Assembly (NCBI GenBank): GCA_964530615.1
Contig: CAZHAR010000001.1
Location: forward strand, 12,420-76,419
Direction of reading: 5' to 3'
Source of the DNA: an uncultured Planctomycetota bacterium
GTDB taxonomy: Bacteria; Planctomycetota; JBBTDB01
Length of the DNA stretch: 64,000 nucleotides
Each line of letters starts with the position of its first letter. Within the stretch, counting starts at the first letter, position 1. The notes under the pieces are model-generated. The model did no database searches. It was not told where the DNA came from and worked only from the letters and a program-made list of their open reading frames with translations. Below, piece after piece: positions 1-64,000 of the stretch. A program made the translations under genes and the position numbers.

Positions 1-1329
1 ATGGTTCTAAAAACCGGAGAATCCGTCGTAAGCGAAAATGCACTGCAAGATCCACTCTTTTCCCAATTTCCCTCCGTACGAGATTTTCAATTGGTTTCGA
101 TCCTCTGTGTTCCAATTCTCTCTCAAAAAAAGGCCGTAGGGGTTTTGTTTGTTGAAAATCGCAATATTTCCAGCCTTTTTACGGAAGCGAGTCTAAAAAC
201 TGTTGAAGCCTACGCGCATCAATTTGCGTTGGCCCTCCGTAAATCAGAACTGATTGAAGAAAATAAGGAAAAAGCAACTCTTCTGGAAGTACTAAATCAA
301 AAGCTAGAACAAAAGGTTCTTCAACAAGAAATCGATTTGACGGAAGCCGCTCGATTGATTGCGGAACAAAATGCGGAACTCTCAAAACGGTATTCGTTTC
401 ACCAAATGATTGGCCATTCTCCAGCCATACAATTCGCGTTTCAACGGATGATTCAATGCGCCAAAACAGACCTTCCTGTGCTCATCACTGGAGAAAGTGG
501 CACCGGAAAAGAATTGGCCGCGAAAGCTATCCATTATTCGAGCCCTCGAAATCAAAAAATTTTTCTGGCTGAAAATTGCGCGGGTTTATCTGAAAATGTC
601 CTTGAAAGCGAACTTTTTGGACATGAAAAAGGAGCCTTTACTGGAGCCATAACCACTAGAAAAGGACTTTTTGAACTGGCCCATGAAGGAACTCTCTTTC
701 TTGATGAAATTGGAGAAACATCACTCAATCTCCAAAAAAAATTACTTCGGGTGCTTCAGGAAGGAACTTTTCGTCGCGTGGGCGGAGAAAAAGTGCTTCA
801 AATCAATGTTCGGATCATTACCGCCACCAATAAGCGACTCGAAAATTTGGTCCAAGAAGGGCAGTTTCGGGAAGATCTCTTCTATCGACTTTCCGTGTTA
901 CGCGTGGATATGCCCCCGTTGCGCGAACGAGAAGAAGATATTGAACTGTTGGTCCCTCATTTTCTTCAAGAAATCGCCCGAAAAAATCAATGCGCTCCCA
1001 AAAAAATTTCGCGGACCGTGTTAAATTACCTTCGACAAAAAAACTGGCCCGGAAATATTCGCCAACTTTTTAACTATTTGCAAAGACTCGTCGCTTTTAC
1101 AGAAGGCGAGATGATCGATCAGATTGAAGCGATGGAAGAAATCCCCTCGTCTTCTTCTGGAACCTTACAAATCGAATTAAAAAAATTCCCGGAAATGCTC
1201 GAAAATCTTGAACGGATGGCGATTGATTTTTCTTTAAAAAAATGCAACGGGAATAAGACAAAAGCCGCGGAACTTCTTGGAATTTCCCGCTATACGTTAT
1301 TAAGAAAGATTCAAAAAATTGAAGACTGA
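1..1329 (+). CDS. Sigma-54-dependent transcriptional activator (NtrC family), 5'-partial: GAF-like N-terminus, AAA+ sigma-54 interaction domain, C-terminal Fis-type HTH
   Basis: Walker A GESGTGKE and sigma-54 contact motif GAFTGA seen directly. C-terminal HTH ...AAELLGISRYTLLRKI. The ORF runs to the window edge, so the true start is probably upstream. Confidence 0.85.
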   Translation: MVLKTGESVVSENALQDPLFSQFPSVRDFQLVSILCVPILSQKKAVGVLFVENRNISSLFTEASLKTVEAYAHQFALALRKSELIEENKEKATLLEVLNQKLEQKVLQQEIDLTEAARLIAEQNAELSKRYSFHQMIGHSPAIQFAFQRMIQCAKTDLPVLITGESGTGKELAAKAIHYSSPRNQKIFLAENCAGLSENVLESELFGHEKGAFTGAITTRKGLFELAHEGTLFLDEIGETSLNLQKKLLRVLQEGTFRRVGGEKVLQINVRIITATNKRLENLVQEGQFREDLFYRLSVLRVDMPPLREREEDIELLVPHFLQEIARKNQCAPKKISRTVLNYLRQKNWPGNIRQLFNYLQRLVAFTEGEMIDQIEAMEEIPSSSSGTLQIELKKFPEMLENLERMAIDFSLKKCNGNKTKAAELLGISRYTLLRKIQKIED

Positions 1330-2407
1330 TCCCCCACGTTCTATTCTTGTCGCTTGTCCTAAATGGGTCGGAGATGTGATCATGGCGACCCCGTTTCTCC
1401 GCGATCTTCAGACCTCTTTTCCCCACGCCAAAATCAGTCTTTTGATGAAGAAACATTTTCGCAAGATCCTTCAACATACTCCGGGGATTGAAGCGTTTTA
1501 TGAGTGGCCCTCTGGATATCGTGAAACAGGGGCTTTAATACGTCAACTGAGGAAAATCTCTTTTGATCGGGGCTACCTATTAACCAATTCCTTTTCGTCC
1601 GCACTATTTTTCTTTTTGCTAAAAATAAAGGAACGTATTGGTTATGCACGCGATGGGAGACGTTTTTTATTAACGCAACACTTGTCGCCTAAAAAAGAAC
1701 AGGGCCGTTTTCTTCCGGTGTCGATGGTCGACTATTATCAGGATCTTTTAAAATTAACGGCTGTCCCCCTTGGCCCTCGAGAGGTCCGAATTTATTACTC
1801 TGAAGCGGAACGAGAGGAAGCGACTCTTTTTTTAAAGAAGATCGGAATCGATCCTCAAAAACCTTTTGTTCTGTTGAATCCGGGCGCGGCGTTTGGATCC
1901 GCAAAATGTTGGCCCCCTTCGTATTTTGCGGAACTCGGAGATCGGCTTGTTCAAGAACTAGTCTGTCAAATTCTTATCCTGTGTGGCCCGGACCCGCATG
2001 AACGTCAATTGGCTCAAGACATTCAGAAAAAAATGCAACACCTCGCAGTGAGTACTCATGAAAATATCATTACCCTTTCGTTATTAAAACCCGTTGTTGC
2101 GTTTTCGTCTCTGTTAATTACTAATGATTCCGGCCCACGTCATTACGCCACGGCCCTTCGGGTGCCCTCAGTGACTATTTTTGGCTCCACCCACCAACAA
2201 TGGACCGACTATGATCAACCCGAAGCGACCCGATTACAAAAGGAAGTTCCCTGTGGCCCTTGTATGCAAAGGATCTGTCCAGAAGTCCTGAACGGCAGAC
2301 GGCACCTCTGTATGGAACTTGTCACACCCGAAGAAGTTTTTCAAGCTGCGAAACACCTCTTTTTCTCGAAAAAAAAACCCCATGAAATATCCTTGGATTC
2401 AAATTAA
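1319..2407 (+). CDS. ADP-heptose:LPS heptosyltransferase (glycosyltransferase family 9, WaaF/WaaC-like)
   Basis: N-terminal ILVACPKWVGDVIMATPF and LLNPGAAFGSAKCWP motifs are typical of GT9 heptosyltransferases. Apparent TTG start overlaps the stop of the upstream regulator. Confidence 0.75.
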   Translation: MKTDPPRSILVACPKWVGDVIMATPFLRDLQTSFPHAKISLLMKKHFRKILQHTPGIEAFYEWPSGYRETGALIRQLRKISFDRGYLLTNSFSSALFFFLLKIKERIGYARDGRRFLLTQHLSPKKEQGRFLPVSMVDYYQDLLKLTAVPLGPREVRIYYSEAEREEATLFLKKIGIDPQKPFVLLNPGAAFGSAKCWPPSYFAELGDRLVQELVCQILILCGPDPHERQLAQDIQKKMQHLAVSTHENIITLSLLKPVVAFSSLLITNDSGPRHYATALRVPSVTIFGSTHQQWTDYDQPEATRLQKEVPCGPCMQRICPEVLNGRRHLCMELVTPEEVFQAAKHLFFSKKKPHEISLDSN

Positions 2408-4004
2408 TCCACTCTTTAAAGAAATTTTAGAGCCACAACTGAATCACTACAAGGCCTTCTTATCCTTTGAACAAGGCCAACTTATCACCGTGTCAGGTAC
2501 CACCAAAACGATCCGATTCTCTTTACAAAATTATGAATTCTATCTCAAAACCTATACCTATCCCAAACTCATCTGGCGCTACAATTTTCTTCACTCACGG
2601 GTTCACTATGAATGGGAAAGCCTACAGTTTTTAAAAAAAATCGGACTCAATACCCCCACTGCAATTGCTTACGGAGAAGATCGAGGGCGACTCGCTCGAT
2701 TAAAAAGTTGTTTTATTATGACAGAGGGAGTTCCCGATTCGAAAAATATGGATCATTTTGTTCCTGAGTTTTTTCAACGCACACGAAACTCCGCTTGGCG
2801 ACAACAAAAAAATCAGATGATCACTCAACTCGCGGAACATACCGCAACAATGCATAATCACTATTTTATCGCGCATGACTTCTTTTGGCGGAACATTCTG
2901 ATTCAAGAAAATTCAACAGTACGATATTCTTTTATTGATTGCCCGAAGGGAGAGCAAGCGGAAACTTATCCAGAGGTATTTCGCAAATGCCGAATGAATT
3001 GGGGGCGAATTAAGGATTTGGCCTCTCTGGATAAAACCGCTCCAGATTTTCTGACCCGAGTTGATCGCTTACGTTTTTTGAAAGCCTATTTAGCGGTTTC
3101 TCCCGATTCTTTTCAATCACACAATTTTCTGAAGCAGTGGCTCCCTAAAATTCACGATGAAGCCGAAAAATTAAGGAAACGAAGCGATCAGAAAAAACAG
3201 GAACGCCTTCGAATCAACCGACAAATGCTCTATGCTCCTTCGATGCAGTTAAAACTTCAGGAAAACGGGATGATCGACTATCCATCGATTCTGCTTGCAG
3301 AAGGCGAAAAAGTCTCTTCGCATGGAACCCGGAAAGTCCTTCGGAAAACCCTTCAAGACGGCTCGCGCATTTATATTAAAGTTTCTAAATATCCTCACTT
3401 GAAAAATACGCTTCCGTTGAAATTGAAGGGAATTGCTTCGGTATCGAGGTTTGAAAAAGAAAATCTGGATCGTATACAACAGCAAGGATTTCCAGTTCCA
3501 GAATTTGTGGTGCTTGGAGAAAAAATTGAATACGGACTAGAACAGAGTTCTTTTTTAGTTCTCAAAGAATTACCCCAAGCCGTTTCGCTCGAAAAACTGA
3601 TTGCTGAAAAAACAACAGAAGCGCTCTCTCTAGAAATTCCAGAGTTGGCTCTGTTTCTAAGAAAATTCCACCACTGCGGATTTTATCATCAAGATCTCTA
3701 TACCAAACATTTGTTACGATCAGATGGAAAATGGTTTCTTATTGATTTACAACGTCTAAAACAAATTCGATCCTTTACTCTTGCTCTCGCCGCACAAGAC
3801 TTGGCGGCCCTTTATTGTACCTGTCAACAAAATAAAATTCCCAGAAGATTTTATGTCCTTTTTTTACGCTATTATTTCATGCAAGAAAATAAGCCCATTT
3901 TCGGCGAGGAAAGAACAAAAGCGCGAACGCTTTTAAAACAAATTCGAAAACGGGTCCGAAAATTAATACAGAGAAAAAAAATCCAACCGTATTTTCAAAA
4001 TTAG
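2382..4004 (+). CDS. Tandem lipopolysaccharide kinase (Kdo/WaaP/InaA family) domain protein
   Basis: Two kinase-like halves, each with a catalytic-loop-like motif (HDFFWRNILI and YHQDLYTKHLL). It follows the heptosyltransferase. The start is placed at the internal Met (MKYPW) because the 2319 start would overlap the upstream gene by 89 nt. Confidence 0.6.
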   Translation: MKYPWIQINPLFKEILEPQLNHYKAFLSFEQGQLITVSGTTKTIRFSLQNYEFYLKTYTYPKLIWRYNFLHSRVHYEWESLQFLKKIGLNTPTAIAYGEDRGRLARLKSCFIMTEGVPDSKNMDHFVPEFFQRTRNSAWRQQKNQMITQLAEHTATMHNHYFIAHDFFWRNILIQENSTVRYSFIDCPKGEQAETYPEVFRKCRMNWGRIKDLASLDKTAPDFLTRVDRLRFLKAYLAVSPDSFQSHNFLKQWLPKIHDEAEKLRKRSDQKKQERLRINRQMLYAPSMQLKLQENGMIDYPSILLAEGEKVSSHGTRKVLRKTLQDGSRIYIKVSKYPHLKNTLPLKLKGIASVSRFEKENLDRIQQQGFPVPEFVVLGEKIEYGLEQSSFLVLKELPQAVSLEKLIAEKTTEALSLEIPELALFLRKFHHCGFYHQDLYTKHLLRSDGKWFLIDLQRLKQIRSFTLALAAQDLAALYCTCQQNKIPRRFYVLFLRYYFMQENKPIFGEERTKARTLLKQIRKRVRKLIQRKKIQPYFQN

Positions 4005-4011
4005 AAAAAAT

Positions 4012-4473
4012 ATGCTTGATTCTTATTCGACACAAGAACTTGATTTTTACATGAAGAAAGCGCTAGCGGCTTCAAAAAAAGCAGTGGGCAAAACCGAAGA
4101 TAATCCGCCAGTTGGATGCGTCATTGTTGAACATCATCAGATTCTGGCAACCGGATATACGCAACCACCCGGGCAGGATCACGCGGAAGCTCAAGCACTT
4201 CGACAACTTGAATCGAAAAATCTGGAACAAGCGATCTGTTTTGTGACCTTGGAGCCCTGCTCTTTTCATGGACGAACTCCCTCTTGCGCTCAAGCGCTTG
4301 TTCGCCGAAAGATACATCGGGTCGTGGTCAGTATTTTAGATCCGCACCCTAAAAATCAGGGCGCGGGAATTCAAATTTTAAAAGAGGCTCACATGGAGGT
4401 GATTCTAGGGATTCTGGAATCTGAAATTCGTCCCTTTTTAGAACCGTTTCTGTATAAAAACCCTCTCTCCTAG
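4012..4473 (+). CDS. CMP/dCMP-type zinc deaminase, RibD deaminase-domain-like (no reductase domain)
   Basis: HAEAQAL and LEPCSFHGRTPSC closely match the RibD signature (HAE...EPCSHHGRTPPC). Only 153 aa, so the C-terminal reductase half is absent. Confidence 0.65.
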   Translation: MLDSYSTQELDFYMKKALAASKKAVGKTEDNPPVGCVIVEHHQILATGYTQPPGQDHAEAQALRQLESKNLEQAICFVTLEPCSFHGRTPSCAQALVRRKIHRVVVSILDPHPKNQGAGIQILKEAHMEVILGILESEIRPFLEPFLYKNPLS

Positions 4474-4515
4474 AAGAGAAAGGGCAATTTATTGGAAACT
4501 TAAAAAATTATGCTT

Positions 4516-5238
4516 TTACGTTTTAGGCGTAGTCGATGCGGGAGCCTCTTTGCCTAAACAACAGGGATAGACAATTCCGGCGAGAATGGCGCCAATAATC
4601 GGGGCCACCCAAAACAACCATAATTGTGACATTGCCCAACCTCCGACAAATACAGCGGGTCCCGTACTTCTGGCGGGATTCACAGAAAGATTTGTGACTG
4701 GAATTCCAATCAGATGAATCAACGTGAGTCCTAATCCAATAGCTATTGGGGCAAATCCTTGGGGCGCTCGTTTATCGGTAGAGCCCAAAATAATGAGCAA
4801 AAACATAAAGGTCAGAACCATTTCCGCGATCATACAAGCTTGTAAGGAATATTTTCCAGGAGAGTGTTCTGCATACCCATTCGACGCAAAACCACCTGCA
4901 AGATCAAAACCTGCTTTTCCGCTGGCAATCATATAAAGAACTCCAGCGCCTGCGATTCCTCCGACCACTTGGGCAATAATGTAGGGCACCAAATCAGACG
5001 GCGCAAATCGTTTTGCCGTTAATAAACCGAGCGAAACGGCTGGATTCAAATGGCAACCCGAAATATGACCAATCGCGTAAGCCATGGTTAGCACTGTGAG
5101 GCCAAACGCAAACGAAACGCCAACAAAGCCAATTCCATATTGAGGAAAGGACGCGGCGAGAACTGCGCTCCCACAACCTCCAAAGACGAGCCAAAAAGTT
5201 CCGAAAAATTCGGCTAGAACACGTTGAGATAAAGGCAC
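4516..5238 (-). CDS. aqpZ: Aquaporin Z (MIP family water channel)
   Basis: Two NPA boxes (NPAVSLG, NPARS) and the AqpZ-like N-terminus [19 protein letters not shown]. Confidence 0.9.
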
Positions 5239-5368
5239 TTCATAATCTCCTTAAAAAAAAATTTGATTGCATACCCATTAAAGAAAACTTAAGAAAAATT
5301 AAATATTGCATAAAACAGGGAGGATTATATAAAAATTATTTCAGTATATCCATTCTCAGGGAGGAGGA

Positions 5369-6739
5369 TTAGAGTTTTTTCCAGAGTTCCTGAAAATCGG
5401 ACTGTTGCATTTGTTCGTGGAAGCGCTTTAATAAAAGGGGAACGTCTGCTTCCGATTTAAAATTCTCAATCGCTAGACCTTCTTCGTAAAAGACCCCAGA
5501 TTTGAGGAAAGCGGGACTTTGCGAGATAATACAAGTGACCAAATCGGGCCAAAATCCGAGAGTGCCTTTGTTCCCGGGATCTCGGCTGTTAAATGTAAAA
5601 TACATGCCTTCGTGTTGAATGGCTTTTTGAAACTCTTTGACCTTGATATAAGTAATATTCCGATTCAACAACGGCATCTTCTGAGGATTGAGGAAGAGAT
5701 GTTGATGTTCTGGGGTCTGAAGCTGAAGCTTTTCGACCATAACACATTCTCCGGTAGTTGGTTTTTGGAGAAAGGCTCCGCCTTTTTGACCTTTTAGATT
5801 GAGAATAGCTTCCAATACGAGAATTCTTTTGGGGTTTTCATCCAGAAGCGTTTGTACAGCGGCGAGCCTTTTTACATCAAAAGCACTCTGAAGAAGCTTA
5901 TTGTCTTCGACAGGGAAAGCGCATAACAACTCACTTTTATCGAAGTATTCTAGCGGAGAGATTCCCACGATCGGACGTTCAGTGCCAGCAGAATTCAGGG
6001 TAAAACCCTGATTTTTCCAACTTAATTGAAGTAGTGGATATCCGTGTCCGCCGGGTCTTTTTTGGCCATATTCTTTCCATCCATTTTGAAAAGTCCAGCC
6101 TTCAATTCCGTCCTGAATAATAAAGACGATTAAATCGGGGTTGAATCCAAAAAAATCATAGCGTCGAAAGAGTTCTAAGACTCCCACTTTGTTGTCCTGA
6201 TTAATATGGATAATAAAGGGGGTTCGTTTTAAGGTTTCTTCTCCACCCAGTCGTTCCAAATCGAGACGACGCTGGAGCATTTGTCTTACCGCCAGATTTA
6301 GCTCTTTAGGGAGATCGGGATCAAAAGAATTTCCTTGAAAAAAAACTTTGGAGGGTTTGGTGGAAATGGGTTTCCCATGCTTATCATAAATATACGATTC
6401 CGATTCTTGGAGAATTTGCTCGGCGCGACTAGCTTCTCCGGCCCAGAGGAGCCAAAAAATCATTTTTCCTTGAACGAGAAACGCTTTACTTTTTTCCAGA
6501 GTACGGGGATCCGATCCTTCGCACCACTGATTTAAATGAAGTGCCTCTTTTGAATCCGGAATTTGCAAAGATTCTGGAAAAGTGTTCCGAAGGTTGAGAA
6601 ATGTTTCTATTTCTGGAAGCGCAGGGGATCGGTTCCCAAAATAGATCTGAAAGGACTGTTTTAAGAGGGATTCAAAATGATCCAAGACTTCTTGTTTGGA
6701 ACGCATTTTCACAAAGGAAGAAGGAAGGAATTCAGACAT
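5369..6739 (-). CDS. Hypothetical protein, possibly a UDPGP-family (UTP-glucose-1-phosphate uridylyltransferase-like) nucleotidyltransferase
   Basis: PGGHG and TPFIIHINQDN weakly resemble the PPGHGD and PLVLMNSFNTD motifs of eukaryotic-type UGPase. The N-terminal Gly-loop is poorly conserved. Last gene of a five-gene minus-strand operon. Confidence 0.3.
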   Translation of the reverse strand: MSEFLPSSFVKMRSKQEVLDHFESLLKQSFQIYFGNRSPALPEIETFLNLRNTFPESLQIPDSKEALHLNQWCEGSDPRTLEKSKAFLVQGKMIFWLLWAGEASRAEQILQESESYIYDKHGKPISTKPSKVFFQGNSFDPDLPKELNLAVRQMLQRRLDLERLGGEETLKRTPFIIHINQDNKVGVLELFRRYDFFGFNPDLIVFIIQDGIEGWTFQNGWKEYGQKRPGGHGYPLLQLSWKNQGFTLNSAGTERPIVGISPLEYFDKSELLCAFPVEDNKLLQSAFDVKRLAAVQTLLDENPKRILVLEAILNLKGQKGGAFLQKPTTGECVMVEKLQLQTPEHQHLFLNPQKMPLLNRNITYIKVKEFQKAIQHEGMYFTFNSRDPGNKGTLGFWPDLVTCIISQSPAFLKSGVFYEEGLAIENFKSEADVPLLLKRFHEQMQQSDFQELWKKL

Positions 6740-6752
6740 AAGTTCTTAAAAC

Positions 6753-7121
6753 CTAATCGCCTTTGACAAGACGATAGCTATCGTCTTCAAAATGTTGAGT
6801 GGAAAATTCAAAAATTTCGGACTCTTTCGCTAATCCTTCGAATTGGTGAATTAAGCCGGGATAAATATGAAACGCGTCTCCGGTTTCCATAATAATTTCT
6901 TGAAACGGATCGGTTTCCTTTTTTTTAACACGAAGGAGAATGCGTCCGCTCTGAATATGAAAGGTTTCATCTTTTAGTTGATGGTAATGTTGAGAGCATT
7001 TTTTATGCTGAAAGAGCGTCAGAATTTTCCCACAATACTCGGGTTTGTTCACAATCCAGAGTTCGTGGCCCCACCCTTTAGGAACAAAGGTCATTTGCGA
7101 TTTTGTAATTTTGGACAACAT
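6753..7121 (-). CDS. Cupin-domain protein (cupin_2 conserved barrel)
   Basis: Cupin motif 1 G(X)5HXH(X)3,4E(X)6G and motif 2 are recognisable (HELWIV...HYH...; PGLIHQFEG). 13 nt after the upstream gene. Confidence 0.6.
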   Translation of the reverse strand: MLSKITKSQMTFVPKGWGHELWIVNKPEYCGKILTLFQHKKCSQHYHQLKDETFHIQSGRILLRVKKKETDPFQEIIMETGDAFHIYPGLIHQFEGLAKESEIFEFSTQHFEDDSYRLVKGD

Positions 7122-7124
7122 TCA

Positions 7125-8381
7125 CTACTCCAAGGTGACAAGGCCAGCAAGCGAAGAAAACGAAAGTGGGTCAATAGCTTCAGTACTTAAGCCGGTCGCC
7201 AAAATCACAGAGACGGAATAAGAGCTATCCCCCAAAGCCGCTGTAGAGAGTATTGTAAATTCGACGGTAGCGAGATTTACGACCTCGGGTAAGGCTCCGG
7301 TATTGGTAACGGTAGTAAATCGAAACGACGAAAAAGTTCCCAACGGAGGATTATCTCTCAGGGTATTAAAAGCAAATGGTGCATCAAAAGGGGCCTGAGA
7401 GCCGATTCTTAAGCCAGTGCCACCATCTCCTGAGGCTCCGGTAAGGGCTACAGTCAAGACTTGTGGGTCAAAAGTGATTTCGACCGTAATTTCCGCCAAT
7501 TCGTCCGCAACACTGGAAACATTTTCTAAACCTGCAAGGATGGCGTTAATCGGAACCAAAAAGACTGCACTTGGATTTTGAGCCGTTAACGGAGAGCCAA
7601 TTGCTAAACGAGGCAAAGACGGAATTTGAGGAGTAATCGCATCGGTCAGTGTTTGAACTCCAGAACTACCGCCAGTAACAGTGATATCTTGAGCACCGAA
7701 ATCCAAAAAATCGAGATTGTCTGGCAACCCACCAAAGCCATCGGGAGCAATTTGTAACGGGAACTCTAGCGAAGTCGCAGAGACAAAAGTGACCGTACCT
7801 GCGGCTAATCCATCTGAAGGGCTAAAAGCAACCGTCATTGGAGACACAAAGTTGGTTCCAGTGATTTTTGCCAAAAGGGTTGTTCCGGGAATAGCGGTAA
7901 TGGATTCTCCTGTCACGATGTTAAAAAGGCTAAGGGTCAGCGCGTCAGGATCAGGATCAGGGTCAGGATCCGTAAAGGAATCTGGCGTAGCAAATTCGAG
8001 AGGAGGGGTTATCAGTAAATTGTCTTCAAAGTCAAAAATTCCGGAATGGGTTAATCGATAAAAATGTCCTGTGTTCAGAACAGAAGCCATTTTGATTTCT
8101 GTATGAGTTCCATCAAATTCTTGTGCACTCGTGACCGAGGAAATTCCTTGAAGAGCACTAGAAGCATCCGGATCATCAAAAGCCCCTAAATCTTCAATCA
8201 CAAAAGAGTTGGAGGTAATCGTCGACGTATCTTCATTGAGATTGACAAAGGTTACGGTAAAAGAAGATCCATTTGCCGCAATGGAACTGACTTCCAAACT
8301 GATCGGTTTATCCTCATCGTCATTTTTATTACAGCTGGAAGTACCCAAGACAATGATTAAAAAAATCCAGAAATAACGCAT
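7125..8381 (-). CDS. Lipoprotein, Ser/Thr/Gly-rich, with a PDPDPDPD repeat
   Basis: Signal peptide plus lipobox (LGTSSC). Low-complexity T/S/G-rich body. (PD)5 is encoded by GATCAG-type hexamer repeats at about 7944-7971. Confidence 0.5.
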   Translation of the reverse strand: MRYFWIFLIIVLGTSSCNKNDDEDKPISLEVSSIAANGSSFTVTFVNLNEDTSTITSNSFVIEDLGAFDDPDASSALQGISSVTSAQEFDGTHTEIKMASVLNTGHFYRLTHSGIFDFEDNLLITPPLEFATPDSFTDPDPDPDPDALTLSLFNIVTGESITAIPGTTLLAKITGTNFVSPMTVAFSPSDGLAAGTVTFVSATSLEFPLQIAPDGFGGLPDNLDFLDFGAQDITVTGGSSGVQTLTDAITPQIPSLPRLAIGSPLTAQNPSAVFLVPINAILAGLENVSSVADELAEITVEITFDPQVLTVALTGASGDGGTGLRIGSQAPFDAPFAFNTLRDNPPLGTFSSFRFTTVTNTGALPEVVNLATVEFTILSTAALGDSSYSVSVILATGLSTEAIDPLSFSSLAGLVTLE

Positions 8382-8472
8382 CCGAGTTCTCTTTCTTTAA
8401 ACAGACTCTGAAGAAGTTCTTCTAATAATTTCGTTCATTTTAAGCAAAAATTTGAGAATTGGATAGCCATAG

Positions 8473-9471
8473 TTAACAGATTGGAATCGGGAGCGTACGT
8501 CCCGGGGTGAGTGTTACTTTTCGGAACCCTGAAAATACTTCTCCGTCCCAATTTGAGAGGAAGCCTTTTTCTTCAAGGCAGAGACATTCCAGTTTAAGTC
8601 CGGGTTGATCCCACACTTGGCGTCCAAATAGTTTTCGTCCAAAAACAAGATTCGGGATATTAGCCACCACTCCGAACATAGAGAGATAACCGAGTTGACA
8701 GTGCATTTTTCCATCTTTTCCGAACTGAAAAAGACGAATGATATTCGCAAAGTTTTGATTATAGGCTCCGACGTTAATAATACGAAATCGTTGAATCGGT
8801 AGTTCTTCTTCATCTAGGAAGACTTTTGCCGAAGTCAGCCGAGTCAGGTCCTTACTATAATTCTTCCAGATTGAAGGAACCGGAATCAATCGAATAATCG
8901 CTGTGTTAAAAAACATCGACAAGACGCCTTTTGCGATAACCGCAACCATAGTCGCGGGGCCACGATTAGGATGACGGTAATATTTTTCAAAGAAATTGGG
9001 TCCGATCCCTAACACCGCTCCCGCAAAGCAGATTTTTTTAAAATGTGTTCCGTCCACCATTTCTGCATCGACTTGTAGTGTCGGTAACGAATAAGTTGGT
9101 AAAGAACCGGAAGAATTCAAGAGACGCATCAGGATTTCTTCTCCGGTTCCTAAGACCTTTACTTTATTATTCGCGCAGTTCATGGTTCCAGAGTTTGTGG
9201 GAAGACAGAGCGGGAATTTTTCGAGGACCCCGTCTTCCAAACATTGTTGAAGTATATTGACGACCCAATGAAAAGTGCCATCGCCACCATCAGAAAGGAA
9301 ATGGGTCACTTTTTCCTGAATAAAATGCTCCAGCGCCGGACGAATTTCCTGGAGCGATTGGGTGGTCGTCAGAATCCCTTTATTTCCAAGGATTTCTCGA
9401 AGACGATCTTTCCGCTTGGGATCCCGTTTATTCTTTTTAGAATAGGGATTTAAAATCATTCCAATCCGCAT
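8473..9471 (-). CDS. DAGK_cat / NAD-kinase superfamily kinase (YegS/BmrU-like lipid kinase)
   Basis: N-terminal ILNPxS...GGDGT signature (FLSDGGDGTFHWVVN). Confidence 0.6.
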   Translation of the reverse strand: MRIGMILNPYSKKNKRDPKRKDRLREILGNKGILTTTQSLQEIRPALEHFIQEKVTHFLSDGGDGTFHWVVNILQQCLEDGVLEKFPLCLPTNSGTMNCANNKVKVLGTGEEILMRLLNSSGSLPTYSLPTLQVDAEMVDGTHFKKICFAGAVLGIGPNFFEKYYRHPNRGPATMVAVIAKGVLSMFFNTAIIRLIPVPSIWKNYSKDLTRLTSAKVFLDEEELPIQRFRIINVGAYNQNFANIIRLFQFGKDGKMHCQLGYLSMFGVVANIPNLVFGRKLFGRQVWDQPGLKLECLCLEEKGFLSNWDGEVFSGFRKVTLTPGRTLPIPIC

Positions 9472-9479
9472 TATTTCCT

Positions 9480-10724
9480 CTATTCGTATCGTATCAATTG
9501 TCGGACGGCCTCTGCGTCAGAAGCAATTTGTTCTGGATCTTCGTGCATTAAATAAACTTCATATGATTTGCCATAAATATCCTTAGTGACTCCGAGATGA
9601 GATCCAAGGGGGCGAGTGAAGCCTATCCTAAAAAAGGAGGGTAGTTGCTGAACTTCTTCTAATCCGTAAATGGCTTTAATACAAGGAATTTCATAAGTTT
9701 GAAGCCCATTTATAATTCGCGCTTGGAGACGATCATAGCGATCATAATGTAAATCCTCAAGACTGATAGGAAGATTCGCCATATAGTGACAAGCGGCCAA
9801 CTCAAAAAGGCTACGTTCGTGAAGCTTTGAGGTATTGAGGGGTTGATTTCCTCCGGCAAAACGCGCGCCGACTTCCACGAGACAGGGTCCGTATTCATCA
9901 AATTTGAGTTCCATATGAAACGGAGATTTACGGAGTTCAAGGGTTTCAATCACTTTTCCTGCATAGGTCGCTAGCGGTTGAAAAACAGCTTCGTTTGTGT
10001 TGACTTTGATGGTTTCATAATAGAGGTTTTTATATCCATGACTATCTCGTTTATCATAGCGCCAGACATCGGTAATCAGGACATCATAATCGGAATTGGT
10101 AATGCCATTGACGACATATTCGATGCCTCCGAGATACTCTTCTAGAAGCACCTCTCCTTGTTTTCCATGAAAAACTTGGACACAAGATTCAATCAGTTCT
10201 TCCATCGTATTCACAAAAAAAACGTTTTTAGAACCTCCGCCTTCGGTCGGCTTGACAACTATCGGCCATTTATTTAATTCTTGTTGAAAAGCAACTGCTT
10301 CTTCTTCGGTCGTGACAATCCGAGAGGCGTTAATTCGTAAATCCGTGGTATTTTTTCGGAGAAATTCTTTCAAGTAGTATTTGTTTCGAAAACGATGAAT
10401 CACTTCAAGCGGGTTCCAGTCGATTCCCAAATATTCACCTAGTTCTGCGCCAAACTCAATCGTAAATTCGCTCCAAGGAATAATTCCATCTAATGTTCCC
10501 CAATCCTGAAGAATTTGCTCTGCGAGCGATTGAACCTCTGGAAATTCGCTGGCTAAATATTCATCCACAAAATAATCGCCAAGTTCTTCCTCAAACAGAT
10601 GATGAAAGGTATGATATTGATCTTCTGCCGTAAATACCGCGATCCCGCGACAATCATGTTGCGCTAGAAATTCTACCATATAGGCCGGATAATCATGACC
10701 CGGATCTAAGATAACGTAGTACAT
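9480..10724 (-). CDS. ATP-grasp domain enzyme (carboxylate-amine ligase-like)
   Basis: ATP-grasp glycine-rich region VVKPTEGGGSKNVFFV. First gene of the minus-strand operon, 8 nt before the kinase gene. Confidence 0.6.
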   Translation of the reverse strand: MYYVILDPGHDYPAYMVEFLAQHDCRGIAVFTAEDQYHTFHHLFEEELGDYFVDEYLASEFPEVQSLAEQILQDWGTLDGIIPWSEFTIEFGAELGEYLGIDWNPLEVIHRFRNKYYLKEFLRKNTTDLRINASRIVTTEEEAVAFQQELNKWPIVVKPTEGGGSKNVFFVNTMEELIESCVQVFHGKQGEVLLEEYLGGIEYVVNGITNSDYDVLITDVWRYDKRDSHGYKNLYYETIKVNTNEAVFQPLATYAGKVIETLELRKSPFHMELKFDEYGPCLVEVGARFAGGNQPLNTSKLHERSLFELAACHYMANLPISLEDLHYDRYDRLQARIINGLQTYEIPCIKAIYGLEEVQQLPSFFRIGFTRPLGSHLGVTKDIYGKSYEVYLMHEDPEQIASDAEAVRQLIRYE

Positions 10725-10763
10725 AGGTAAAGAACCTTAATGAATAAGTAACTGTTCAGGTCT

Positions 10764-10850
10764 CCTAATGTCCCCCGCTGGCGGGGGATCAAGGGGGTGG
10801 AGTCTTTCAGAATTGCTCTTCCACCCCCAAACCCCCGCCAGCGGGGGACA
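10764..10850. repeat. REP-like GC-rich palindromic element: two inverted copies of ccacccccNNNcccccgccagcgggggac forming a compound hairpin
   Basis: cctaatgtcccccgctggcgggggatcaagggggtgg ... ccacccccaaacccccgccagcgggggac. Each arm holds a perfect 7-bp hairpin (cccccgc/gcggggg). A third copy lies at 57106-57143. It is GC-rich in an AT-rich intergenic region. Confidence 0.8.
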
Positions 10851-11013
10851 AAGACCACAAGATTTTATGGTTTGACCCGAGTTGAGATCTATAGGTTGTA
10901 CCTGAATAGTTACATGAATAATGAATAATAAATAATGGAGCAGAGAAATTTCGTTGTTCTCTGGTAATATTGTAACTATTTCTTGCCGTTGTGGAATATT
11001 TTAGGGAGGATTC

Positions 11014-11190
11014 GTGACAGAAAACAGATCGTCGGACTCTGGAACTCCGCTTGAATTTAAAGAAGTGGATACGCTAGATCCTTGGTTATTCAGGAGTTAT
11101 CTCTTTTTAGCTGTTTTTTTATGGATCGCTGTTTTTTATCTGACCGGAACCAAATGGTGGAACCATCCGTTAACATTTCTTGGCAAATAA
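11014..11190 (+). CDS. Possible small membrane protein (58 aa, GTG start)
   Basis: Manually found ORF that is not in the supplied track. It has a hydrophobic segment (LFLAVFLWIAVFYL) and ends 10 nt before the downstream membrane protein. Weak support. Confidence 0.25.
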   Translation: MTENRSSDSGTPLEFKEVDTLDPWLFRSYLFLAVFLWIAVFYLTGTKWWNHPLTFLGK

Positions 11191-11200
11191 TCGAAAATTT

Positions 11201-13600
11201 ATGAAAACGCTGACTCCGCTCTCTTATCGAATTGGATTGACGCTCTCGCTGATTTGCTTAAGTGTACTGGAATTAGAAATCGCTCTAACACGAGTTTTTG
11301 CGGCCCTGCTTAATTCTCAGATGGTGCTCATGGTTCTTTCTTTAACCATTTGTGGAATGGGATTAGGGGGAATGGTGGTCTCGGGTTGGATTTTTTTTGC
11401 GCCCGCGTCGATTCGTTCCTTACCTCAAAAGCCTGAATTTGTTGAGATTTTTAGTCTGCTTTTTGGCCTTTCTATTCCTTGTATGCTTTATGGTCTTTTA
11501 CAAACGCCTGAATCGGATGTTGCCACGACTTCGTTCTGGAACGCTTATTATTGGGCATTGATATTTTGGGCGACGATGCCCTTCTTTTTTGCGGGAATTG
11601 CAATTTCGAGTTTGTTTGAATGTTATTCTGAACAAGCGGAAACACTCTATTTTTATGATCTTTGTGGCGCTTCGTTAGGATGCCTTACTATAATTTTAAA
11701 GATGGAAGCGGGTGGAGGGCCAATCCGCGCCATTTCATCGATTCCTCTTGTTTTAGGGATCGCTCTGGCAATTTTTCGCTTTTTTCCAAAACCTAAACGA
11801 ACCTACAAAGATCTTGGATTTGGAATCTTATTATTCGGCTATTTGCTTTTGGGAATCTTCTTCGTCGTCAAGCAACCGTTTTCTTTGGATTATCGAAAAG
11901 TAGGAACACAAACGGCGGTAGGAAAAGCGCTCTTGGAAGAAAATGGCCAAATCGTGAGAACGAAGTGGGACTCTTATTCTCGAACGGATCTCGTCGAATA
12001 TCCGAAACATTCCCGTTTTGCCGGAGAAAAGCAACTCTTTATTAATACCGGAAAACGAGCACGTCTTCTTCAAAAGGGGATTGCGCGTCAAACCTATACA
12101 CGAGATATTGCCTTTCTTCCGTTTGCTTATTTCCAAAAACTTAAAGAAACGAGTGGCGCCGGTTTTTCTGTGTTAAATTTAGGATCAGGCGGAGGCTATG
12201 ATACGCGGCTCGCTTTATTTTGTAAGGCGACCGAAATTACCTTAGTCGAAATTAATCCACTCGTGGTTGATTTTGTGGAAGAAGAAAAAGAATTTGCAGG
12301 CGCACTGTTTCATTTTCCAGAGGTCCGAATTTATGTAGATGAGGCTCGCTCTTTTTTAAGAAAAACGTCAAAAACGTATGATGTGATTCATTCTTCTTTG
12401 ACATCTTCGCTGGCTTTTGAAGAATCCTCGCAACTTTCTTTTTATGAATCCTATTTTTACACTCAAGAGGCTATGGGTGAATATCTCTCTCGCTTAAATA
12501 AGAATGGCATTCTTTCGATTATTATTGAGCGAGATGATTTACGAGATAAGTTAGTAGCGACCTTTCTGGCACACTTCCAATCGATTTCTGGAGGACAAAA
12601 AAAAATTTCGGACGGAATGCAACAACTGGCGATTTTAACGATTCCAAAAGCAGGCGGAGCGGCCTACTCTAATTTAATTTTAGCAAAGAATACTCCGTTT
12701 ACGACAGAAGAGAGCCTTCTTTTAGAGGAACTGGCTTCTCCGCTTCAGGGGTATATTCCACAGAGTTCTCAGCGTCATTTTCAGCAATCTCCTTTTTCTG
12801 ACATCGCTCAAGGAAAGCTTGATGTTTTCGGCCCTCAAGGGTGGATTGATTCTTACACCAGCGGGAACGTACGCTTTAATATTGTCCCACCGACCGATGA
12901 CAAACCTTTCTTTTTCAATCATCAAGTGGGCTGGGATAAGCGATTACTTGATTTAGCGGGGAAAGTATTTTTTTATGTCATTTTGCTTCCTTTAATGCTC
13001 TTTTTTTACCCACGTAAAAGCCCCTCAAAGCAAGGGCAAGGGATGCCTCTCTGGAAATTAGGTGTTGCGTTTAGTCTGCTAGGAATGGGATTTATTTTAT
13101 TAGAGATTGCGCTTCTAAAGCAATTTATTCTTTACTTGAGCTATCCTACGTTGACGCTATCAACGACTTTATTTGGACTTCTCTTTTCTGCGGGAATGGG
13201 GGCGTATTGCTTTCGGCGGGTTCCTGATATAAAGAAATTCAAAGGGGCGTGTCTCTTGATTTTTACCAATACGCTTCTCTGGACGTTTTTATTACCTCCG
13301 TTGATGAACGCGACTTTAGGATTTCATACCGTTGTAAGGTGTGGGATTTGCTTAGGTGTTGTCGCTTCGATTGGAATTGTTTTAGGCGTTCCGTTTCCTT
13401 GTTTATTGCGCACGTTAAAGGTCAGGTATCCGGGATGGGTCCCCTTAGCTTTGGCGCTCAATGGAAGTATTTCCGTTCTTGGATCGATTTTTATGATTTT
13501 GATTGCGTTAGAACGAGGGATTCAGGAAACGTTTCTTTTTGGCGCATTCTTATATTTAATCTTAGCGTGCTTGATTCGGGATCGAGATTTTAGCGCATAA
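11201..13600 (+). CDS. Polytopic membrane protein with a spermidine-synthase-like (class I SAM-MTase fold) central domain
   Basis: Many TM helices at the N and C termini. The central VLNLGSGGGYDTRLAL...LVEINPLVVDF resembles the spermidine synthase dinucleotide-fold motif (COG4262-type membrane-bound spermidine synthase). Start set at the ATG at 11201; the track's TTG at 11180 is also possible. Confidence 0.6.
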   Translation: MKTLTPLSYRIGLTLSLICLSVLELEIALTRVFAALLNSQMVLMVLSLTICGMGLGGMVVSGWIFFAPASIRSLPQKPEFVEIFSLLFGLSIPCMLYGLLQTPESDVATTSFWNAYYWALIFWATMPFFFAGIAISSLFECYSEQAETLYFYDLCGASLGCLTIILKMEAGGGPIRAISSIPLVLGIALAIFRFFPKPKRTYKDLGFGILLFGYLLLGIFFVVKQPFSLDYRKVGTQTAVGKALLEENGQIVRTKWDSYSRTDLVEYPKHSRFAGEKQLFINTGKRARLLQKGIARQTYTRDIAFLPFAYFQKLKETSGAGFSVLNLGSGGGYDTRLALFCKATEITLVEINPLVVDFVEEEKEFAGALFHFPEVRIYVDEARSFLRKTSKTYDVIHSSLTSSLAFEESSQLSFYESYFYTQEAMGEYLSRLNKNGILSIIIERDDLRDKLVATFLAHFQSISGGQKKISDGMQQLAILTIPKAGGAAYSNLILAKNTPFTTEESLLLEELASPLQGYIPQSSQRHFQQSPFSDIAQGKLDVFGPQGWIDSYTSGNVRFNIVPPTDDKPFFFNHQVGWDKRLLDLAGKVFFYVILLPLMLFFYPRKSPSKQGQGMPLWKLGVAFSLLGMGFILLEIALLKQFILYLSYPTLTLSTTLFGLLFSAGMGAYCFRRVPDIKKFKGACLLIFTNTLLWTFLLPPLMNATLGFHTVVRCGICLGVVASIGIVLGVPFPCLLRTLKVRYPGWVPLALALNGSISVLGSIFMILIALERGIQETFLFGAFLYLILACLIRDRDFSA

Positions 13601-13617
13601 ATTTTGCCGAGTGCAGA

Positions 13618-14085
13618 TTATTTTAGGAACGTGATCGTGCAAAAAGAGGGTTGTGTAATCAGATCTTCAATCTCAATTGGCTTTTCTTCATGAGGTTTAT
13701 TCTCTTCAATGGAGCGTAATTTCCAAGGAGAGCGGGCAGTACCGACACAACGTCCAAAGCGATCATAAAAATGGATAGAATAGTTAGGTTTCACTTTTTG
13801 AGCAGAAAAATATTTTACGGTAAACAGCGGTTTTTCAGTTCCAATAATGTCGAATTTAATGCTTCGAATATAGCCTTGATTCACATTGATTTCAGAATTT
13901 CCCTCTAGCCAGATTCCTTCAGGAATACGCGATTTCAGGCTTTCGCGATAGGCAAGATCCAGTTTCATTTCTGTTTTTTCTAATTTTTTTTTCAGGATCG
14001 TATTTTCTTGTTGGAGTTGATTCATTTGCTCATCCAAGGAACAACCCAAAAGAAGGAAAAAGAAAGCGAGAGAAAACATACGCAT
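13618..14085 (-). CDS. Lipoprotein, hypothetical (coiled-coil N-terminus)
   Basis: Signal peptide plus lipobox (LLGCS). Confidence 0.45.
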   Translation of the reverse strand: MRMFSLAFFFLLLGCSLDEQMNQLQQENTILKKKLEKTEMKLDLAYRESLKSRIPEGIWLEGNSEINVNQGYIRSIKFDIIGTEKPLFTVKYFSAQKVKPNYSIHFYDRFGRCVGTARSPWKLRSIEENKPHEEKPIEIEDLITQPSFCTITFLK

Positions 14086-14096
14086 ACGATGATCTC

Positions 14097-16337
14097 CTAT
14101 TCTGCGGAATTTTTATCCCAAACACAGCGAAAACCAAGGTCTACAGCAGAATAACAAGGATGAAAAGCGTCTCTAAAGTGACTGCTTCCAAACGAAATAT
14201 CTTCTTTAAAACTGGAGCCTCGAATACTTCGTTCTCTCTGCCATTTAGGATCATACCAGTTCGCCATCCATTCTCGAACATTTCCGGCGAGTTGACAAAT
14301 GCCAAATTCGCTGACATCTTTGGGAAAGGAGTTTACGGCCGCGAGATGAAAAGGAATTCCTTGCGCATTTTTGGTATTCGCAAAACCATAATGGCTTTGA
14401 TGTCCCCAAGGATAGAGATACGAAAATTTTCCTGCACTGGTAATTTCATATTCGACTTCGCTTGGAAGTCGTTTCCCTGCCCAGGTCGCATAGAGAACGC
14501 AATCAAACCAGTTTACAGAGGTGACGGGAAAGAGGGCTTCCTCTTTCTTATAAATAAAAATGCCAGCTTCGTTTTTTGTCCAATGAGCGGGTGGCGAATA
14601 CTTCGTTTCCTGAACAAATTGAAAATATTGTTGATTAGTGACTTCGTATTTATCCATATAAAAATCTAAAACAGTTTGTGAGGTATTTGGATTATCTGAA
14701 GTCAAGTTACTTCCTAAATAATACGTTCCCGCCGGAATCAGGCTCATCTCCTCTAAGTTCACTTTAGGAGGTTTTTGTTCATAGTGAGTTCGTATTTCAC
14801 GAAGCTTGATATTAAATTGTTCTGAAAATTTTGAAAATTTTTCATCAAAAATATCGTTTATTTCTGCAGGCGCAGGTTTCTGGACTGTCGTGGCCAAAAG
14901 AGCCCGAATTTTTTTTTGCAACGCCGGAGGGGAAAAAAAGAAAGAAACTCCTGCAATCAAAAACAAAAAGAAAATCGTAAAAACAAATCGGAAAAAAATT
15001 TTCTTTAGACGACGAGGAGCCTTTGCAGAAAGGCTCTGTGTTTTTTTTAGGATATTTAAATCGAGATGGTAGACGGAAGGAATTTTAATCGCTTTCTCAA
15101 GTGCTTGAGAAAATTCCTGGGCGGTTTGGTGTCGTTGTTGGGGATTTTTGGCCAGAGCTTTATCGACGATCGCTTCAAGGCTCGGCGAAAAATTTTTATT
15201 AGGGCATCGTATCCGTAACGGAACCGGTATTTCCGTAATATGCTTTCCTAAATAGCCATGAACCGTATCCGCATGAAAGGGACGTTCGCCAATGAGCATT
15301 TCATAGAGCATCACTCCCAAAGAATATAAATCGGAGCGGCCATCAATCGCTTCTCCCTTGGCTTGCTCTGGAGACATATATTGCGGAGTGCCAATGACGG
15401 AGGAGGTAATATCGACCTGATCATCGAGTAGTTTTGCAGTTCCAAAATCAAGGATTTTAATAAATAGCTCTTTTTGGGGATGACTGACAATCATGATATT
15501 TGCGGGTTTGATATCGCGATGAACCATTTGTTTCTCATGAGCGGCCCCCAATGCGTCAAGACATTGCCGCAAAATATAACCGGCTTCTTCGACTGAAACC
15601 GCGCCCCGCCAGTCCAGATATTCTTTTAAGGACGTTCCCTCGATGTATTCCATCGCGATATAAAATACAGACGATTTGACCTCCCCATAATCATAAATAT
15701 GAATAATATGGGGATGATTCAATCGAGAGGCGGCTTGTGCTTCCCGTAGAAAACGAGTTAATAAGGTTTTGCTTTCCATGAGTTGAGGTTGAAGGATTTT
15801 GACCGCAACAATTTTTTCCAACTTGATATGTTTCGCTTTATAAACAGCGCCCATTCCTCCTTTGCCCAAAAGTTGAAGTAATTGATAGCGATCATCAATA
15901 ATTAAATTTAAGAGGGGATCGGTTACTTCTTCATTGTGGAGAAAAGTGAGATTTGAGCCATCTGCGGGGCAAAAATTTTTGTCTTCTGAAAATTCCATTC
16001 GGCATTTAGGACAAAATTTAGGGTTATTTTTTTCCACCGTATAAAACTCCGCGAATCCATTCTTTATGCGTAATTGATAGAGAGAAATTTCGTCTTGAAC
16101 ATGGGTCCATTCTGGCTTTTCAAAAAGAAGGAATTCATTAATTTGGATTTTTTTTTGTTGTAACAAAAGTTGGAGAAAACTTCGATGTTGGAGTTTAGCG
16201 AGAGGAATTTGACGGAGGGCCTCATTCAAATCCGAGGGTTTTAATTTTTTATCGATTAAAAGTCTCAACCCGATTTTTCGAACTTCTTCATAGGAAGGAA
16301 ACAAGGTCTCTTGTTGATCTGTATTCTTCAAAAACAC
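14097..16337 (-). CDS. Ser/Thr protein kinase fused to a formylglycine-generating-enzyme (FGE-sulfatase/SUMF1) domain, with an N-terminal zinc ribbon
   Basis: CPKCR...CPADG zinc ribbon. Hanks motifs LGKGGMGAVYKA, HRDIKPANIM, DFGTAK, SPEQ. TM segment. C-terminal RLPSEVEYE and GNVREWMANWYD are typical of the FGE family. Confidence 0.85.
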   Translation of the reverse strand: MFLKNTDQQETLFPSYEEVRKIGLRLLIDKKLKPSDLNEALRQIPLAKLQHRSFLQLLLQQKKIQINEFLLFEKPEWTHVQDEISLYQLRIKNGFAEFYTVEKNNPKFCPKCRMEFSEDKNFCPADGSNLTFLHNEEVTDPLLNLIIDDRYQLLQLLGKGGMGAVYKAKHIKLEKIVAVKILQPQLMESKTLLTRFLREAQAASRLNHPHIIHIYDYGEVKSSVFYIAMEYIEGTSLKEYLDWRGAVSVEEAGYILRQCLDALGAAHEKQMVHRDIKPANIMIVSHPQKELFIKILDFGTAKLLDDQVDITSSVIGTPQYMSPEQAKGEAIDGRSDLYSLGVMLYEMLIGERPFHADTVHGYLGKHITEIPVPLRIRCPNKNFSPSLEAIVDKALAKNPQQRHQTAQEFSQALEKAIKIPSVYHLDLNILKKTQSLSAKAPRRLKKIFFRFVFTIFFLFLIAGVSFFFSPPALQKKIRALLATTVQKPAPAEINDIFDEKFSKFSEQFNIKLREIRTHYEQKPPKVNLEEMSLIPAGTYYLGSNLTSDNPNTSQTVLDFYMDKYEVTNQQYFQFVQETKYSPPAHWTKNEAGIFIYKKEEALFPVTSVNWFDCVLYATWAGKRLPSEVEYEITSAGKFSYLYPWGHQSHYGFANTKNAQGIPFHLAAVNSFPKDVSEFGICQLAGNVREWMANWYDPKWQRERSIRGSSFKEDISFGSSHFRDAFHPCYSAVDLGFRCVWDKNSAE

Positions 16338-16497
16338 CCCTCAAAATATAAAAACAGATATTCGTTGATATTTTTTTATTCTAGAAGTTTTCAAAATCCT
16401 TTCAACAGCGAGAACCAAAGTATTCTTCTTGTGAAAAGAATTCGAACATGTTATCCTTAAGTCCAAAAGTTTCCTTTTTTTGAGAGGTTAGAACTCT

Positions 16498-16977
16498 TTG
16501 ATATATTCCCAGAAAACAAAAATTTCTGAAAAAATAATTTTAAATGAAGAGGTAGAAGAGATTGCTCAAAAACTTCGCGCAAAAGGCAAGAAATTGACCA
16601 ATCAACGATTACAAATTTTGGTTAAAATTTGTAACTTTGAAGAACATTTTACCGCAGAGCAACTAGAATGGAGCCTCAAAAAAGACGGAAAAAATAATTC
16701 CAAAGCAACCATTTATCGAACCCTTTCCTTGCTTCTAGAGCATAATTTTTTGGAATCTCAAGATTTTGGAGATGGCTCCAAATATTATGAAAAAATCGGA
16801 GGAGGAGGGCATCACGATCATTTAATCTGTGTTTCGTGCAAAAAAATTATTGAGTTCCATAATTCCGAAATTGAACGGCTACAAGAAACGGTTGCCACCC
16901 ACCATCATTTTCAAATTCTTTATCATAGCCATCGTCTTTTCGGTGTATGTAGCACCTGTCGGAATACCAATATCTAG
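16498..16977 (+). CDS. Fur-family metal-responsive transcriptional regulator
   Basis: HHDHLICxxC...CSTC metal-binding motifs and an N-terminal winged-helix region. Confidence 0.8.
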   Translation: MIYSQKTKISEKIILNEEVEEIAQKLRAKGKKLTNQRLQILVKICNFEEHFTAEQLEWSLKKDGKNNSKATIYRTLSLLLEHNFLESQDFGDGSKYYEKIGGGGHHDHLICVSCKKIIEFHNSEIERLQETVATHHHFQILYHSHRLFGVCSTCRNTNI

Positions 16978-16986
16978 TCGCTTCAT

Positions 16987-17751
16987 TTAAAAGGGTCTGA
17001 TAAAAATAGGGACCAAATTGGATTCGTTATTGGGCCATATTGGAGGAGATAAAAGACTCTCTATCTGATAAGATTTCACTAACTCCACCTTGCCGATAAG
17101 ATAGAGAAAAAATATGAAAAAAACAATAAAAAAATTTCCAGAATAAAGACCTAAAATCAGAAAAACAAAAAAGAATAAGTTCCCCACTTTTAGTGTTTTT
17201 GCTGTCGCTTGAGAATAGCTCACTTTCCCACGCCACAAGAAAATAGCTCGCAAAATACGGCCCCCATCCATTGGAAAGGCCGGAAACAAGTTGAAGACCC
17301 CTAAGAGCAGGTTTAGAGAAGCCAATCCAGTAAAGAACCAATTGGGAAAAAAGAAATTCGAGAGCAAAAAATACCCTGCAAGCACAAAATTCACTATTGG
17401 ACCTGCGATGGCCATCAAGAATTCTTTTTTTGGCTTTTGAGCAAAATGAAGAACCGTTTCAGTATCGCCAATTTTGGTGGTTCCCCCTAATAAAGAGAGA
17501 ACAATTTTTTCTACAGGAAATCCGAACCACTGAATAATGCGGATATGCCCTAATTCATGAAGCAAAATACAAAAATAGAGAGAGATTAACAGAAGTAAAA
17601 AAGGCAGATCTCCGTAGCAAAAAAGAGGAAGCAGTAACATTAAGTGATGGATTTCAATAGGAACACCAAGCGCCGACCCCACTCGGGTCGTTCTCAAAAA
17701 CCATCCCAGAATTTTCCAAAGCGAGAGTGTTCCAATAAAATTTTTCCTCAT
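16987..17751 (-). CDS. Site-2 protease family (peptidase M50) membrane metalloprotease
   Basis: HELGH zinc motif in a TM context (LLHELGHIRI) and multiple TM helices. Confidence 0.7.
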   Translation of the reverse strand: MRKNFIGTLSLWKILGWFLRTTRVGSALGVPIEIHHLMLLLPLFCYGDLPFLLLLISLYFCILLHELGHIRIIQWFGFPVEKIVLSLLGGTTKIGDTETVLHFAQKPKKEFLMAIAGPIVNFVLAGYFLLSNFFFPNWFFTGLASLNLLLGVFNLFPAFPMDGGRILRAIFLWRGKVSYSQATAKTLKVGNLFFFVFLILGLYSGNFFIVFFIFFLYLIGKVELVKSYQIESLLSPPIWPNNESNLVPIFIRPF

Positions 17752-17827
17752 ACAAAGAAAAAGCCGAGAGAGGCTTCTCGGCTCGATACATGGAAAAAAA
17801 TTAGGCAGAAAAATCGTTCAAAAGATT

Positions 17828-19168
17828 TTATGGTGTTTCGGTAATCGTCAAAGATCCCGTTCCGGTGGCAGCACCAACTCCGGTTACCAAAATAAAAATA
17901 GTCGTTCCCGCAATGCCAGTAGTCGGTAATGCCAGTATTTCGGAGCCAAATGCGGTAAACCCGCAACCAGACGGACCATCGTCATTTCCATCGATACAAA
18001 CTAAAGTGCCACAAACACCGCTATAAAGAAAGAGTTTGGTATCGTAGTCACTCGTACAAAGATCGAAATCAATTGAGGTTACTCCAGTAGCAGGTACATC
18101 ATAAGCAAACCAAACGCCTAAGTTTGTAGAGAAAATAGTTGCTGTCCCACAAGTAGCTGGTACCTCTGTATCATCTGCTGCAGCACCTATTGTCGTAAAT
18201 GCATTAGTTCCAGAACAAGCGACTCCGGCTGTAGCACAGGTATCTCCGGGTGCCGCGTAAGTACAAGATCCGCCACCACCGCCACCACCGCCACCGCCAC
18301 CGCCTCCACCGCCGCCTCCACAGGCTCCGCCAGCGACGCAGATGTCGAGAGTGAGAGAGAAGGAGCAACCCGATCCGGTGCCCATGATTTGTTCATAAAA
18401 GCCTTCAGAATCAATGTCGTCGATACTGGCGGCGTTATCAATCGCGGTAATCACGACCGAAATCGGCGAATCAATGACGGTATGGCCCGTCATATACATT
18501 GTGGTGAGAGTCGAGGGATCAATAAATTCAAAATTGATGTTTGGATTCGCGGACGTAGCGCGCCAAACAATCGTTTCGGTGCTTAAAGTTCCGCTCGCCG
18601 CGACTGAAACAGGGAACGGGGTTCCTTCGGCGGCAAGAGATTGGGAAAGCGAAGCAGTGACATCGAGAATGCTGATCCCGAGAAGCCCGGGAGTACAATC
18701 AACGACTGTAAAAGGAACCGTCCTGGTATCAGTCGCTCCGTTGCCGGTATCTAGGACTGTGGCAGTAATAAAGAATGTGCCAACTGTTGCGGGGGCTCCG
18801 ACAAGAATTCCGATAGTGTTTCCGACTCCGGGAACAGGTTGTAATCGGGCATCAAGGAGTTCGCCAGAAAAGGTCCAACTTGGAACGCCAACAAAGGTGC
18901 CGTCGGTTTCAAAGGTAAAAGGACCAAAAATATCTTCAGGGCCCTGAGCGATATGACCAAATCCCATCGTAGAGGTCGTGATAAAGATATTGGGACTGGG
19001 TTGTCGATTTTGGGTAGATTGTAAATTATTATTGCTATCATGTTGACAGCCAATAAGATATAGAATAAGAACGACTAGAGACAATAAACGCATAAGCAAC
19101 CTTTCTTCTTGAAGAAGATAGACAAAGCCTTCGAAAAGACAGTGATTTATTTTGCAAAGCACTTTCAC
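17828..19168 (-). CDS. Lipoprotein/secreted protein with a 17-residue poly-glycine linker
   Basis: Signal peptide plus lipobox (LIGCQ). T/G/A-rich beta-type domains. (GGN)17 coding microsatellite at about 18270-18321. Confidence 0.5.
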   Translation of the reverse strand: MKVLCKINHCLFEGFVYLLQEERLLMRLLSLVVLILYLIGCQHDSNNNLQSTQNRQPSPNIFITTSTMGFGHIAQGPEDIFGPFTFETDGTFVGVPSWTFSGELLDARLQPVPGVGNTIGILVGAPATVGTFFITATVLDTGNGATDTRTVPFTVVDCTPGLLGISILDVTASLSQSLAAEGTPFPVSVAASGTLSTETIVWRATSANPNINFEFIDPSTLTTMYMTGHTVIDSPISVVITAIDNAASIDDIDSEGFYEQIMGTGSGCSFSLTLDICVAGGACGGGGGGGGGGGGGGGGGSCTYAAPGDTCATAGVACSGTNAFTTIGAAADDTEVPATCGTATIFSTNLGVWFAYDVPATGVTSIDFDLCTSDYDTKLFLYSGVCGTLVCIDGNDDGPSGCGFTAFGSEILALPTTGIAGTTIFILVTGVGAATGTGSLTITETP

Positions 19169-19267
19169 TTTGCTTCTATTAAAAATGGAAATCGAAAAAA
19201 AAACAATAAAAATTATTCTTTTTTTTTAAAATTTCTGGAGGAGGTAGACAAAATTTTCTTCCGAAAC

Positions 19268-20041
19268 TTAATTACAATCCACTAAAATTTCGTCTACCAT
19301 CCCATAACGATTTATAGGATTAAGGGCAATCATTTTATTCACAATTTGAAAAATTTTGGGGTTTCCCATACAAGCAACATGTTCTAGCGGAGGAATCGGT
19401 TGGTCGAGTTGAAATGGAATCGAACCTAAGGTCAGAATGCGGTAAAAGGAGCGTCCCAATCCAAAAATATCCCGTTTGAAGTGATCATATTCTGGTACTT
19501 CTAGGACTTCGGGCGCGACATAGCCAATCATTCCATGAAGAAATTCTTGATCCCATTCCAAGCGAGATTGAATTTCATAAATAGGTTGACAAAAACCAAA
19601 ATCAGTAATTCTGACTTCTCCATTTTCAAGGAGAATATTGAGTAGGTTGATATCGCGGTGGACATATCCTTGACGGTGGATATGACGTAAAGACTCTAAA
19701 CATTTTTTGAAGAGAGCGACGATTTGTTCTTCGAGGAAGCCTTTACTCTCCAAATAATCATCTAAAGATTTTCCGAATTTTTCCAGCACGAGAAAATAGT
19801 GTGTTTCGTTTCGTCCGCTATTAAAAATTTGGACGACATATTTAGATCGAAGCGCTAAAAGAGCCAACTTCTCAATGAGATAGAAGCGATAGATCTCTTC
19901 TTGTGTATAATCTTTTTTTGTTGCCGCAATACATTTTAGCGCATAGCCATCGGTTGTTTCGTAAACGGTACTAAAACCACCCTGACCGAGAAGCGATTTT
20001 ACTTGATATACTTTACCATTAACAACAAAAGACAGAGACAA
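19268..20041 (-). CDS. Compact eukaryotic-like Ser/Thr protein kinase (catalytic domain only)
   Basis: LGQGGFSTVY, HRDINLLNILL, DFGF, APE motifs all present. Confidence 0.75.
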   Translation of the reverse strand: MSLSFVVNGKVYQVKSLLGQGGFSTVYETTDGYALKCIAATKKDYTQEEIYRFYLIEKLALLALRSKYVVQIFNSGRNETHYFLVLEKFGKSLDDYLESKGFLEEQIVALFKKCLESLRHIHRQGYVHRDINLLNILLENGEVRITDFGFCQPIYEIQSRLEWDQEFLHGMIGYVAPEVLEVPEYDHFKRDIFGLGRSFYRILTLGSIPFQLDQPIPPLEHVACMGNPKIFQIVNKMIALNPINRYGMVDEILVDCN

Positions 20042-20391
20042 GACAACCTGCTTTCTAGGAAAATAACATCCCGAAATTTAATTTGTTCCCCTGTAAAAAG
20101 CGTGAAATCTTTCTTATGGAGCCTCACTCTGAAGTGAAGATTGTTTAGGTTCATAGTGTAATGGAAGATTTTAAAATTTCTAGCGAGAAGGTAATTTTTT
20201 TCAAAAAATCGAAAAAAAACAGGAAATTTTCTAACGGGAATAGGCCTCTTTTTCTTGTATTACCAAGGGAAAATCAGTATTTTGAATCATTCTTCCAGAA
20301 AAAGCTGGAATCTCGCTGAAGAATTGCTACCATATCTCTAACTTAAATTTGACCCAGACCTAGTTTTATCGGTTCTTGCGGGGTATTTTAT

Positions 20392-22122
20392 ATGGATTTG
20401 AGACTATTATTTCTACGTTTAGTTATCGGGGGACTCTGTTTTTCCTCGATGTTGGCACACGCACAAACTCAAGATTGGTTGACTGCTGAAAAGCAAACAA
20501 CTCCACAAATTCAGTCGAATCCGGCAATTTCGGAAAATATCGAAGAAATTCGTAATTTGATTTCCCTTGCTGTGAACGGCTCTTTTGAGGAAAGTTGGAA
20601 CGCTTCTATTCAATTGGCCGCGATGGGGGATATAGTAGTTCCCTATCTTCTTCCTTTTTTGGCGGATGAACGAGAAGATCTTCATCGTACTCAGGCGATT
20701 GTTGTCCTCAAAAAAGTGGGTTCTCAAGCAGTTTTGCCTCTTGTTCTTGCGTTAGATACAGACGATTATTTCCTCCAACAAAATATTTGTATTGTGTTAC
20801 GAGAGATTCGAGATACTCGTTCTCTTGGATATTTGCGTTGGCTCCTAGAAAATTCTAAAGGGTTTTCCGAGGTTCGTCCTTACGCAGAGCAAGCTATTAA
20901 GGCGATTGGTGGACCTGCGAATACTGCAAAACAAACCTTATACAATCAAGGAATGTGGTATTACACTCAAACCCCTAGCAATGATGCTTTAAATCCTCAT
21001 AACGTTTGGAGATTTGAAGCAGATAAAAAAAATGTGGCATTCGTTACGGTTCCAGAGTCTGCTTATTTTGCTTCACTCGCTGAAGAAACGTGTAATCAAG
21101 CTCTCAAAATCGATCCAACCGATCGAAGTGTTTGGGCGCTTTTAGTTTGCGCTTATTTTAAACAATACGCTGAAACTCGTAATCTTTCCGCTCGAGCAGA
21201 AGGTGCCGAACTTCCAGACGAAGTTAAAAAAGCCTATGCTAAAACTGAAAAACTTTTTGTAAAAAAGAAAGTTTTCGGAAACACAGCCGGAGTTGACGCT
21301 TTGATGGGTGGATTAACTTTGGCAATGGATAGTAATCATCCCGCAGTGGGTGTCGAAATTCTGGATGCTATAGGGGAAGTTTGCAACGAACAAGACCTCG
21401 CTTCAGGAAATCCTGTTTTCAAAGCGCTCACGTCTTCTCATCAAATGCTTCGTTACGCCTCGGCTCGAGCCTTGGTTCGTATCAACCCGACGAAAGCATT
21501 CCCGGGCGCTGAACGGGTGATCCCGAACTTAGCGGAAGCCTTCAATAACAAAGAGGTTTCACTACAAGCTTCTGAAACCTTGGCCTCTCTTGATCCCTCC
21601 CGTTCCATTTTCAATGCGGGTAGCGCCGTTGATGGTTTGATTTCGCTCTTGGCTTCTCCAACCAAAGAAATCAAAATCTCCACCATTCGTGCTTTAGGAC
21701 AAATTGGAAATGCGAAAGCATTAGGGTCTTTAGCTAAAATTCTCTCCTCTAAATCGGAAGAGAATAATACTCGCTCCGATGCCGCTTGGGCCATTGGAGA
21801 AATCTTTAAAATTTCTGGAAGCATTGAACCTCAAGCATACGAAGCGTTAATTCAAGGGGTCCGAAATTCTAATTCAGAAATTCGAAACCAATCCGGGTTA
21901 GCAATGGGAAAAGCCGCTAAACTGGATCCCACGAAACGATTCTCGCTCTTCATTGCTGAAAGAGAAGCTGGAAATACCGCTACTGAAGAACCTTCTAAAG
22001 AAGAAGAACCTTCTGAAGAATCTAAAGAAGAAGAACCTTCTAAAGAATCTAAAGAAGAAGAACCTTCTAAAGAAGAAGAACCTTCTGAAGAGGGCTCCTC
22101 CGAAGAGATGAAAGACGAATAA
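20392..22122 (+). CDS. Secreted HEAT-repeat (PBS-lyase type) protein with a C-terminal acidic EEPSK tandem repeat
   Basis: Signal peptide. Repeated ALGxIGxxxA HEAT_2-like units. C-terminal EEPSKEEEPSEESKEEEPSKESKEEEPSKEEEPSEE is encoded by DNA tandem repeats at about 21986-22092. Confidence 0.6.
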   Translation: MDLRLLFLRLVIGGLCFSSMLAHAQTQDWLTAEKQTTPQIQSNPAISENIEEIRNLISLAVNGSFEESWNASIQLAAMGDIVVPYLLPFLADEREDLHRTQAIVVLKKVGSQAVLPLVLALDTDDYFLQQNICIVLREIRDTRSLGYLRWLLENSKGFSEVRPYAEQAIKAIGGPANTAKQTLYNQGMWYYTQTPSNDALNPHNVWRFEADKKNVAFVTVPESAYFASLAEETCNQALKIDPTDRSVWALLVCAYFKQYAETRNLSARAEGAELPDEVKKAYAKTEKLFVKKKVFGNTAGVDALMGGLTLAMDSNHPAVGVEILDAIGEVCNEQDLASGNPVFKALTSSHQMLRYASARALVRINPTKAFPGAERVIPNLAEAFNNKEVSLQASETLASLDPSRSIFNAGSAVDGLISLLASPTKEIKISTIRALGQIGNAKALGSLAKILSSKSEENNTRSDAAWAIGEIFKISGSIEPQAYEALIQGVRNSNSEIRNQSGLAMGKAAKLDPTKRFSLFIAEREAGNTATEEPSKEEEPSEESKEEEPSKESKEEEPSKEEEPSEEGSSEEMKDE

Positions 22123-22146
22123 TAGGAAAATAATTAAAATAGAAAA

Positions 22147-22175
22147 AGCTGTCTAAAAAGACAGCTTTTTTTTTA
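22147..22175 (+). terminator. Rho-independent terminator
   Basis: agctgtct-aaaa-agacagct perfect 8-bp stem followed by a T9 run, 25 nt after the stop of the upstream gene. Confidence 0.8.
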
Positions 22176-22253
22176 AACAATTCACGACGAGCGCGGTTCA
22201 ATGAGGCACTTGCTTTCAGTTAAAAACGCATTATAATAAAAAACTTCACTAGA

Positions 22254-22339
22254 GCCGAAGTGGCGGAATTGGTAGACGCGCTAGATTCAGAGTCTAGTTC
22301 CCGTTAAAGGGAGTAAGAGTTCGAGTCTCTTCCTCGGCA
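22254..22339 (+). tRNA. tRNA-Leu (anticodon CAG), class II with long variable arm; CCA not encoded
   Basis: GCCGAAGTGGCGGAATTGGTAGACGCG... 5' end. Anticodon loop TTCAGAG. Long extra arm. T-loop TTCGAGT. 3' ...CTCGGCA. Confidence 0.85.
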
Positions 22340-22345
22340 TTATTT

Positions 22346-23188
22346 ATGAAATTTTCTCTTGGATATAACACAAACGGACTTGCCCACCATACCCTTGAAC
22401 AGTGTATTGAGCTTTGCTCCAAATATGGGTATCAAGGAATCGCAATCACCTTAGATACACACCATCTCAATCCGTTGACTTCCTCCAAATCAGAAATCCT
22501 TTACATTCAAAAACTTTTACGTAGTCGATCCCTACGAGTCGTTATCGAAACTGGTGGACGATTTTTGTTGGATATCGAACGGAAACATTATCCCACTCTC
22601 CTTCATTTTCCTGGATTCGAAAAACGATTATTTTTTTTAGAGCGCGCCTTGGAAATAGCAGATTTGCTTTCTGCAGAAGCCCTTTCGTTTTGGTCAGGAA
22701 TTCTTCCTAAAGAAGTTTCTTCGGAAATGGCAACCGAGCGCCTTACCGATGTTTTTCAACAATTGTTGAAAAAAGCACATCAGTATCAAATTCCATTGGC
22801 TCTCGAACCTGAGCCCGGAATGTTTGTGGAAACCGTTGCTCAAGGATTATCGTGGACCCAAAAATTTCAAGATCCTCTTTTCGGACTGACGCTTGATTTA
22901 GGACATCTGGAATGTGTGGAACCTTATCCACTCGAACAACATATTATTCTCGCGGCTCCGTGGATTAAAAATGTTCATGTCGATGATATTCGGCATAAAC
23001 AACATGAACATCTTCCATTAGGAGAAGGAAGCATCGATTTTGTACCCCTTTTAAAAGCACTTGAGAAGATTTCGTATTCAGGTTTATTAGCGATTGAGCT
23101 TTCACGGAACTCTCATAATGGCCCGGAACAAATGCGTTGTTCCAAGGAATATTTAGAAACCCTCTTTCAACAACATTCTATCCATTAA
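22346..23188 (+). CDS. Sugar phosphate isomerase/epimerase (xylose isomerase-like TIM barrel)
   Basis: Xylose-isomerase-like TIM-barrel fold, with LALEPEPG and LGHLE-type metal-site residues. Starts 7 nt after the tRNA. Confidence 0.6.
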   Translation: MKFSLGYNTNGLAHHTLEQCIELCSKYGYQGIAITLDTHHLNPLTSSKSEILYIQKLLRSRSLRVVIETGGRFLLDIERKHYPTLLHFPGFEKRLFFLERALEIADLLSAEALSFWSGILPKEVSSEMATERLTDVFQQLLKKAHQYQIPLALEPEPGMFVETVAQGLSWTQKFQDPLFGLTLDLGHLECVEPYPLEQHIILAAPWIKNVHVDDIRHKQHEHLPLGEGSIDFVPLLKALEKISYSGLLAIELSRNSHNGPEQMRCSKEYLETLFQQHSIH

Positions 23189-23199
23189 GGTTTTGCTGA

Positions 23200-24054
23200 A
23201 TGTCGCTTTTGAAAAACGCTCTTTTTGGAACGCTCTCTATTCTGGCCGGTTGTTCAAGCCTACAAATGAAGCAAAATCTATTTTCTCCAGAAAATCAGTT
23301 ATTTGTGGACGGAAAATTTTCTTTGATTGAGGAAAAACAAACATTTGCGATTCAAGAATCTGGATGGGGAAAAATGTTTGAGCACCTTTTACAAGCCATT
23401 ACCTTTCCAATCGCGATGATTCAAAGCGGAAATTCGCTGGAAGCGAAATACGACGAAAGTCTCCTCAAAATGGCTCAATCTCAAAAAAAAGATCCAGAGA
23501 TTCCGGTAAAACAACTCTTAAAAAGTCCTGAAGGCGAGGTCCGTAGTTTAGGAATAGAGCTGACCTCTAAAGTGAATATTCTTTTAAAGTATTTACAAGA
23601 CCCAGATAGTTTTGTAAGAATACAAGCACTCGAAAAATTGAGGGAAACACGAGCGACTGAAGTCGTTATTGCTATCGAACAATTAGTTCGTGAAGATCCG
23701 GAAGAATTCGTTCAAATTGAAGGTATTCGAAGTTTAGGAGAACTTCATTTTCCAGAATCGCTTAATATCCTTGCAGGTTGTTTACGAAGCCCAAAAGATC
23801 ATATTCGCCGAGAAGCCGTCTGGGCGTTACGATTTTATTCTCCTAAACAATCCATCCCGCTTTTATTGACCATGTTTCAAGATCCGATTTTTTTTATTCG
23901 AGATCTCACAAAAAAAGTGCTGGAAGAAATCTTAAAAAAACATTATCCGTCCGATCCATGGCCCGAATATGAACCCTCAGCAATAAAGGATCAAAGAGAA
24001 CAACAACTTCTATTGTTTAAAAATTATTGGGAAGCTCAAAAAAATCGGGAGTAA
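23200..24054 (+). CDS. HEAT-repeat (PBS-lyase type) lipoprotein
   Basis: Lipobox LAGCSS. Repeated EVRSLGIEL..., RIQALEKL..., RREAVWALRF HEAT-like units. Confidence 0.55.
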   Translation: MSLLKNALFGTLSILAGCSSLQMKQNLFSPENQLFVDGKFSLIEEKQTFAIQESGWGKMFEHLLQAITFPIAMIQSGNSLEAKYDESLLKMAQSQKKDPEIPVKQLLKSPEGEVRSLGIELTSKVNILLKYLQDPDSFVRIQALEKLRETRATEVVIAIEQLVREDPEEFVQIEGIRSLGELHFPESLNILAGCLRSPKDHIRREAVWALRFYSPKQSIPLLLTMFQDPIFFIRDLTKKVLEEILKKHYPSDPWPEYEPSAIKDQREQQLLLFKNYWEAQKNRE

Positions 24055-24060
24055 GCGTTT

Positions 24061-24222
24061 ATGGGAAAATTTTTTCAATTGCTAGGATTATCTATTCTTC
24101 CACTCGCACTTTTTTATTTTGGACTTTATCATCACAATGTTCGGGCTGAATTATTAGGTTTATTGCTAGGCTCTATTTTTTTCTTGTTCGGCTGGAAATT
24201 TGAACAACATCGTTCCCGCTAA
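24061..24222 (+). CDS. Possible small membrane protein (53 aa, two hydrophobic helices)
   Basis: Manually found ORF not in the track (MGKFFQLLGLSILPLALFYFGLY...LLGLLLGSIFFLFGW). It sits between the HEAT lipoprotein and the GGDEF fusion gene. Confidence 0.3.
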   Translation: MGKFFQLLGLSILPLALFYFGLYHHNVRAELLGLLLGSIFFLFGWKFEQHRSR

Positions 24223-24237
24223 ACATAGGAGTCGTTT

Positions 24238-26961
24238 GTGGTTAAATGGTGGCAACAACTTATTCAAGAATTAACTGAAGAAGAATCCTTAATCTTTAAG
24301 GATGATTTAACGAATTTGTATAATCGCCGCTTCTATAAAATGCGTCTCAAACAAACCATTCAGAAAAATTGCACTCCAGAGAAACAGATCTCTTTCTTAA
24401 TGCTAGATTTGGATCATTTTAAATCGATCAATGATAACTATGGCCACCAAAGCGGAGATCAAGCCTTGATCCATGTCTCAGGTATTATGCGTCAAGTGGT
24501 TCAAGATCGTGGATTTGTGATTCGTTATGCCGGAGACGAATTTCTAATTATCTTACCCGAACAAGGAAGAGCGACCGCTCGCACTATTGCCGAAGAAATT
24601 GGTTATTCGGTTGCATCGACTCCGCTTGAAGTTCGGGCACAAAAAAAAATCGTCATTACCTTGAGCATCGGATGCGCTTCTGCGCCAGAAGATAGTCAAG
24701 CTCTAGAAAATCTTTTTGAGTTAGCCGACATCGCCCTTTATGTCTCTAAGGAAAATGGACGGAACCAAGTGAGTCTTGTCGGAGACAAAGCTCGCTCCAA
24801 AGAAGCTGTTGTTGGAAATTTTCCCTGCCCAGAATTTGTGGCGCGCGAAACCTTTTTTGAACATTTCCAAAAACAAACTCATCCTTTTTCAAAAAATTAC
24901 GCTTTTTTCTTTGGAGGGCCCGTCGGGATCGGGAAAACTCGTTTTCTTCAAGAATGTATCTCTCGCTTGAAAAAAGAATCTTTTTTTCGGTGCTTAGAGA
25001 GCAAATGTGAACTTCAAGAGCAAACGCCTTATGTCAGTTTAATGAATATTTTTGACCAAATTCTCTGGATGGAGATGAAAGAACGAGACACTTTACTCAT
25101 CGGATTAACCGAAGACGAAAAATTGGTCATTAGTCATTATTTTCCTAATTTACACTCTTCAAACCTCGCTCCGCCACGAGATTTGAAAAATTTATTACTG
25201 ACCAAAGATAGCTTCTTTCTCTCTGGAATTGAAAAGGTTTTACAAAATATCGCTCAGAAGAAAATTTTGGTTCTGATTTTTGATGATATTCATTGGATGG
25301 ATGAATATTCGTTGGGTTTGTTTTTTAAACTTCTTTATCAAGAAAAACTACCCTTTCTGTTCATCGGAGGCTATCAAACTCCTTTAAAATCGGACTCTTT
25401 GCTCACGACTCTTTTCTCGGACCCCCGAATTTCGCTTCTTCCGATTTTTGTCCAAGAGCTAGCGCCGTTAACAACCCCTGAAATCAAACGAATGATTCAA
25501 TCGATTCGCCCTAATTTTGATCCCGATCCTGAATTTTTAGAACTGTGTCAACAACATACACAAGGAGTTCCTCAAAAAATTGAGAGCGTTTTGCAAAACT
25601 TAATCGAAACTCAAAAATTATTTTGGGTCGAGGGAGAATGCCGAACCCAATTAATTACTCCGCTTGATTTCACGTCTATTCTGGAAAAAAACGAATCTCG
25701 TGAAAATACAGTGAAGTCTCTACCCCCTCAAAACCTCCCTCAAAGCGCTCCAACGACGCTCGATTTTAATTTTTCAGAAGAATCGATTAAAGATTCCCCC
25801 AAAATTCCCCTTCCTCCGCCAACCCTTGCAAAATCGTCAGAGGCCCCAATAAATTTGCCCGATACCGAAGTGTTTGAAGAGGCGCAGACTTTTCTTCTAG
25901 AGTCGTCGCTAGAGACAGACCAAATTTACGCTCAGATTCAAGAAATCGAGCATTCTGCACAACCCTTTGAAGAACTCGTGAAAGATAAAATCCGCCCCTT
26001 GCTAGAGAAACTCTTATTGTTTCCAGAACACACACACAGGCCCCAACTCATTCAAATCATCACCCAACGTTTAGATCATCCAGAAGAGGCCCAGAGAAAA
26101 AAGACTTTGTTTTTGCTCAAAATGCTTTCTGAATCCCAATCCAATTCCTGCCGACGACGATTTTGGTTTCTAGTCCAAAAAGAGTTTAATCATTTATTAC
26201 AAAATGAAACGCAACTCAGCGTCTTTACGATGGCTCTAATGTTGATTCCTAACCTTATTTTTGACTTTCTCTTTCAAGGAGAATATGGACGAGTTCTCTA
26301 TACCTTAGAGATTCTTAAAGAGCGAAAAAAAGAGCCCGTATTACAAGAAAAAATTCAAATAACCCTTGAAAAATTGGCGTCTTCTCATGCGCTAGAGTTA
26401 TTATTAATCGATCTACAAAATGGTCCACTTCCCCAGAAAACAGCAACGATCCAAATTTTGGGAATTTTAGGAGATGCAGTCATCGGAAATCTGACTAATA
26501 TTTTATTGCATTCCGATAATTTTCGTATTCGCCTTTCGAGTGTAGAGGCCCTTAAAGAAATTGGTCCTCACGCGATTCAACTTGTACTGCAACTGTTGAA
26601 TGAAAACACTTCCCCCCAAGTGTATTGTCGACTCCTTTCTCTGGATACGGCACTTCCAGAAGATCCAAGCTCAAACCGTTTAAAAAGAGCCCTTCTCCAT
26701 TCGTCCTCAGAGGTTCGACAAGAGGCTCTTATTCTTTTGTTAAGAAGAGAAGCGAACCAGATCGAAACGATCCTGAAAGAGGTTTTTCAATCCGGATCTT
26801 CCAAATCTTTATTGCTTTTATTAGAGGAGTTAAAAATTCATTCTTCGTCTCCATGGGCTTCGTTTCTATCCCAAATAATCACACAAAATTTTTCCGATGA
26901 AGTCACTCAAAAATGTGTTCGTCTCTTGGGAGAACAATCAGGAAGCTCTAATCTCTTATGA
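24238..26961 (+). CDS. Multidomain signalling protein: N-terminal GGDEF diguanylate-cyclase domain (AGDEF variant, no I-site), central P-loop STAND/AAA_16-type NTPase, C-terminal HEAT repeats
   Basis: GGDEF core: DLTNLYNRR, LDLDHFKSINDNYGH, RYAGDEF, SIGCA, ADIALYVSKENGRNQ. Walker A FFFGGPVGIGKT and Walker B LVLIFDDIHWMDE. HEAT-like C-terminus. GTG start. Confidence 0.75.
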   Translation: MVKWWQQLIQELTEEESLIFKDDLTNLYNRRFYKMRLKQTIQKNCTPEKQISFLMLDLDHFKSINDNYGHQSGDQALIHVSGIMRQVVQDRGFVIRYAGDEFLIILPEQGRATARTIAEEIGYSVASTPLEVRAQKKIVITLSIGCASAPEDSQALENLFELADIALYVSKENGRNQVSLVGDKARSKEAVVGNFPCPEFVARETFFEHFQKQTHPFSKNYAFFFGGPVGIGKTRFLQECISRLKKESFFRCLESKCELQEQTPYVSLMNIFDQILWMEMKERDTLLIGLTEDEKLVISHYFPNLHSSNLAPPRDLKNLLLTKDSFFLSGIEKVLQNIAQKKILVLIFDDIHWMDEYSLGLFFKLLYQEKLPFLFIGGYQTPLKSDSLLTTLFSDPRISLLPIFVQELAPLTTPEIKRMIQSIRPNFDPDPEFLELCQQHTQGVPQKIESVLQNLIETQKLFWVEGECRTQLITPLDFTSILEKNESRENTVKSLPPQNLPQSAPTTLDFNFSEESIKDSPKIPLPPPTLAKSSEAPINLPDTEVFEEAQTFLLESSLETDQIYAQIQEIEHSAQPFEELVKDKIRPLLEKLLLFPEHTHRPQLIQIITQRLDHPEEAQRKKTLFLLKMLSESQSNSCRRRFWFLVQKEFNHLLQNETQLSVFTMALMLIPNLIFDFLFQGEYGRVLYTLEILKERKKEPVLQEKIQITLEKLASSHALELLLIDLQNGPLPQKTATIQILGILGDAVIGNLTNILLHSDNFRIRLSSVEALKEIGPHAIQLVLQLLNENTSPQVYCRLLSLDTALPEDPSSNRLKRALLHSSSEVRQEALILLLRREANQIETILKEVFQSGSSKSLLLLLEELKIHSSSPWASFLSQIITQNFSDEVTQKCVRLLGEQSGSSNLL

Positions 26962-28256
26962 ACTTTAGATTCGTTCTTTATATCCCCTTTTGCCTGATTC
27001 TATTAACCTGCGCATCGTCTCCGACTTCCGACGAAAACGTCCCTTCGTTAAAAAAAGAAGAATCTCCTAAAAAAGGGTTCAACTGGATTATTCTCGAATT
27101 TACAGAAGATGAATGGAGTACCGTACAATCGATTCTTCCGTTTTATACGTTTGAAGAAGATAAAAAAGAACAGAGTGAAGATTTTACTCTGTGGCCACTG
27201 ATTTCAGGATATAAGCGTCAAAAAGACCGGCTCTATTGGTTTTCGTTTCCTTTGTTAACGCAACATTTATCCATCGAAGATCCTCAACGATCAATTCAGC
27301 ACTTTATTTCGATACCCTTAATTACTCGTTATGAAACCTATTATGTTCGCGACGACTTTTCCTTTCAACGTTTTGATTCGCTTCCGCTCCTCACGTCTAT
27401 TTTTAGCCAAATACGCCCCGCAAAAAAAGAGAAATTTTTTACGCTTGGAACTCCATTTTTTCAGACGTGGACCCTAGAACAAAAAAACCCGCTAACCCGT
27501 TTGAAAAGTTGGTCTATCGGCCCTTCTTTCTTATCCGATACTCACGATTTCGCTGTGCTAAAACGTCAACAATGGGAGGAAGAAACCGATCTCTCGATTG
27601 CAGAAATTTTTAACATTTCGTTGTTTCGTCATGAACGCTATCAGAGCCGTTTTCCCGGTTCTCGATACGCTTTTTCTCCGTCCCAATATATGAGCCTAAG
27701 CTCTGAAGAAAGTCTTTTGCGTTTTTCAGAACCTGAAACTTCTTGGAAGACGAAAACGAGTTTCTTAAACCCGTTCTTTTCTCTTAAATTTGAAGCCAGT
27801 GAATTCCGACAAGCCGAACTCCTACCGCTTTTTTCTTATCAACAAGACTCTGAGCACTGGAGTTTTAGTTTGACCCCGCTTTTCCTTTCGCTAGACTCTT
27901 CAAAAATCGTTGACTTCACCCCCCGAAAAAGTATGGAGTCCTTTTTTCCGCTCGTCTGGTTTGAGCCTGAACGAAACCAATGGAATGGACTCGCTTCGTT
28001 CTTTTTTTATCGAAAAGATCGGACACGAGAAGAAACACAAATACGCCTCCGTGGAATTTTTGAGTTCGATCAAAATACGCGTCAAACTAATTTCAATCTT
28101 GGCGAAGGAACCCTTTTTAGCTACCACTCTGATTTAAATTATGAACGTTGGAGCTTCCTCACTGGATTCTTATTTGGTCGATCGACAGAGCCAGATGGGA
28201 AATATATCGAATTTTTGTTTTTCAAAATAAAAACGGAAGATTTCTCTGGAAAATAG
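26958..28256 (+). CDS. Lipoprotein, hypothetical; translationally coupled (ATGA overlap) to the GGDEF-NTPase-HEAT gene
   Basis: Signal peptide plus lipobox (LLTCAS). 4-nt overlap with the upstream stop codon. Confidence 0.5.
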   Translation: MNFRFVLYIPFCLILLTCASSPTSDENVPSLKKEESPKKGFNWIILEFTEDEWSTVQSILPFYTFEEDKKEQSEDFTLWPLISGYKRQKDRLYWFSFPLLTQHLSIEDPQRSIQHFISIPLITRYETYYVRDDFSFQRFDSLPLLTSIFSQIRPAKKEKFFTLGTPFFQTWTLEQKNPLTRLKSWSIGPSFLSDTHDFAVLKRQQWEEETDLSIAEIFNISLFRHERYQSRFPGSRYAFSPSQYMSLSSEESLLRFSEPETSWKTKTSFLNPFFSLKFEASEFRQAELLPLFSYQQDSEHWSFSLTPLFLSLDSSKIVDFTPRKSMESFFPLVWFEPERNQWNGLASFFFYRKDRTREETQIRLRGIFEFDQNTRQTNFNLGEGTLFSYHSDLNYERWSFLTGFLFGRSTEPDGKYIEFLFFKIKTEDFSGK

Positions 28257-28293
28257 CAGAACATCCCCCTTCGGAGGGGGTTAGGGGGAGGAT

Positions 28294-29748
28294 ATGAAAG
28301 TTAGAATTCGATATAAAATTGTCCTTCCCTTTCTTTGCTTATTTATATTAGTGTTTTTATTTGGGTATTGGCACTTGGCAAAAACCTTATCCAAACAGAT
28401 CGAGGAGCAAATCGGAACACAGATGCGGGAAATTGTGTACAGCATCGGACATACCAACTATCTAAGAAACCAAAAAATTGTTGAAAAAGTCAAAGCTCTT
28501 ATTCATGCCGATCTCATTCTCGGGGAACAATTCAATCGTATTTTGAGTAGCACTCTTTCTGTAGAAGAAACAAATCAAGTTTTGTTGTGGATTCGTGAAA
28601 AAAATATCTTTGCTGTGACTCCAGAGATCGACCCCAAATCTTGGCCCGAAAGCAGTCTTATCTTTCGAGAGTTTCGCCTCCCGTCAGGTCTTTATAGCAT
28701 TTTTGCGACCTTCCTCCCAGAAAAGAGAAATCCGCCGTGTTGGATGCTCCTGTTTTTTTCCGAAGAACGCTTTCTCGCTCCTCAGCAAAAAATTTCTAGA
28801 ACCCTTCAATATGCTCTCTATCCTGCTTTAATCCTTATTATCGGAATCGGTTTCCTCATTTCCCTAACCATTACTCGACCCCTCGAAGGACTCTCCAGCG
28901 AAGCCAAACAAATCGCTCATGGAGATTGGGAAAAAAATCTGACAGTTCAAACTTCAGATGAAGTGGGTGAACTCGCTCAATCCTTTAATCTAATGCTACA
29001 AGAGTTGCGTCATACCCAAAGCGAACTCCTTCAAGCAGAAAAATTGGCGACCTTGGGAAAAATCACTGCACGTGTGGCCCACGAAATTCGCAACCCGCTG
29101 ACCTCCATAAGAATGATTTTACAAAACGCTAAACGACGTATTGAACAACAGCAGTTCCCCTCTTCTGAATCTTTTTCGCTGGTGATGGACGAAATCGATC
29201 GTCTTGAATGGATCATTCAGGAACTCTTAAGTTTTGGCCCTAATCCGCCAGAATTGAAACAAGCCTGGATTCCGCTTTATCCTTTATTAGACGGAATGTT
29301 GTCCATCGCTTTAACACGATTCACTCATTTGAAAATTAAACTTCAAAAAGAGTACGATCCCCGCATTACAACGGTTTACGGCGATGGAGATAAAATAAAA
29401 CAAGTTTTCTTAAATTTGCTCTTGAATGCGACTCAGGCGATGCCCAATGGCGGAGAATTAAAGGTGAAAACACAGTTGCAGTTCTCAGGAAGCATAGAAA
29501 TTACGGTTTGCGACACCGGAATGGGCGTTTCTCCTGAGGCCGAAGCTCATCTTTTTAAATCCTTTTTTACGACCCGATCCAACGGAACTGGCTTAGGATT
29601 ATCTACCAGTCGAGAAATTGTGAAGCAACATCAGGGCGAAATGGGATACCGCCGAAAAAATCCGGGTTCCGAATTCTGGTTCACCCTTCCCCACGGAAAT
29701 GATGAAATCTTTTTTCAGAATGCAGAAAAAAAACTGCATCCTCCGTAG
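28294..29748 (+). CDS. Sensor histidine kinase (two TM helices, periplasmic sensor, HAMP, HisKA, HATPase_c)
   Basis: H-box ARVAHEIRNPLTSI. G-box GTGLGLSTSREIV. HAMP region after TM2. Preceded by a CCCCCT-TCGG-AGGGGG hairpin (28265-28280) and a GGAGGA RBS. Confidence 0.8.
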   Translation: MKVRIRYKIVLPFLCLFILVFLFGYWHLAKTLSKQIEEQIGTQMREIVYSIGHTNYLRNQKIVEKVKALIHADLILGEQFNRILSSTLSVEETNQVLLWIREKNIFAVTPEIDPKSWPESSLIFREFRLPSGLYSIFATFLPEKRNPPCWMLLFFSEERFLAPQQKISRTLQYALYPALILIIGIGFLISLTITRPLEGLSSEAKQIAHGDWEKNLTVQTSDEVGELAQSFNLMLQELRHTQSELLQAEKLATLGKITARVAHEIRNPLTSIRMILQNAKRRIEQQQFPSSESFSLVMDEIDRLEWIIQELLSFGPNPPELKQAWIPLYPLLDGMLSIALTRFTHLKIKLQKEYDPRITTVYGDGDKIKQVFLNLLLNATQAMPNGGELKVKTQLQFSGSIEITVCDTGMGVSPEAEAHLFKSFFTTRSNGTGLGLSTSREIVKQHQGEMGYRRKNPGSEFWFTLPHGNDEIFFQNAEKKLHPP

Positions 29749-29764
29749 GGGTCATTTTAAAATT

Positions 29765-29865
29765 CCCTACTGTCATTGCGAAGGCAGTGAAGCAATCTCC
29801 GAAAGATTCAAGCGGTACGGAGATTGCTTCTTCGGCTTGCGCCTCATCGCAATGACAATAGGGAC
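29765..29865. repeat. MITE/REP-like nested palindromic element, family 'tgtcattgcgaa', copy A
   Basis: Outer inverted repeat ctactgTCATTGCGAAggc / gcCTCATCGCAATGACAatag. Inner inverted repeat GAAGCAATCTCCG / CGGAGATTGCTTC. Starts 17 nt after the histidine kinase stop. Confidence 0.8.
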
Positions 29866-29929
29866 TTTTTTTTTATAGCGTTGGAAAGATTTTTGCTAGA
29901 AGTGCTTCCACTTAGAAAAATTTCTCTTT

Positions 29930-31015
29930 TTGGAGCTTTCTATGAATTTTCCAACAATATTCATTCTCCTTGTTACCCTTTTCTTCAGCGGTTGTCAATC
30001 CAGCCGTCCTTTTGTAGTGACCAACGCGACTCAACTTGGAGATCTTTATTACCACGGAGAACTAACCGATTCTGAGGGGCATCGCTGGAACGTGATGATC
30101 CTGCCCGGAATTCGTCCTATGGCTCGCTGGAGTGCCGAATCTTTTGAAGAGTGCGGCGATTCACTCTCTTCTTATGGGAAAAAAAGCTTTTGGAACGATT
30201 GTGGAAAATTAGCGGAAGACTCCTTAGAATTTTCTAAAGATTCTCTTGTGGAATATGGCTGGGAAGGAATCGGAGACGACTTCGAGAATGCCACAAAAAA
30301 TATTTCTGACAACGCTTCTCAAGCTCCATTTGGCTGGATTCCCCGAATTATTGGAAATGTGTTTTGGGGCTATGTGCTAAAACCGGCTTTTCGGATCACC
30401 ACCGCGCCGGTCGGTGCGGCGATGGGAGCTTGTGGAACCCTTATTCTACCAGCAGGATATGCATTGGCTCCAATAGGATATACGATTGGAAACTCGACTC
30501 TGAATGGAATTCTCATTCCGACATTAGGAATAACGGCTCATCAACTGGTTTATCTCATGGTTCTTCCAAACCGCGAACCCTCGGAATCAATGGATGGTTC
30601 TTTTGGTTTGTATATTATTAACCCAGAATCAAAGACAGTCGAAAAAACTCCAGAAATGACGCTCTCTCCAGAGGATTTGAAAAAACTGTTTCTCCTCTTT
30701 TTACAGTTGAAAAAGGCTCAAGCGGAATATGAATGGAGGTCTCAAGAATACTATAAAGCCAGCGATCAACAAACGCAGTTAGACGCTGACGTCAACGCGT
30801 GGCACAGTGGCGAAACTTTAAAGCTTTCGCCAGAAACGCAACAGTATTTGAATCGTCAATTTAAAAAGGACTTTGAAGCCCAATGGAACAAAATGCAACA
30901 ATCCAACTCTGAAAACATCGCTCCCTATTGGAAAAACCTAGACGGGAGCTTTCAAGAATTTCAAGAATTGCTGAATGCAAAAGTCCCTTCAATTATTATT
31001 TCACCACAAAATTGA
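29930..31015 (+). CDS. Lipoprotein, hypothetical (central hydrophobic region, C-terminal coiled coil)
   Basis: Lipobox FFSGCQS. Its 3' end overlaps the convergent leuS 3' end by 20 nt. Confidence 0.45.
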
Positions 31016-33662
31016 CCAGTTTATTGGGAACGAACACTATTTTTTGAATCGTCTTGCCTTCCAGCGCTTTCTGGATTTTATCGAGGCCCATAATCTGACT
31101 TTCCAGTTCGGCTTGTGGCATATCTTTCGGAAATTCAAAAGCGCCACGGAGTTTTCCGTTGACCTGAACTGCAATATTGACCTTCGTTTCGATCAGATAC
31201 TTCGGATCCGCTTGTGGCCACGATTCATACGTCAGCGTTGTGGTATGCCCTAAAGCTTCCCATAATTCTTCACACAGATGTGGAGCATACGGAGCCAGCA
31301 ATATCACAAACGGTTCCAGTACCGATTTGGGTTTTTCTTTGCTGGCGGTCAGGGTATTAACAAATTCCATCATTCGACTGATCGCCGTATTAAAACGCAT
31401 ATTTTCTGTATCAAATGTCACGGCTTCAATCGTTTTATGCAAAATGCGTAATTCTGCTTCAGTGGCTTCTGCCGTGGGCGAAACCTTGTAGTTTCCATCG
31501 CTATCAAAAAACAGTCTCCACACCCGATTCAGAAACTTGGAGACGCCTTCCACTCCTTTCATAGACCACGGTTTTACAATTTCTAACGGGCCCATAAACA
31601 TTTCAAACAGCCTCAGTGAGTCTGACCCATACGCTTCGATCACATCATCCGGATTGATGACATTTCCGCGACTCTTGGACATTTTTTCCATAATCTCATC
31701 CAGCGGATATTCCAGATATTCTGGATGGTGAGGCTTGTCTTGAATAAACTGAACCTCTTTAGAAGAGAAGACTTTTTCTTCCAGCAGTTCGTTTTTTTCT
31801 TTACTGTAATAGTCGGTATCGCCATTTGCGTTCGTTTTTTCCACAACTTCTTTATACCGATAGACGGGTTTGGATTGCCCTTTCGGAATAAAGCCTCGGT
31901 AGGTATATCCCAAGATCAGTCCTTGATTCACCAGTTTTTGAAAGGGTTCTTTCGTATGAACATAGCCCAGATCATACAAAACCTTGTGCCAAAAACGTGC
32001 GTACAACAGATGCAGAACCGCGTGTTCAGCGCCTCCTACATACAGATCTACGGGCATCCAGTATTTTTCAGCTTCTGAGGACCACGCAGATTCACTATTT
32101 TGAGGATCAATATAGCGCAGATAGTACCAACAAGAACCCGCCCATTGAGGCATCGTGTTCGTTTCTCGCTTTGCTTTCATCCCTGTTTCTGGATCAATGG
32201 TTTCGACCCAAAAACGAACATTGGCCAGCGGAGATTCTCCGGTTTCTGAGGGTTGGTATTTCTCAACTTCCGGGAGTGTCAGTGGCAATTCTGATTCTTT
32301 CAAGGGTTTGGGACCTTTTTCGGTATGCAGGATCGGGAAGGGTTCTCCCCAATACCGTTGGCGACTGAAAACCCAATCTCTCAGCTTATAATTGATTTTC
32401 CGAGAGCCTATTTTGTTTTTTTCCAGATGCTCAATCATTTTATTTTTGGCGGTCGCGCTGTTCATCCCATTCATAAAGTCGGAATTCACTGAAACGCCAT
32501 CACCTGTAAAAGCTTCTTTATTCAGATCTCCACCCGAAACGACTTCCACAATTTCCAGATTGAATTTTTTGGCAAATTCATAATCACGAGTATCGTGTCC
32601 CGGGACGGACATAATAGCTCCGGTTCCATAGCTCATCAGTACATAATCCGCAATCCAAATCGGAATCTGTTTTTGGTTTACGGGATTGATCACACTCGCG
32701 CCAGTAAAGACGCCCGTTTTTTCTTTAGCCAAATCCGTACGATCCAGATCGCTTTTGCTCGCTACTTTCTTTTGATAGTCTTCCACCGCCGATTTTTGAG
32801 CAGGGGTCGTTATCTTGGGAACCAGCGGATGCTCAGGAGACAGAACCATAAAGGTCGCTCCAAACAGCGTATCCGGGCGGGAAGTAAAAATCATTACAAA
32901 ATGTTTATCAGGAGAATCGACTTGAAAACGAACTTCGGCCCCTTCAGAGCGTCCGATCCAATTTCTTTGCTGTTCCTTAATCGCTTCGGGCCAATCCAGT
33001 GTTTCCAAATCGTCCAGCAATCGATCCGCGTAGGCCGTGATTTTCAGCATCCATTGCCGCAGATTTTTTCGGCTGACTTTGTGATTACAACGATCACAGC
33101 GTCCTTCCTTGACTTCTTCGTTCGCCAGTCCGGTTTTGCAGGAATGGCACCAGTTAATGGGCATCTCGGATTCATAGGCCAACCCTTTTTCATACAATTT
33201 CAAAAAAATCCATTGGGTCCATTTATAATAGGAGGGATCGGTCGTATTGACTTCGCGATCCCAATCATAAGAGAACCCCAGTCTTTTGATCTGTCGTTTA
33301 AAATTCTGGATATTTTTGGCGGTCGTCGTTGCCGGGTGAGTTCCCGTTTTCAGCGCGTAGTTTTCCGCAGGTAATCCAAATGCGTCCCAACCCATAGGAT
33401 GAAGAACATTAAAGCGGTTCATCCGTTTAAAGCGACAATAAATATCTGTCGCGGTGTATCCTTCTGGATGTCCGATGTGCAACCCTTCTCCGGAGGGATA
33501 AGGAAACATATCCAGACAATAAAATTTCTTTTTTTGAGGGTCGATTTCAACTTTAAACGTTTTGTGAATCTCCCAATAGTCTTGCCATTTTTTTTCGATA
33601 CTGGCAAAATCATAGTTCCCGCGGATTTTCGGCGACATAAACATTCCTCTGGCAAAATTCAA
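30996..33662 (-). CDS. leuS: Leucyl-tRNA synthetase
   Basis: HIGH motif (LHIGHPEGY), KMSKS motif (KMSKSRGN), CP1 editing and zinc-cluster regions. The true start may be the internal Met 9 (33638). Confidence 0.92.
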
Positions 33663-33764
33663 TTCTGAAAAAAGGTTTCTTTAAAGGTGGAAAGAATTAT
33701 ACTTTAAAAGGAAATTTTCAAAATAGTTCAGATGTATTGCTTTTCACTAAGAAGAGAGAATATT

Positions 33765-35837
33765 ATGAGTTTTCGTAGAAGTTTGAATTTTTTTATCTTC
33801 AGTTGTTTTTGCCTCTCAGGGATCCTAGCGCAAGAGGCTTCCGAAACTCTTTTATTTGAAGCCAAACAAAAATATAAAGAGGCCCAGCAAGAAAATGAAC
33901 GAGTGCTTCAAGATCCCTCTACTACTCAGCGACAAAAGACCATTCGATCCATTCGCCACGCTTTGAATGTGTATTCTCAAATCATTGAACAATATCCAGA
34001 GAAGGAAGAAAGCGTCACCGAAGAGATGGCTGTCTTAAATTCTTGGCTATTTTGGACCCGAAAATTTGCGCCCATTGATTTCAAGGAAGAGGACTCCGAG
34101 ACGAAACCAGAAGACCCGCCAAAACCTCCAAAGGAATCTCCGAACTCCCCTGAAGAAGCCACGGAAACTGGAGAGGATATTTCTTCATTGCCCCTTGATC
34201 TCCAGAAAATCGAAAAGATAGAACCCCCCCCAGAGATTGAGAAAAAGATCCTCTCTCAGGAGCCAACACGTGAAGCCAAATACCCTTTGGAAACCGCTTG
34301 TTATTTTCGTCAAAAAATAGCGAAAATGCTCCAAAATCGTCGATTTTTCGAGGCCATTGAACAATGCAAAAATGCCCGTGCGAACGCGATGAATCTAGAA
34401 TATCAAGCGGAACTTGACGGAATGGCCGAAGATCTTCAATCCTGCCTTCAACTCTACCAACAATGGATCGAGGTGCTCAAGGACCCGTCTGCATTAACGC
34501 TGAAATTTAAGCTCATCACCGGACTTAAGTTAGAAGGGTCTGTGAAAAAATTTGACCAGAAACTTCTTCATGTCGAAAGTACTCAAGGAACAATGGGAAT
34601 CAATATTTTCATGCTTTCGACGGAGACACTGATCGAAATGGCAAAACTGAAAAAATTGCCACAACTTGAAGAATTAGGCACTCTCTTAGCCTTCTGGGAA
34701 GGAAACGCGAGTAAAGCCGGAGAGGGCTTTAAATCTCATAACGATTTCAAAAATGCGACGACCTATCTGAAAAAACTGGAACAATGGAAATCTCACGAAA
34801 AACAAGTTCAAACGTTGGAAAAAGAAAGATCAAATCAATTTAAACAGACGGAAAAAAGCTATGATTTGTTCAACCAAGTACTCGAAGAGTTGAATCACAA
34901 AGACGAAAACAAGGCCCTTTATGAAATTTCCAAACTGTGTCCGCTTCTGACCCCAGAAACGACTCAGGAAATGGAAGAATTGCTGAAAAAAGAGATTAAA
35001 AAAGACTGGATCCAACTTATTTCTGATCTCCGTTATCGATGCACCACTTGTAATGAAGATCGAAAACTTTCTTGTACGCCTTGCAATGGAAAGGGACGAA
35101 CCAAGAATCCTCCTCATTTCTCGGCAAAACCAGACAGTAGCGGACAATTTATCTGCCCGAAGTGTAAAGGGCAAGGGATGTTTACTTGTGGCGCCTGTGT
35201 CTGGCGCTTTGGAGATCCGAAAGCGCAAGGAGTTGAAAAATATTTTGCGGTTCCGTCCGCGACCACGGAAAAAAAACTCTATTCACCTCTTCAAAAAACA
35301 GTCATTACGGGCGAAGTACGTTGGGGCGATCTTCTCTGTGAAGAGTTTAACGTGATATTAATTGGAACTGGGGCTAATCATGGTAAAGAAGGCAAAGCCT
35401 ATCAAACAGAGGTTCAATCCGGCAGTTATTTCCAATTTGAAGTGCCACAAGGATCCTATAGTTTGTTTTATTGGAAAGATACCGTCGTATTTCGTAAAAA
35501 TATTATCGCGGATAAAGGATCTCTACAGGTGAACCTCGCTATCAAGAGCACTATTGATTTTTTAAGTCCAGAAGAGCCAAACGCAGTTCTCACGCGCCCA
35601 CCTTTCTTAAAATGGACTCATAACAAGGAAGAACATTTTGTAGTCAAAGTATTTCAAATAGAAAATTCTAAAAGCTTCTTCCAATATAAACCGATTGCGA
35701 TTTTTTATCAGGTCGGGAACAGTCTGTTGATCCCAAAAAAAGAAGCGGTTCTAGGAAAAACTTATCTCGTGTTGATTCATGGCTATGGAGGAACCCAATT
35801 AATGAGTCAGGGGCGAACCACGTTCAAAGTTAAATAA
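33765..35837 (+). CDS. Secreted coiled-coil protein with a DnaJ-type cysteine-rich zinc-finger (CxxCxGxG) module
   Basis: Signal peptide MSFRRSLNFFIFSCFCLSGILA. CTTC...CTPCNGKG...CPKCKGQG...CGAC gives four CxxC pairs with the GxG spacing typical of the DnaJ zinc-finger. C-terminal beta-rich domain. Confidence 0.5.
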   Translation: MSFRRSLNFFIFSCFCLSGILAQEASETLLFEAKQKYKEAQQENERVLQDPSTTQRQKTIRSIRHALNVYSQIIEQYPEKEESVTEEMAVLNSWLFWTRKFAPIDFKEEDSETKPEDPPKPPKESPNSPEEATETGEDISSLPLDLQKIEKIEPPPEIEKKILSQEPTREAKYPLETACYFRQKIAKMLQNRRFFEAIEQCKNARANAMNLEYQAELDGMAEDLQSCLQLYQQWIEVLKDPSALTLKFKLITGLKLEGSVKKFDQKLLHVESTQGTMGINIFMLSTETLIEMAKLKKLPQLEELGTLLAFWEGNASKAGEGFKSHNDFKNATTYLKKLEQWKSHEKQVQTLEKERSNQFKQTEKSYDLFNQVLEELNHKDENKALYEISKLCPLLTPETTQEMEELLKKEIKKDWIQLISDLRYRCTTCNEDRKLSCTPCNGKGRTKNPPHFSAKPDSSGQFICPKCKGQGMFTCGACVWRFGDPKAQGVEKYFAVPSATTEKKLYSPLQKTVITGEVRWGDLLCEEFNVILIGTGANHGKEGKAYQTEVQSGSYFQFEVPQGSYSLFYWKDTVVFRKNIIADKGSLQVNLAIKSTIDFLSPEEPNAVLTRPPFLKWTHNKEEHFVVKVFQIENSKSFFQYKPIAIFYQVGNSLLIPKKEAVLGKTYLVLIHGYGGTQLMSQGRTTFKVK

Positions 35838-35839
35838 CC

Positions 35840-36097
35840 CCTTATTCTCATTGCGAACGCGGTGAGAAGCCATTTTAAAAATAGAAGAATTCGGATTTTT
35901 CCTTTTTGTCATTTCGAAGCGATAGCGAGAAATCTTAAGGTTTTTAGCGATACCTAAGATTTCTCTTCGGCATAAAGCCTCATCGAAATGACAGAGAACA
36001 TGATTTTTAAAATGGCTTCTGAAGCAATCTCCGTTATGCTTGAAATTTGCAGAGATTGCTTCGTCGCCTTTGAGGCTCCTCGCAACGACAATAAGAT
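35840..36097. repeat. MITE/REP-like composite element, family 'tgtcattgcgaa', copy B (about 258 bp, 2-3 nested palindromic subunits)
   Basis: Terminal inverted repeats cttatTCTCATTGCGAAcgc ... gctcCTCGCAACGACAataag. Internal subunits tgtcatttcgaagcg...cctcatcgaaatgaca and gaagcaatctccg...agagattgcttcg. Fills the gap between two gene 3' ends. Confidence 0.8.
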
Positions 36098-36119
36098 CTG
36101 TTCTCAACAACGGGAAAGA

Positions 36120-38396
36120 TCAGAGCATTGCGAGCGGGTCCACGTCAACCGCGCATTGAATTTGTTCGTCACTCTGAAGAAATTTTCGACAGGTTCTTTG
36201 GAGTTGTTGTAACGCAATCGGATTTGCGCTTTTGGCTAGAAGCTGAAACCTGAACTTATTTTTAATTCGCATAATTGGGGCCGGAGCCGGTCCCAGAATT
36301 TCGATTTCTGGAGTGGCCAGTTTTCGGATCGCCTCCGCAATATTTTCGGCTCGCTTTTGGACCGCCAGATTTTCTTCTCCTCGAATTAAAATACGCATTA
36401 AAAAGCCAAAGGGCGGATACCCTAGATTTTCCCGAAACTGGAGTTCTTCGCGCGCGAAATTTTCATACTCTCCGCGAGAGGCTTTTTGGATTGCATAATG
36501 TTCGGGTTGAAAGGTCTGTACCACAACAAGACCCCGTTTCCCTCCGCGACCTGTGCGTCCAGAGACTTGAGCAATCAATTGAAAGGTTCGCTCCGCCGCG
36601 CGGAAATCCGGAAAGTTCAATGCGGAGTCTGCATGAATCACTCCGACTAAAGTGACATTATGAAAATCAAACCCTTTCGCGATCATCTGAGTGCCGATCA
36701 AAATATCGATTTCATGTTGTTGAAATTGAGAAAGCACTTTCTGATACAAGTTTCCGCTACGCATACTATCGCCATCCATTCGAGCGATTCGAGCTGTGGG
36801 AAAAATGGTTTGGGTCAGGGCCTCAATTTTTTCTGTCCCGGATCCTAGGTAACGTACGGTAGAAGAGTGACATTCTGGACAGCTTTCCGGTGGAGCCTCG
36901 TCTGAATTACAATAATGGCAAATCGCGCGTGCCATTTTTTTATGGAAGGTCATCGAGACATCGCAAAACGCGCATTTCATGACCCATCCACATTGTTTAC
37001 AATCTAGATAGGTTGAAAAACCGCGACGATTGAGAAAAAAAATCGCCTGTTCTTTGCGTTCGAGACATTCATTCGTCGACTGTTTTAAGAGGCGCGAAAA
37101 GAGAACAAACTGTTTCGTTTCTCTCATTTCACTGCCCATATCGACCACATAGACTTGGGGCATCGATTGGTTATAAACCCGATTTGTCAATTTAATATGA
37201 TGGTATTTTTTGGTACAGGCTTTGTGATAAGTATCTAAAGACGGTGTGGCCGTTCCGAGAATCACTGCGGCGCCTTCCATTTTAGCGCGCATAATGGAGA
37301 CTTCCCTCGCATGATAAAAAGGAGCATTCTGTTGCTTAAACGAAGTTTCATGTTCTTCATCAAGAATAATTACGCCCAACTTTTGTACCGGAGCAAATAC
37401 CGCAGAACGAGGCCCAATCACCACATCCGCGTTTCCTTCAAAAATGTATTTCCATTGATAATGTCTTTGAGCATCAGTGAGTTTGGAATGGAGAAGCGCA
37501 ACTCGAGAAAATCGCTGTTTGAATCGTGCCACGGTTTGAGGAGTCAACGCGATTTCTGGAACCAGAACAATGGCTTGTTGCTTTTGTTCAACGACTTTTT
37601 GAATCGCGCGTAAATACACTTCTGTTTTTCCGGAACCCGTGACTCCTTCAAGCAAAGTAACTGAAAAATGCTGAGGTTTTAAGAGGGGTTCCAGTTGATC
37701 CATCGCACTTTTTTGTTCCACAGTCAATTTATAAACGGGGGCGGGTACCGAAAGGAGATCGCCAAAGGGGTCGAGAGCGACTTCTCGCTGTTCCCACTGC
37801 AAAATTCCTTTTTTTTTCAGGGTGAGAATCGGAGAAACCGTTATTCCAAGGATTCGAGCCAATTCATAAGGATGGAACTCTTGATCGATTCCTTCTTTAA
37901 AAACGCGTAAAATGCGGGACTGTTGTGGATATTTTTCATCCAGTTCCTTAATTTTTTGGTCGAGTTCGGTTTCATTCAATTTCAGGCGGATGAACGGGGT
38001 GAGTCGAGAGCGAACTTGGTTTTTGACCGCGCGTGGGATAAAGGCTTCTAATACTTCGCCTAAAGAACAACAATAATAATTACCGATCCATTCGGCTAAC
38101 CGAAGAAGGATTGGCGAGATCAAAATTTCTAGATCGAGAACTTCTTGAATATCACGAACCGGAAAAACCTCGGGTTGAGCCAAAAGCGTAATACAAAACC
38201 CTGTTTCCACTCGATTGCGAAACGGAGCCTTGACTCGTTTACCAATCGCGATTTGATTTTTTAAGTGAGGGGGAACCCGATAATGAAAGAGGCGAAAAAT
38301 GGGAAGCGGGATAGCCACAGCACAAAAAAGCTCTTCCGCTTGCACGGAAGGTTGAGGATTTTCAACAGGAAGTAGCGATTGTGGAGGCGTATTCAA
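36120..38396 (-). CDS. priA: Primosomal protein N' (replication restart helicase PriA)
   Basis: Walker A GVTGSGKTEVY. DEEH box ILDEEHETS. Cys4-Cys4 zinc-binding insert CKQCG...CAFC...CHYC...CPEC. C-terminal domain. Confidence 0.9.
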   Translation of the reverse strand: MNTPPQSLLPVENPQPSVQAEELFCAVAIPLPIFRLFHYRVPPHLKNQIAIGKRVKAPFRNRVETGFCITLLAQPEVFPVRDIQEVLDLEILISPILLRLAEWIGNYYCCSLGEVLEAFIPRAVKNQVRSRLTPFIRLKLNETELDQKIKELDEKYPQQSRILRVFKEGIDQEFHPYELARILGITVSPILTLKKKGILQWEQREVALDPFGDLLSVPAPVYKLTVEQKSAMDQLEPLLKPQHFSVTLLEGVTGSGKTEVYLRAIQKVVEQKQQAIVLVPEIALTPQTVARFKQRFSRVALLHSKLTDAQRHYQWKYIFEGNADVVIGPRSAVFAPVQKLGVIILDEEHETSFKQQNAPFYHAREVSIMRAKMEGAAVILGTATPSLDTYHKACTKKYHHIKLTNRVYNQSMPQVYVVDMGSEMRETKQFVLFSRLLKQSTNECLERKEQAIFFLNRRGFSTYLDCKQCGWVMKCAFCDVSMTFHKKMARAICHYCNSDEAPPESCPECHSSTVRYLGSGTEKIEALTQTIFPTARIARMDGDSMRSGNLYQKVLSQFQQHEIDILIGTQMIAKGFDFHNVTLVGVIHADSALNFPDFRAAERTFQLIAQVSGRTGRGGKRGLVVVQTFQPEHYAIQKASRGEYENFAREELQFRENLGYPPFGFLMRILIRGEENLAVQKRAENIAEAIRKLATPEIEILGPAPAPIMRIKNKFRFQLLAKSANPIALQQLQRTCRKFLQSDEQIQCAVDVDPLAML

Positions 38397-38406
38397 GGAG
38401 GTTCCT

Positions 38407-38448
38407 CAAAAAAAAAAGGATTTGCAACACTCGATGAGGGCAAATCCT
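38407..38448 (-). terminator. Rho-independent terminator (minus strand)
   Basis: On the minus strand: AGGATTTGC-14 nt loop-GCAAATCCT perfect 9-bp stem followed by a T10 run. It sits between the stop of the 38478 gene and the priA start. Confidence 0.75.
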
Positions 38449-38477
38449 GAACATCAACGAACAAAAAAAAGAGGGAA

Positions 38478-38909
38478 TTAACGGCCTTCCGTTTCTTGTT
38501 TATTCATTTTTTCTAAACCTTTTTCAAGATCTGCAGGGCCAAGTCCTTTATCGCTTCCTTCGTTATAGGCGATAATTTCTCCATCGGAATCAATCCGACG
38601 AACCCCGATCAGTCTGACCTTTGAGCCCCCTTTGCATTCATAAACCATAATGGCTTTATGTTCGCCAGTGACTTTACAGAGCCATAATTGTTGTGTAGAG
38701 CTTGCATAGTTTACGGCGACTGCAATATATCCATTTCCGCTGTCCACATCGGCTTCTGCACGGTTCATTTTGCTATCGACCACAATCATCCCTAAGAGAG
38801 CCACACACATACAAAGAAGAACGACGATTGTTTTAGAATAAGCAGTTGTGTTCATACGTTTTCCTTTCAATTTAGAACTATTAATATCCTGCCTAAAAAG
38901 ACGAGACAC
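38478..38909 (-). CDS. Hypothetical small exported/membrane-anchored protein
   Basis: Hydrophobic N-terminal segment after the probable start at Met19 (MNTTAYSKTIVVLLCMCVALLGMIVV). No recognisable domain. Confidence 0.4.
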   Translation of the reverse strand: MSRLFRQDINSSKLKGKRMNTTAYSKTIVVLLCMCVALLGMIVVDSKMNRAEADVDSGNGYIAVAVNYASSTQQLWLCKVTGEHKAIMVYECKGGSKVRLIGVRRIDSDGEIIAYNEGSDKGLGPADLEKGLEKMNKQETEGR

Positions 38910-39082
38910 TCTCCCATTTGTGACAAAAAAATATTTTTATCGGAAGAATTTTTGAATTTTAAAGAATCGCTGACTTTATTTTATGCTTCATTTGGATGGA
39001 AAAAATCTTTTTAAAGCTCGTGCATTGTATCAGGGACTTTTTTAAAATACAACTTCAATTTTTGAACGAGGCCCTATAAAAA

Positions 39083-39883
39083 ATGAGCTATTGGGGGAGT
39101 GCTGTGACCTTTTTTTTGTTTATTGAAGCCATTGGAATATTTCTGATGGTTGTTTGTAGCTTTTTAGTGATGCTTTCTTTGACCGTCTATTTTGCTTTTT
39201 TTCCTGAAGAACGCAATCGACTACAAAAGCGAATTCTCCTTATTTATCGGGGCACTCACGATCGATTTCTTTCTGGAATCACGAAAAGAAATCTGGAAGA
39301 AGAAGAGTTGAACAAAAAAATTGTTCATTGGGTGGATCGTGGAAATTGTTTAGAACTTCATTTGTTGATCAAGAAGCACTCCAGTGCGCATAAAAAAATT
39401 ATGTCGCGATTAGAGTCGAAACAAGATTATCTGTTAGGGGTCCAATTAGCCGATAAACTTCAAGATCCGCAATTAAAACAGGATTTTTATCGAAAAATTT
39501 ACGCGAAAGCGCTCGCCGCTAAAGATTATTTTCTCGCGATTGATTTCGCTAAAAAAATTCCCGATTATAAAGCGGCTTATGAATTGATGAAAACACAAAT
39601 TAAAGAGGTTTCTCACTTTATGGAACTCGGAGAAATGGCGGAAAAAGCCGAAGCGTTTGAAGAAGCCATTGCTTATTATCAAAAAGAAAACGCGCTTTAT
39701 GAAATCGCTCGTTTGCTGATCCGTCAACATCAAATAGATCGTCTGTTTGATTATTGCAAAGACGTCGGCCATAAAAAAGTAGCGGTGATGGTCCTGGCTC
39801 CCTTAAAAGAAGCCGGACTCGCCGAAGAAGCCGAACATCTCAAGCAAAAATTGATAGCCTATGAGGCCACTACCTCGCATTGA
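39083..39883 (+). CDS. Hypothetical membrane-anchored alpha-helical protein
   Basis: N-terminal TM helices and a helical, TPR-like C-terminus. No catalytic motifs. Confidence 0.4.
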   Translation: MSYWGSAVTFFLFIEAIGIFLMVVCSFLVMLSLTVYFAFFPEERNRLQKRILLIYRGTHDRFLSGITKRNLEEEELNKKIVHWVDRGNCLELHLLIKKHSSAHKKIMSRLESKQDYLLGVQLADKLQDPQLKQDFYRKIYAKALAAKDYFLAIDFAKKIPDYKAAYELMKTQIKEVSHFMELGEMAEKAEAFEEAIAYYQKENALYEIARLLIRQHQIDRLFDYCKDVGHKKVAVMVLAPLKEAGLAEEAEHLKQKLIAYEATTSH

Positions 39884-41144
39884 GGAACGGGATTTTAGGA
39901 AAGGAGCGACCCAGAATTTTTGAAGAATCGGTTTTAAACCAGTCTTCCAGAATCGAGGCATACACCGCTCGGAAATCAATGTTAAATTTAAGATCTCCGC
40001 CCCGATCCAGATCGGTCAGGCTAGGATAGGCGCTATTGAAACCGGGTTGTAGTTGTTCTCCTAAAATAAACATAGGGCCCGCGGTTCCGTGATCGGTTCC
40101 ACGACTTCCATTTTCGCGGACTCGCCGTCCGAATTCGGAGAAGGTGACAGTGAGAACTTCCCGGGAACGGTTATTTTTCTTGAGATCGTTATAAAAATTA
40201 CTGAGCGATTGAGCCAATTCTTTCAGTAGATTCGCCTGCTGGTTGGGTTGGTTGGCATGCGTATCAAAACCGGCAAACGAGACATAATAAATACGGGTCG
40301 GTAATCGTCCAATAATCAGATCGGCCACAATTTTAAGATCACGTCCCAAACGATTTCCTTCGTATCCTTCCGTGACGCGCTTTTGTTTTCCGACGTTAAC
40401 GACCTGATCCGAACTGACCATCGCGTTTGCGGTGACGGTACGTAAGTAATCAAGGTTCGAGAGAGAAGAAGCGGTCTGAGTTTGACCGACTTTATTGAGA
40501 GTTCGGAACGTACTTTGTTGGTCGGATCCGCCTCCGCGACCTTCGATCCATTTGAATTGGGTCGGATTATCAAAAGAAACACCGCGGCCCGATTTCCCGT
40601 CAAACGCCATAGGCAATTTGGGGCCAATATTGACACCACATACATTTTGCGGGGTACTAACACAACCCTGATCTAAATAGCGTCCGATCCAGCCATCATG
40701 AAGGTATTGTTCGGAATCAGAAGCCGTGTGCCAGATATCCATCGATCGGAAATGAGAGCGATTCGGGTTTGGGTAACCCACCCCGTTAAGGACCGCAAGT
40801 TTTCCTTCTTCATATAATTTTTTAAAGGGTTCTAGAGATTGATGAAGTGCGATGTTTTCATTCAGCGGAGTGAGTTCGCTGGTTTTCAGGCCAAGCACTT
40901 GGGAACGTGCTCGATAGTAATCATCATTTTTATAAGGGACGACGGTGTTTAATCCATCGTTTCCTCCGCTAAGTTGGACCATCACTAGAATCCGGTCATC
41001 CTGAAAGCCGGGAATGGGAGTTTCTTCGGGTGAGGCATAGAGAAACGGGCGAGAAAGAAACGTCGGTAATGCGACCCCAGCGCTAACGACAAAAGCGGTT
41101 TGCAAGAAATCGCGTCGAGTATAAAGAGTTTTTCGTTCGTTCAT
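39870..41144 (-). CDS. DUF1501 family protein (alkaline-phosphatase/sulfatase-like fold) with twin-arginine signal
   Basis: TAT motif TRRDFLQTAF followed by a hydrophobic stretch. Conserved DUF1501 body. Start set at MNERK, internal to the track ORF. Confidence 0.7.
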   Translation of the reverse strand: MNERKTLYTRRDFLQTAFVVSAGVALPTFLSRPFLYASPEETPIPGFQDDRILVMVQLSGGNDGLNTVVPYKNDDYYRARSQVLGLKTSELTPLNENIALHQSLEPFKKLYEEGKLAVLNGVGYPNPNRSHFRSMDIWHTASDSEQYLHDGWIGRYLDQGCVSTPQNVCGVNIGPKLPMAFDGKSGRGVSFDNPTQFKWIEGRGGGSDQQSTFRTLNKVGQTQTASSLSNLDYLRTVTANAMVSSDQVVNVGKQKRVTEGYEGNRLGRDLKIVADLIIGRLPTRIYYVSFAGFDTHANQPNQQANLLKELAQSLSNFYNDLKKNNRSREVLTVTFSEFGRRVRENGSRGTDHGTAGPMFILGEQLQPGFNSAYPSLTDLDRGGDLKFNIDFRAVYASILEDWFKTDSSKILGRSFPKIPFLNAR

Positions 41145-41197
41145 GGAAAAAACCTTTCCTGATCGGGTTATTTGTAGGGGCACGGCGTGCCTGCCTT

Positions 41198-42742
41198 TTA
41201 GCATAATTGGTATTCGGCAAGAGAGAGTATTAAATGGACGACACTGCGTAAATCACGCTCTGTTGTTGTTTGTAAAGAGAGTACAGAAGTTTCGGTACCG
41301 CTTTTAAAAGCTTGAATCAAGAAATCGCGTTGGTCGCGATCCAGCGTTTTTCCAAGAAAACGAATTGTCAGGAAATCGATGACTTCTCCGAGGGTAAATC
41401 CTTCATAAGGTCCAAAAAAAGTGTATGCGTTCAATGGAGCGCGGTTCTGAAACTTTTGAATTCGTTTTTGAATTCGTTCGACTTCAAGCGAATCCGCCAT
41501 TTCATCGAGTTCCAAGCGTTTGGGATTTTGAGGCATTACCCCATTGACAAGAAATGCCGAGAGATTATAGCGAATCAGAATGGTATTGGTGTCAATCCAA
41601 GCGCGATTTCCGGGCCATCCTTTGACATTGGGTGGGAGAAAGAGTTCTTGCCCAAGTTGTCGCATTGCCACTTGGAGCAAGCGTCCACGAGCTTGTTTTT
41701 CCTCTTCTTCCGTAGAGTCGAGAAAGGGAATTTCTAACTCCTCGAATAATCCCAAAATCAATTGAACGGGGCTTTTAATCTGGTTCATCATCGCAGACGG
41801 AGAATAAAATGCAGTGGAGAGAAAGATGGCGCGAAGCAGAGGAGCCAATTCGAAATGGTTCTCTCGAAAGACTTTGCTGAGTTCTTCAACGAGTGCGGGC
41901 GAAGGTTCTTCTTCGACAAAAAATTCCCAGAGTTTTTTCGGAACAAATTCACTCACCGCTTTTTGTTCAAAAATAATATCGAGGATCTGGTTTCCATCGA
42001 AGTTTCCCGTACGTCCCATAAAGGTTTTGGAATCGAAGTCGTGTTGTCTCGCGTTATGAAAAAATTCGCCATTGCGTTGGGTCCACCCTGTAAAAGAGCG
42101 AGCGGATTCTTTGATATCTTGTTCAGTATAATTTCCAATGCCGAGGGTAAAGAGTTCCATGAGTTCGCGGGCCCAATTTTCATTAGGTTTTCCCTTTACA
42201 TTTTGCATATTATCGAGGTAGCGAAGCATCGCGGGAGATTGGCCAACTTTCGTCACTAGTGTTTTAAAATTTCCCATGCCTTCGGTACGAAAAATTTGGT
42301 TGAGTTGGTAATTAAACGAGGCGTTTTTTATTTTTTGCGCAGAAGTAGCGAAATGGCCATGCCAAAAGAGGGCGAGTTTTTCTTGAAGCGGACGAGTGGT
42401 TTGTTTCATACGTTTAAGCCACCACAGTTGAAGGCCGTGAAGTTGTTGATTTTCTTCTTGGCGAATTTGGCGCATCAACATTTCACCTTCGTTTTTTCCG
42501 AGGAGTTTGGCAGACATCGCCATCGTTTCAACATCGATATTTTCTTTAATCCATGCGGGTTCTGGAAAGGGATCTTCTATTTTTTGTACGTCGACAAACG
42601 TATTCACGGCCCCTTGTACTCCGAGTCGAAGCAGTTCATTGATTCGGCTATCCGGAAGGCCGAAACCGGCTCTGTTTAGGAAGTGTCGAGCTTTTGCTTG
42701 ATCCCAAGAAGACTCCGGGAGTGGATTTAAAAAAGACATCAT
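41198..42742 (-). CDS. DUF1800 family protein (canonical partner of DUF1501)
   Basis: N-terminal ...ARHFLNRAGFG typical of DUF1800. It lies directly upstream of the DUF1501 gene in the same orientation. Confidence 0.7.
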   Translation of the reverse strand: MMSFLNPLPESSWDQAKARHFLNRAGFGLPDSRINELLRLGVQGAVNTFVDVQKIEDPFPEPAWIKENIDVETMAMSAKLLGKNEGEMLMRQIRQEENQQLHGLQLWWLKRMKQTTRPLQEKLALFWHGHFATSAQKIKNASFNYQLNQIFRTEGMGNFKTLVTKVGQSPAMLRYLDNMQNVKGKPNENWARELMELFTLGIGNYTEQDIKESARSFTGWTQRNGEFFHNARQHDFDSKTFMGRTGNFDGNQILDIIFEQKAVSEFVPKKLWEFFVEEEPSPALVEELSKVFRENHFELAPLLRAIFLSTAFYSPSAMMNQIKSPVQLILGLFEELEIPFLDSTEEEEKQARGRLLQVAMRQLGQELFLPPNVKGWPGNRAWIDTNTILIRYNLSAFLVNGVMPQNPKRLELDEMADSLEVERIQKRIQKFQNRAPLNAYTFFGPYEGFTLGEVIDFLTIRFLGKTLDRDQRDFLIQAFKSGTETSVLSLQTTTERDLRSVVHLILSLAEYQLC

Positions 42743-43009
42743 AATCTCCTTATCAAAAGAATTTATGCGGAAGAGGAGCAAATGGTTTTTATATTACGCA
42801 AATCTAAAAAAAATGTGGTGTTCTTTATGGGTGATTTTTTTTAAATTGGCTATTTGTCTTCTATTAAAATTATTGATAAGATGAAGTTTCGCAGAGGTCG
42901 TTTTAAATCGACGCTCCCCCCATCTAAAAATATATTCTAATCCCTGTCTCTAGGAACCTTTAACCTCGCCTCTTGGTATTATTAAACTTCTTTGCCTTAA
43001 AGGATATGT

Positions 43010-44125
43010 ATGTTCCGATGGAAATGGATTGCCTTCTATTGGCTGAGTTGTGGATGTTTTTTTTCGACGGCCCAAAATCTTGAGCCGTTTTCTTCTAAAG
43101 AATTTCTTGCTCGACTAGAGGCTCCACTAGTTCAGAGGATTCGCTGTGATTTGCGACAACGACAACTTTTAGAGACTTCTCATTCTCCGATTAAAGCGAA
43201 TCGTCCGATTCGCTTGCGAGACGATCTCTGGCAATGCCCCCTCTCTCATGATCCCTTAAAAATTTTTCATTTTCTAGATATTCTTCCTTCTCAGCAAGTC
43301 GATGTCTATTATTCCGTAAATTTACATGGTTACTGGACTCGTGTTTTGGGGACAGATGGACAAGAAATCTGGAACGGACGATTTCAATTTGGATTTGCTG
43401 AAGAACCCGAGAATTTGTCTCCGGAAGATCGGCCCGGCATGAAGGAAGTAGAGCGTTTTATTCAAAATGTGATGCTCGATGAAAAAGAAGGCGGAACTGG
43501 TTTTTTTGAAAATCAATTTGCGGGAATCCAAGCCTTGGGGCCAAAAACAGTGTTTCGTTTAGATACGTTGATTCGGGATCACTTACAAGATGAAGAGTTT
43601 CAATCTTTGTGTTGTCGGGCGATCGGAGAACTCAGAGATCTGCAAGCTATTCCTTTTTTAAAGAACTATTTAAATGATGCCTTTATTCATGAAGGCGTCA
43701 AACAAGAAGCTGTTTATACGTTAGCGGAACTCGGCGATCGCGGTATTATTGATCAATTGATTCATAATTATCAGAACGCGTTAAAACACCCTCAAATGGC
43801 TCCAATTCAAAAGATCGCTTTATACACACAACTTGCGACAATCTATTACCGTTTAAAGGAATTTGATAAATCGATTGAATGTTATCAATGTTGTATCCAA
43901 ATTAATGCAACAGATATCACCTATTACAATCTAGCTTGTATGTACGCGAAACTCGGACAAGTCGACAAAGCGATCGAGAATTTGGGACTCTCGATTCAAA
44001 AAGGATATGATCAAGTCGCTTGGATGAAAAAGGACGGGGATTTAAATGGGTTGAGAGAGGACCCTCGCTTTATTGAAATGATTCAAACTCTGGAAGCCAA
44101 ACAGAAAAAAGAAGAACAACAATAA
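43010..44125 (+). CDS. Secreted HEAT-repeat plus TPR-repeat protein
   Basis: Signal peptide. HEAT-like AIGELRDLQAIPFL, YTLAELGDRGIIDQL. TPR-like C-terminus (YYNLACMYAKLGQVDKAIENL). Confidence 0.5.
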   Translation: MFRWKWIAFYWLSCGCFFSTAQNLEPFSSKEFLARLEAPLVQRIRCDLRQRQLLETSHSPIKANRPIRLRDDLWQCPLSHDPLKIFHFLDILPSQQVDVYYSVNLHGYWTRVLGTDGQEIWNGRFQFGFAEEPENLSPEDRPGMKEVERFIQNVMLDEKEGGTGFFENQFAGIQALGPKTVFRLDTLIRDHLQDEEFQSLCCRAIGELRDLQAIPFLKNYLNDAFIHEGVKQEAVYTLAELGDRGIIDQLIHNYQNALKHPQMAPIQKIALYTQLATIYYRLKEFDKSIECYQCCIQINATDITYYNLACMYAKLGQVDKAIENLGLSIQKGYDQVAWMKKDGDLNGLREDPRFIEMIQTLEAKQKKEEQQ

Positions 44126-44147
44126 GAAACCACTTTAAAGTCAAAAT

Positions 44148-44295
44148 CCCTTATTGTCATCGCGAGGAGCCAATGAAACGGTCGTTACGCATCTCCGGTA
44201 TGCTTGTCATTGCGAACGCAGTGAAGCAATCTCCGGTATGCTTGAATCTTTCGGAGATTGCTTCTTCGGCTTGCGCCTCATCGCAATGACAATGA
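44148..44295. repeat. MITE/REP-like element, family 'tgtcattgcgaa', copy C (one and a half units)
   Basis: cttaTTGTCATCGCGAGGAGCC ... TTGTCATTGCGAACGCAGTGAAGCAATCTCCG ... CGGAGATTGCTTCTTCGGCTTGCGCCTCATCGCAATGACAatgag. Starts 23 nt after the upstream stop and runs into the 5' end of the annotated histidine-kinase ORF. Confidence 0.8.
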
Positions 44296-44321
44296 GAGAT
44301 TCTTTTTTTGGGGGGGCAATT

Positions 44322-46343
44322 ATGGGAAACGCGTCAGAACCCACGCTTTTAACTCAAATTACTCACTGGAGCCAGTATTTCACAGCCACTCAAGATGCCA
44401 TTTTGATTGTGGATCTTCAGGGAACCAACAAATTTCTGAATTCAGCCATGGAGGCAATGTTTGGCTATTCTTCGGACGAGGTTTTGGAGAAATCCGTGGA
44501 AATTTTTATTCCACCTAGCTCCCTCGAAAAACATCGGAGCGGATTTGAAAAGATGAGCCAAGCAACAGAGATTGCTTTACGATCAGTTCGAGAAGTAACC
44601 GGTCGAAAAAAAGAGGGCACTTCTTTTCAGGTTGAAATGGAAATCAATCGGATTAGTCAAAATAATCAATCGTTCTTTATCGCGGTTATTCGCGATCTGA
44701 CCCCCCGAAAAAAAATTGAAAAAGAGCTACTTTGGGCCAAAGAAGCCGCGGAAGCCTCCAGTCGTTCCAAGAGTGGTTTTTTGGCGAACATGAGTCATGA
44801 ATTGCGAACCCCCTTAAATTCAGTGATCGGTTTTTCCAATATTTTATTAAAAAACAAGCACCAACATTTAACCTCGCAAGAGTTGACTTATTTAGAGAAA
44901 ATTCAGAAAAATGGCAATCACCTGCTGAAGTTGATCAATTCCATTTTGGATTTGTCAAAAGTCGAAGCGGGTCATGTGGAGCTACATCTTGAAACGTTCT
45001 GTTTAAAAACTTTGATTCTAGAGGTATTACAAAATTTAGAATCTCAATTTATCGAAAAAAAACTGGAAGTGATGCACCGATTTCCACTCACTCTGGAAAT
45101 GATTCGAACGGATCGAGAAAAACTCAAACAAATTCTGATCAATCTGATTGGAAACGCGATTAAATTTACCGAAAAAGGCTACATCAAGATTCATATCGAA
45201 TCGGACTCCGAAGATCGTCCGACTCATATTCATGTGATCGATACCGGGATGGGAATTCCTAAAGAAAAGATGGAAACTATTTTTGAAGCTTTTCAGCAGG
45301 CGGATGACTCTATTTCAAGACAATATGGAGGAACCGGATTAGGGTTAACGATTTCTCGTGCTTTATTAGAGTTAATGGGGTTTTCTTTACAGGTGAGAAG
45401 TACTTTTGGAGAAGGTTCTATCTTTACGATTATTCTAGTTAAAACGCTTCAAATTTCATTGTCCCATGAAACCCCTCCTCCAATGAGGGTAGATTCTGGT
45501 TTTACAGGAAATAAGAGTAATTCGATCGAGGAAATGTATGAAGAAAAACCTCTTCCCCCTAAATTAGAAAAGAAAATTTCAGCGAAAACAGAGATCATTC
45601 AACTTCGTTCTGCTTTTGCAAATCTCCCCGTGAACTCTGAGTCTGAAGAAATAAAAAAAATATCGATTACGGAGCAGTTAGCGAACAAGCTTATTTTAAT
45701 TATTGATGACCAAAATGATTCGTATCTTTTAATTAAAGATCATTTACAAGAATTTAATTGCGAAGTTCTTTGGGCAAATTCAGGAAGACAAGGGTTAATA
45801 CTCGCGGAAGGACTTTTGCCAAGCATGATATTTCTAGATTTATTAATGTCTCCCATTACTGGTTGGGAAATATTAAGAACAATGAAAGAAAATATGCTGT
45901 TAAAATATATTCCAGTGATTATCGAAAGTATTGTGGGTAAAGAAAATCAACCCTCCCTTGAGAAAACGGCCTATATTCTGGAAAAACCCTTTGGGCGAAA
46001 AGAACTTATTAAAGCATTAGAGGCTGGCTTAAATTATCGAGAAAAAACCAAAGTACTTATTGTCGAAAAAAGTGAGGACGCGAGAAAAATTATTCTCGCT
46101 TTTTCTCAAAGCAAGAAAACGGATATGGAATTTCGAATGATTCTTCAAGAAAAAGAACTCCCAAAACAGATCCAAGAATTCAATCCAGATCATATTATTT
46201 TTCAGCGAACTCTTTTTCCGCTAAATACCAATGCATTTGCAGTTCAAAAAAACTATAAACAAGTGCAGGAGTATTTAGAAATGCTTGTTAAAAGTCTCAA
46301 TGAGATTTCTAATATTTTCGGACATGATGTACCAACCACTTAA
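44322..46343 (+). CDS. Hybrid sensor histidine kinase (PAS, HisKA, HATPase_c, receiver, degenerate second receiver)
   Basis: H-box MSHELRTPLNSVIGFSNIL. G-box GGTGLGLTISRALLE. Receiver LILIIDDQ...IFLDLLMSP. Start moved to the ATG at 44322 because the first 168 nt of the track ORF is a translation of the MITE. Confidence 0.8.
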   Translation: MGNASEPTLLTQITHWSQYFTATQDAILIVDLQGTNKFLNSAMEAMFGYSSDEVLEKSVEIFIPPSSLEKHRSGFEKMSQATEIALRSVREVTGRKKEGTSFQVEMEINRISQNNQSFFIAVIRDLTPRKKIEKELLWAKEAAEASSRSKSGFLANMSHELRTPLNSVIGFSNILLKNKHQHLTSQELTYLEKIQKNGNHLLKLINSILDLSKVEAGHVELHLETFCLKTLILEVLQNLESQFIEKKLEVMHRFPLTLEMIRTDREKLKQILINLIGNAIKFTEKGYIKIHIESDSEDRPTHIHVIDTGMGIPKEKMETIFEAFQQADDSISRQYGGTGLGLTISRALLELMGFSLQVRSTFGEGSIFTIILVKTLQISLSHETPPPMRVDSGFTGNKSNSIEEMYEEKPLPPKLEKKISAKTEIIQLRSAFANLPVNSESEEIKKISITEQLANKLILIIDDQNDSYLLIKDHLQEFNCEVLWANSGRQGLILAEGLLPSMIFLDLLMSPITGWEILRTMKENMLLKYIPVIIESIVGKENQPSLEKTAYILEKPFGRKELIKALEAGLNYREKTKVLIVEKSEDARKIILAFSQSKKTDMEFRMILQEKELPKQIQEFNPDHIIFQRTLFPLNTNAFAVQKNYKQVQEYLEMLVKSLNEISNIFGHDVPTT

Positions 46344-46369
46344 ATTGATTTAAACACCGGGATTATTTT

Positions 46370-46735
46370 ATGCTCAAAAAAATAGTATTAGTTGAAGACA
46401 ACGAAGATAATCGGCTTCTTGTGAATGCCATTTTAGAAGGGTTATACGAAATTATCGAATATGAAACAGGAATTGAAGCCATCGAAAAATTAGCGTCGTC
46501 CAAAGCCGATTTAGTTTTATTAGATATTTCTTTACCTGGAAAAGATGGAATCGAAGTCGTAAAATGGATTCGTACTCAACCCTTACTTAAATTGCTTCCA
46601 GTCATTGCTTTGACGGCTCACGCAATGGAGGGAACGCGAAAAATGCTAATAGGTCATGGGTTTACGGACTATTTGATGAAGCCGATTATTGATGAAAACA
46701 ATTTATTAGATACGCTCAAAAAATTTTTAAACTGA
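46370..46735 (+). CDS. Single-domain response regulator (CheY-like receiver)
   Basis: IVLVEDNEDN...LVLLDISLPGKDG...ALTAHA receiver signature. Confidence 0.8.
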   Translation: MLKKIVLVEDNEDNRLLVNAILEGLYEIIEYETGIEAIEKLASSKADLVLLDISLPGKDGIEVVKWIRTQPLLKLLPVIALTAHAMEGTRKMLIGHGFTDYLMKPIIDENNLLDTLKKFLN

Positions 46736-46746
46736 TTCAAAACTTT

Positions 46747-47106
46747 ATGACTACTGAAAACGGGATTGATTGGAAGAAAATTAAAAATCTGCAAAAAATA
46801 GGTGGAGATAAGCTCTTAAAGAAACTCTATATCCTATTCTTGGAAAAAACACCACAACAAGTGGACTCTTTTTTTCAAAACTATCAAATTCAAAATTGGA
46901 GAAATATTGAAAATACGGCGCATTCTCTGAAATCGAGTACAGGAAATTTAGGGCTTACCTTACTTTACTCCTTGTCTCAAACTCTGGAATCAAAAGCTCA
47001 TCAAGGTATTTTTTCTGAAATTCTTCCCTTGATCCAATCTTTTCAGAGCGAATTCGAGCGCATACAACCCATTTTACAACAAGAACTTCAGAAAATGCCG
47101 AGTTAG
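46747..47106 (+). CDS. Hpt histidine phosphotransfer protein
   Basis: AHSLKSSTGNLGL phospho-histidine motif in a roughly 120-aa helical protein. Confidence 0.7.
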   Translation: MTTENGIDWKKIKNLQKIGGDKLLKKLYILFLEKTPQQVDSFFQNYQIQNWRNIENTAHSLKSSTGNLGLTLLYSLSQTLESKAHQGIFSEILPLIQSFQSEFERIQPILQQELQKMPS

Positions 47107-47112
47107 AAGCCA

Positions 47113-47143
47113 ATTATTGTCACTGCGTTCGCAATGACAATAG
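47113..47143. repeat. Minimal copy (terminal inverted repeats only) of the 'tgtcattgcgaa' element, copy D
   Basis: attaTTGTCACTGCGttCGCAATGACAAtag, a near-perfect palindrome 7 nt after the Hpt stop between convergent genes. Confidence 0.7.
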
Positions 47144-47162
47144 AAGGTTTTAAAACAGATTC

Positions 47163-48368
47163 TTAAATTTGAGCGGGTTGAGCTATTTCCAAAGCGAGCA
47201 AAGAAACATCGTCATCCATTGTGCCTACGGAACACCATTTTTTGAGTTGGACCACTAATTCGCAAAGTGTTTCTTTAATGGAAATATTGACATTTTTGTG
47301 AAAAAATTCTGTTAACTGATTCCGCCCAAATTGTTCTCTCTTGGGAGTCATCGCTTCTATAACTCCATCTGAATAAAAATAGAGACGATCTCCGGGATTT
47401 AATTGGATAGAATATTCTTCGTAGTCAATCTCTTCCAGAAAACTAATGGGGGGGCCAGAAGGCTCTTTATTCAACATTTGAGGGCCCTCTCGAGTCAACA
47501 AAATTGGAGGGGGATGTCCTGCGGTAATATAAGTAAAATTTAAGGTTTTAGAGTCCAGAATCCCATAGATCAGCGTAAAAAACTGTCGTGTTTTGTCGTT
47601 CCAGGGAAACCGCTTGTTTAATTCCCGCGCGACCCTTGAAGGCGAAACGATTTTATAATAAGGTGCCTCTTCGCTTGTTTCTTTCAAAATGGAAAAGGAT
47701 TCTAGGGTTGGAGATAAAAGACGAGCCAGAATAACAGATTGAAGTGCCGCAGAAACGCCATGACCCGAAACATCCAAAATATAGAGCGCTATTTTGTTTT
47801 CATCTAGGGGGATGATATTTAAAAAATCTCCCGCAAGTTCATCGCACGGGAGAAAAAGCCAATCAAACTGAGTCTCCCCAAAAATTGGACTTATTTGAGG
47901 CAAAAATGTTTTCTGAATTTTAGCGGCAGAATCGAGTTCGTGTTTCATGCGGTGATTGGATTCCTGAAGCTGATTGTTATGTCTTTCGAGATCGGCTTCT
48001 AGGTTAAGAATTCGTTTAGCGCACCCCAAACGACTTCTCAATTCATCAAAATCGATGGGCTTTGAGATAAAGTCGTCCGCTCCTGCATCCAGAGCCTGAA
48101 TAATTTCTTCTTTATGACTTTTGCCACTCAGCAAAATAATATAGGTATAGTGTTTGTTATTGAGAATTCGGACGGTTCGAGTGAGTTCCAGTCCGTCCAT
48201 TTCCGGCATTAACCAGTCGGTAATAATCAGAGAGAAATGTTGTTGTTCTAAGAGACGTAGTGCTTCTTTTCCATTTTCTGTACTGGAGACTTCATAGCCT
48301 TCTTGTTCTAAATAGCTTTGAAGAATGTGAATCATAATCAAATCGTCGTCAACAATTAAAACTTTCAT
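47163..48368 (-). CDS. Response regulator with PP2C-type (SpoIIE/RsbU) phosphatase output (HsbR/RsbY-like)
   Basis: Receiver KVLIVDDD...ITDWLMPEMDG. C-terminal PP2C ...AGDFLNIIPLDENKIALYILDVSGHGVSAAL. Confidence 0.8.
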   Translation of the reverse strand: MKVLIVDDDLIMIHILQSYLEQEGYEVSSTENGKEALRLLEQQHFSLIITDWLMPEMDGLELTRTVRILNNKHYTYIILLSGKSHKEEIIQALDAGADDFISKPIDFDELRSRLGCAKRILNLEADLERHNNQLQESNHRMKHELDSAAKIQKTFLPQISPIFGETQFDWLFLPCDELAGDFLNIIPLDENKIALYILDVSGHGVSAALQSVILARLLSPTLESFSILKETSEEAPYYKIVSPSRVARELNKRFPWNDKTRQFFTLIYGILDSKTLNFTYITAGHPPPILLTREGPQMLNKEPSGPPISFLEEIDYEEYSIQLNPGDRLYFYSDGVIEAMTPKREQFGRNQLTEFFHKNVNISIKETLCELVVQLKKWCSVGTMDDDVSLLALEIAQPAQI

Positions 48369-48638
48369 AAACTATAGAACCCTTTATAAATAGGACTATT
48401 TTTCCCAAGAAAACCTGCAAAAATAAATTCTAGAATTTTCTCCTTTAGAATTGAAAAAAAGAAAGAAATGGCGATTGAAATCATTTTATTTATTTTATTT
48501 ATTTTGTCTACTGTTTTTCGAAAAAAATTAAATTTTTTTAATAATTTGAAGCTTCAGGGAGAAGATATAGATTCTTCAGAATAAAATCCCTATAATACCG
48601 ATATCCTTTGTGGATTTATAAGAAAGTTTATTTATTAG

Positions 48639-51600
48639 ATGACGAGGTTTGAGTTGTCTGATCAAAAAAATCCTCCAGAAAAAAACTCATTTCCTATTCC
48701 TCCTCCAACGGAACCTTATCTGGTTTTTCCGAAAGCGCCATCGGAAGGAAACTCGCCTGAAAGTTTGCCTCCTGAAGTGATTGCACCCACGCAAAAAAAT
48801 ATTCTTCGTCCCGAATTTTATGCAAAACTTTCTAGTTCTCATCGCCAAGACGAAGATTCTGAAAAAAAAGAATTTTTAGAAACAAAAAAAGATTTTTCAG
48901 AAACCGGTAAATTTCCTGTTTTACCATTCATTCAAGGCGCGAGAACTTTAATTTCTTCGCTAGGAGGCGGGACACGAAAGAATACTTCCGAGAAACAATC
49001 CGATCAAACCGATACTTCGTTGTTACCCCTTCCAACGCTTCCAAACTCAAGATTATTTGGGCCCTATGAAATTGTCGCGGAAATCGCGCGGACGCCCATC
49101 GGAAACTCTTATAAGGCCAGACATATTGCTCAGGATCGGATCTATATTCTCAAAATTCTGACTTCGGAAGAAAGCCAAACGCAGAAACTTGAAGAGCGCC
49201 TGAAAACCACCCGAAAATTGGTACATCCGCGGATCGTAAATTACTCTGATTTTGGAAATATTCAGGGTCTATTTTACATGGCATCGGAATTTATTGAGGG
49301 CGAAACGTTAAAAAAACGGATGGAAAAATATATCTCGATTCGGGAATCTCTTCACATTATTCATCAAGTTCTTGTGGTTTTGGAATATGCTCACCAACAA
49401 GGAGTGACGCATGGCTCTCTAAGTCCAACAAGTATCTTTTTGACTAAAGACGATACCATTCGAGTCTTGGATTTTGCTATTCCACTGGTGATTAACCCCG
49501 TATTAAAAGGATTTCCTCTCATCGAAGCGGGCTACGGAGCTTTGTATTATCGTGATCCAAGAATTATTCAACAACAAAAAGAGCCCGATTTTTCTGCAGA
49601 TATTTATTCTGTAGGGTGCCTCCTCTATGAACTACTGACAGAAAAAAAAGCCATCGCTGGAGAATCTGTCGACGCCCTGCTCTCGTCTGCCCAGAAAAAT
49701 TTTCCGCTTCTGCTTCTTGGCAAAGACGCTCCTCCGGGGTTACAAATGATTTTGACAAGAGCGACCCATCCTCTGCTCAATAGGCGATATTCTACACTTC
49801 GACGCTTTATGCAAGATGTGGACAATTTTTTAAATTTCCGCCCTCTCCTTGCGAACGATTCCCCCTTAAGAAAAATTTTTCCGCACCTCTCTCCACTTCA
49901 TATTCTCCTGCTCTCGTTTCTGTTCCTTATTTTTTTGGTAGGAGTCTTGGCGGTTCCATTTTTTTCTTATCTTCGATCTCTCAAAAGTAAGATGGAGCTA
50001 CAAGAACAAACCCTTCAGCACCAAGAAGAACAGAAACAGAAAACGAAACTGTTATTGGCGCAAGCGTTCCAAGAAAAAGCGGCTTGGATCCAACAAAAAC
50101 AACCCACTATCGCTGGCCTCTTGGCCGCCCAATCCCACGAAATACTTCCGACTTTACCGGCTCAAACCTTGCTTTCTGAACTTTATTTCCAAATACATCC
50201 GTTTGCTTCGCCGTATTTACCCGCATTCGCAGAAAAGCAACAGATCGTTCTGACTCCAGAAGAGAAATTAATGACCCTCGATTCCGTACAAGGGTTGCAA
50301 GAGTGGGATTTGCCACCTTCTCTTTTTTGCAAAAAACGGGTTCCGATCTCGGCTTCTTTTCCGCATTCCAATCAAAGCGGAATTCTTTTCAGCACTCCTC
50401 TTTTTCTTTACTGTGCTTTAAATAAGGAGGTTCGGCAATATTCATGGGAATCCTTTCAGCGAAGCCAAACTTTTTTTCAAGAGTCTCCCGTTTCAGCAAT
50501 TTGTTTGTCGAAATTGTTTCTTTTTGTAGGAACCCGGGATGGAACGCTGACTCAATGGGAGCTTTCTACGGGAAAACCGATCAAAACAATTCCTGTAGGG
50601 AAAGAAGCGATTTCGGTTCTGGCTTTTTGGGAGGCGCGAAAGATTCTGTTTATTGCCTCAGGAGATCAACTGATTTCGATCCCGATAGAAAATCCGATTT
50701 CCTTACAAAATCTTTCCCCTCATCGTGAAGCCATTACGCAACTTTATGTGAGTGAACCGCTTCAACTTCTTTTTAGTTCTAGCCTCGATCGTCGCATTCA
50801 AGCGCTCGATTTGAATACAGGGAATATTCTTCATACCTTTATTGGACACCAAGGCGGAGTGATGTCGTTTCAGATCGATCCGGCCCAAAATCGCTTATAC
50901 TCTATTTCTAATGTGGGCGAACTGTTCGTCTGGAATTTGGCCCCTAAAATTCAATCAGAACGTCCGGAACGCTCAATAACACTCAAAGAAAAAAGCCTCT
51001 CCGCTATTTTCCTTTCTCCTAAAAATAGGGCGCTTGTCCTGAATACCAATAATTCCGTTTATTTTTTGAATCCGCAAACGCTAGAAGAAACCTCTCGTCT
51101 TTTTGGATTTCATTATGGGTTCCCTTTAAAATTGGCGACGGATCAAGAGCAGAACACTCTCTATCTAGGAGATTCTAGTGGAACCCTCACCTCTTGGGAT
51201 CTGACAACTAGGGCCCCTAAAGATTATTTTGAAGCTGGAAATCAACCTATTTCCGCACTTTTTTTTGATTCTTCCCAAAAATGCCTCTGGGCAGGAAACT
51301 CGAGTGGAATGATTTATAAGTGGACCCCCTCCCATTCACAAGAACAGATTTCTTTTAAAGAACATTCTCAGGAAATTGTCGATCTGCTTGTTTCTGAAAA
51401 CACCCTTTATTCTTCCAGCTTTCCTGGAAAATTGATTTGTTCCGATCTGTCCGCAAGTGCTCCTAAAAACGTATGGGAGCGTCCATCCGCAACCTCTCTT
51501 TTTCTGGATCATCAACTGTGGGCAGGCAGTTTTGAGGGAACTCTTTGGTGCTATCATGCCAAAACAGGTCAAATTTTAGGTCGATGGGAGTTTGGAAAGC

Positions 51601-52010
51601 GACCCCTAAAAATAGGGTTGCTTTCTTCGGATTTTTTATATGGGACTACAGAAAATCGTTTCATTCTCTGGGATATCAAGACCAAAAAGATTAGTTTTGA
51701 AACCGAAGTGACAGAACCGATTCTATCGGTCAGTGCTTCTGAAGAATTTATTTTCCTCGGAACCGCTGAACATCTTTTGATGTTTAACCGACAGGATTGC
51801 TCCCTTTTCCGTATTCTGTCCTCACCTCACCCGCTTCGACAAATACAATATCTTCCTAAACAAAAATCGCTTTTGGTGAATTTTTCAGGAGTAGGGCCCT
51901 TACTTTGGGAAAATGATTTTCTTCAGAAAGCGGAGTGGCTTTCGCTTTCTTATTGGGAAAAATGTTCTCAATCTAAGATTTCCGGTTTTGATGTGGTTCC
52001 TTCCAAATAA
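48639..52010 (+). CDS. Membrane-anchored Ser/Thr-kinase-like protein, probable pseudokinase, fused to WD40/beta-propeller repeats
   Basis: Kinase fold but HRD is replaced by HGS (GVTHGSLSPTSIFL), DFG by DFA, and the Gly-loop is degenerate. TM helix (ILLLSFLFLIFLVGVLAV). More than seven WD-like repeats at the C-terminus. Confidence 0.65.
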   Translation: MTRFELSDQKNPPEKNSFPIPPPTEPYLVFPKAPSEGNSPESLPPEVIAPTQKNILRPEFYAKLSSSHRQDEDSEKKEFLETKKDFSETGKFPVLPFIQGARTLISSLGGGTRKNTSEKQSDQTDTSLLPLPTLPNSRLFGPYEIVAEIARTPIGNSYKARHIAQDRIYILKILTSEESQTQKLEERLKTTRKLVHPRIVNYSDFGNIQGLFYMASEFIEGETLKKRMEKYISIRESLHIIHQVLVVLEYAHQQGVTHGSLSPTSIFLTKDDTIRVLDFAIPLVINPVLKGFPLIEAGYGALYYRDPRIIQQQKEPDFSADIYSVGCLLYELLTEKKAIAGESVDALLSSAQKNFPLLLLGKDAPPGLQMILTRATHPLLNRRYSTLRRFMQDVDNFLNFRPLLANDSPLRKIFPHLSPLHILLLSFLFLIFLVGVLAVPFFSYLRSLKSKMELQEQTLQHQEEQKQKTKLLLAQAFQEKAAWIQQKQPTIAGLLAAQSHEILPTLPAQTLLSELYFQIHPFASPYLPAFAEKQQIVLTPEEKLMTLDSVQGLQEWDLPPSLFCKKRVPISASFPHSNQSGILFSTPLFLYCALNKEVRQYSWESFQRSQTFFQESPVSAICLSKLFLFVGTRDGTLTQWELSTGKPIKTIPVGKEAISVLAFWEARKILFIASGDQLISIPIENPISLQNLSPHREAITQLYVSEPLQLLFSSSLDRRIQALDLNTGNILHTFIGHQGGVMSFQIDPAQNRLYSISNVGELFVWNLAPKIQSERPERSITLKEKSLSAIFLSPKNRALVLNTNNSVYFLNPQTLEETSRLFGFHYGFPLKLATDQEQNTLYLGDSSGTLTSWDLTTRAPKDYFEAGNQPISALFFDSSQKCLWAGNSSGMIYKWTPSHSQEQISFKEHSQEIVDLLVSENTLYSSSFPGKLICSDLSASAPKNVWERPSATSLFLDHQLWAGSFEGTLWCYHAKTGQILGRWEFGKRPLKIGLLSSDFLYGTTENRFILWDIKTKKISFETEVTEPILSVSASEEFIFLGTAEHLLMFNRQDCSLFRILSSPHPLRQIQYLPKQKSLLVNFSGVGPLLWENDFLQKAEWLSLSYWEKCSQSKISGFDVVPSK

Positions 52011-52025
52011 GACAGGATTTGATCT

Positions 52026-53390
52026 TTGAAAAAAATAGCTATTTTGGGGGCGGGGATCTCAGGACTTGCGCTCACGTACTTATTAAAACAATATAATCAA
52101 AAACAATCTAATTCTTGGCAAATCGACCTTTTTGAAGCAAAACCTCGTGCCGGAGGGGTGATTCAAAGCGAACGACTTTCTGGATATCTCTGTGAAGCGG
52201 GGCCGAATGGTTTTCTCGACAATGAACCCACCACACTTCAACTCATTCATTTGTTAAATTTGCAATCCCGTTTGACCCCTGCCAGTTCAAAAAGTCGATC
52301 TCGCTTTATCGTTAAAAACAAACGACTGATTGCAGTTCCGATGGGTCCACTCCCTTTTTTGGAATCCTCATTATTACCGCCTTGGAGCAAATTGCGCCTT
52401 TTTTTTGAACCGTGGATTCCCTCAAAAAAGAAAGGACAAGAGGAATCTATTGAATCTTTCGCCTGTCGTCGATTGGGTCGAGAGGTGGCTCGATGGATTC
52501 TTGATCCGGTCGTCGCTGGAATTTACGCGGGGGATATCAAAAAGTTGTCTATGCCTGCGAGCTTCCCCAAAATTGCTCAGATGGAAGAGGATTACGGGAG
52601 CGTCGTTCGAGGATTGATCGCCAGCAGAAAAAAAACGCCCAAACAGGAACCTCCGCGATTGCATACTTTTCTAGAAGGAATGCAAGAACTTCCGCGCCGG
52701 TTAGAAGCGGAGCTTTCGACGGAAATTCATTGTGCTGAACCTGTTGAACATTGTCATTGGAATGCTCAGGAAGTGATCCTCAAAACAACTCATCGTCGAG
52801 AGAGTTATGATCTCGTGGTGTTCGCGGTTCCTTCCTATGTTGCGAGTTCCCTTTTAGGTTCTCAATTTCCGGAAATTGCCACGATTCTGGCTCAAATTCG
52901 TTACGCGCCGATTTTCACTCTCTGTCATGGATACCCGAATCACGCGAGCGCCCTGTGCCGTCAAGGGTTTGGGCAATTAAATCCGACCCGTGAAAATCTT
53001 CATTCTCTGGGAACCTTATGGAGCAGTTCAATATTCCCTAGTCAGGCCCCTGACGGTTTTTTTCTATTGAGAACACTTTTTGGAGGGGACCGCCCGGGAG
53101 CCCTTTTTCAATATCCAGAAGGGCTAAAATTGGGGCTAAAAGAAACACAAAAACTTCTGAGAATTCAAACTCCTCCTGATTTTTCTCGGGAATATCGGAT
53201 AGAAAAAGCCATCGCTCAATACGAAGTTGGGCACCTCCAGAAACTAAAGAAATTGACCGAATGGGAAAAACAAGTCCCACGGATTTTCTTTACCGGAAGC
53301 GCTTATCGTGGGGTTTCAATTAACTCTTGTATTAAAGACGCCTTTGAAATAGCCCAAAAAATCCAGCAACAATTTTTGCTAAACCCCTGA
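52026..53390 (+). CDS. Protoporphyrinogen/coproporphyrinogen oxidase (HemY/CgoX, flavin amine-oxidase family)
   Basis: N-terminal FAD dinucleotide-binding motif IAILGAGISGLALTYLL. Amine-oxidase-like body. C-terminal FTGSAYRGVSINSCI. TTG start. Confidence 0.65.
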   Translation: MKKIAILGAGISGLALTYLLKQYNQKQSNSWQIDLFEAKPRAGGVIQSERLSGYLCEAGPNGFLDNEPTTLQLIHLLNLQSRLTPASSKSRSRFIVKNKRLIAVPMGPLPFLESSLLPPWSKLRLFFEPWIPSKKKGQEESIESFACRRLGREVARWILDPVVAGIYAGDIKKLSMPASFPKIAQMEEDYGSVVRGLIASRKKTPKQEPPRLHTFLEGMQELPRRLEAELSTEIHCAEPVEHCHWNAQEVILKTTHRRESYDLVVFAVPSYVASSLLGSQFPEIATILAQIRYAPIFTLCHGYPNHASALCRQGFGQLNPTRENLHSLGTLWSSSIFPSQAPDGFFLLRTLFGGDRPGALFQYPEGLKLGLKETQKLLRIQTPPDFSREYRIEKAIAQYEVGHLQKLKKLTEWEKQVPRIFFTGSAYRGVSINSCIKDAFEIAQKIQQQFLLNP

Positions 53391-53504
53391 GTTTGTCTTT
53401 GGGAATCCCATAGTTTTCTCTTGGAGAAAGTAGATTCTTTTGCTAAAATAACCTTTTGTTAAAAATCCATTTTTGTTGAAACTGGTTTAGGGACAAAAAT
53501 TAAC

Positions 53505-53951
53505 ATGAGAACGCTACAATATCTTTATTTTCTCTGTTTGGGATTCTGGCTCATCTCGTGTGAGGAGCCTTTTGAACATCAAAAATATCAGACGGAATAC
53601 GCGGAAGACACCAAAATTAATATTTCACAAATCATTGGGCCCAATGGTCCTGTGGGATTTATTCATGAATGGGCGGTTGTTCGAGATGAAAGTACTCGCG
53701 AAGTGTATCGTGTGTACGATGTCAATGAAGTGGAACGAGGTTTTATGTTGGAAGAAGGGGCCACCTACCAATACGATAAATTTGGAGGCAACCCCGTTTA
53801 TTTGAACCAATACAATTTGGAAGAAGGATCTCGCCATATTCTCAATATCAAAGAAAAAGTTCGTCTGGTTCGCCCAACACCAGAACTTTGGAAACCTAAA
53901 GCGGAAATAAAATCGAAAAAGAAGAAAGCAGAAACCGCTGAAGAAGAATAA
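53505..53951 (+). CDS. Lipoprotein, hypothetical
   Basis: Lipobox WLISCEE. C-terminal Lys/Glu-rich tail. Confidence 0.4.
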   Translation: MRTLQYLYFLCLGFWLISCEEPFEHQKYQTEYAEDTKINISQIIGPNGPVGFIHEWAVVRDESTREVYRVYDVNEVERGFMLEEGATYQYDKFGGNPVYLNQYNLEEGSRHILNIKEKVRLVRPTPELWKPKAEIKSKKKKAETAEEE

Positions 53952-53956
53952 CTAAA

Positions 53957-53993
53957 AGGGGAACCTCTTGATTAAGGTTTCCCGATTTTTTTT
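53957..53993 (+). terminator. Probable rho-independent terminator (imperfect stem)
   Basis: ggggaacct-cttgattaa-aggtttccc followed by T8. One unpaired base in the stem. Confidence 0.45.
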
Positions 53994-54097
53994 CCAGTTT
54001 GCTGAAAAGGATTACTTCTTCTCCAACCCCCAGTGCTAGTGTTAGTGGCAAAAAATATCCCTTCTGACTCTATGTTACTTAGAAATATTGATTACTT

Positions 54098-55480
54098 GTG
54101 TCTCTTTTTGATTTTATTAAAAAGCCATTGCCTCCGCCAACAGAACAAACTGAAGAAACCCAGACAAAAATCAACCGACTGGAAACACAACTTCGTTTAA
54201 AAGAGAATAGTTTGAAAGCATCTACGCAAAAGATTTCGATGCTCTCAAATTTAATTGAAGCCAGCAAGAACATTAACTCGGTTCTCGATTTGTCTCAACT
54301 TCTGACGATCATTATCGAATTTTCTCAGCGTATTATGAATGCAGATGCGGGTAGTCTAATGCTCGTGGATGATAAATCGAAAGAACTGGTTTTTGAGGTG
54401 GCGCTTGGGGATGTTGGAGAAAATTTAAAGAAACAAATTCGTTTGCCAATGGGCCAAGGAATTGCGGGTTGGGTTGCACAAGCGGGTGAGCCGCTCAATA
54501 TTGAAGATGTCTATGAAGATTCACGTTTTTGTCGAGATTACGATATAAAAACAGGATATCGTACGAAATCGATGCTATGCGTTCCATTGAAAGTGAACGA
54601 GAAAGTCATCGGAGTGGGGCAGGTCATTAATAAGGTCGATGGATCTTCTTTTTCTAAAGAAGATTTAGAAATGTTTTCGATCTTTTGTTCTTTAACCGCG
54701 GTCGCTATTGAAAAAGCTCGGATGCATGAAGCGATCCTGGAAAATGAAAAAATGACTCGTGAACTGGAATATGCCAAGACTATTCAACAAAGTTTTCTGA
54801 CGCATCAATTCCCTTCCAATGAACACATTTCTTTTGGGGCTCAAAATATTTCGGCAAAACATGTAGGGGGTGACTTATATGAAGCCTTCTCTCTGCCCAA
54901 TAATCGGGTGGGTGTTGTGATTGGAGATGTTTCGGGAAAAGGAATCTCTGCGGCTCTTTATATGGCACGATTCATTAGCGATTTTCGATTTCTTGCGGAA
55001 CTTCAACCGACGGTCGACGAGGTCTTGGTTCGAACGAATAATGTTCTCTGCGAACGCAGTTTACAAGGGATGTTTATCACCTTATGCTATCTTTGTTTTG
55101 ATTTAGAGAACAATAAATTATATATTGGAAATGGGGGACACCTCCCACCAATTACGTACGATCCCCTACAAAAAAAAGCCTTTCCTTTAAAAAATATTTC
55201 CGGCCCTCCGTTAGGAATGATTCCTAATATGAAATATGGTGTTCAAACTTATGATTTGATGCCCGGTCAACATTTTGTACTCTATACCGATGGAATTATT
55301 GAAGCGCGTAATAGACAAAAAGAGGAATTTTCTTTAGACCGGCTGATTCAGGAAGTGGAATCTCACGAAAAATTGACTTCTGAAGAACTGGTCACACATA
55401 TTATTAAAGAAGTTCAGAAATATTCTTCGGGTGTTAGTCAACATGATGATTTGACCGTGGTTGCTATCAAGATGGCTTAA
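54098..55480 (+). CDS. GAF-domain sensor fused to PP2C-type phosphatase (RsbU/RsbP-like)
   Basis: N-terminal coiled coil. GAF (DAGSLMLVDD...GIAGWVAQAGEPLNIEDVY). PP2C (GDLYEAF...GVVIGDVSGKGISAALYM...DDLTVVAIK). GTG start. Confidence 0.8.
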   Translation: MSLFDFIKKPLPPPTEQTEETQTKINRLETQLRLKENSLKASTQKISMLSNLIEASKNINSVLDLSQLLTIIIEFSQRIMNADAGSLMLVDDKSKELVFEVALGDVGENLKKQIRLPMGQGIAGWVAQAGEPLNIEDVYEDSRFCRDYDIKTGYRTKSMLCVPLKVNEKVIGVGQVINKVDGSSFSKEDLEMFSIFCSLTAVAIEKARMHEAILENEKMTRELEYAKTIQQSFLTHQFPSNEHISFGAQNISAKHVGGDLYEAFSLPNNRVGVVIGDVSGKGISAALYMARFISDFRFLAELQPTVDEVLVRTNNVLCERSLQGMFITLCYLCFDLENNKLYIGNGGHLPPITYDPLQKKAFPLKNISGPPLGMIPNMKYGVQTYDLMPGQHFVLYTDGIIEARNRQKEEFSLDRLIQEVESHEKLTSEELVTHIIKEVQKYSSGVSQHDDLTVVAIKMA

Positions 55481-55486
55481 TTTTTT

Positions 55487-55945
55487 ATGAACAAACAAGC
55501 CGATAAAATTACTGAAAATACCATTGAATTGGCTTTTTCGAGCAATCCTAAATTTATGAAATTGCTTCGGCAAAGTATCGAATTTGCTTGTCTCGATATG
55601 GGAATAACCGACTTCAAACCCATTATTTTTGCGATTGATGAAGCTTGTACCAATATTATTCGTCATGCCTATAAAATGGATTTTAGTCAAAAAATTGCAG
55701 TGCTTATTCAATGGATCCCTAAAGAAAAAATCGATTTTTTTCTCTGTGATTTCGCAGAAAAAGTGGATTTAAATCAAATCAAACCTCGTGATTTGAACGA
55801 AATCCGTCCCGGACAAATGGGGGTCAGCATCTATCATGAAGTGATGGATGAAGTGGAATGGATTCAAAGTAGTGAGGTTGGAAACACTCTTCATTTTGTT
55901 AAATATTTTCAAAGTCCAAAACAGAAAAAGGATAATGCTTCATGA
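55487..55945 (+). CDS. Anti-sigma regulatory factor / serine-protein kinase (RsbW/SpoIIAB-like GHKL ATPase)
   Basis: IFAIDEACTNIIRHAY N-box-like motif in a 152-aa protein. 6 nt after the phosphatase gene. Confidence 0.7.
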   Translation: MNKQADKITENTIELAFSSNPKFMKLLRQSIEFACLDMGITDFKPIIFAIDEACTNIIRHAYKMDFSQKIAVLIQWIPKEKIDFFLCDFAEKVDLNQIKPRDLNEIRPGQMGVSIYHEVMDEVEWIQSSEVGNTLHFVKYFQSPKQKKDNAS

Positions 55946-56277
55946 GCCTTGAAATTAAAAGTCGGCACATTGGATCCGCTGTTGTCGTAGACATCGAAGG
56001 GGAAGTGGATATGAATGTCTCCCCAAAGGTGCGCACCGTGTTGGTCGGGCTCACCGATAAAAAAACAGCTAAAATTATCGTGAGCCTGAAAAATGTACCC
56101 TATATTGATAGCTCAGGGTTGGCCACTTTAGTGGAATGCCTTCAGGGTGTGGGTCGCTATAAGGGAAAATTACATTTAATCGGAATTAACGATGATATTA
56201 AAGATGTCTTTCAGTTAGCTCGTCTTTATGATGTTTTTGATATCTGTCCGGATGAAGCCACCGCTTTAGCCAAATAA
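55942..56277 (+). CDS. Anti-sigma-factor antagonist (STAS domain, RsbV/SpoIIAA-like)
   Basis: STAS fold with the conserved phosphorylatable Ser context (YIDSSGLATLVE). 4-nt overlap with the upstream kinase gene. Confidence 0.75.
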   Translation: MSLEIKSRHIGSAVVVDIEGEVDMNVSPKVRTVLVGLTDKKTAKIIVSLKNVPYIDSSGLATLVECLQGVGRYKGKLHLIGINDDIKDVFQLARLYDVFDICPDEATALAK

Positions 56278-56299
56278 TTCTCTTCTTGATTGCCTTCTT

Positions 56300-57088
56300 A
56301 TGATCGATTTTCCTTCTTCTTTACACTCTATTTTCCAGGAAATTTTTCAAACCGGAGACTTTGCTTGGAAAAAAGGATGGGTCGAAGGAGCCGCTGGAAA
56401 CTTATCGATCCACCTTCCTCACTATTCTCATTTGGGTTCTTTTTCTAAAATTGCCCCGCTTCCAGCCCCCTACCCCCGGTTACAAAATCAATATTTTCTT
56501 GTGTCCGCGAGTGGACAGAGATTTAGAGAATTTGGGCTCGATCCTGCAACGACTTTGGGTATTTTTAAAATTCTTGATAATGGAACCCATTATGGGATTT
56601 GTTGGGGATTTGAGAACACGCGTCCGACCTCGGAACTCAGTTCTCATTTAGCGATCCACGAACTAAGACAATTTCGAGAACCTATTGGCGCAGTGCTTCA
56701 TGTTCACGCGACCCATTTAATTTTAATCGCTTCTTATGAAAATTGTCGAACCGCGGAACAACTCTCGACGGTCTTGTGCCATCAGCATACCGAAGTCGAT
56801 CTCTATTTAAAAAAAGGAGTCGGCTATGTCGGCTTTGAGGTCCCCGGCAGTATCCAATTGGCCCATAAATCCCTAGACTCATTTTCTCAATATGATCTCG
56901 CTATTTGGGAAGGACATGGCGCTGTTTCGGTTGGAAATAGCCTAAAACAAGCCTATGACCGAATGGAAGTAGCCGACAAGCAAGCGGAGCTTTTCTTGAA
57001 AGCGGAACATTCCGGCTTGCCCCGTCGCAAACTGTCCCCTTACTTTCGCCAAGAAATAAGAAAAGCCCTCTTCGGCGACCCTTTTTAA
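56300..57088 (+). CDS. Class II aldolase/adducin-family protein (MtnB / fuculose-phosphate aldolase-like)
   Basis: AAGNLSIH N-terminal motif and HVHATH metal-binding histidines. Confidence 0.55.
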   Translation: MIDFPSSLHSIFQEIFQTGDFAWKKGWVEGAAGNLSIHLPHYSHLGSFSKIAPLPAPYPRLQNQYFLVSASGQRFREFGLDPATTLGIFKILDNGTHYGICWGFENTRPTSELSSHLAIHELRQFREPIGAVLHVHATHLILIASYENCRTAEQLSTVLCHQHTEVDLYLKKGVGYVGFEVPGSIQLAHKSLDSFSQYDLAIWEGHGAVSVGNSLKQAYDRMEVADKQAELFLKAEHSGLPRRKLSPYFRQEIRKALFGDPF

Positions 57089-57105
57089 GATTGTCCCCGA
57101 AAGAC

Positions 57106-57143
57106 TCCACCCCCTTGATCCCCCGCCAGCGGGGGACATTAGG
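57106..57143. repeat. REP-like GC-rich hairpin element (third copy of the 10764-10850 unit)
   Basis: ctccacccccttgatcccccgccagcgggggacattagg is the exact reverse complement of 10764-10802. It sits between convergent genes and is a likely bidirectional terminator. Confidence 0.8.
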
Positions 57144-57147
57144 CTCT

Positions 57148-57840
57148 TCAAAGCGGAGATTCATCGGGTATCCTGTTCTCTTGATTAGGAGTATGGAAGG
57201 TTCCAAAGAGATAATCGCAGAAGGGGTAGGTAATATTGAAGTGATACCGATTCATTAACCTTGTGTCATGGTGAACCGTATGGTGTTGTCTTAAGCGAGC
57301 CATGAACGGGAGCTTTCCTGCCCAGGAATCTTCTCGTAAATGATAACAAAAATGGAGCCACTCATAATTGAGATAATAGCCCAAAGCCGTCAGGACAAAA
57401 AGATATCCGGTATTGGCACTCAAATAATAATAGAGTAAAAAACCCACAGGCAACGCAAAAAAGCCAAAAAAGAAGACAATCAAAATCGGAGGGAAAAGCA
57501 CCATCTTATAATCTTGAGTGCCTTCATAAGACATGGATTCATGGGTAAAAAAATGATGATGTTCCAGTGTATGCCTTCGAAAAATCAAGGATAAAAAGCG
57601 CTTTTTGTGATGCATTGGGCCTTTGTGGGCCAGATATTCCACAAGATTGGCGTACAAAAAAGTGATTGGAACGACCAACAGTTCTTTTCCGGAGACATCC
57701 TGAATGGCCAGAAGGCTCATCAGGATTCCCGTGATTCCAAAAGCATTGATAAATCCGAAATGCAACAGCCCTGAATAATATTTTGAGAACTGTTGCTCTC
57801 GATGGTGTTGCCTAAAATTAGAAACGGTTGAAGGAATCAT
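57148..57840 (-). CDS. Fatty acid hydroxylase / sterol desaturase superfamily membrane protein
   Basis: Histidine boxes HKGPMHH, HTLEHHHF and HHTVHHD in a polytopic membrane protein. Confidence 0.65.
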   Translation of the reverse strand: MIPSTVSNFRQHHREQQFSKYYSGLLHFGFINAFGITGILMSLLAIQDVSGKELLVVPITFLYANLVEYLAHKGPMHHKKRFLSLIFRRHTLEHHHFFTHESMSYEGTQDYKMVLFPPILIVFFFGFFALPVGFLLYYYLSANTGYLFVLTALGYYLNYEWLHFCYHLREDSWAGKLPFMARLRQHHTVHHDTRLMNRYHFNITYPFCDYLFGTFHTPNQENRIPDESPL

Positions 57841-57864
57841 AGCTTTAAACGTGGAAAAAAAAGG

Positions 57865-59106
57865 TTAAGGCTGAATAAGAGCATTTAATTTATCGTTGTT
57901 TAACAAGGTTGGACTGGCTTTGGCGACGTCCATAATTTTTTGGATCCAGTCTTCTCGAACTTCGAGTCCTTGTTTTTCTAGCCAGTAAATCACGTTGCTT
58001 CGTCCGCTCATGGGGCCAATACGAATCTGTTGTTCGAGTCCAAAGTTTCCGGCGGGAACTCCACTATAAACACGATCGGCTAACCAATTTTCTCCTTTTT
58101 TTTGAGCTTTGATAATGGCCGCCGCGTGAACTCCGGTTCCGGTGACAAAAGCATCTTCTCCAAACACAGGATAATTGGCGGGAAGAGGAACATGCGTATA
58201 TTCATGTGCTTTTCGAACATATTCGGCCAGCGCGGTCAAATCATTCGGGATGAGTCCCATGAGTTTCAGATTGACTAACAATTGATCGATTTGCGCGTTT
58301 CCAACTCGTTCTCCGAGTCCTAATGCGGTTCCATGAACGACATCGGCTCCGGCTTCGATGGCCGCAAGACAGTTCGCGACGGCTAATCCTCGATCACTGT
58401 GTCCGTGCCAATTGACCAGAACTTCTTTTTTTAGGGGTTGAACGACCTCGTTTAAAATGAAAGTTAACAAATTTTTAACGCCCGTAGGCGTTGCATGGCC
58501 GCAAGTATCACAAACGCAGATCGAATAGGCTCCGAGTTCAATGGCGCGTTGATAGAGCGCTTTGATATCATCTGGTTTACTGCGCGTGGTGTCTTCGGTG
58601 ACAAACATGACCGGAATTTTATGAGCTACGGCCCATTTTACCGCGTCTTCCATGGTTGTCATCAATTTATTGAGATCCCACCCTTCCGCGTATTGGCGGA
58701 TAGGGCTTGTTCCGAGGAAGGTGCTGGCTTGGATTGGAAATCCAAATTCTTGTTGAAGTTGTTCAATGGGTTCGATATCAGAAATAACAGTTCTTACCGC
58801 GCACCCGGGTTTGATTTTCATTTTTTCGTCATGAATCACTTGCAGTAAGGCGCGAATATGATCCCGATGTTGTGGACCTGCGCCGGGAAGTCCGAGATCT
58901 ACCCGATCAATCCCCAATCGTTCCATAAAACGCAACAATTCGATTTTCTGTTCGATCGCGGGATTATTGGCGGAAGGAGACTGAAGTCCGTCGCGGAGAG
59001 TCTCATCATCAAACTGAATTTTTTTGGTCCGATTGAACAAGGGCTCGTTGGCTCGGTTCCAATCATAAATGATTTCGTTTTCGTTCATATCGCCCTCTCT
59101 TTTCAA
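57865..59106 (-). CDS. HMGL-like family synthase (homocitrate / 2-isopropylmalate / citramalate synthase-like), short form without LeuA dimerisation domain
   Basis: TLRDGLQS N-terminal motif and HGHSDRGLAVANCLAAIEAGADVVHGT HxH motif. 413 aa. Its start overlaps the speA stop (ATGA). Confidence 0.65.
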   Translation of the reverse strand: MKREGDMNENEIIYDWNRANEPLFNRTKKIQFDDETLRDGLQSPSANNPAIEQKIELLRFMERLGIDRVDLGLPGAGPQHRDHIRALLQVIHDEKMKIKPGCAVRTVISDIEPIEQLQQEFGFPIQASTFLGTSPIRQYAEGWDLNKLMTTMEDAVKWAVAHKIPVMFVTEDTTRSKPDDIKALYQRAIELGAYSICVCDTCGHATPTGVKNLLTFILNEVVQPLKKEVLVNWHGHSDRGLAVANCLAAIEAGADVVHGTALGLGERVGNAQIDQLLVNLKLMGLIPNDLTALAEYVRKAHEYTHVPLPANYPVFGEDAFVTGTGVHAAAIIKAQKKGENWLADRVYSGVPAGNFGLEQQIRIGPMSGRSNVIYWLEKQGLEVREDWIQKIMDVAKASPTLLNNDKLNALIQP

Positions 59107-61055
59107 GAATGGGATCCTTTGAGATAGGTGTATCCGTTCAGCGTCGATTCATAAAACTTCAAAAGCATAGTGGATTCTTCAATCGAGATCTTATTTTTTC
59201 TCACGGCGCGTTCCGCTTGTGCTCGCATTTGAGAGAGTAACTCGTCTGGATTAAATTGGACATAACGTAACACATCCCGAACATCATCGCCTTTGACAAC
59301 GTTTTCAATTAAGACTTCGCCGGTTTCTTCCTCCATAGAAATATGAACTACATTGGTATCGCCAAAAAGATTATGTAAATCTCCCAAAATTTCCTGATAG
59401 GCACCGACGAGAAAGACGCCCAAATAATAATTATCGCCTTCTTTGAGAGGATGGAGTTCCAACACTCGTTTAATATCATGCAAATCAATAAACTGATCGA
59501 CTTTACCATCGGAATCGCAAGTAATATCGGCCAATGTGGCACGAGCGGTGGGCTCTTCATTCAAGCGATGAATGGGCATAATTGGAAACAGTTGTTTAAC
59601 GGCCCAGCTATCTGGCATGGATTGAAATAAGGAATAATTACAGAAGTAAGTACTGGCAAGCTGAACATCGAGTCCTTCAAATTCTTCTGGGATATAGTCT
59701 TCATCTTTATAGAGATCCCGTAGTTTCTCACAAAAATTCCAGTAAAGATTATCGGTTAAAGCGCGATATTCCAGATTTAAATAACCCAAATTAAATAAGT
59801 TCTGAGCTTCTTCTTTGGCCTGAAGTACATCATGATAACTCTCAATCGCATTTTTTTTCGATAAATTATAATAGGATTGGAGGAGGTCTTTAATGGGTTG
59901 CGGAACATCATCATCGATTTGTTTCGGGACTTCAAGTTTGCGAATGGAAGAAACCCCTAACACATTAAAAATAAGGATACTATGATACGCGACTACGGCT
60001 CTTCCCGATTCAGAAATAATATGAGGATGCGGAATATCCACCTCACTACAAATATTTCCGACTGCGTAAATGATATCATTGGCATATTCTTGTAAACTAT
60101 AATTAACCGAGGATTCAAAATTGGATTGTGAACCATCATAATCCACGCCCAGTCCCCCGCCAACATCTAAGAACTCAATTCCGGTTCCTAAACGATGGAG
60201 TTCTGCATAGACACGAGTCGCTTCACGGATCGCTTCCTTAATGTTCCGAATATTTGGAATTTGACTTCCAATATGAAAGTGCAATAACTTTAGACAGGAC
60301 AACATATTTTCCTGCTCCAAGGTTTTCACTAGTTCGAGAATTTCAAAAAAAGTTAATCCAAATTTAGAGCGATCTCCTGCGGAATATTTCCAACGTCCTG
60401 CGCCTTTCGCCGAAAGTTTAGCGCGCACTCCGATCATCGGCGAGACTCCTAATTTTTTAGATAACTTGAGAATCAGATGGAGTTCTGAAAACTTTTCGAC
60501 GACCGGAATAATAAATTTCCCCATTTTTCGGGCCAGCATCACCATTTCGATATACGATTCATCTTTAAATCCATTGCAAATAATGGGGGTCTCTAAATCT
60601 TGTGTTTCCGCGAGAATAGCGAGTAACTCTGGTTTAGAACCCGCTTCTAATCCGAAGTTATAAGGGTGACCGAATTGAATAATTTCCTCAACAACATGAC
60701 GGCCTTGATTGACCTTAATGGGATAAACCAACGAGTATTTCCCTTTATAATCATTTTCTCCGATGGCTTTGCTAAAAGCTTCTTGAATCTCTTTTAAACG
60801 ATGGCGCAAAACATCCGAAACGCGAATGAGTAATGGTGGGTGAATATCGCGTAAAATTAATTTATCGAGAAGATCTTTCAAATCGACAGCGCGAGCCGGA
60901 TCTTTGGAGGGGTGTAACGTTAAATGACCCGCACTGTTGATATCGAAATAACCTTGCCCCCAATATTTGACATTATAAAGTTCCTGTGAATCTTGAATGG
61001 ACCAAGAAGAACTACGAATTGTTTTATTTGAATTGTTTAACTGCTCTGATGCCAT
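59103..61055 (-). CDS. speA: Biosynthetic arginine decarboxylase
   Basis: PLP-binding YPIKVNQ, HFHIGSQ, EPGR-like regions. About 650 aa, typical of SpeA. Confidence 0.88.
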   Translation of the reverse strand: MASEQLNNSNKTIRSSSWSIQDSQELYNVKYWGQGYFDINSAGHLTLHPSKDPARAVDLKDLLDKLILRDIHPPLLIRVSDVLRHRLKEIQEAFSKAIGENDYKGKYSLVYPIKVNQGRHVVEEIIQFGHPYNFGLEAGSKPELLAILAETQDLETPIICNGFKDESYIEMVMLARKMGKFIIPVVEKFSELHLILKLSKKLGVSPMIGVRAKLSAKGAGRWKYSAGDRSKFGLTFFEILELVKTLEQENMLSCLKLLHFHIGSQIPNIRNIKEAIREATRVYAELHRLGTGIEFLDVGGGLGVDYDGSQSNFESSVNYSLQEYANDIIYAVGNICSEVDIPHPHIISESGRAVVAYHSILIFNVLGVSSIRKLEVPKQIDDDVPQPIKDLLQSYYNLSKKNAIESYHDVLQAKEEAQNLFNLGYLNLEYRALTDNLYWNFCEKLRDLYKDEDYIPEEFEGLDVQLASTYFCNYSLFQSMPDSWAVKQLFPIMPIHRLNEEPTARATLADITCDSDGKVDQFIDLHDIKRVLELHPLKEGDNYYLGVFLVGAYQEILGDLHNLFGDTNVVHISMEEETGEVLIENVVKGDDVRDVLRYVQFNPDELLSQMRAQAERAVRKNKISIEESTMLLKFYESTLNGYTYLKGSHS

Positions 61056-61415
61056 AGGCCCAAAGATCCTTCTTCTAAAAAGACAGAGATGAAATAAAAA
61101 GAAAAACAGGAAGTGTCTTCAGAACAGTACTGGAAACACGAAGTTTATTTTATAACGAAGTAAAGATTCCACAAGATCCTTCTCTGAAAACCTGTCATTT
61201 GGCGTATCCTTTCAGCAGAGGCTCTTAAAAAATAGCCAATCGAAAAAAATTTCGGCCTTTTCCTAGGATTCAAAGGACTCAAAAACTTTTGAAAAACTTT
61301 TTTTTGACTCTTTTTTTTAGAAATAGTCTACGCTAAAAATACGTATAAAACCTCATTTTGAGAAGGATTCTCTGTTTTTTGTTTTAAAAAAATAAAAAAA
61401 TATCCAAAATTTTTT

Positions 61416-61443
61416 TTGACTTTTCTTGCGATAACAATATAAT
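61416..61443 (+). promoter_or_regulatory. Near-consensus sigma-70 promoter (TTGACT-N16-TATAAT)
   Basis: TTGACT at 61416-61421 and TATAAT at 61438-61443, about 88 nt upstream of the small ORF at 61531. Three tandem copies of ATCTATTCC lie in the leader (61486-61525). Confidence 0.45.
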
Positions 61444-61530
61444 TAATACAATGATTATCTGATATATTTATTTTATCTTAGTTATCCGTAATCTATTCCC
61501 AATCTATTCCCTTTCTATTCTGGAGAATTT

Positions 61531-61767
61531 ATGTATCGCTTAAAGATAACATTTGCTCTTCTTCTTGTTTATTCTCTCTTGTGTCCTATTTTTGGTGTCG
61601 GTTTAGTCCGAACAGATTCCGGTCATCTGCTTTTATCGAGCACTTATCTCTTTGGTTTTGAAATAGGGATTGTCCTGATGGTGATAAGCGGTTTTTATAC
61701 GCTTTATCGGTACAACGAAGCTGAAAAGCAAGGCGAACGCACACAACAATTAAAACAAGCCGCTTAA
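61531..61767 (+). CDS. Small two-TM membrane protein, hypothetical
   Basis: Two hydrophobic helices and a C-terminal charged tail. Followed by a strong terminator. Confidence 0.4.
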   Translation: MYRLKITFALLLVYSLLCPIFGVGLVRTDSGHLLLSSTYLFGFEIGIVLMVISGFYTLYRYNEAEKQGERTQQLKQAA

Positions 61768-61885
61768 AAAAATTTCTCAAAGAAAAGGATCTTCCTCTAT
61801 TACTATTAACTATCCTACTTAAGCAATTGATAGACTAAAAAAAATATTTTATGTTGATCATCTGTAATAGATGGGGAAGAAGATA

Positions 61886-61926
61886 AGGCAGGTAAATTGT
61901 TGAGCATTTACCTGCCTTTTTATTTT
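61886..61926 (+). terminator. Rho-independent terminator
   Basis: AGGCAGGTAAAT-tgttgagc-ATTTACCTGCCT perfect 12-bp stem followed by a T-rich run. Confidence 0.8.
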
Positions 61927-62042
61927 CTAGATTTAAATTTAAAATTTTCTAGAAAATAGTTGTTTTTTGTTTTTTAACCAGTAATATAGATAAACATTAT
62001 CTTATTTATTGTATTAAGCCCCAACCTCAAAAGGAGGTCTTT

Positions 62043-63677
62043 ATGATTCCTCTTCAATTCTTCCTTATGATTTTAGGAATTCTTCTTCTGACTTCTTGCA
62101 CAAAAGACTCTAATCAAAATACCGTAATTACCCCTCATAGCCAAGTTATTCAACAAACGACGCCTTATGTCCACGAATTTGGAAACGATGTCGCGGATTT
62201 GGATAGCGATGAACCCCTAGTTCAAGGGGTTCCAATTTCCCAATATTACTTGACGAATTGTTCGGGTTGTCACGGAAGCAACCGCGAGGGACTGATTGGA
62301 CCCGCTCTGATCCCACAACGCTTGACTCAATCCGATGCGTATTATTTTGGCGTTATTCAAAACGGAAAACCGGGAACCTTAATGCCTCCGTGGGGAGGAA
62401 TCCTTACCGATGAAGAAATTAATTTATTCATCGAATTCATCCGAAGTGAACCCAATCCGAGTGCCCTAGTTTGGGACCTCAATGATATTCAATCCAGTTT
62501 TCAAATCTTGATCGATGAGAGTACCTTGCCGGGAACCCCGACTCACTCGGGCAATCTTGATAATTTGATGTTAGTGACCGAACGCGAAATTGCGGCTATT
62601 GCGGCTATTGACGGAGATACACACACATTATTAGCTCATATCCCGGCGTCGTATCGAGCTCACGGATATTGTTTCGATCCGACCTCTAACCGTTGGGCCT
62701 TTAATGTTGGGCGTGATGGATGGGTTTTTAAAATTGATCTTTATACCTTACAAGCGGTACGAAAAATTCGCGTGGGCCTAGACAGTCGAGGGATTGCGAT
62801 CTCCGATGATGGCCAAAAACTGATTATTGGAAATTATCTCCCCGCACAAGCGGTCATTATTAACGCGCAAACCCTTCAACCGCTCACGGTCATTAGCACT
62901 AGAACACAAAATATGGAAGGTCAAATGGTCGATGCCAAAGTGGCGATTGTGAGCGATGTTGCACCCACACCCGTTGGCTATCCACCCGTTGGCCCCTATT
63001 TTATTATCGCGCTTAAAGAAGCGGGCCAGATGTGGCGTATCAATTGGAGCTTACCCGGTTTTCCTATCGATAAACTCACGAATGTCGGACATGTTTTACA
63101 TGATGGCTTCCTGAATCCAGCGAATACCCGTTTTTACATTGCTTCTCAAACCGATAACTGGATGTCGGTCATTGATGTCGTGAATTGGAGCCTAGTGACT
63201 CAGATATCTACAGGGACTACCCCTCATCCGGGCTCTGGAGCCGTCTGGACTGATATTTTAACTGGAACCGAGTATGCCGGAACCACTCACGTAGGCGAAG
63301 GGAAAATTGCAATCTGGGACATCTCGAATAACACCCTCATGGGAAATATTCCCACTGCGGGTGCTGGTTTATTTATTCGCAGTCACGAAAACAGTCCTTA
63401 TGTTTGGGCCGATGCTCTTTTAGCAACCTCTCCAGAGATTACCGTTTTTGAAAAAGCGCCCCCCTTCACTGTTGTCACACGCATTACTGAAGGGATTCAA
63501 ACTTTACATCCGGAATTTACAAATACAGGAGCCTTTGTTTATATTTCCGATTGGCAAGGGAATGTTGTGCGTGTTTATAACGCAACTACTTTCGCGAAAG
63601 TGACAGAAATCTCCGGAGTGACAACCCCTACCGGAATTTTTAATACTTCTCGACGTTTAGAGACACTCGGCCATTAA
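62043..63677 (+). CDS. Cytochrome cd1 nitrite-reductase-family lipoprotein (NirS/NirN/NirF-like: c-type haem domain plus 8-bladed beta-propeller)
   Basis: Lipobox LLTSCT. A single CSGCHG haem-c site. C-terminal propeller of cd1/YVTN type. Strong AAGGAGGT RBS 5 nt upstream. Confidence 0.5.
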   Translation: MIPLQFFLMILGILLLTSCTKDSNQNTVITPHSQVIQQTTPYVHEFGNDVADLDSDEPLVQGVPISQYYLTNCSGCHGSNREGLIGPALIPQRLTQSDAYYFGVIQNGKPGTLMPPWGGILTDEEINLFIEFIRSEPNPSALVWDLNDIQSSFQILIDESTLPGTPTHSGNLDNLMLVTEREIAAIAAIDGDTHTLLAHIPASYRAHGYCFDPTSNRWAFNVGRDGWVFKIDLYTLQAVRKIRVGLDSRGIAISDDGQKLIIGNYLPAQAVIINAQTLQPLTVISTRTQNMEGQMVDAKVAIVSDVAPTPVGYPPVGPYFIIALKEAGQMWRINWSLPGFPIDKLTNVGHVLHDGFLNPANTRFYIASQTDNWMSVIDVVNWSLVTQISTGTTPHPGSGAVWTDILTGTEYAGTTHVGEGKIAIWDISNNTLMGNIPTAGAGLFIRSHENSPYVWADALLATSPEITVFEKAPPFTVVTRITEGIQTLHPEFTNTGAFVYISDWQGNVVRVYNATTFAKVTEISGVTTPTGIFNTSRRLETLGH

Positions 63678-63712
63678 CCCCAAAACATTTTAAATATTCA
63701 GGGGCACTGAAA

Positions 63713-63748
63713 TAGGGAACCACATTCTTGTGGCTCCCTATTTTTTTT
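63713..63748. terminator. Rho-independent terminator between convergent genes
   Basis: TAGGGAACCACA-ttct-TGTGGCTCCCTA (one mismatch) followed by T8. Confidence 0.65.
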
Positions 63749-63758
63749 GATAAGGATA

Positions 63759-64000
63759 TCATTGAATTTGGTACAGCGATAGATCGTCCGAATTCGAAAG
63801 GTATTTAATAGTATTTATTTTTTGCTCTTCCAGTAAAGATTGAAGGTTTGGGGCGCTTCGCAATAAAAGTCGCCCTTTAAGAGGCAAATTTTTTAAGCTC
63901 CAATTTTGATCGGCAGATTCTGAAGAACCCAAAACTCCTCGTTTTTTTACATAGTCGATCAGAATTTGTTGAACGGTATCCGGAGAGCGTAAAATGGTTT
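63759..64000 (-). CDS. 3' end (C-terminal 79 aa) of a minus-strand gene continuing beyond the window; hypothetical
   Basis: Open frame from the window edge to the TGA at 63759-63761 (...SPDTVQQILIDYVKKRGVLGSS...SLYQIQ*). Not in the track because no in-window start. Confidence 0.3.
   Translation of the reverse strand, partial: TILRSPDTVQQILIDYVKKRGVLGSSESADQNWSLKNLPLKGRLLLRSAPNLQSLLEEQKINTIKYLSNSDDLSLYQIQ

Follow-up and report, generated by a model that had tools for sequence, protein, structure and literature searches.

Do five minus-strand genes that lie almost end to end in the genome of an uncultured Planctomycetota bacterium encode a single pathway, or do they belong to separate systems that happen to be neighbours? 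The five ORFs abut at positions 5369-10724 of the window (the whole 64,000-nt stretch of DNA analysed) and are separated by gaps of 8, 91, 3 and 13 nt. An earlier note, which read them as one operon, gave coordinates and spacing that match the ORF listing of the window exactly (Table 1). The ORFs are real genes, since every one of them has orthologues conserved at 59-90% identity in other assemblies. The outcome is a gain in annotation and not a new kind of system; one of two cassettes holds a very divergent, unannotated enzyme that is predicted to form a sugar nucleotide.

Table 1. Features of the locus, with positions in the window
Feature	Position	Strand	Size	Basis or remark
Module B gene 3, divergent UDPGP-superfamily sugar-1-phosphate nucleotidylyltransferase (predicted)	5369-6739	-	456 aa	Profile, fold, fusions
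Module B gene 2, small cupin, aldose-ketose sugar isomerase-like	6753-7121	-	122 aa	Pfam, PDB matches
Module B gene 1, orphan S/T/G-rich lipoprotein with DPDPDPDPD linker	7125-8381	-	418 aa	Lipobox, synteny
Spacer between modules A and B	8382-8472	-	91 nt	Synteny breaks here in relatives
Module A gene 2, DAGK_cat-fold (DAG kinase / NAD kinase superfamily) kinase	8473-9471	-	332 aa	Pfam, motifs
Module A gene 1, ATP-grasp carboxylate-amine ligase, L-amino-acid-ligase-like	9480-10724	-	414 aa	Pfam, NCBIfam, PDB
Palindrome arms	10769-10787 / 10832-10850			Upstream of ATP-grasp gene
Polytopic membrane protein with spermidine-synthase-like methyltransferase-fold domain	11180-13600	+	806 aa	Divergent from ATP-grasp gene

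Gene order was compared in relatives at about 60-90% identity (samples SRR31850038, with L002 and L053, and SRR33012322, with L010). The neighbourhood is conserved in two parts: the ATP-grasp/kinase pair (module A) and the lipoprotein/cupin/UDPGP-like triplet (module B) are each kept, whereas in L002/L053 and in L010 the five-gene order breaks between them, at the 91-nt gap. The 19.5-kb contig L002 carries the lipoprotein (8326-9591), cupin (9597-9965) and UDPGP-like (10001-11392) genes, with an opposite-strand ABC transporter upstream, and lacks both the ATP-grasp and the kinase gene. The 40.7-kb contig L053 has a minus-strand gene for a membrane protein resembling spermidine synthase (SpeE-like), the ATP-grasp and kinase genes, and then a convergent GT2 gene. 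The same series in L010 ends at a convergent saccharopine-dehydrogenase-like gene (Sacchrp_dh). The ATP-grasp and kinase genes are also adjacent in L012. In L001 the cupin and UDPGP-like genes are followed by the AqpZ / deaminase / WaaP-like kinase / GT9 flank that is found in the window. Since they share a sample and have similar levels of identity, L002 and L053 appear to come from one organism, and likewise L001 and L010. The genes thus separate into unrelated contexts at the 91-nt gap, and the single five-gene pathway of the earlier note is not supported.

The explanation we favour, and hold as a whole with moderate confidence, is that two independent cassettes merely lie side by side in this genome. 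Module A is best read as a ligase/kinase pair unrelated to module B. Module B is best read as making an activated (NDP-) sugar, probably of the mannose/lyxose type, for the cell envelope.

The ligase of module A matches ATP-grasp_4 in Pfam (1.5e-14; 54.4 bits, gathering score 27). It resembles the L-amino-acid ligases BacD/YwfE, RizA, BL00235 and DdaF, with which it shares the ATP-grasp domain and a length of ~410-425 aa and which provide its best PDB and NCBIfam matches. In the PDB these ligases are matched at 1.8e-19 over residues 48-293 only, and Pfam adds a weak C-terminal match to LAL_C2 (0.007). The protein differs from them in falling far under the NCBIfam equivalog cut-offs (PRK07206, 5e-43, 147 bits against 302; DdaF, 7e-27, 94.2 against 840), with no equivalog-level match to a characterised enzyme such as DdaF. 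It also lies outside any antibiotic cluster and belongs to a well-conserved orthologous group of its own. Homologues at E<1e-10 number 187; the 120 matches listed are about 400-440 aa long (nearly all 413-421), comprise 119 non-identical proteins at 46-77% identity, and carry no more specific names than 'ATP-grasp domain-containing protein' or 'biotin carboxylase'. No kinase, cupin or UDPGP-like gene neighbours the orthologues at 50-64% identity, which speaks against a five-gene system, and their contexts are mixed (FemAB-like, tandem paralogues).

The kinase gene starts 8 nt after the ATP-grasp gene, an adjacency kept in L010, L012 and L053. Its product shares the DAGK_cat domain (PF00781; 1.2e-6; 28.6 bits, gathering score 23.6) and a GGDGT-type motif, here SDGGDGTF, with DgkB, YegS, sphingosine/ceramide kinases and NAD kinases. 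SDGGDGTF and TNSGT are invariant in 5 relatives. Unlike those kinases, it has only a recognisable N-terminal catalytic domain, with no accessory or C-terminal lipid-kinase domain detected by Pfam, and its clade is very rare (only 6 homologues among 5.8 billion proteins). The best NCBIfam score is 0.0097, with no equivalog. Another 37 relatives, mostly Myxococcota, stand at 28-36% identity; none of the other four genes lies within 10 kb of them, again at odds with one pathway.

The SpeE-like membrane protein scores just below the Pfam gathering score for Spermine_synth (9.4e-5, 22.5 bits against 22.9), and its NCBIfam matches to polyamine aminopropyltransferases are weak. In L010 (75% identity) and L053 (61%) its gene likewise diverges from the ATP-grasp gene, and the protein is a probable associate of module A. 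The ATP-grasp ligase would make an amide bond via an acyl-phosphate, and the kinase may add phosphate to a hydroxyl group on the ligase's metabolite or on a related one, possibly of lipid or polyamine type. The pair probably acts together with the membrane protein.

Module A might instead be a lipid-modifying pair, a possibility that we entertain only tentatively. A true lipid kinase (for diacylglycerol or a related lipid) would then work with an ATP-grasp enzyme that attaches amino acids or polyamines to lipids or to components of the envelope, and with the membrane-embedded SpeE-like protein as third partner. Distant kinase relatives do adjoin a PlsB-type glycerol-3-phosphate acyltransferase in Myxococcota (GPAT_C 2.7e-66) and a Tam41-type CDP-DAG synthase, a PlsC-type acyltransferase gene converges on one ATP-grasp orthologue, and three genomes keep the polytopic SpeE-like neighbour. 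However, the lipid context is confined to relatives at 28-36% identity, the adjacency is partly divergent or convergent, and in another relative an asparagine synthase follows instead. The heterogeneous ATP-grasp contexts and the lack of a detected lipid-kinase accessory domain count against a lipid role as well, and NAD kinases and soluble small-molecule kinases fall within DAGK_cat too. The reading of module A as a ligase/kinase pair unrelated to module B is preferred.

Module B begins with the lipoprotein, which has no match in Pfam, NCBIfam or the PDB even at E=10. Its N-terminus has a hydrophobic stretch followed by Cys17. The signal peptide and lipobox Cys, assigned by eye against a PROSITE-type lipobox pattern, read MRYFWIFLIIVLGTSSC in the window; the 59%-identical orthologue in L002 reads MRFLYFLLLFTLMLIGC, contains LIGC as a classical lipobox and keeps Cys17 at the aligned position. 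In both genomes the gene is directly upstream of the cupin gene. With Cys17 conserved, and ATP-grasp_4 and DAGK_cat above their Pfam gathering scores, the first descriptions of ligase, kinase and lipoprotein all hold. The lipoprotein would be an exported S/T-rich surface protein, a likely target of glycosylation or simply a co-expressed envelope component.

The cupin had been put forward as a sugar isomerase, and its matches bear this out. In Pfam it reaches Cupin_2 (4.9e-7; 29.8 bits, gathering score 27.2) and Lyx_isomer (2e-4; 21.1 bits, gathering score 20.8), with no match to MannoseP_isomer. In the PDB it matches the D-lyxose/D-mannose isomerases 7nzo (1.2e-4) and 2y0o (1.8e-4) and the mannose-6-P isomerase 7zvm (1.2e-3), and the metal-ligand residues H-x-H...E...H align with all three (QHYHQLKDETF pairs with PEHRH...KQETF, and IHQF with LHWF). 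These matches are weak (1e-4) and do not separate free-sugar from sugar-phosphate isomerases. The orthologues in L001 (87% identical) and L002 (78%) each adjoin the UDPGP-like gene; the pairing is seen in only three closely related genomes, and the 28% relative is without a cupin. The cupin would be a metal-dependent aldose-ketose isomerase of the D-lyxose/D-mannose or mannose-6-P type that sets the sugar configuration.

The UDPGP-like protein has no match in Pfam, NCBIfam or a single-sequence PDB search. It does not reach the gathering score of the Pfam UDPGP model (PF01704), which only 1 of 33 family members matches (E=0.0036). A profile of the 33 sequences, by contrast, recovered only UAP, UGP or USP enzymes from the PDB (21 of 21 matches, best 2e-6). 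In this alignment the nucleotide-binding (NB) loop AGeATRLG pairs with GGQGTRLG and ipllNkn with FNTNN, and the motifs NnFfGF..V.F..Q, GHG and KGG also pair with those of UDPGP enzymes. The AlphaFold (AF2) model of the protein has a pLDDT of 90.1, falling to 71-82 across residues 101-140, and a pTM of 0.91. The best 50 Foldseek matches in the PDB were all UAP, UGP or USP (E 5e-17 to 3e-14; TM 0.53-0.60; 406-506 aligned columns, mostly about 430-500; sequence identity 11-16%), and the three-domain UDPGP fold is present over the full length. What had been a tentative UDPGP-like call is thus confirmed by profile, fold and domain fusions, with UDP-GlcNAc, UDP-Glc and UDP-sugar pyrophosphorylases matched from end to end.

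The fusions are found in multi-domain relatives (~900-2000 aa), giant proteins of Ca. Omnitrophota. Among 12 scanned, 5 carry a phosphoglucomutase (PGM/PMM), 1 a hexokinase and 1 an NDP kinase (NDK), which argues for sugar phosphates as the family substrates. The predicted family activity is NTP + sugar-1-phosphate -> NDP-sugar + PPi, and in module B the enzyme would join a sugar-1-phosphate and an NTP in this way. Module B itself encodes no mutase, sugar kinase or glycosyltransferase; the kinase or mutase supplying the sugar-1-phosphate, and the glycosyltransferase, would be encoded elsewhere. Bacterial hosts of the family are Planctomycetota, Omnitrophota and Auribacterota, and a distant sub-clade has RmlD, RmlA-like NTP_transferase, GT4, Phosphodiest-family and GDE_C neighbours.

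Two known systems offer comparisons. Eukaryote-type UAP1/AGX1, UGP and USP (PF01704) share the N-terminal helical domain, nucleotidyltransferase core and C-terminal domain and a length of ~450-500 aa, and the family profile aligns with them at the G-rich NB loop with Arg, FfGF..V.F.Q, GHG, KGG and LN.N. The window protein differs in being bacterial, only 11-16% identical and below Pfam detection, and in having AGEA(S/T)R in place of GGxGTR. Bifunctional PMI-GMP enzymes of the ManC/AlgA/XanB type combine an NTP_transferase with a type II phosphomannose-isomerase cupin. Module B is similar in logic, a cupin isomerase coupled to a nucleotidylyltransferase, but the genes are separate and 13 nt apart, the nucleotidyltransferase has the UDPGP fold and not the RmlA/GalU-type one (PF00483), and the cupin is free-standing and closest to D-lyxose/D-mannose isomerases.

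The NB loop raises the question of whether the enzyme of the window clade is catalytic at all. Signature motifs of the UDPGP superfamily are L-x2-G-x-G-T-R-x-G ... K in the NB loop, GHG/GNG, K-G-G and N-x-N. In the family consensus, AGEATRLGLGTKY, RPxGHG, QKGG and LNxN line up with the motifs of UAP and UGP, and G101, R152, H232, G233, D279, G320 and K428 are invariant throughout the family. The NB loop of the window clade reads AGEASRAEQ...SESY, and the window protein keeps G101, R105, H232, G233, G320 and K428. The loop is degenerate relative to both the family and the canonical GGxGTRxG...PK (Thr to Ser, Leu-Gly to Ala-Glu, and loss of the Lys of GTKY). This, the failure of the Pfam model on 32 of 33 family members and the lowered pLDDT over residues 101-140 would suit a non-catalytic or re-purposed protein, for example a regulator that binds sugar nucleotides or a nucleotidyltransferase whose substrate is a phosphate other than a sugar phosphate, and module B would then make no NDP-sugar. 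We consider this unlikely. The loop Gly and Arg and the family-invariant H232, G233, D279, G320 and K428 are retained, several other family members also lack the loop Lys, and the fusions argue for sugar-phosphate substrates. Three orthologues are 64-86% identical with the entire core invariant, which points to purifying selection. The preferred reading keeps a predicted NDP-sugar-forming enzyme in module B, which, given its atypical loop, may differ from canonical UDPGPs in activity or specificity.

Also unlikely is one operon building and attaching a single unusual decoration, in which the cupin and UDPGP-like enzymes would supply an NDP-sugar, the ATP-grasp ligase would add an amino-acyl group and the kinase a phosphate, and the product would be set on the lipoprotein or a lipid head-group: the shared strand, short gaps and chemically compatible enzyme classes suit it, but in both of the nearest relatives available for comparison the halves are not linked, their wider relatives lack the other partners, and a glycosyltransferase is absent. 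None of the four intergenic gaps holds a terminator-like site, so a single transcript over the five genes is possible in this genome. The 91-nt spacer contains no detected consensus promoter or terminator; the five genes may therefore still be co-transcribed and may have gained a joint role here. Compared with the sequence that precedes the lipoprotein gene in L002, the spacer shows no clear conservation. The palindrome said to precede the operon is missing from the syntenic loci and is hence not part of the system, but it is itself real, with 19-nt arms that are 100% complementary.

The earlier note described five minus-strand ORFs with intergenic spacing of 8, 91, 3 and 13 nt, and the ORF listing agrees in every coordinate. 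All five are genuine genes because each has conserved orthologues elsewhere. By a consensus scan, none of the four gaps contains a terminator-like hairpin, and alignment of the window with L002, a homologous locus from sample SRR31850038, revealed no clear conservation of a promoter or leader 5' of the lipoprotein gene.

Positions of the genes, cassettes and repeats discussed in the text (window coordinates)
Feature	Position	Strand	Description
GT9 heptosyltransferase	1319-2407	+	
Kdo/WaaP-type protein	2319-4004	+	561 aa
Module B	5369-8381	-	gene 5, cupin, lipoprotein
Gene 5 (UDPGP-like)	5369-6739	-	456 aa
Cupin	6753-7121	-	122 aa
Lipoprotein	7125-8381	-	418 aa
Module A	8473-10724	-	kinase, ATP-grasp
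Kinase	8473-9471	-	332 aa
ATP-grasp	9480-10724	-	414 aa
Compound palindromic element	10743-10915		core 10769-10850
Palindrome arms	10769-10787, 10832-10850		19 nt each
AT-rich inverted pair	about 10743-10758, 10900-10915		seen by eye
SpeE-like membrane protein	11180-13600	+	806 aa
Kinase-FGE-sulfatase fusion	14097-16337	-	
Pkinase gene	19268-20041		
Third copy of 16-mer core	57120-57135		

The proposal that the five genes serve one pathway does not survive gene-neighbourhood comparison, as related genomes split the block at the 91-nt gap. In L002, which carries a 64% gene-5 relative, cupin (78% identity) and lipoprotein (about 60%) genes precede gene 5, with an opposite-strand ABC-transporter cluster before the lipoprotein and a convergent TPR protein downstream. 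Neither an ATP-grasp nor a kinase gene is present at this locus. A 77% ATP-grasp relative lies on a 40.7-kb contig from the same sample (L053), where the order is a SpeE-like membrane protein on the opposite strand, ATP-grasp, kinase and then a convergent GT2 gene. In a closer relative (81-90% identity; contig L010), a convergent saccharopine-dehydrogenase-like gene comes after ATP-grasp and kinase, along with an unrelated ORF. Cupin and gene 5 are on a separate contig (L001), which runs on into the AqpZ, deaminase, WaaP-like kinase and heptosyltransferase flank as in the window. None of the foreign genes that flank ATP-grasp and kinase in the relatives was found in the corresponding part of the window. 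Scattering of the genes into other contexts had been named beforehand as evidence against a single operon, and it occurs at the 91-nt gap. In our reading the locus consists of two cassettes, module A (ATP-grasp and kinase) and module B (lipoprotein, cupin and gene 5). The analysis shows the folds and the synteny, while we infer the substrates, the nucleotide specificity, the part played by the lipoprotein and the transcript structure in the window's organism. A literature search found no paper on these gene combinations.

Single-sequence searches of Pfam, NCBIfam and PDB with gene 5 returned nothing, and only three close relatives were present among 5.8 billion clustered proteins. The first AlphaFold model, built from a 3-sequence alignment, had a pLDDT of 39 and was not usable. 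A metagenome scan seeded by the close alignment gave no additional relatives. With the three-sequence profile as query, an HMMER scan that uses no word index, run over 1.84 billion representatives, recovered at least 150 representative clusters at E<=1e-3, and 62 among the matches listed fall below 1e-10. A 33-sequence alignment of the family has the consensus motifs AGxATRLGxGxKY, RPxGHG, QKGG and IPxLNxN, with G101, R152, H232, G233, D279, G320 and K428 invariant. When the 33-sequence profile was compared with PDB, all 21 matches at E<=1 were UDP-GlcNAc, UDP-Glc or UDP-sugar pyrophosphorylases, and in the alignments the family motifs pair with the canonical GGQGTRLG, NYFGL..V.FF.Q, GHG, KGG and FNTNN. 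A usable model (pLDDT 90.1, pTM 0.91) came after the HMMER scan had added distant relatives to the alignment. Foldseek, run on this model against PDB, placed only UDPGP-family enzymes among its best 50 matches (E 5e-17 to 3e-14, TM 0.53-0.60, identity 11-16%, mostly about 430-500 aligned columns). A caveat concerns the window clade: its nucleotide-binding loop has the sequence AGEASRAEQ...SESY, in which the lysine is missing, and several other members are also without it.

Domain fusions offer independent, indirect evidence on the function of the family. Phosphoglucomutase/phosphomannomutase (PGM/PMM) domains occur in 5 of the 12 multi-domain relatives scanned, and hexokinase, nucleoside-diphosphate kinase (NDK) and DprA/SLOG domains in one of the 12 each. 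PGM/PMM, hexokinase and NDK are enzymes that feed a sugar-1-phosphate nucleotidylyltransferase. Taken together, these results bear out the label 'UDPGP-like' as far as fold and superfamily are concerned, although gene 5 is not a UDPGP member by Pfam's criterion. Single-domain family members (about 430-540 aa) match no Pfam family, and those members that have names come from Ca. Omnitrophota and Ca. Auribacterota, where they are annotated as hypothetical proteins. In Ca. Omnitrophota MAGs, proteins of 1000-6400 aa (P0011-P0032 and similar) contain one or two UDPGP-like domains, tandem copies included, joined to PGM/PMM, hexokinase, NDK or DprA/SLOG domains. Their domain content suggests a complete sugar-activation route on a single polypeptide. 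A distant sub-clade is common in metagenomes (177 loci). Genes that recur beside it encode RmlD, an RmlA-type nucleotidyltransferase, a GT4 glycosyltransferase, a protein of the Phosphodiest family (type I phosphodiesterase / nucleotide pyrophosphatase) and a GDE_C protein for glycogen debranching, and there are recurring housekeeping genes as well.

The cupin passes Cupin_2. By sequence, the structures closest to it are those of D-lyxose/D-mannose isomerases and one mannose-6-phosphate isomerase, with which its His-x-His...Glu...His ligand positions align. The lipoprotein has a conserved lipobox cysteine and a DPDPDPDPD linker, and no Pfam, NCBIfam or PDB entry shows detectable homology to it; at E=10 there were zero Pfam matches, the single PDB match was at chance level (E=0.76), and a two-sequence profile search found nothing. 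Ig/IPT/cohesin-like domains are a by-eye impression that we do not claim. A 1030-aa membrane protein 5' of a 28% gene-5 relative was considered as lipoprotein kin and rejected, being unrelated on comparison.

As we interpret it, module B encodes a lipoprotein that is exported, an aldose-ketose isomerase of the cupin type and a nucleotidylyltransferase with the UDPGP fold. Their simplest mechanism would be the local production of an activated mannose- or lyxose-type sugar for the envelope, with the S/T-rich lipoprotein as a possible acceptor. The coupling of isomerase and nucleotidyltransferase resembles that of the ManC-type PMI-GMP enzymes, but the nucleotidyltransferase fold differs. A bolder reading, which we consider improbable, makes gene 5 an unrecognised bacterial branch of UDPGP with an altered loop and non-canonical specificity, which together with the cupin provides a rare NDP-sugar that glycosylates the lipoprotein. 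The branch may be spread across PVC-related candidate phyla, and the giant Omnitrophota proteins may hold it in hexokinase-PGM-pyrophosphorylase 'assembly lines'. The altered nucleotide-binding loop could confer a non-canonical nucleotide or sugar specificity, and in the Planctomycetota clade gene 5 and its dedicated cupin isomerase would make a rare NDP-sugar for the co-encoded S/T-rich lipoprotein.

In module A, the ATP-grasp product matches Pfam ATP-grasp_4 (1.5e-14). Its closest characterised relatives are L-amino-acid ligases, with PDB matches to 1.8e-19, and it matches DdaF at 7e-27, yet far under the equivalog cut-off. The orthologous group is large and tightly conserved (187 proteins with E<1e-10). 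Among the 120 matches listed, the homologues are about 400-440 aa long, 46-77% identical (the identical entry excepted) and bear generic names only. The DAGK_cat domain of the kinase exceeds the Pfam gathering score, and its motifs SDGGDGTF and TNSGT do not vary among relatives. The kinase clade is rare, with six proteins in 5.8 billion. The sole constant neighbour of the pair is the divergent SpeE-like protein, found in three genomes (identities 75% and 61%); it is a polytopic membrane protein whose central domain is spermidine-synthase-like (class I methyltransferase fold) and scores slightly below the Pfam threshold. Module A, probably with this neighbour, would supply an amide-forming ligase and a DAGK-fold kinase, and weak contextual signs are all that point to a lipid- or polyamine-related substrate.

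A widespread pairing of ATP-grasp and kinase was ruled out, as the ATP-grasp gene is missing from 37 Myxococcota-type kinase loci and ATP-grasp orthologues at <=64% identity are not accompanied by the kinase. Those at 50-64% identity are solitary, beside a FemAB-like gene or in tandem paralogues. Within 10 kb of the 37 kinase relatives (28-36% identity, mostly freshwater Myxococcota) the other four genes are absent; several distant relatives adjoin a PlsB-type acyltransferase. In these MAGs (L016-L052, e.g. L028 6044-11000) the DAGK-like gene lies 3' of the gene for a conserved protein (about 325 aa) that matches no Pfam family, and is divergent from a PlsB-type glycerol-3-phosphate acyltransferase gene. 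ORF-based neighbourhood clustering gave shadow ORFs at these high-GC loci, and the Pfam-verified PlsB call alone was retained. Several of the MAG records bear implausible names (Enterobacteriaceae, Klebsiella). In more distant bacteria, tandem paralogue pairs of the 414-aa ATP-grasp family occur (L136 7001-9544 and L137 64-2582), the former with a third, convergent ATP-grasp gene. Such pairs hint at a two-step ligation pathway unconnected with the kinase.

The palindrome that the earlier note placed 5' of the ATP-grasp gene is real. Its inverted, G/C-rich arms (TGTCCCCCGCTGGCGGGGG / CCCCCGCCAGCGGGGGACA) are perfectly complementary and 44 nt apart, a further AT-rich inverted pair, seen by eye, flanks it, and its 16-mer core has a third copy in the window, where none is expected by chance. 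None of the 137 related loci has the element, and this includes the corresponding intergenic regions in the relatives. We therefore do not count it as part of the system; it looks like a genome-specific REP/MITE-like element.

The locus holds no new kind of system. Its enzymes are divergent, uncharacterised representatives of four well-known superfamilies, and its lipoprotein is an orphan. Its practical value is in annotation: at least 150 clusters, among the matches listed all 'hypothetical protein', can be placed in the UDPGP nucleotidyltransferase fold, including domains within the giant Omnitrophota proteins, in a family invisible to Pfam and NCBIfam. This Pfam-invisible family in PVC-related candidate phyla is the most interesting by-product. 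The view of envelope biosynthesis is unaltered, except if the specificity of the gene-5 enzyme proves unusual. The locus also counsels caution, as tight same-strand spacing pointed to a five-step pathway and synteny reveals two cassettes. Module B and module A (with the SpeE-like gene) are separate targets for knock-out or profiling.

An LPS-core-type locus lies just downstream of module B, past the AqpZ and deaminase genes, in this Planctomycetota-labelled genome. The 561-aa protein carries a pair of LPS kinase domains of the Kdo/WaaP type and adjoins the GT9 heptosyltransferase, an arrangement that is syntenic in L001. Beyond the SpeE-like gene, one gene joins a Ser/Thr protein kinase to a formylglycine-generating-enzyme-like (FGE-sulfatase) domain, and several further Pkinase genes lie nearby.

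Follow-up and report, generated by a model that had tools for sequence, protein, structure and literature searches.

Catalogues of BoxC/PIT/triplex-motif repeats go back to the 1990s. Such repeats are numerous in enterobacteria and cyanobacteria and have been linked to genome instability; to our knowledge, no origin, mobilising activity or function is established for them. BoxC, PIT and the Escherichia coli element TM_ECO share a layout, known as class II, in which a C-block is followed by a loop, a G-block, a 3-nt loop and a further G-block, and TM_ECO itself is always intergenic, shows no strand bias and forms five inverted pairs among its 23 copies in K-12 (PMC4666352). Elements of the TM_ECO type are also abundant in cyanobacteria and are tied to local genome variability, while Holder et al. 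never found mobility functions near TM_ECO, an in vivo triplex went undetected for this element, and PIT elements have neither promoter nor terminator activity in E. coli (PMC4666352). REP superfamilies, another kind of small palindromic repeat, are defined by a GTAG/CGTC tag (PMC3733652), and REP-RAYT pairs are described as lineage-specific and vertically inherited.

On the protein side, DUF559 has been grouped with Vsr and the EDxHD enzymes, and an independent survey found it enriched among genes with flanking inverted repeats (odds ratio of 14). In the literature searched, no link of DUF559 or ycjD to BoxC or to intrastrand triplexes was found, and a search for the exact sequence of the unit described below returned a single, unrelated CRISPR paper.

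Four repeat units in the window

The window (the whole 64-kb stretch of DNA that was analysed, from an uncultured member of the Planctomycetota in a Hainich groundwater metagenome) contains exactly four hairpins of the form C5-loop-G5, each with an extra G5 or C5 run 3-5 nt away from it:

10769..10801, + strand (G-rich): unit A, TGT-CCCCC-GCTGGC-GGGGG-ATCAA-GGGGGTGG-A, within the 45-nt block 10764-10808
10802..10819, no strand: inter-box spacer of 18 nt, with the boxes facing inward (GGGGGTGGA ... TCCACCCCC)
10820..10850, - strand (C-rich on +): unit B, TCCACCCCC-AAA-CCCCC-GCCAGC-GGGGG-ACA, inverted partner of unit A
28262..28292, + strand: unit D, A-box type, CAT-CCCCC-TTCGGA-GGGGG-TTA-GGGGGAGG-A
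57099..57143, - strand: unit C, solo, reading on the + strand GAAAGACT-CCACCCCC-TTGAT-CCCCC-GCCAGC-GGGGG-ACATTAGG

Because all four hairpins are accompanied by a further run, the element at 28265-28292, whose hairpin (28265-28280) had been called related in an earlier reading made from the letters alone (the sequence-only reading), has the same architecture and is the same kind of unit. Comparison of the window with itself shows 10764-10808 to be the reverse complement of 57099-57143 over 45/45 nt, the two copies lying 46 kb apart, so that the inverted match already noticed between 57106-57143 and 10764-10802 is present and longer than had been claimed. The 16-nt core CCCCCGCCAGCGGGGG occurs at three sites of the window, against 0.19 expected, a count equalled by none of 100 shuffles. 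Three units (A, B and C) are of the GCCAGC/T-box type and one (D) is of the A-box type; the spacer is TTGAT in units A and C and has 3 nt (AAA) in unit B.

The compound palindrome that had been proposed for 10764-10850, on account of a third copy, holds good, this copy occupying 10820-10850, and a stretch of 103 nt (10758-10860) is predicted to fold as one long ssDNA hairpin (-40.4 kcal/mol, z = -9.1); the fold of a lone unit is unremarkable (z = -1.2), all folds being computed with ViennaRNA, which considers Watson-Crick pairs only. The perfect 7-bp stem claimed for each unit would leave a loop of 2 nt, and the hairpin is realistic as 6 bp closed by a CCAG tetraloop. What had been missed is the third G/C run (CCACCCCC / GGGGGTGG), and it is this run that makes the unit an 'intrastrand triplex motif' of the BoxC/PIT type (PMC4666352).

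All four units are intergenic. The A/B pair lies in a divergent region, 5' of both an ATP-grasp gene (9480-10724, - strand) and a gene coding for a membrane spermidine-synthase-like protein (from 11180); unit C takes up the greater part of the 59 nt that separate two convergent genes, 56300-57088 (+) and 57148-57840 (-), one of which is a class II aldolase gene; and unit D fills the 37 nt that lie between ORF 26958-28256 and the co-directional ORF of the histidine kinase (28294-29748), with a GGGGGAGGA box that stops 1 nt short of the ATG of the kinase. No T-tail or terminator call was found at the window units. Over the window, Rfam returned only one tRNA at the gathering threshold, and at a permissive threshold only generic long-hairpin miRNA-precursor matches, all far below cut-offs, with no RNA family that fits. 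A Pfam survey of the 47 long ORFs of the 64-kb window detected housekeeping and signalling genes only, and no transposase, integrase, RAYT or DUF559 gene. GC content is 41%, that is, moderately and not strongly AT-rich as the earlier description implied, and composition is flat across the boundaries of the 46-kb interval between the identical copies.

In two other assemblies of the same organism contigs end inside unit A, as is expected of a multi-copy or palindromic repeat. The only syntenic relative (L122, 77% protein identity) is without the A/B pair; its intergenic region at that place is shorter and has diverged too far for an empty site or insertion boundaries to be defined. Loci for P0005 and P0009 are not syntenic, and no clean pair of filled and empty sites was obtained. 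Inspection of the A/B and C sites found no target-site duplication.

Separate from the C5/G5 units is another family of repeats, the first one of the sequence-only reading, formed by long palindromes at gene ends (29765-29874, 35829-36105, 44150-44308 and 47117-47156) of the type TGTCATTGCGA..GAAGCAATCTCCG-loop-CGGAGATTGCTTC..TCGCAATGACA, at times nested or paired.

Architecture and mirror repeat of the unit

On its G-rich strand the general unit reads (T)GT-CCCCC-loop-GGGGG-N2-7-GGGGG(T/A)GG-A, and the second G-run (G5TGG or G5AGG, the box) mirrors the 3' arm of the hairpin. A mirror repeat that places G opposite G, A or T opposite A and T opposite an inverted C-G pair is what an antiparallel purine-motif triplex needs, and a third run that mirrors the purine arm means that one strand can fold back twice, so a unit could potentially form both a Watson-Crick hairpin and a purine-motif triplex on its G strand. 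A T opposite an inverted C-G pair (the T.CG triplet) is usable in antiparallel purine-motif triplexes. For purine-motif intrastrand triplexes, G.GC and A(T).AT triplets have been stated, and the ITxF definition asks for a Y block, a complementary R block and a third R block, with stems of 6-15 nt, loops of 1-6 nt and one mismatch permitted from stems of 7 nt (PMC4666352). Units A and C have this structure (CCCCCGC / GCGGGGG / GGGGGTG, with loops of 2-4 and 5 nt and one T.CG), as do unit B, whose second loop has 3 nt, and unit D (CCCCCT / AGGGGG / GGGGGA, loops of 4 and 3 nt, no mismatch); the third block is placed as a mirror that makes G.GC and A.AT/T.AT triplets possible, a comparison in which phylogeny is ignored.

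The 3' arm and the box vary together across loci: GGC-G5 is found with G5-TGG (135 cases), GGA-G5 with G5-AGG (11 cases, unit D among them) and AAA-G5 with G5-TTG (7 cases), and in a Smithella-type variant the three runs are altered together (CCTCC / GGAGG / GGAGGTGG). Among 106 distinct units from loci collected without regard to the motif, the box is a T-box in 42/44 units with a G-C sixth pair, and an A-box in 54/62 and a T-box in 8/62 of those with a T-A sixth pair; the association (Fisher 1e-18) ignores phylogeny and is confounded by shared descent. Units of the A-box class have 28 different loops. This covariation of the mirror repeat lends support to a real constraint acting on all three runs. 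The spacer that separates the hairpin from the box ranges from 2 to ~45 nt across loci, which is a poor fit to a fixed triplex loop, and the second loop sometimes holds a nested hairpin.

Three other accounts of the runs were considered and discarded. If the box paired with the 5' arm by Watson-Crick pairs, T or G would stand opposite the base that follows the box (T.T, G.G), and because of this clash Watson-Crick alternatives fail to predict the covariation. A G-quadruplex or i-motif would have to be built from just two runs of at least three G per unit, with a complementary C5 run in cis. A coding role, suggested by DUF559 ORFs that are sometimes extended by a unit (as ...PRQRG), is rejected because the spacers of 2-7 nt show no 3-nt periodicity and units are depleted from long ORFs.

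Judged on these features, the window units are a new sequence family of the BoxC/PIT/triplex-motif structural class, with which they share the three-block class II C-G-G layout, the intergenic position, the lack of strand bias, high copy identity, inverted pairs and the fact that no associated transposase was noticed. The sequence-only reading had called the family unfamiliar, which is right for the sequence and not for the architecture, since the latter belongs to a described class (PMC4666352). The TM_ECO pattern, 5'-CCCTCNCCC N3-6 GGGNGAGGG N3 GGGNGAGGG, is not matched by the window units, in which the C5/G5 runs are uninterrupted and the loop is GCCAGC or T..A, instead of CCCTCNCCC/GGGNGAGGG; they have stems of 6-8 nt, whereas those of TM_ECO have 9, and, unlike TM_ECO, a second loop that may contain a nested hairpin or reach ~45 nt. 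The two families also differ in phyla, the one being found in Bacteroidota, Planctomycetota, Desulfobacterota and others and TM_ECO being proteobacterial, and in a link with DUF559 that is seen for the window family and goes unreported in the TM_ECO paper (PMC4666352).

Distribution and neighbouring DUF559 genes

The motif is not unique to the loci of the window. An exact scan for CCACCCCC-N2-6-CCCCCGCCAGCGGGGG, with one genome per species, located it in at least 118 stretches of genome sequence, which represent six or more phyla, the matches listed comprising Bacteroidota, Planctomycetota (Brocadia, Kuenenia, Scalindua), Smithella and other Desulfobacterota, Nitrospirota, Ignavibacteriota and a Chromatiales MAG. 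A core of 26-32 nt is identical across phyla (with 32 nt in Bacteroidota, Planctomycetota, Desulfobacterota, Nitrospirota and Ignavibacteriota) and, because the flanks are unrelated between genomes, the conserved part is only ~30 nt long. The copies are also depleted from coding sequence: 43/176 units fall within long open frames, which hold 80% of all bases. Short pairs are tail-to-tail in 17 cases and head-to-head in 10, and the head-to-head layout of the window is thus not the sole arrangement. The unit is also present in 13 viral contigs, in none of which a DUF559 gene was found near it.

Some of these genomes hold longer or mixed arrangements. In Smithella and related MAGs (L013, L016, L031, L062 and L064) a composite element is conserved over ~150 nt around each motif match. 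A variant unit (CCTCC GCTGGC GGAGG, nested hairpin, GGAGGTGGA) comes first, then a conserved core of ~55 nt (ataaaattc..gtatgtttcaaaaactt), next a canonical unit, and last a tail that is likewise conserved (acattactcata..caatcaatatttgcaattgcgacacagtctc); the composite may be a MITE of larger size or else a gene for a small RNA. In Brocadia and Kuenenia (L012, L055, L077 and L089) the sequence gatattcagattacg..ctgcc.aaatt.ct.gttctgccagt is conserved 50 nt upstream of a unit with the TTGAT spacer, suggesting that the anammox unit is embedded in a longer repeat. On L125 and L134 (IMG/VR) a TM_ECO-type unit (CTCTCCC-TTGAT-GGGAGAGGG-TTA-GGGTGAGGG) lies ~30 nt downstream of a C5-type unit, which means that two triplex-type sequence families co-occur on one viral/proviral contig.

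Clustering of the ORFs within 2.5 kb of the units identified, at 16 of the 118 motif loci listed, a protein of ~130 aa, identified by its match to PF04480/DUF559 (E = 9e-34), whose end lies at a C-oriented unit or within it, many of these genes having a G-oriented unit directly upstream as well. No second recurrent protein family was found beside units in the 118 listed loci, and DUF559 is the sole recurrent neighbour family when these are taken together with 80 DUF559-selected loci; ~100 of the 118 have no DUF559 gene nearby. The 80 metagenome loci were fetched by homology to the DUF559 protein alone, ignoring the motif, and units were sought within 200 nt of the gene. A G-oriented unit is located within this distance upstream in 44/72 loci with enough flank, and a C-oriented (inverted) unit downstream in 50/74; both are present in 31/66 and neither in 8/66. 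Strict units reach 4.25/kb within 200 nt of the gene ends and 0.19/kb elsewhere in the same loci, a 22-fold difference, and they end 2-60 nt before the DUF559 protein match or begin 1-40 nt past its end. The left and right copies of a cassette (gene and flanking units) match each other in loop, box and even spacer more than shuffled partners do; they sometimes differ in type, in many cassettes just one side has a unit, and the similarity of the DUF559 proteins follows the flank type modestly.

The profile of the cassette protein matches two PDB structures, 3HRL (DUF559) and 3R3P (the homing endonuclease I-Bth0305I), and the invariant residues E..D-G..H...D are conserved. The cassette gene (PF04480) resembles EDxHD/Vsr-like homing endonucleases such as I-Bth0305I and DUF559 proteins such as that of 3HRL and E. 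coli YcjD. Known EDxHD enzymes are found in phage group I introns and inteins, whereas the cassette DUF559 is free-standing, of ~130 aa, with inverted triplex-type flanks.

The window is connected with these cassettes by sequence and by layout. Its 32-nt core recurs without a mismatch directly downstream of the DUF559 genes of L082, L166, L188 and L208, and the A/B pair has the inverted order of a cassette, with 18 nt instead of a gene: the spacer 10802-10819 takes the place held by the ~400-nt nuclease gene in DUF559 cassettes. Planctomycetota have cassettes of their own (L074, from Scalindua, and L022), and that of L170 comes from the same aquifer as the source of the window. Two tandem DUF559 cassettes, head to tail and each with its own flanking units, are seen in a Chitinophagales chromosome (L006, OZ244113.1, 5640-7000), where the second loop of the upstream units contains a nested hairpin of 20 nt.

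E. coli K-12 has a single DUF559 gene, ycjD, whose product shares 39% identity with the subfamily (hhalign probability of 99.4%) and whose 3' end reads CCCTCTCCC...GAGGGGG. Between ycjD and fabI (L218, NC_000913.3 1351180-1351440, - strand), a duplicated fragment of the 3' end of ycjD (gagacggtgctggagaatattc...) comes first, BoxC-like remnants next and a canonical TM_ECO last, and the region looks like a rearrangement scar at a nuclease/repeat junction. Table S2 of Holder et al. places that TM_ECO 167 nt from ycjD, and the same authors counted 13-30 TM_ECO copies in A/B1/C strains, 6-15 in D/E/F strains and 1-2 in fourteen strains (PMC4666352). The gene is present in 3,378/5,426 complete E. 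coli genomes, being kept in phylogroups A, B1 and C and having eefRABCD in its place elsewhere. The fourteen strains with one or two copies are presumably those of phylogroup B2, and B2 strains lack ycjD. The direction of these counts fits a repeat population maintained by the nuclease, although they represent few independent events and are confounded by descent.

Possible origin of the units

Three results bear on this question, namely a cross-phylum family with BoxC-like architecture, the mirror covariation and a strong, polar association with a nuclease that recurs at ycjD. The main value lies in the last one, which is absent from the literature searched and suggests how a long-unexplained class of repeats may spread. 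Starting from the observed triplex-class architecture, cross-phylum identity, intergenic bias and tight inverted flanking of DUF559 genes, we consider the four units to be BoxC/PIT-class mini-repeats and, with a confidence a little above even, most likely the cis ends, or the solo or paired derivatives, of a selfish DUF559 cassette. The cargo of this cassette would be the small DUF559 nuclease (of the Vsr/EDxHD fold), with a G-oriented unit upstream and a C-oriented one downstream; the A/B pair would be a gene-less version of the arrangement, either a non-autonomous derivative or an unoccupied site, and units C and D would be single cassette ends. The nuclease would recognise the folded unit, and breaks made by it, together with templated repair or gene conversion, would copy units to new intergenic sites, the same repair keeping copies identical (for instance, over 45/45 nt across 46 kb). 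We infer from this scheme that DUF559 mobilises the units. The lack of the A/B pair in L122 and the contig ends inside unit A also speak in its favour. Against it speak the lack of a DUF559 gene in the window, the majority of motif loci and the viral contigs that have no such gene near their units, the absence of a visible target-site duplication, the excess of tail-to-tail over head-to-head pairs, the wide range of spacer lengths and the undetected in vivo triplex of TM_ECO. In the window they probably have no dedicated host function, plausible side effects being a hairpin at the 3' ends of convergent genes, a Shine-Dalgarno-like sequence at the histidine kinase and a substrate for inversion. 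If the link is causal, an old question becomes testable with one protein and one oligonucleotide, and both the near-identical 30-nt non-coding sequences in unrelated phyla and the broken metagenome assemblies would be explained.

As derivatives of such a cassette the units recall MITEs and the cyanobacterial 'small dispersed repeats' (SDR) reportedly described by Elhai et al. in 2008, being tiny, dispersed, non-coding and non-autonomous-looking, with hairpins nested inside units, and the inverted ends of the A/B pair are core-identical to the ends that bracket DUF559. They differ from MITEs in that neither a DDE-transposase parent nor, upon inspection, a target-site duplication was seen, and in a unit shorter than typical.

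The main rival keeps the association with DUF559 and reverses its causality: units would pre-exist and spread by other means, DUF559 genes would be homing-endonuclease genes landing in paired units, and the A/B pair would be an unoccupied site. A gene inserted in the middle of the palindrome gives exactly the order of G-oriented unit, gene and C-oriented unit, the DUF559 profile matches a real homing endonuclease (PMC9403480), and most units are far from any DUF559 gene. Homing leaves the spread and the cross-phylum identity of the units unexplained, however, and suits neither the cassettes whose left and right units differ in type nor the many one-sided ones, so we regard it as unlikely. Somewhat less probable still is that structure-prone DNA (triplex or cruciform) persists and multiplies by replication slippage and recombination, needing no dedicated enzyme and giving rise to genome instability, and that DUF559 genes co-accumulate with it in variable intergenic DNA. 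The tie of TM_ECO to local variability, with no mobility genes near it (PMC4666352), and the perfect inverted 45-mers 46 kb apart would agree with such multiplication, but neither the 22-fold enrichment with fixed polarity 2-60 nt from the ends of DUF559 genes nor the identical 32-nt core in unrelated phyla would follow from it.

The units might also be regulatory or RNA elements of the host, acting as 3' stabilisers, as terminators or through a C5 run that sequesters a Shine-Dalgarno-like G5AGG. Unit C between convergent genes, the GGGGGAGGA box of unit D 1 nt from the kinase ATG and the cassette box 2-60 nt ahead of the DUF559 start are what would be expected from such elements; the A/B pair, by contrast, occupies a region of divergent promoters, on the 5' side of either gene, the units have no T-tail, terminator call or Rfam family, PIT is inactive as promoter or terminator in E. 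coli (PMC4666352) and the flanking genes are unrelated across loci. Host-function readings suit individual sites (C and D) and not the family, for which we find them improbable.

The likeness to REP/BIME elements drawn in the sequence-only reading is sound as regards small, GC-rich, palindromic intergenic repeats in inverted pairs, since the four window units are imperfect palindromes of the 20-40 bp range, multi-copy and intergenic, and, like REP, BIME and REPIN elements, they come singly or as inverted doublets that form long hairpins, here also GC-rich in a genome of lower GC. It fails on the GTAG/CGTC tag that defines REP (PMC3733652), absent from the four window units and from the 140-copy consensus (whose flanks are TGT...ACA/ATA/AGA), on the extra mirror-repeat run, and on lineage, because the core, with flanks that are unrelated, is common to six or more phyla, whereas vertical inheritance within a lineage is described for REP-RAYT pairs. 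Mobilisation as REP/BIME or REPIN by a RAYT (Y1 HUH transposase) is therefore very improbable, the more so as the window holds no transposase and the 118 listed loci no second recurrent family beside units. Finally, the inverted 45-mers, in spite of their 45/45 identity and orientation, hardly delimit a composite transposon or an invertible island of 46 kb, since the enclosed genes are only housekeeping and signalling ones (LeuRS, PriA, arginine decarboxylase, kinases), neither a recombinase nor a transposase is among them, composition is flat over the boundaries and the unit belongs to a multi-copy family.

A DUF559 cassette with triplex-type ends, the reading that we favour, has a parallel with REP-RAYT in that the repeats bracket one small, nuclease-type gene and the elements are possibly domesticated, this gene being a PD-(D/E)XK (Vsr/EDxHD-like) DUF559 and not a Y1 HUH transposase. 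It could be tentatively extended, at a confidence clearly below even, to BoxC/PIT-type repeats across bacteria, of which DUF559 would be the missing partner in a second REP-RAYT-like system, based on a PD-(D/E)XK nuclease that would recognise the fold made by the hairpin and its mirror box, with the gene-less units as non-autonomous members. The low BoxC counts of B2 strains hint that gene-less units, such as those of the window and E. coli BoxC, decay upon loss of DUF559.

Elsewhere in the window, tandem repeats of 9/18/27 nt at 21985-22091 (GAAGAACCTTCTAAAGAA...) encode, where the HEAT-repeat ORF 20392-22122 has its C-terminus, an acidic repeat of the EEPSKE type; a tRNA-Leu(CAG) gene (22254-22339) follows directly. 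Two stretches of ~1 kb each (1330-2318 and 61056-62042) contain no ORF of at least 90 aa, the second one having 31% GC and lying ahead of a cytochrome cd1-type gene, and they may be promoter or regulatory regions or contain small genes.

What the first reader, a model, noticed from the sequence alone, without database searches (positions are those of the whole stretch)
23200..29748. GGDEF-STAND NTPase-HEAT fusion translationally coupled to a lipoprotein, within a HEAT-lipoprotein / histidine-kinase signalling island
The 907-aa protein combines a complete GGDEF nucleotide-cyclase domain (active-site variant AGDEF, no RxxD I-site) with a P-loop STAND/AAA_16-type NTPase (Walker A GPVGIGKT, Walker B LIFDD) and a HEAT-repeat C-terminus. 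Its stop overlaps the start of a lipoprotein gene (ATGA). It is flanked upstream by a HEAT lipoprotein and a possible 53-aa membrane peptide, and downstream by a HAMP histidine kinase with a structured 5' hairpin. The cyclase+AAA_16+repeat layout parallels the mycobacterial class III cyclase-AAA-TPR-LuxR proteins but with a GGDEF cyclase. This makes it a candidate for a previously undescribed c-di-GMP (or other cyclic di-nucleotide) signalling/scaffolding module located next to a tRNA-Leu gene.
Basis: partly seen in the sequence, partly recalled or inferred. Interest (0 to 1): 0.7.

Follow-up and report, generated by a model that had tools for sequence, protein, structure and literature searches.

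The report
STAND-switch diguanylate cyclase in lipoprotein operon
This is a real gene for an enzyme that probably makes the bacterial signal molecule c-di-GMP under control of an NLR-like ATP switch; it belongs to a widespread but never-studied family found in uncultured bacteria, so it is moderately interesting and not unprecedented.

Summary
Window 24238-26961 encodes a 907-aa protein with a GGDEF domain (Pfam E 3e-44), an AAA_16 P-loop NTPase (E 1e-11, above Pfam's cut-off), a disordered linker and an all-helical HEAT-like C-terminus (AlphaFold mean pLDDT 85.5). Its stop codon overlaps the start of a lipoprotein gene (ATGA).

The architecture is not rare. About 105 of the 120 best database hits are GGDEF-AAA_16-HEAT or GGDEF-AAA_16-TPR proteins from uncultured lineages, labelled only "diguanylate cyclase". 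I found no paper on them.

Nearly all of the NTPase-bearing hits share an RYAGDEF active site, including all 76 aligned family members, and every other catalytic residue is conserved. An AGDEF cyclase (VCA0965) is known to be active.

The window protein belongs to a rare short (~900 aa) subfamily seen in only three other metagenome lineages. In these, a six-gene operon is conserved as far as each contig reaches: TIM-barrel enzyme, HEAT lipoprotein, 2-TM peptide, cyclase, beta-rich lipoprotein, HAMP histidine kinase.

Most likely mechanism (inferred): a signal acts on the HEAT arm, the NTPase oligomerises, the GGDEF domains pair, and c-di-GMP is made.

I found no evidence for a defence role, for a product other than c-di-GMP, or for any importance of the nearby tRNA. 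Verdict: a new variant of a known kind; interest 0.42.

The parts
22346..23188 (+). First gene of the conserved operon: a cytoplasmic xylose-isomerase-like TIM-barrel enzyme (sugar-phosphate isomerase/epimerase type). It starts 6 nt after tRNA-Leu.
   Evidence: Pfam AP_endonuc_2 E 8.7e-32. 67% identical orthologue in the same position in L001.
23200..24054 (+). Exported HEAT-repeat lipoprotein, 284 aa, lipobox LAGC with Cys18.
   Evidence: Pfam HEAT_2 E 4e-16 and HEAT E 3e-11. Lipobox seen. 59% identical orthologue in L001.
24061..24222 (+). 53-aa small membrane protein with two hydrophobic helices.
   Evidence: Kyte-Doolittle segments at residues 4-22 and 27-45. 62% identical ORF at L001 1886-2044 and a weak match upstream of the cyclase gene in L002.
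24238..26961 (+). 907-aa GGDEF / STAND-type NTPase / HEAT protein, the core of the finding.
   Evidence: The exact sequence is present in a public 171-kb contig.
24298..24768 (+). GGDEF (diguanylate cyclase) domain, residues 21-177. The RYAGDEF active site is residues 96-102 (AGDEF = nt 24529-24543). No RxxD I-site.
24835..25716 (+). Nucleotide-binding oligomerisation module, residues 200-493: a P-loop domain (Walker A GPVGIGKT, nt 24916-24939; Walker B ending at DD349-350, nt 25267-25287), a helical domain carrying the conserved G443-x-P445, and a beta-hairpin plus helix (winged-helix-like).
25717..25911 (+). Predicted disordered, Pro/Ser/Glu-rich linker, residues 494-558.
   Evidence: pLDDT below 50 for residues 491-558. 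Only 22-35% identity to the subfamily members.
25912..26946 (+). C-terminal all-alpha HEAT/ARM-like solenoid, residues 559-903: the presumed sensor or partner-binding arm.
   Evidence: About 20 consecutive helices with pLDDT mostly above 85. HEAT_2 scores 23.0 bits, below the cut-off. NblB-like match E 2.8e-6. This is the least conserved folded domain, 28-37% identity.
26958..28256 (+). 432-aa exported beta-rich lipoprotein (Cys18). Its start overlaps the cyclase stop (ATGA).
   Evidence: Identical to MEK7485626.1, annotated 'hypothetical protein'. The overlap with the cyclase gene is conserved in L001, L002 and L005. Only 10 full-length relatives exist among 1.84 billion representatives.
28294..29748 (+). 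Membrane sensor histidine kinase: TM1, a periplasmic domain of about 150 aa, TM2, HAMP, HisKA, HATPase_c.
   Evidence: Pfam. TM segments at residues 5-23 and 175-193. Orthologues directly after the lipoprotein gene in L001 (51% identity) and L005 (44%).

Best explanation
The 907-aa protein is a cytoplasmic diguanylate cyclase whose activity is gated by an NLR-like (STAND / AAA_16) nucleotide switch.

Shown:
- The N-terminal GGDEF domain has every residue needed for GTP binding, metal binding and catalysis. The first Gly of GGDEF is Ala, a change fixed throughout this protein family.
- There is no inhibitory I-site.
- The domain is followed by a P-loop NTPase plus helical plus winged-helix-like module, a disordered linker, and a fast-evolving HEAT solenoid.

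Inferred, by analogy with MalT, Apaf-1 and NLR proteins:
- In the resting ADP-bound state the HEAT arm keeps the protein monomeric.
- Binding of a ligand or partner protein to the HEAT arm allows ATP binding and oligomerisation of the NTPase module.
- Oligomerisation brings two GGDEF half-sites together. This is the obligatory step for condensing two GTP into c-di-GMP.
- Without an I-site, output is limited by the switch and not by product feedback.

Operon context: in this lineage the gene sits in a tight operon with two exported lipoproteins (one HEAT, one beta-rich), a 2-TM peptide and a HAMP histidine kinase (gaps of -4 to 37 nt). I therefore propose, with lower confidence (about 0.35), that the cyclase is one output arm of an envelope-sensing module. 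The lipoproteins would act on the kinase's periplasmic domain.
For: Domains and motifs.

Family-wide purifying selection on the catalytic and Walker residues: RYAGDEF is invariant in 76 of 76 aligned members. G230, G232 and D349 are invariant and K233 is present in 75 of 76.

AGDEF is compatible with activity: VCA0965 synthesises c-di-GMP (PMC3974145).

The identity gradient is the pattern expected of effector-switch-sensor proteins: GGDEF 72-73%, NTPase module 47-53%, HEAT 28-37%.

A c-di-GMP role for the family: three long members lie inside type IV pilus/T2SS-like clusters containing several MshEN (c-di-GMP receptor) domain genes, other GGDEF genes and HD-GYP genes.

Operon conservation: the full order TIM - HEAT lipoprotein - peptide - cyclase - lipoprotein - kinase is kept in L001 at 50-67% protein identity. 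Cyclase, lipoprotein and kinase are kept in L005, and the cyclase-lipoprotein overlap in L002.

Pairing of the two exported proteins: P0132 carries a lipoprotein-like domain and HEAT repeats in one exported chain.
Against: - No biochemical data exist for any family member.
- The first Gly of GGDEF is replaced, and some AGDEF domains elsewhere are treated as degenerate (NbdA, one search list).
- The inter-domain arrangement is uncertain (pTM 0.51).
- No solved STAND protein matches the NTPase by sequence beyond the Walker A region.
- I did not find the sensor-I-type Arg typical of AAA_16 proteins after strand 4 (sequence inspection only), so ATP hydrolysis may be atypical.
- The lipoproteins are exported and cannot touch the cytoplasmic cyclase directly. 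The link to them rests only on synteny in four closely related lineages.
- The sigma54 response regulator that follows the kinase in L001 is not adjacent here.
Confidence: 0.62

Rival explanations
1. The AGDEF domain is catalytically dead. The protein would then be a GTP- or c-di-GMP-binding scaffold or receptor: a STAND platform that recruits partners through its HEAT arm without making a second messenger.
For: The canonical GG(D/E)EF motif is not met: A98 replaces G. AGDEF domains such as that of NbdA are described as degenerate (one search list).
Against: All metal, base and phosphate ligands (D57, D59, N65, D74, R96, D100, E101, K171) are invariant in 76 of 76 members. That would be unexpected for a relic domain. 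An AGDEF enzyme is proven active (PMC3974145). There is no RxxD I-site, the usual c-di-GMP-binding site of receptor-type GGDEF domains. GGDEF is the most conserved domain of the protein (72-73% identity).
Confidence: 0.13
2. It is an anti-phage NLR-like (Avs/bNACHT-type) defence protein. On sensing a phage protein through its repeat arm, its GGDEF effector would make a nucleotide alarm signal.
For: The effector-NTPase-repeat layout is that of bacterial NLR-related defence proteins. There is a weak Cas10 palm-domain similarity (PADLOC E 8.5e-4) and a weak Avs2 Walker-region match (E 0.004).
Against: No PADLOC Avs, NLR or other defence model matches the NTPase or any operon protein. No nuclease, TIR or pore effector, and no mobile-element gene, lies nearby. 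Composition is flat. Synteny with housekeeping-style signalling genes is stable across 50-67% protein divergence. Long family members sit in pilus/secretion operons with c-di-GMP receptors.
Confidence: 0.04
3. The cyclase is a genuine STAND-gated enzyme, but its placement with the lipoproteins and the kinase is operon hitch-hiking in one narrow lineage, with no functional connection.
For: The lipoprotein linkage is seen in only about four related lineages. More distant lipoprotein relatives (P0126, P0132, P0124) are not next to such a cyclase. Long family members have unrelated neighbours.
Against: The overlapping stop/start is kept in all four loci, and six-gene order is kept despite only about 50% identity of the cyclase. 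Intergenic gaps are 6-37 nt with no terminator inside the operon.
Confidence: 0.3

Closest known systems
Canonical GGDEF diguanylate cyclases (PleD, WspR, DgcZ) and the AGDEF enzyme VCA0965 of Vibrio cholerae
   Different: Activation in the known enzymes comes from receiver, GAF, PAS, zinc or membrane domains placed N-terminal to GGDEF. Here GGDEF is at the extreme N-terminus and is followed by a STAND-type NTPase and a HEAT arm. There is no I-site, unlike PleD and WspR.
Mycobacterial class III cyclase / AAA_16 / TPR / LuxR proteins (Rv0386, Rv1358, Rv2488c)
   Same: An N-terminal nucleotide cyclase of the palm-domain superfamily that must dimerise, followed by an AAA_16 P-loop module and helical repeats (architecture recalled from my own knowledge; the cyclase+LuxR composition is mentioned in PMC3466318). 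The Walker B signature 'DDxHWxDE' is typical of AAA_16.
   Different: The cyclase here is GGDEF (two GTP to c-di-GMP), not a class III cyclase domain. The repeats are HEAT, not TPR. There is no LuxR helix-turn-helix, so the output is purely a second messenger.
STAND/NLR switches (MalT, Apaf-1, plant ZAR1, bacterial Avs/bNACHT)
   Different: No sequence-level membership in NACHT, NB-ARC or Avs models. The effector is a second-messenger synthase, not a DNA-binding, death or nuclease domain. Oligomerisation is untested.
Uncharacterised long (~1400 aa) GGDEF-AAA_16-HEAT_2 proteins of Desulfobacterota, Omnitrophota, Planctomycetota and Eremiobacterota MAGs
   Same: Same family: 21-25% identity over the whole MAFFT alignment and 27-32% in the best local alignment covering the N-terminal half, an invariant RYAGDEF, and the same domain order.
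   Different: The window protein lacks about 500 residues between the winged-helix-like element and the terminal HEAT repeats. It lacks the RxxD I-site that some long members keep. It has a different gene context (lipoproteins plus kinase, not pilus/MshEN clusters).

Membership tests
GGDEF domain family (Pfam PF00990 / TIGR00254) | Significant match to the family HMM above the curated cut-off | tested here: met
   151 bits against 23.8. 153.6 bits against 37.4.
Active diguanylate cyclase | GG(D/E)EF active-site motif | tested here: not met
   The motif is AGDEF (A98), invariant in 76 of 76 family members. AGDEF is nevertheless active in VCA0965 (PMC3974145), so this lowers the inference of activity but does not exclude it.
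Active diguanylate cyclase | Metal-binding Asp residues, guanine-recognising Asn/Asp, and phosphate-binding Arg/Lys all present | tested here: met
   D57, D59, N65, D74, R96, D100, E101 and K171 are present and invariant in the family; R175 is present (R in 65 of 76, K in 11).
Active diguanylate cyclase | c-di-GMP synthesis from GTP in vitro | not testable with these tools
   Needs purified protein.
Product-inhibited DGCs (PleD/WspR type) | RxxD I-site five residues upstream of the GGDEF motif | tested here: not met
   QDRG aligns with RSSD of WspR. Some long family members do carry RxxD.
Hypr GGDEF (cGAMP-producing) | Ser in place of the guanine-specifying Asp (PleD D344 position) | tested here: not met
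   D74 is invariant in 76 of 76. The identity of the Hypr signature residue is from my own knowledge.
AAA_16 / STAND P-loop NTPases | Match to Pfam AAA_16 above the cut-off, with intact Walker A and Walker B | tested here: met
   46 bits against 32.6. GPVGIGKT and LIFDD are present. G230, G232 and D349 are invariant and K233 is in 75 of 76.
AAA_16 / STAND P-loop NTPases | P-loop domain followed by a helical domain with a GxP motif and a winged-helix domain | tested here: inconclusive
AAA_16 / STAND P-loop NTPases | Nucleotide-dependent oligomerisation | not testable with these tools
   Needs biochemistry or cryo-EM.
HEAT repeat proteins (Pfam HEAT_2) | HMM match above the cut-off, or an alpha-alpha solenoid fold | tested here: inconclusive
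   HEAT_2 scores 23.0 bits, below the 27.7 cut-off. The model is a confident 20-helix solenoid over residues 559-901. Long relatives score well above the cut-off.
Mycobacterial Rv0386-type cyclase regulators | Class III cyclase domain and a C-terminal LuxR helix-turn-helix | tested here: not met
   No Guanylate_cyc or GerE/LuxR hit in Pfam or NCBIfam.
Bacterial NLR-like defence proteins (Avs, bNACHT) | Match to a defence-system NTPase model, and a defence-island context | tested here: not met
   PADLOC gives only a weak Cas10 palm match and a generic HEAT match. The neighbours are signalling and housekeeping genes.
Bacterial lipoproteins (the 432-aa partner) | Signal peptide ending in a lipobox Cys | tested here: met
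   The N-terminus MNFRFVLYIPFCLILLTC has a Cys invariant in four homologues. Thr at position -1 is atypical. Lipid modification itself is untested.
LA_1737 family (NCBIfam NF047486) | Score above the curated cut-off | tested here: not met
   23.8 bits against 60. Remote repeat-level similarity only, also seen in relatives.

The most novel reading that the evidence does not exclude
The whole AGDEF clade would be a previously unrecognised class of NLR-like second-messenger synthases. A STAND oligomerisation switch, and not a classical sensory domain, would license GGDEF pairing. The fixed Gly-to-Ala change would tune the active site so that catalysis occurs only inside the oligomer. In this groundwater lineage the switch would be wired, through its HEAT arm and a 2-TM peptide, to an envelope lipoprotein / histidine-kinase sensor.
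Probability: 0.3. Interest if true: 0.6.

Novelty: new variant of a known kind. Interest (0 to 1): 0.42.

Why it matters
Diguanylate cyclases are normally switched on by small sensory or receiver domains. Control of c-di-GMP synthesis by an ATP-driven, NLR-like oligomerisation switch has not been described experimentally, as far as the searched literature shows. Yet this family is common in uncultured Desulfobacterota, Omnitrophota, Planctomycetota and related lineages.

If the mechanism holds, it extends the 'induced proximity' logic of NLR, Apaf-1 and MalT proteins to bacterial second-messenger synthesis. It also gives a testable reason for the clade-wide AGDEF motif.

The link of long family members to pilus clusters rich in MshEN receptors offers a concrete physiological read-out. 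The specific locus in this window adds a compact (907 aa) version suited to biochemistry, and a candidate envelope-sensing partner set.

Tried and rejected
1. Two genome-contig scans. The first, with subfamily-specific patterns, found nothing. The second was swamped by generic GGDEF proteins, because the tool chose the pattern D[LVI]DxFKx[IV]ND. Neither gave family loci or an organism placement.
2. A metagenome-contig scan with the subfamily alignment returned only generic GGDEF domains.
3. Structure prediction of the 432-aa lipoprotein failed (mean pLDDT 33 with four sequences), so no fold search was possible. Its fold stays unknown beyond 'beta-rich with repeated xPL motifs'.
4. Foldseek against the PDB with the full model returned only GGDEF hits. 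The afdb50 library was unavailable.
5. A profile search of the NTPase region against PDB sequences matched only Walker A neighbourhoods of Clp, Cdc6 and Avs2.
6. An Rfam scan of the window found only the tRNA and no c-di-GMP riboswitch.
7. The hairpin upstream of the kinase gene was rejected as a regulatory element: z -1.2 and not conserved.
8. The defence-system reading was rejected after the PADLOC scan.
9. The tRNA-linked island idea was rejected: flat composition, no integrase, and no tRNA in the 89 nt available upstream of the operon in L001.
10. Literature searches for GGDEF with AAA_16, STAND, NB-ARC or NACHT found no description of this architecture.
11. The third homologous-protein search was left unused, because no remaining question justified its cost.

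Full report
**1. What is in the sequence**

The stretch 22346-29748 on the + strand holds six tightly packed genes. They follow directly after tRNA-Leu(CAG) at 22254-22339. Gaps between successive genes are 11, 6, 15, -4 and 37 nt, and the first gene starts 6 nt after the tRNA.

The six genes are:
- A xylose-isomerase-like TIM-barrel enzyme (Pfam AP_endonuc_2, E 9e-32).
- A 284-aa HEAT-repeat lipoprotein with the canonical lipobox LAGC.
- A 53-aa peptide with two hydrophobic helices.
- The 907-aa protein of the finding.
- A 432-aa protein with a signal peptide and a conserved Cys18.
- A two-TM HAMP-HisKA-HATPase_c histidine kinase.

The cyclase stop and the lipoprotein start overlap as ATGA. 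A strong bidirectional terminator lies upstream at 22143-22170, and none lies within the operon.

Base composition is flat across the region. The flanks are ordinary chromosomal genes (LeuRS, PriA, arginine decarboxylase) plus many signalling proteins. This is an operon in a normal chromosome, not a mobile island.

**2. The 907-aa protein**

Family models:
- Pfam and NCBIfam give a full-length GGDEF domain at residues 21-177 (E 3e-44 and 4e-45).
- AAA_16 covers residues 200-369 at 46 bits, above the 32.6-bit cut-off.
- HEAT_2 matches residues 736-793 below its cut-off.

AlphaFold model, built from a 76-sequence family alignment (mean pLDDT 85.5):
- A GGDEF fold.
- A five-stranded P-loop domain.
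- A helical bundle (residues 413-457).
- A beta-hairpin plus helix (461-493).
- A disordered Pro/Ser/Glu-rich linker (491-558).
- A solenoid of about 20 helices (559-901).

- This is the neighbourhood expected of a STAND-type module.

By sequence alone, no solved protein matches beyond the Walker A region.

**3. Catalytic competence**

The alignment with WspR and the family alignment agree on the following:
- The metal-binding Asp residues (D57, D59, D100, E101) are present and invariant in the family.
- So are the guanine-recognising N65 and D74, and R96 and K171. R175 is also present (R in 65 of 76, K in 11).
- The only departure from the canonical motif is A98, giving RYAGDEF.
- The inhibitory RxxD site is missing: QDRG aligns with RSSD of WspR.

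The base-specifying Asp is retained. A product other than c-di-GMP, such as the cGAMP made by Hypr GGDEFs (which carry Ser at that position, from my own knowledge), is therefore unlikely. An AGDEF enzyme, VCA0965 of Vibrio cholerae, has been shown to make c-di-GMP (PMC3974145).

**4. A large, unstudied family with a fixed AGDEF**

A search of 5.8 billion protein clusters shows the architecture is common in uncultured bacteria.
- About 105 of the 120 best hits carry GGDEF followed by AAA_16.
- Most are about 1400 aa with C-terminal HEAT_2 repeats. Some carry TPR repeats instead.
- Where named, they come from MAGs of Desulfobacteraceae, Planctomycetota, Omnitrophota, Eremiobacterota and Aminicenantes.
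- They are annotated only as 'diguanylate cyclase'.

A motif scan of these 120 proteins gave a clear split:
- Nearly all NTPase-bearing members have AGDEF.
- The nine hits without a P-loop have GGEEF or GGDEF.
- Only six TPR/NB-ARC variants have GGDEF.

The Gly-to-Ala change is thus a conserved hallmark of the clade, not decay in one gene. I found no paper describing a GGDEF plus AAA_16/STAND protein. That search covers open-access full text and bioRxiv only.

**5. The short subfamily and its operon**

The window protein belongs to a rare ~900-aa subfamily. It lacks about 500 residues between the winged-helix-like element and the terminal HEAT repeats.

Only two full-length relatives were found, P0001 (50% identity) and P0002 (46%), plus a C-terminal fragment in L005. 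Neither the GTDB species genomes nor the JGI metagenomes gave further members.

Synteny in the related loci:
- L001 keeps the whole order TIM barrel, HEAT lipoprotein, small peptide, cyclase, lipoprotein, kinase, at 50-67% protein identity. A sigma54-type response regulator follows.
- L005 keeps cyclase, lipoprotein and kinase.
- L002 keeps cyclase and lipoprotein.
- The cyclase stop overlaps the lipoprotein start in all of them.

Identity to P0001 and P0002 falls along the protein: GGDEF 72-73%, NTPase module 47-53%, linker 22-35%, HEAT 28-37%. This fits a conserved effector, a conserved switch and a diverging sensor.

**6. The lipoprotein**

It is identical to GenBank MEK7485626.1, 'hypothetical protein [Planctomycetota bacterium]'.
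- It has no Pfam family.
- Its match to the Leptospira LA_1737 C-terminal model is below the cut-off.
- An exhaustive profile search of 1.84 billion representatives found only 50 relatives. Ten are full length, and all ten have signal peptides.
- Structure prediction failed (pLDDT 33).

One relative, P0132, is an exported fusion of this domain with HEAT_2 repeats. Those repeats are most similar to the 284-aa HEAT lipoprotein of the window. This suggests the two exported proteins of the operon act together in the periplasm.

More distant relatives are not next to a cyclase.

**7. Context of the long family members**

Three of the five loci examined (L004; L089, from Candidatus Gygaella, Omnitrophota; L091) place the gene inside a type IV pilus/T2SS-like cluster. 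These clusters contain:
- Several MshEN-domain genes. MshEN is a known c-di-GMP-binding domain (mentioned in PMC10333796).
- T2SSE ATPases, T2SSF, PilO and a secretin.
- Further GGDEF or HD-GYP genes.

The other two loci show no such context. This is independent circumstantial support that the family supplies c-di-GMP.

**8. Mechanism**

Shown: a complete cyclase active site, an intact P-loop switch module, a helical repeat arm, conservation patterns and the operon structure.

Inferred, from established knowledge of STAND proteins (MalT, Apaf-1, NLRs) and from the fact that GGDEF domains work only as dimers:
- A signal or partner binds the HEAT arm and relieves autoinhibition.
- ATP binding then drives oligomerisation.
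- Juxtaposed GGDEF domains condense two GTP into c-di-GMP.
- Without an I-site there is no product feedback.

The lipoproteins and the kinase's periplasmic domain are outside the cytoplasm. Any coupling to the cyclase must therefore pass through the kinase or the 2-TM peptide. That step is speculative.

**9. Rivals**

- A dead-enzyme scaffold is disfavoured by the invariant catalytic residues and by GGDEF being the most conserved domain.
- A defence role is disfavoured by the PADLOC result and by the gene context.
- Operon hitch-hiking without functional coupling remains possible.

**10. Provenance**

Contig names (Hain_H51_02um) suggest groundwater samples from the Hainich aquifer observatory; that reading of the names is from my own knowledge.

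In the GenBank MAG the gene is broken across two contigs, annotated 'hypothetical protein, partial' and 'diguanylate cyclase, partial'. The fusion is therefore invisible in that record.

**11. Verdict**

This is a member of a widespread but uncharacterised STAND-coupled diguanylate cyclase family, in a rare compact form with a lineage-specific lipoprotein/kinase operon. It is a new variant of a known kind. Interest is 0.42.

Noticed in passing
Family-wide (proteins P0001-P0120); window nt 24529-24543: AGDEF in place of GGDEF is fixed in essentially every GGDEF protein that carries the AAA_16 module (about 105 of the 120 best hits). Neighbouring hits without the NTPase have GGEEF or GGDEF. It is a clade-defining active-site substitution under purifying selection.
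   Followed up: partly
L004 2718-20128; L089 2687-20164; L091 907-11463: Long (~1400 aa) GGDEF-AAA_16-HEAT genes are embedded in type IV pilus/T2SS-like operons. These hold two T2SSE ATPases with MshEN domains, stand-alone MshEN proteins, T2SSF, PilO, a secretin, and extra GGDEF or HD-GYP genes. This suggests a dedicated c-di-GMP source for a pilus machine in Omnitrophota-like bacteria.
   Followed up: partly
L088 2767-6159 (protein P0132): An exported 1130-aa protein fuses a domain related to the window's 432-aa lipoprotein with HEAT_2 repeats. This hints that the beta-rich lipoprotein and the HEAT lipoprotein of the operon work as a pair.
   Followed up: partly
window 24238-26961: In the GenBank MAG (locus tags AABZ60_) this gene is split over two contigs: MEK7485627.1 'hypothetical protein, partial' and MEK7485810.1 'diguanylate cyclase, partial'. 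The full architecture is seen only in a separate 171-kb assembly.
   Followed up: yes
window 20392-22122 (+) and 22143-22170: A 576-aa secreted HEAT-repeat protein with an acidic low-complexity tail of EEPSKE-type repeats. It is followed by a 12-bp-stem bidirectional terminator, just upstream of the tRNA-Leu and the operon.
   Followed up: no
window 22339-22346: The TIM-barrel gene's ATG lies only 6 nt after the 3' end of tRNA-Leu(CAG), so the tRNA and the operon are probably co-transcribed. No tRNA is found in the 89 nt held upstream of the orthologous gene in L001.
   Followed up: partly
window 28264-28290: A CCCCCT/AGGGGG hairpin sits just before the kinase gene. Its C-run can alternatively pair with the GGGGGAGG Shine-Dalgarno sequence. 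It is not conserved in L001 or L005 and is not significantly stable (z -1.2).
   Followed up: yes
window 29930-31015 (+) and 30996-33662 (-): A 361-aa predicted lipoprotein (lipobox FSGC) with no family match. Its 3' end overlaps the 3' end of the convergent leucyl-tRNA synthetase gene by 20 nt. The sigma54 response regulator that follows the kinase in L001 is absent here.
   Followed up: no
window 14097-16337 (-), 19268-20041 (-), 48639-52010 (+), 47163-48368 (-), 54098-55945 (+): The window is unusually rich in eukaryote-like signalling genes: Pkinase fused to an FGE-sulfatase domain, a 257-aa bare kinase, a 1123-aa Pkinase-WD40 propeller protein, REC-SpoIIE and GAF-SpoIIE phosphatases, and an anti-sigma-type kinase.
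   Followed up: no
window 39870-42781 (-): An adjacent DUF1501/DUF1800 gene pair, which from my own knowledge is typical of Planctomycetota-like genomes. This is consistent with the NCBI label of the MAG.
   Followed up: no

Follow-up and report, generated by a model that had tools for sequence, protein, structure and literature searches.

Palindromic sites in the window

The window analysed here, a stretch of DNA 64 kb long, comes from a groundwater Planctomycetota MAG. Four palindromic sites (copies A to D) were located at 29.76, 35.84, 44.15 and 47.12 kb (Table 1), just where an earlier note had placed a family of related, nested palindromes, and all of them are intergenic. Copy A lies 22 nt past the stop codon of a histidine kinase gene (28294-29748) and is followed by a same-strand ORF (29930-31015). 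Copy B is flanked by ORF 33732-35837 (+) and priA (36120-38396, -), copy C by a TPR gene (43010-44125) and a hybrid histidine kinase gene, and copy D by an Hpt gene (46747-47106, +) and a SpoIIE response regulator gene (47163-48368, -). The distance from the stop codon to the copy was 3-29 nt throughout. Three of the sites had been assigned to convergent gene pairs; this setting holds for B and D, whereas A and C are situated between co-directional genes.

The palindrome family occurred far above chance, and shuffle tests of two motifs backed the earlier claim. With at most one mismatch, TGTCATTGCGA gave 10 matches in the window against 1.2 expected, and with at most two mismatches, GAAGCAATCTCCG gave 9 matches against 2.3 expected; these counts of 10 and 9 were each reached in 0 of 100 shuffles.

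Table 1. Repeat copies, their component half-units and associated features (window coordinates, nt)
Feature	Position	Strand	Description
Copy A	29759-29869	.	Full unit 29771-29857 (87 nt) plus palindromic extension of flanks; -34.2 kcal/mol, z -8.65
Half-unit A-left	29772-29797	+	GTC-ATTGC-GA-AGGCAGT-GAA-GCAAT-C; SRM sense strand +
Half-unit A-right	29822-29856	-	GTC-ATTGC-GATGA-GGCGCAAGCC-GAAGAA-GCAAT-C; SRM sense strand -
Copy B, composite	35840-36097	.	C-like full unit interrupted by 154-bp insert
Outer-left half-unit of B, 5' part	35847-35865	+	CTCATTGCGAACGCGGTGA; 3' part TGAAGCAATC at 36020-36029
Insert in B	35866-36019	.	154 bp; perfect 17-bp TIRs, GAAGCCATTTTAAAAAT at 35866-35882 and complement at 36003-36019
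Inner full unit B2	35907-35993	.	Compensatory stem ATTTC/GAAAT; -20.9 kcal/mol, z -6.3
Half-units of B2	35908-35934; 35958-35992	+; -	Second sub-family
Outer-right half-unit of B	36054-36089	-	GTCGTTGCGAGGAGCCTCAAAGGCGACGAAGCAATC; one mismatch in GTCA box
Degenerate half-unit left of C	44156-44199	+	GTCATCGCGAGG...TTACGCATCTCC
Copy C, full unit	44205-44291	.	Half-units 44206-44231 (+) and 44256-44290 (-); -25.2 kcal/mol, z -5.4
Spurious N-terminal extension of kinase ORF	44154-44321	+	56 codons, through copy C
Copy D, truncated half-unit	47117-47141	-	47120-47138 (-) is GTCATTGCGAACGCAGTGA; happens to form a 25-nt palindrome

Anatomy of the repeats

The repeating module proved to be a half-unit of 26-35 nt instead of the 100-bp unit proposed earlier. 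Its layout on the sense strand is GTC, ATTGC, GA, a variable distal hairpin, GA(A), GCAAT and C (GTC-ATTGC-GA-[variable hairpin]-GAA-GCAAT-C), and two half-units in inverted orientation make up a full unit of 87 nt. The window contains six strict half-units and four degenerate or truncated ones. GTC stood 5' of the palindrome in 6/6 strict half-units, with CTC, or GTCG for GTCA, in degenerate copies, and C stood 3' of the palindrome in every strict half-unit (GCAAT-C or GAAAT-C). This anatomy and the compensatory variation of the stem are direct observations. The stem takes two forms within the window, ATTGC/GCAAT and ATTTC/GAAAT, and 13 alternative types were present among 601 half-unit candidates collected with pairing not imposed, 404 of which had perfectly complementary stems against 234 expected. 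As ssDNA, the full units folded at -21 to -34 kcal/mol (z -5.4 to -8.7) and composite B at -57 kcal/mol (z -7.0). Isolated half-units formed weak folds (-3.7 to -4.4 kcal/mol), and in a doublet, the SRM hairpin faces competition from the long hairpin between the arms.

A and C have their central loops in opposite orientations. Copy B without its insert aligned colinearly with copy C, loop included. The insert has TGA on either side as a direct repeat (35863-35865 and 36020-22), and B looks like the product of an insertion that duplicated 3 bp. The second sub-family found in copy B, with ATTTC/GAAAT in place of ATTGC/GCAAT, adds to the first account of the locus; half-units of the ATTTC type were also present in more than 120 IMG/VR stretches. 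Copy D was supposed to share the inner inverted repeat of the other copies but lacks it. It is a minus-strand half-unit cut off after its initial 19-21 nt (47120-47138), identical to 44204-44224.

Copy C and the start of the histidine kinase

The ORF of the hybrid histidine kinase (44154-46343) runs in frame across copy C, as had been noticed. Its true start is ATG 44322, to which the 465-aa NCBI product is an exact fit, and the PAS domain of the kinase starts 18 residues past this codon. The warning of mis-annotation was borne out by one public gene call that puts the start at ATG 44286, within the repeat. The spurious MLLRLAPHRNDN ORFs correspond to the TTG ORFs 29824-30075 and 44258-44518, and HCE(R/G)SEAIS is the left arm translated in frame. 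In practice, the repeats yield false ORFs and misplaced starts. A short-read contig (L003) breaks off 5 nt into copy C.

Probable relationship to NTS/SRM hairpins and Ssn nucleases

Previous work showed that the NTS repeat of Neisseria, or Ssn-related motif (SRM), is the target of SsnA, a GIY-YIG nuclease of ~95 aa, in ssDNA (Chenal et al. 2025, Nat Commun 16:2388, PMC11893778). Mutagenesis of NTS demonstrated that GTC was needed for cleavage and that the 3' C was key for binding, and RNA was not bound by SsnA (PMC11893778). A member of the class is expected to be bound and cut by its cognate Ssn on one strand of ssDNA only, and not as dsDNA or RNA. The only enzymes with demonstrated cleavage are those of Neisseria and Wolbachia, with perfect-stem motifs as substrates.

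The window elements are probably NTS/SRM-type hairpin repeats, cognate ssDNA sites of Ssn-family GIY-YIG nucleases, arranged as gene-less inverted doublets. This repeat class is known, very widespread and recently described, and the window copies are a further example of it instead of a new element type. The flanks of the half-unit are identical to those of NTS (CGTCATTCCCGCG..GCGGGAATC), with GTC 5' and C 3' of an ATT.C/G.AAT palindrome, and at 26-35 nt the half-unit is an imperfect palindrome able to form a hairpin within the 20-50 nt of SRM. In repeat-first loci, chosen by the repeat alone, all of the small GIY-YIG genes (5/5) were 8-44 nt from a half-unit, compared with 946-5536 nt for two other small-protein families used as controls, and in locus L223 the ssn gene takes the exact place of the "loop" within a full unit. 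The exact variant of the window is physically linked to ssn genes in other genomes. The linked proteins (97-109 aa) carry PF01541 as their sole domain, and one of them shares 52% identity (E 4e-22) with the NTS-embedded gene of N. gonorrhoeae; judged by homology, the linked genes encode single-domain SsnA homologues of ~95 aa.

The reverse approach covered 80 protein-first loci, i.e., metagenome loci picked by Ssn homology. A GTC-stem...stem-C hairpin was present within 350 nt of the gene in 70 of the 80 and on both sides in 57, and the hairpin density was 5.1/kb near the gene versus 0.87/kb far away. The usual order was a sense hairpin, then ssn, then an antisense hairpin, the GC content of the genomes ranging from 44 to 68%, and the sequence logo from these loci likewise placed C 3' of the palindrome. 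ATTGC led the stem types with 127 of 261, and it seems that no hairpin is more common near metagenomic Ssn genes than the ATTGC half-unit. Ends of 10-14 nt were shared without change by more than 15 phyla and by viral contigs. The idea of a REP-like or miniature element was right about multi-copy, intergenic, hairpin-forming repeats and missed the true unit and its GIY-YIG partner, ssn.

The published SRM string, HGTCWYN(0-2)YYVSBRHN(0-5)WNVSBRGN(0-2)RNCYNB, is a working search aid built from 29 genomes and not a definition. As implemented here, it gave no match in the window and none among 441 half-units (0/441), and one filled-in NTSvar test sequence escaped this implementation too. Since the pattern (as implemented here) misses the apparently commonest type, ATTGC, surveys based on it may undercount the system.

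Alternative explanations

The copies could be relics without a partner, that is, SRM-type repeats in a genome with no active Ssn, persisting as decaying or passive palindromes with only incidental hairpin effects. An ssn homologue was absent from the window and 12 kb of adjoining sequence, though these ~76 kb are a small part of the genome; just four sites occur in the 76 kb, and the half-units at 44156-44199, 35847-35874 and 36054-36089 as well as copy D are degenerate or truncated. Against this stand the intact copies A and C, whose right arms of 57 nt share 89% identity; GTC, GA, GAA and C are all preserved, and 81% of SRM-rich genomes encode Ssn (PMC11893778), so that a relic state is rather unlikely. 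The suggestion that the repeats serve at the RNA level, selected as intrinsic terminators or 3' stabilising hairpins, drew on their position shortly after stop codons, and the hairpins are indeed very stable. Nothing beyond the T-runs after A and C was found in favour of such a role: B and D have no T-run, T5 followed only 33 of 372 outer ends family-wide, the orientation of single half-units relative to flanking genes was random (38 vs 33), the copies were not flagged in a consensus terminator scan, and unpaired bases are conserved across phyla, which is unexpected for terminators. No Rfam family matched at the gathering score, with only sub-threshold matches to generic hairpins (miRNA models). 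Because there is no orientation bias, no consistent T-tract and no Rfam match, the repeats are regarded as DNA elements, and a selected RNA function is improbable; the hairpins may still affect transcription as a side effect.

Two transposase-based origins were weighed as well. The TIRs, the small size, the intergenic position and the 154-bp insert of B with its 17-bp inverted ends and 3-bp direct repeat all recall a classical MITE, an IS deletion derivative whose TIRs are recognised by a DDE transposase acting in trans. The longer relatives sharing the ends encode a GIY-YIG nuclease and no transposase. In contrast to those of IS, the ends are conserved over more than 15 phyla, and what is conserved forms a hairpin whose stem covaries. 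A, C and D have no clear target-site duplication, their flanks being inverted and not direct repeats; a MITE in this sense is very improbable. The singlets and inverted doublets in intergenic clusters also recall REP/REPIN sequences, extragenic palindromes spread by RAYT, an IS200-like Y1 HUH transposase, and one IS200-like ORF was located 191 nt from a half-unit in locus L079. This was, however, the single Y1-type ORF within 200 nt of a half-unit among ~230 loci, as opposed to 5/5 for GIY-YIG genes, and a second Y1-type match was weak and 2078 nt off. The conserved box is GTC with no 5' tetranucleotide of the GTAG type, and RAYT is absent from the window, which leaves a REP/REPIN identity barely plausible.

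Proposed mechanism and origin

For the NTS/SRM-type reading, the following pathway is proposed. Wherever replication, repair, uptake or transfer leaves DNA single-stranded, the half-unit would fold, and Ssn would bind the hairpin, with the C after the stem critical for binding, and would nick that strand only, a few nt 5' of the GTC that is critical for cutting. A full unit has one sense half-unit per strand, so the predicted nicks fall just outside both ends of the element. In other genomes, these two ends flank a ~95-aa ssn gene to give an element of ~0.4 kb, and for this reason the 87-nt units of the window look like its non-autonomous, gene-less miniatures. Composites B and C look like mosaics made by insertion into pre-existing units. 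On this model, an Ssn enzyme would act on the window copies in the host organism and would presumably be the agent that spreads the repeats.

Published work raises IS-likeness as no more than a hypothesis, and Ssn-driven mobility is putative. It is possible that ssn together with the SRM ends constitutes a mobile-element class of its own, with a GIY-YIG ssDNA nuclease as its driver and the doublets as MITE-like derivatives mobilised in trans. Opposite-strand nicks outside each end would then release or copy the unit, and insertion would prefer existing hairpins, giving rise to nested mosaics. Compatible with this reading, without proving it, are the identical layout of gene-bearing and gene-less elements, the clean insertion of 154 bp in B along with its 3-bp duplication, and the identity of the ends across phyla and viral contigs. 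The same applies to two related phage contigs, one of which has a solo half-unit at a site that is empty in the other, with TCG duplicated. Both 3-bp duplications (TGA and TCG) could reflect microhomology. Gene-less doublets that match ssn-bearing units provide a concrete, testable model of repeat multiplication, which the 2025 description left open, and every further variant of the hairpin indicates an Ssn enzyme whose ssDNA cutting specificity may be new.

Comparison with known systems

Bacterial MITEs of the Correia type likewise combine small size with inverted ends and an intergenic position and cause spurious ORFs and annotation errors; the window repeats differ in having neither a DDE-transposase parent nor a consistent target-site duplication. 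A bounding IS with a transposase was not found, and the gene-bearing relatives encode a GIY-YIG nuclease. The "peel-and-paste" elements of IS200/IS605 share the recognition of ssDNA hairpins, with the cut displaced from the hairpin, yet their HUH enzyme cuts the same strand twice, whereas the sense hairpins here are on opposite strands and transposition is putative. REP/REPIN/BIME sequences with RAYT resemble the present system in hairpin singlets, inverted doublets, intergenic clusters and a single-copy protein gene between its own repeats. They differ in that the partner here is a GIY-YIG nuclease and not a Y1 HUH transposase, the GTAG box is absent, and sequence conservation of the window type reaches across phyla instead of species. 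The dRS3 core of dRS3/NIME, ATTCCC-N8-GGGAAT, is the palindrome inside NTS, and intergenic mosaics of repeats and intervening segments are common to both; the stem sequence, organism and doublet architecture are different.

The remaining comparison is with NTS/SRM and SsnA (cd10448 family). The NTS stem is continuous with 9-10 bp, whereas the window stem has only 5 bp, followed by a conserved purine internal loop (GA/GAA) and a distal hairpin that varies freely. The window motifs are gene-less 87-nt inverted doublets and nested mosaics in a Planctomycetota MAG with no ssn gene found nearby, and the lack of any half-unit match to the published string, as implemented here, is a further difference. 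The likeness extends to hairpins of 20-50 nt with GTC 5' and C 3' of an ATT.C/G.AAT palindrome, to directional, multi-copy, intergenic repeats, and to their inverted placement on both sides of single-domain GIY-YIG genes of ~95 aa in many phyla.

The palindromic copies and their surroundings

The palindromic repeats that the earlier note had described as MITE/REP-like elements lying 3' of genes are a real family, correctly spotted, and belong to a known kind of element rather than a new one. All four sites (copies A to D, see the table) were present. In the window, the outer 11-mer TGTCATTGCGA occurred 10 times with at most one mismatch against 1.2 expected, and the inner 13-mer GAAGCAATCTCCG 9 times with at most two mismatches against 2.3 expected; no shuffle attained either count. 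Folded as single-stranded DNA, the units were much more stable than shuffled controls. Under uniformity, four sites within 17 kb have a back-of-envelope P of roughly 0.06, and no clustering is claimed. In a short-read contig of the same organism (L003), the sequence stops 5 nt inside copy C, which a repeat with multiple copies in the genome would predict.

Every copy is intergenic, with stop codons 3–29 nt away, and the adjacent genes are ordinary housekeeping or signalling genes, encoding two histidine kinases, leucyl-tRNA synthetase, PriA, a TPR protein, a response regulator, an Hpt protein and a SpoIIE-type response regulator. Convergent gene pairs flank B and D and co-directional pairs flank A and C, so that two copies, not three as had been proposed, lie between convergent genes. 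The spurious reading frames through the repeats were found as two TTG ORFs, the left arm reading HCE(R/G)SEAIS. The suspicion that automated annotation misplaces a histidine-kinase start was likewise borne out: the long kinase ORF opens at TTG 44154 within copy C, and in the ENA annotation the gene starts at ATG 44286, within the right arm of the same copy. The 465-aa NCBI partial product fits ATG 44322 exactly and a PAS domain begins at residue 18 counted from that codon, which makes ATG 44322 the credible kinase start.

Coordinates of the repeats and associated features (window positions unless a locus is named), with single-stranded DNA folds
Feature	Position	Fold (kcal/mol)	z
Copy A (fold with flanks)	29759-29869	-34.2	-8.7
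Loop of A (16 nt)	29802-29817		
TTG ORF through A	29824-30075		
Copy B (composite)	35840-36097	-57.2	-7.0
Insert in B (154 bp)	35866-36019		
Inner unit of B		-20.9	-6.3
Copy C unit	44205-44291	-25.2	-5.4
Loop of C	44236-44251		
TTG ORF through C	44258-44518		
End of contig L003 in C	44159		
Copy D	47117-47141		
CCTAATGTCCCCCGCTGGCGGGGGATCAAGGGGGTGGAGTCTTTC, inverted doublet	10764-10855		
CCTAATGTCCCCCGCTGGCGGGGGATCAAGGGGGTGGAGTCTTTC, second site	57099-57143 (minus strand)		
Tandem coding repeat	21985-22091		
tRNA gene	22254-22339		
Full-unit arrays or clusters (Rhodothermales MAG)	L195 28-450, L163 7643-7938		
Full-unit array or cluster (Christensenellaceae MAG)	L198 6332-7496		
375-bp phage insertion (IMG/VR)	L019 1526-1902 vs L104 5260		

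The half-unit as the repeating module

The right-arm pattern GAGATTGCTTC-N(3-30)-TCGCAATGAC (21 fixed bases) matched at least 120 stretches in IMG/VR, and the sub-variant of the window, GATTGCTTCTTCG-N(3-25)-CTCATCGCAATGAC (27 fixed bases), at least 116 stretches in species-representative genomes; by our own estimate, fewer than one chance match would be expected for either. Genomes with the sub-variant include members of Bacteroidota, Smithella and Syntrophaceae, Clostridia, Ignavibacteria, Rickettsiaceae and other Alphaproteobacteria, Gammaproteobacteria, Neisseriaceae, Campylobacterales, Endomicrobia, Cloacimonadota, Omnitrophica, Chloroflexia, Nitrospinaceae and Nitrospirae, Melainabacteria and candidate phyla radiation lineages, together with one Pacearchaeota MAG. 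In the matches of both patterns, the segment between the two fixed boxes is free to vary but usually self-complementary, indicating that the conserved unit is a half-unit of 26–45 nt, which reads GTC-ATTGC-GA-[variable hairpin]-GA(A)-GCAAT-C on one strand. The 87-nt element described earlier is thus two inverted half-units around a short loop, and half-units are also found singly and in arrays.

Covariation is seen in the 5-bp stem. When only the unpaired letters were fixed (GTCA-N4-GA...GAA-N4-TC), the N4 pairs were perfectly complementary in 404 of 601 candidates, compared with 234 expected for randomly dealt partners, and thirteen alternative stem types appeared among the candidates. Two compensatory types occur in the window itself, namely ATTGC/GCAAT in A, C and the outer part of B, and ATTTC/GAAAT in the unit nested inside B; the latter type is also widespread, being found in at least 120 IMG/VR stretches, with several copies on many contigs.

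Copies A and C are full units with one arm pair, a short 'AC...GT' left arm and a 'GATGA...GAAGAA' right arm, which recurs in an alphaproteobacterial MAG locus (L196) with 81% identity over 86 nt. The loops of A and C are reverse complements of each other, with the left-right order of the outer arms unchanged, which suggests that the segment between the inverted inner arms has flipped. Copy C carries an additional degenerate half-unit at its left. With the 154-bp segment and one TGA copy removed, B aligned colinearly with C, loop included, and is therefore a C-like unit interrupted by an insert; this insert has perfect 17-bp inverted ends, a 3-bp direct repeat (TGA) and an ATTTC-type unit inside. 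Copy D consists of the first 19–21 nt of a short-arm half-unit and nothing more.

Elsewhere, at three loci, full units are repeated in tandem about every 128 nt or are densely clustered beside an ssn gene (see below). In related phage contigs from IMG/VR (L006, L009, L015, L019, L082 and others), one and the same conserved gene (MSKVKES...AFAIVGDPE...) has a single half-unit directly before its ribosome-binding site. Of a near-identical pair of phage contigs, one contains a 375-bp insertion, bounded precisely by a CCCCCTTT...AAAGGGGG hairpin on one side and a half-unit of the GATTGCC variant on the other.

Linkage to GIY-YIG nuclease genes

Among all ORFs of about 230 loci selected by the repeat, the sole recurrent neighbour was a small GIY-YIG protein, whose gene lay 8–44 nt from a half-unit in 5 of 5 instances. 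The four-helix-bundle and DUF559 control queries matched at 946–5536 nt from half-units, and one of two IS200-like ORFs was 191 nt away. RAYT/IS200, the 23S-IVS four-helix-bundle protein, DUF559 and GxxExxY were considered as partners and no linkage was found in these loci, which is weak evidence given approximate queries; E. coli YhbQ-type GIY-YIG proteins gave no matches there. The linked proteins have a single PF01541 domain and 97–109 aa, and one shares 52% identity (E 4e-22, 92% coverage) with an N. gonorrhoeae gene embedded in canonical copies of the Neisseria hairpin repeat NTS, which is the ssnA orthologue. In locus L223, a half-unit is followed by 40 nt, the GIY-YIG ORF, 14 nt and an inverted half-unit, so that the gene takes the place of the 'loop' in a full unit. 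In annotated plasmids from Planktothrix and Spirosoma, ssn likewise lies between full units, with other compensatory stems (ATTCT, ATCCT and ATCCC) and an unchanged GA/GAA loop.

The linkage was also seen from the protein side. In 80 metagenome loci picked by Ssn homology alone and scanned for GTC-stem...stem-C hairpins, a hairpin lay within 350 nt of the ssn gene in 70 and on both sides in 57, and hairpin density was 5.1 per kb near the gene versus 0.87 per kb further off. Of 261 stems, 127 were ATTGC, the commonest type near ssn, and the Neisseria-like ATTCC came second with 43. Usually a sense hairpin stands upstream and an antisense hairpin downstream, with essentially identical ends in genomes of 44–68% GC (L303, L319, L326). 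The logo of this unbiased set reads YGTC-ATT(G/C)C-GAG...CGA(A)-G(C/G)AAT-C.

Other repeats in the window

A second, unrelated palindromic family is represented by the 45-nt CCTAATGTCCCCCGCTGGCGGGGGATCAAGGGGGTGGAGTCTTTC, 100% identical at two sites, one of them an inverted doublet with its halves 12 nt apart, located between divergent genes. GTC also precedes the GC hairpin of this family, and its core GGGGGATYAAGGGGGTG was matched in 18 IMG/VR contigs and lies immediately beside an ssn element in L326. A tandem 9/18/27-nt coding repeat (GAAGAACCTTCTAAAGAA; E-E-P-S-K-type) lies just upstream of a tRNA gene.

RNA role or mobility

The earlier note had proposed terminators or mRNA stabilisers. 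T-runs are present 3' of copies A and C and could give incidental termination; however, single half-units pointed either way about equally often with respect to co-directional neighbours (38 versus 33), T5 followed just 33 of 372 outer ends, and the copies were not flagged in a terminator scan, itself uninformative. A named family was sought in Rfam by a gathering-score search of the window and 10 repeat-rich loci and an E-value search of copy C, and none was found, the matches being one tRNA and sub-threshold generic hairpins. Literature searches with the repeat strings returned unrelated primers and vector sequences only, and a 2024 MITE census paper makes no mention of the family.

Signs of mobility are limited to the insert within B and to one pair of related phage contigs with a filled and an empty site, where a 31-nt solo half-unit is accompanied by a duplicated TCG. 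Hairpin recognition and offset nicking of single-stranded DNA only are known for the Neisseria nuclease (PMC11893778). An Ssn may act on the copies in this organism, nicks outside both ends and on opposite strands may underlie their spread, and the gene-less doublets would be non-autonomous derivatives. TTATT or CTTATT, common to the ends of most copies just 5' of GTC, would mark the expected nick zone. That Ssn and the hairpin ends constitute a GIY-YIG-driven mobile element with MITE-like derivatives is a tentative reading, which we consider possible and on balance somewhat doubtful.

Neither an ssn homologue nor further repeat copies were found in the window plus 12 kb of added flank (6 kb left, 6.4 kb right). 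Proteins identical to those of the window occur on Hainich groundwater contigs (well H51); two of them are listed at NCBI under a Planctomycetota bacterium MAG, on a 171-kb contig, in the assembly with MEK7483475.1 and MEK7486444.1. The single H51 ssn locus recovered (L276) has different stems and belongs to a Patescibacteria MAG. In the empty-site comparison, every contig with the flanking proteins came from the same strain, with no close relative in the collections; the nearest histidine-kinase homologue was 42% identical.

Relation to the Neisseria NTS and SRM hairpins

NTS (CGTCATTCCCGCGMAVGCGGGAATCYRG) contains the dRS3 palindrome and is bound and cut by SsnA, a 94-aa GIY-YIG nuclease (Chenal et al. 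2025, PMC11893778). According to that study, SsnA cuts one strand only, at a point a few nucleotides 5' of the motif; cutting depends most on the GTC trinucleotide that precedes the palindrome, and binding on the C directly after it. NTS-like Ssn-related motifs (SRMs) lie beside ssn homologues in many phyla, and the NTS-ssnA-NTS layout was called IS-like, its mobility not being demonstrated in the paper (PMC11893778). In our own implementation, the published degenerate SRM string found none of the 441 half-units, had no match in the window, and also missed one filled-in NTSvar test sequence. The window variant appears to fall outside the published search pattern, but it fits the published concept; the half-unit has identical flanks (GTC before, C after) and an ATT.C/G.AAT stem. 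In sequence and architecture, the family is a variant of the NTS/SRM hairpins, the partners of Ssn GIY-YIG nucleases, and in this Planctomycetota MAG it consists of inverted doublets that lack a gene and a nested mosaic.
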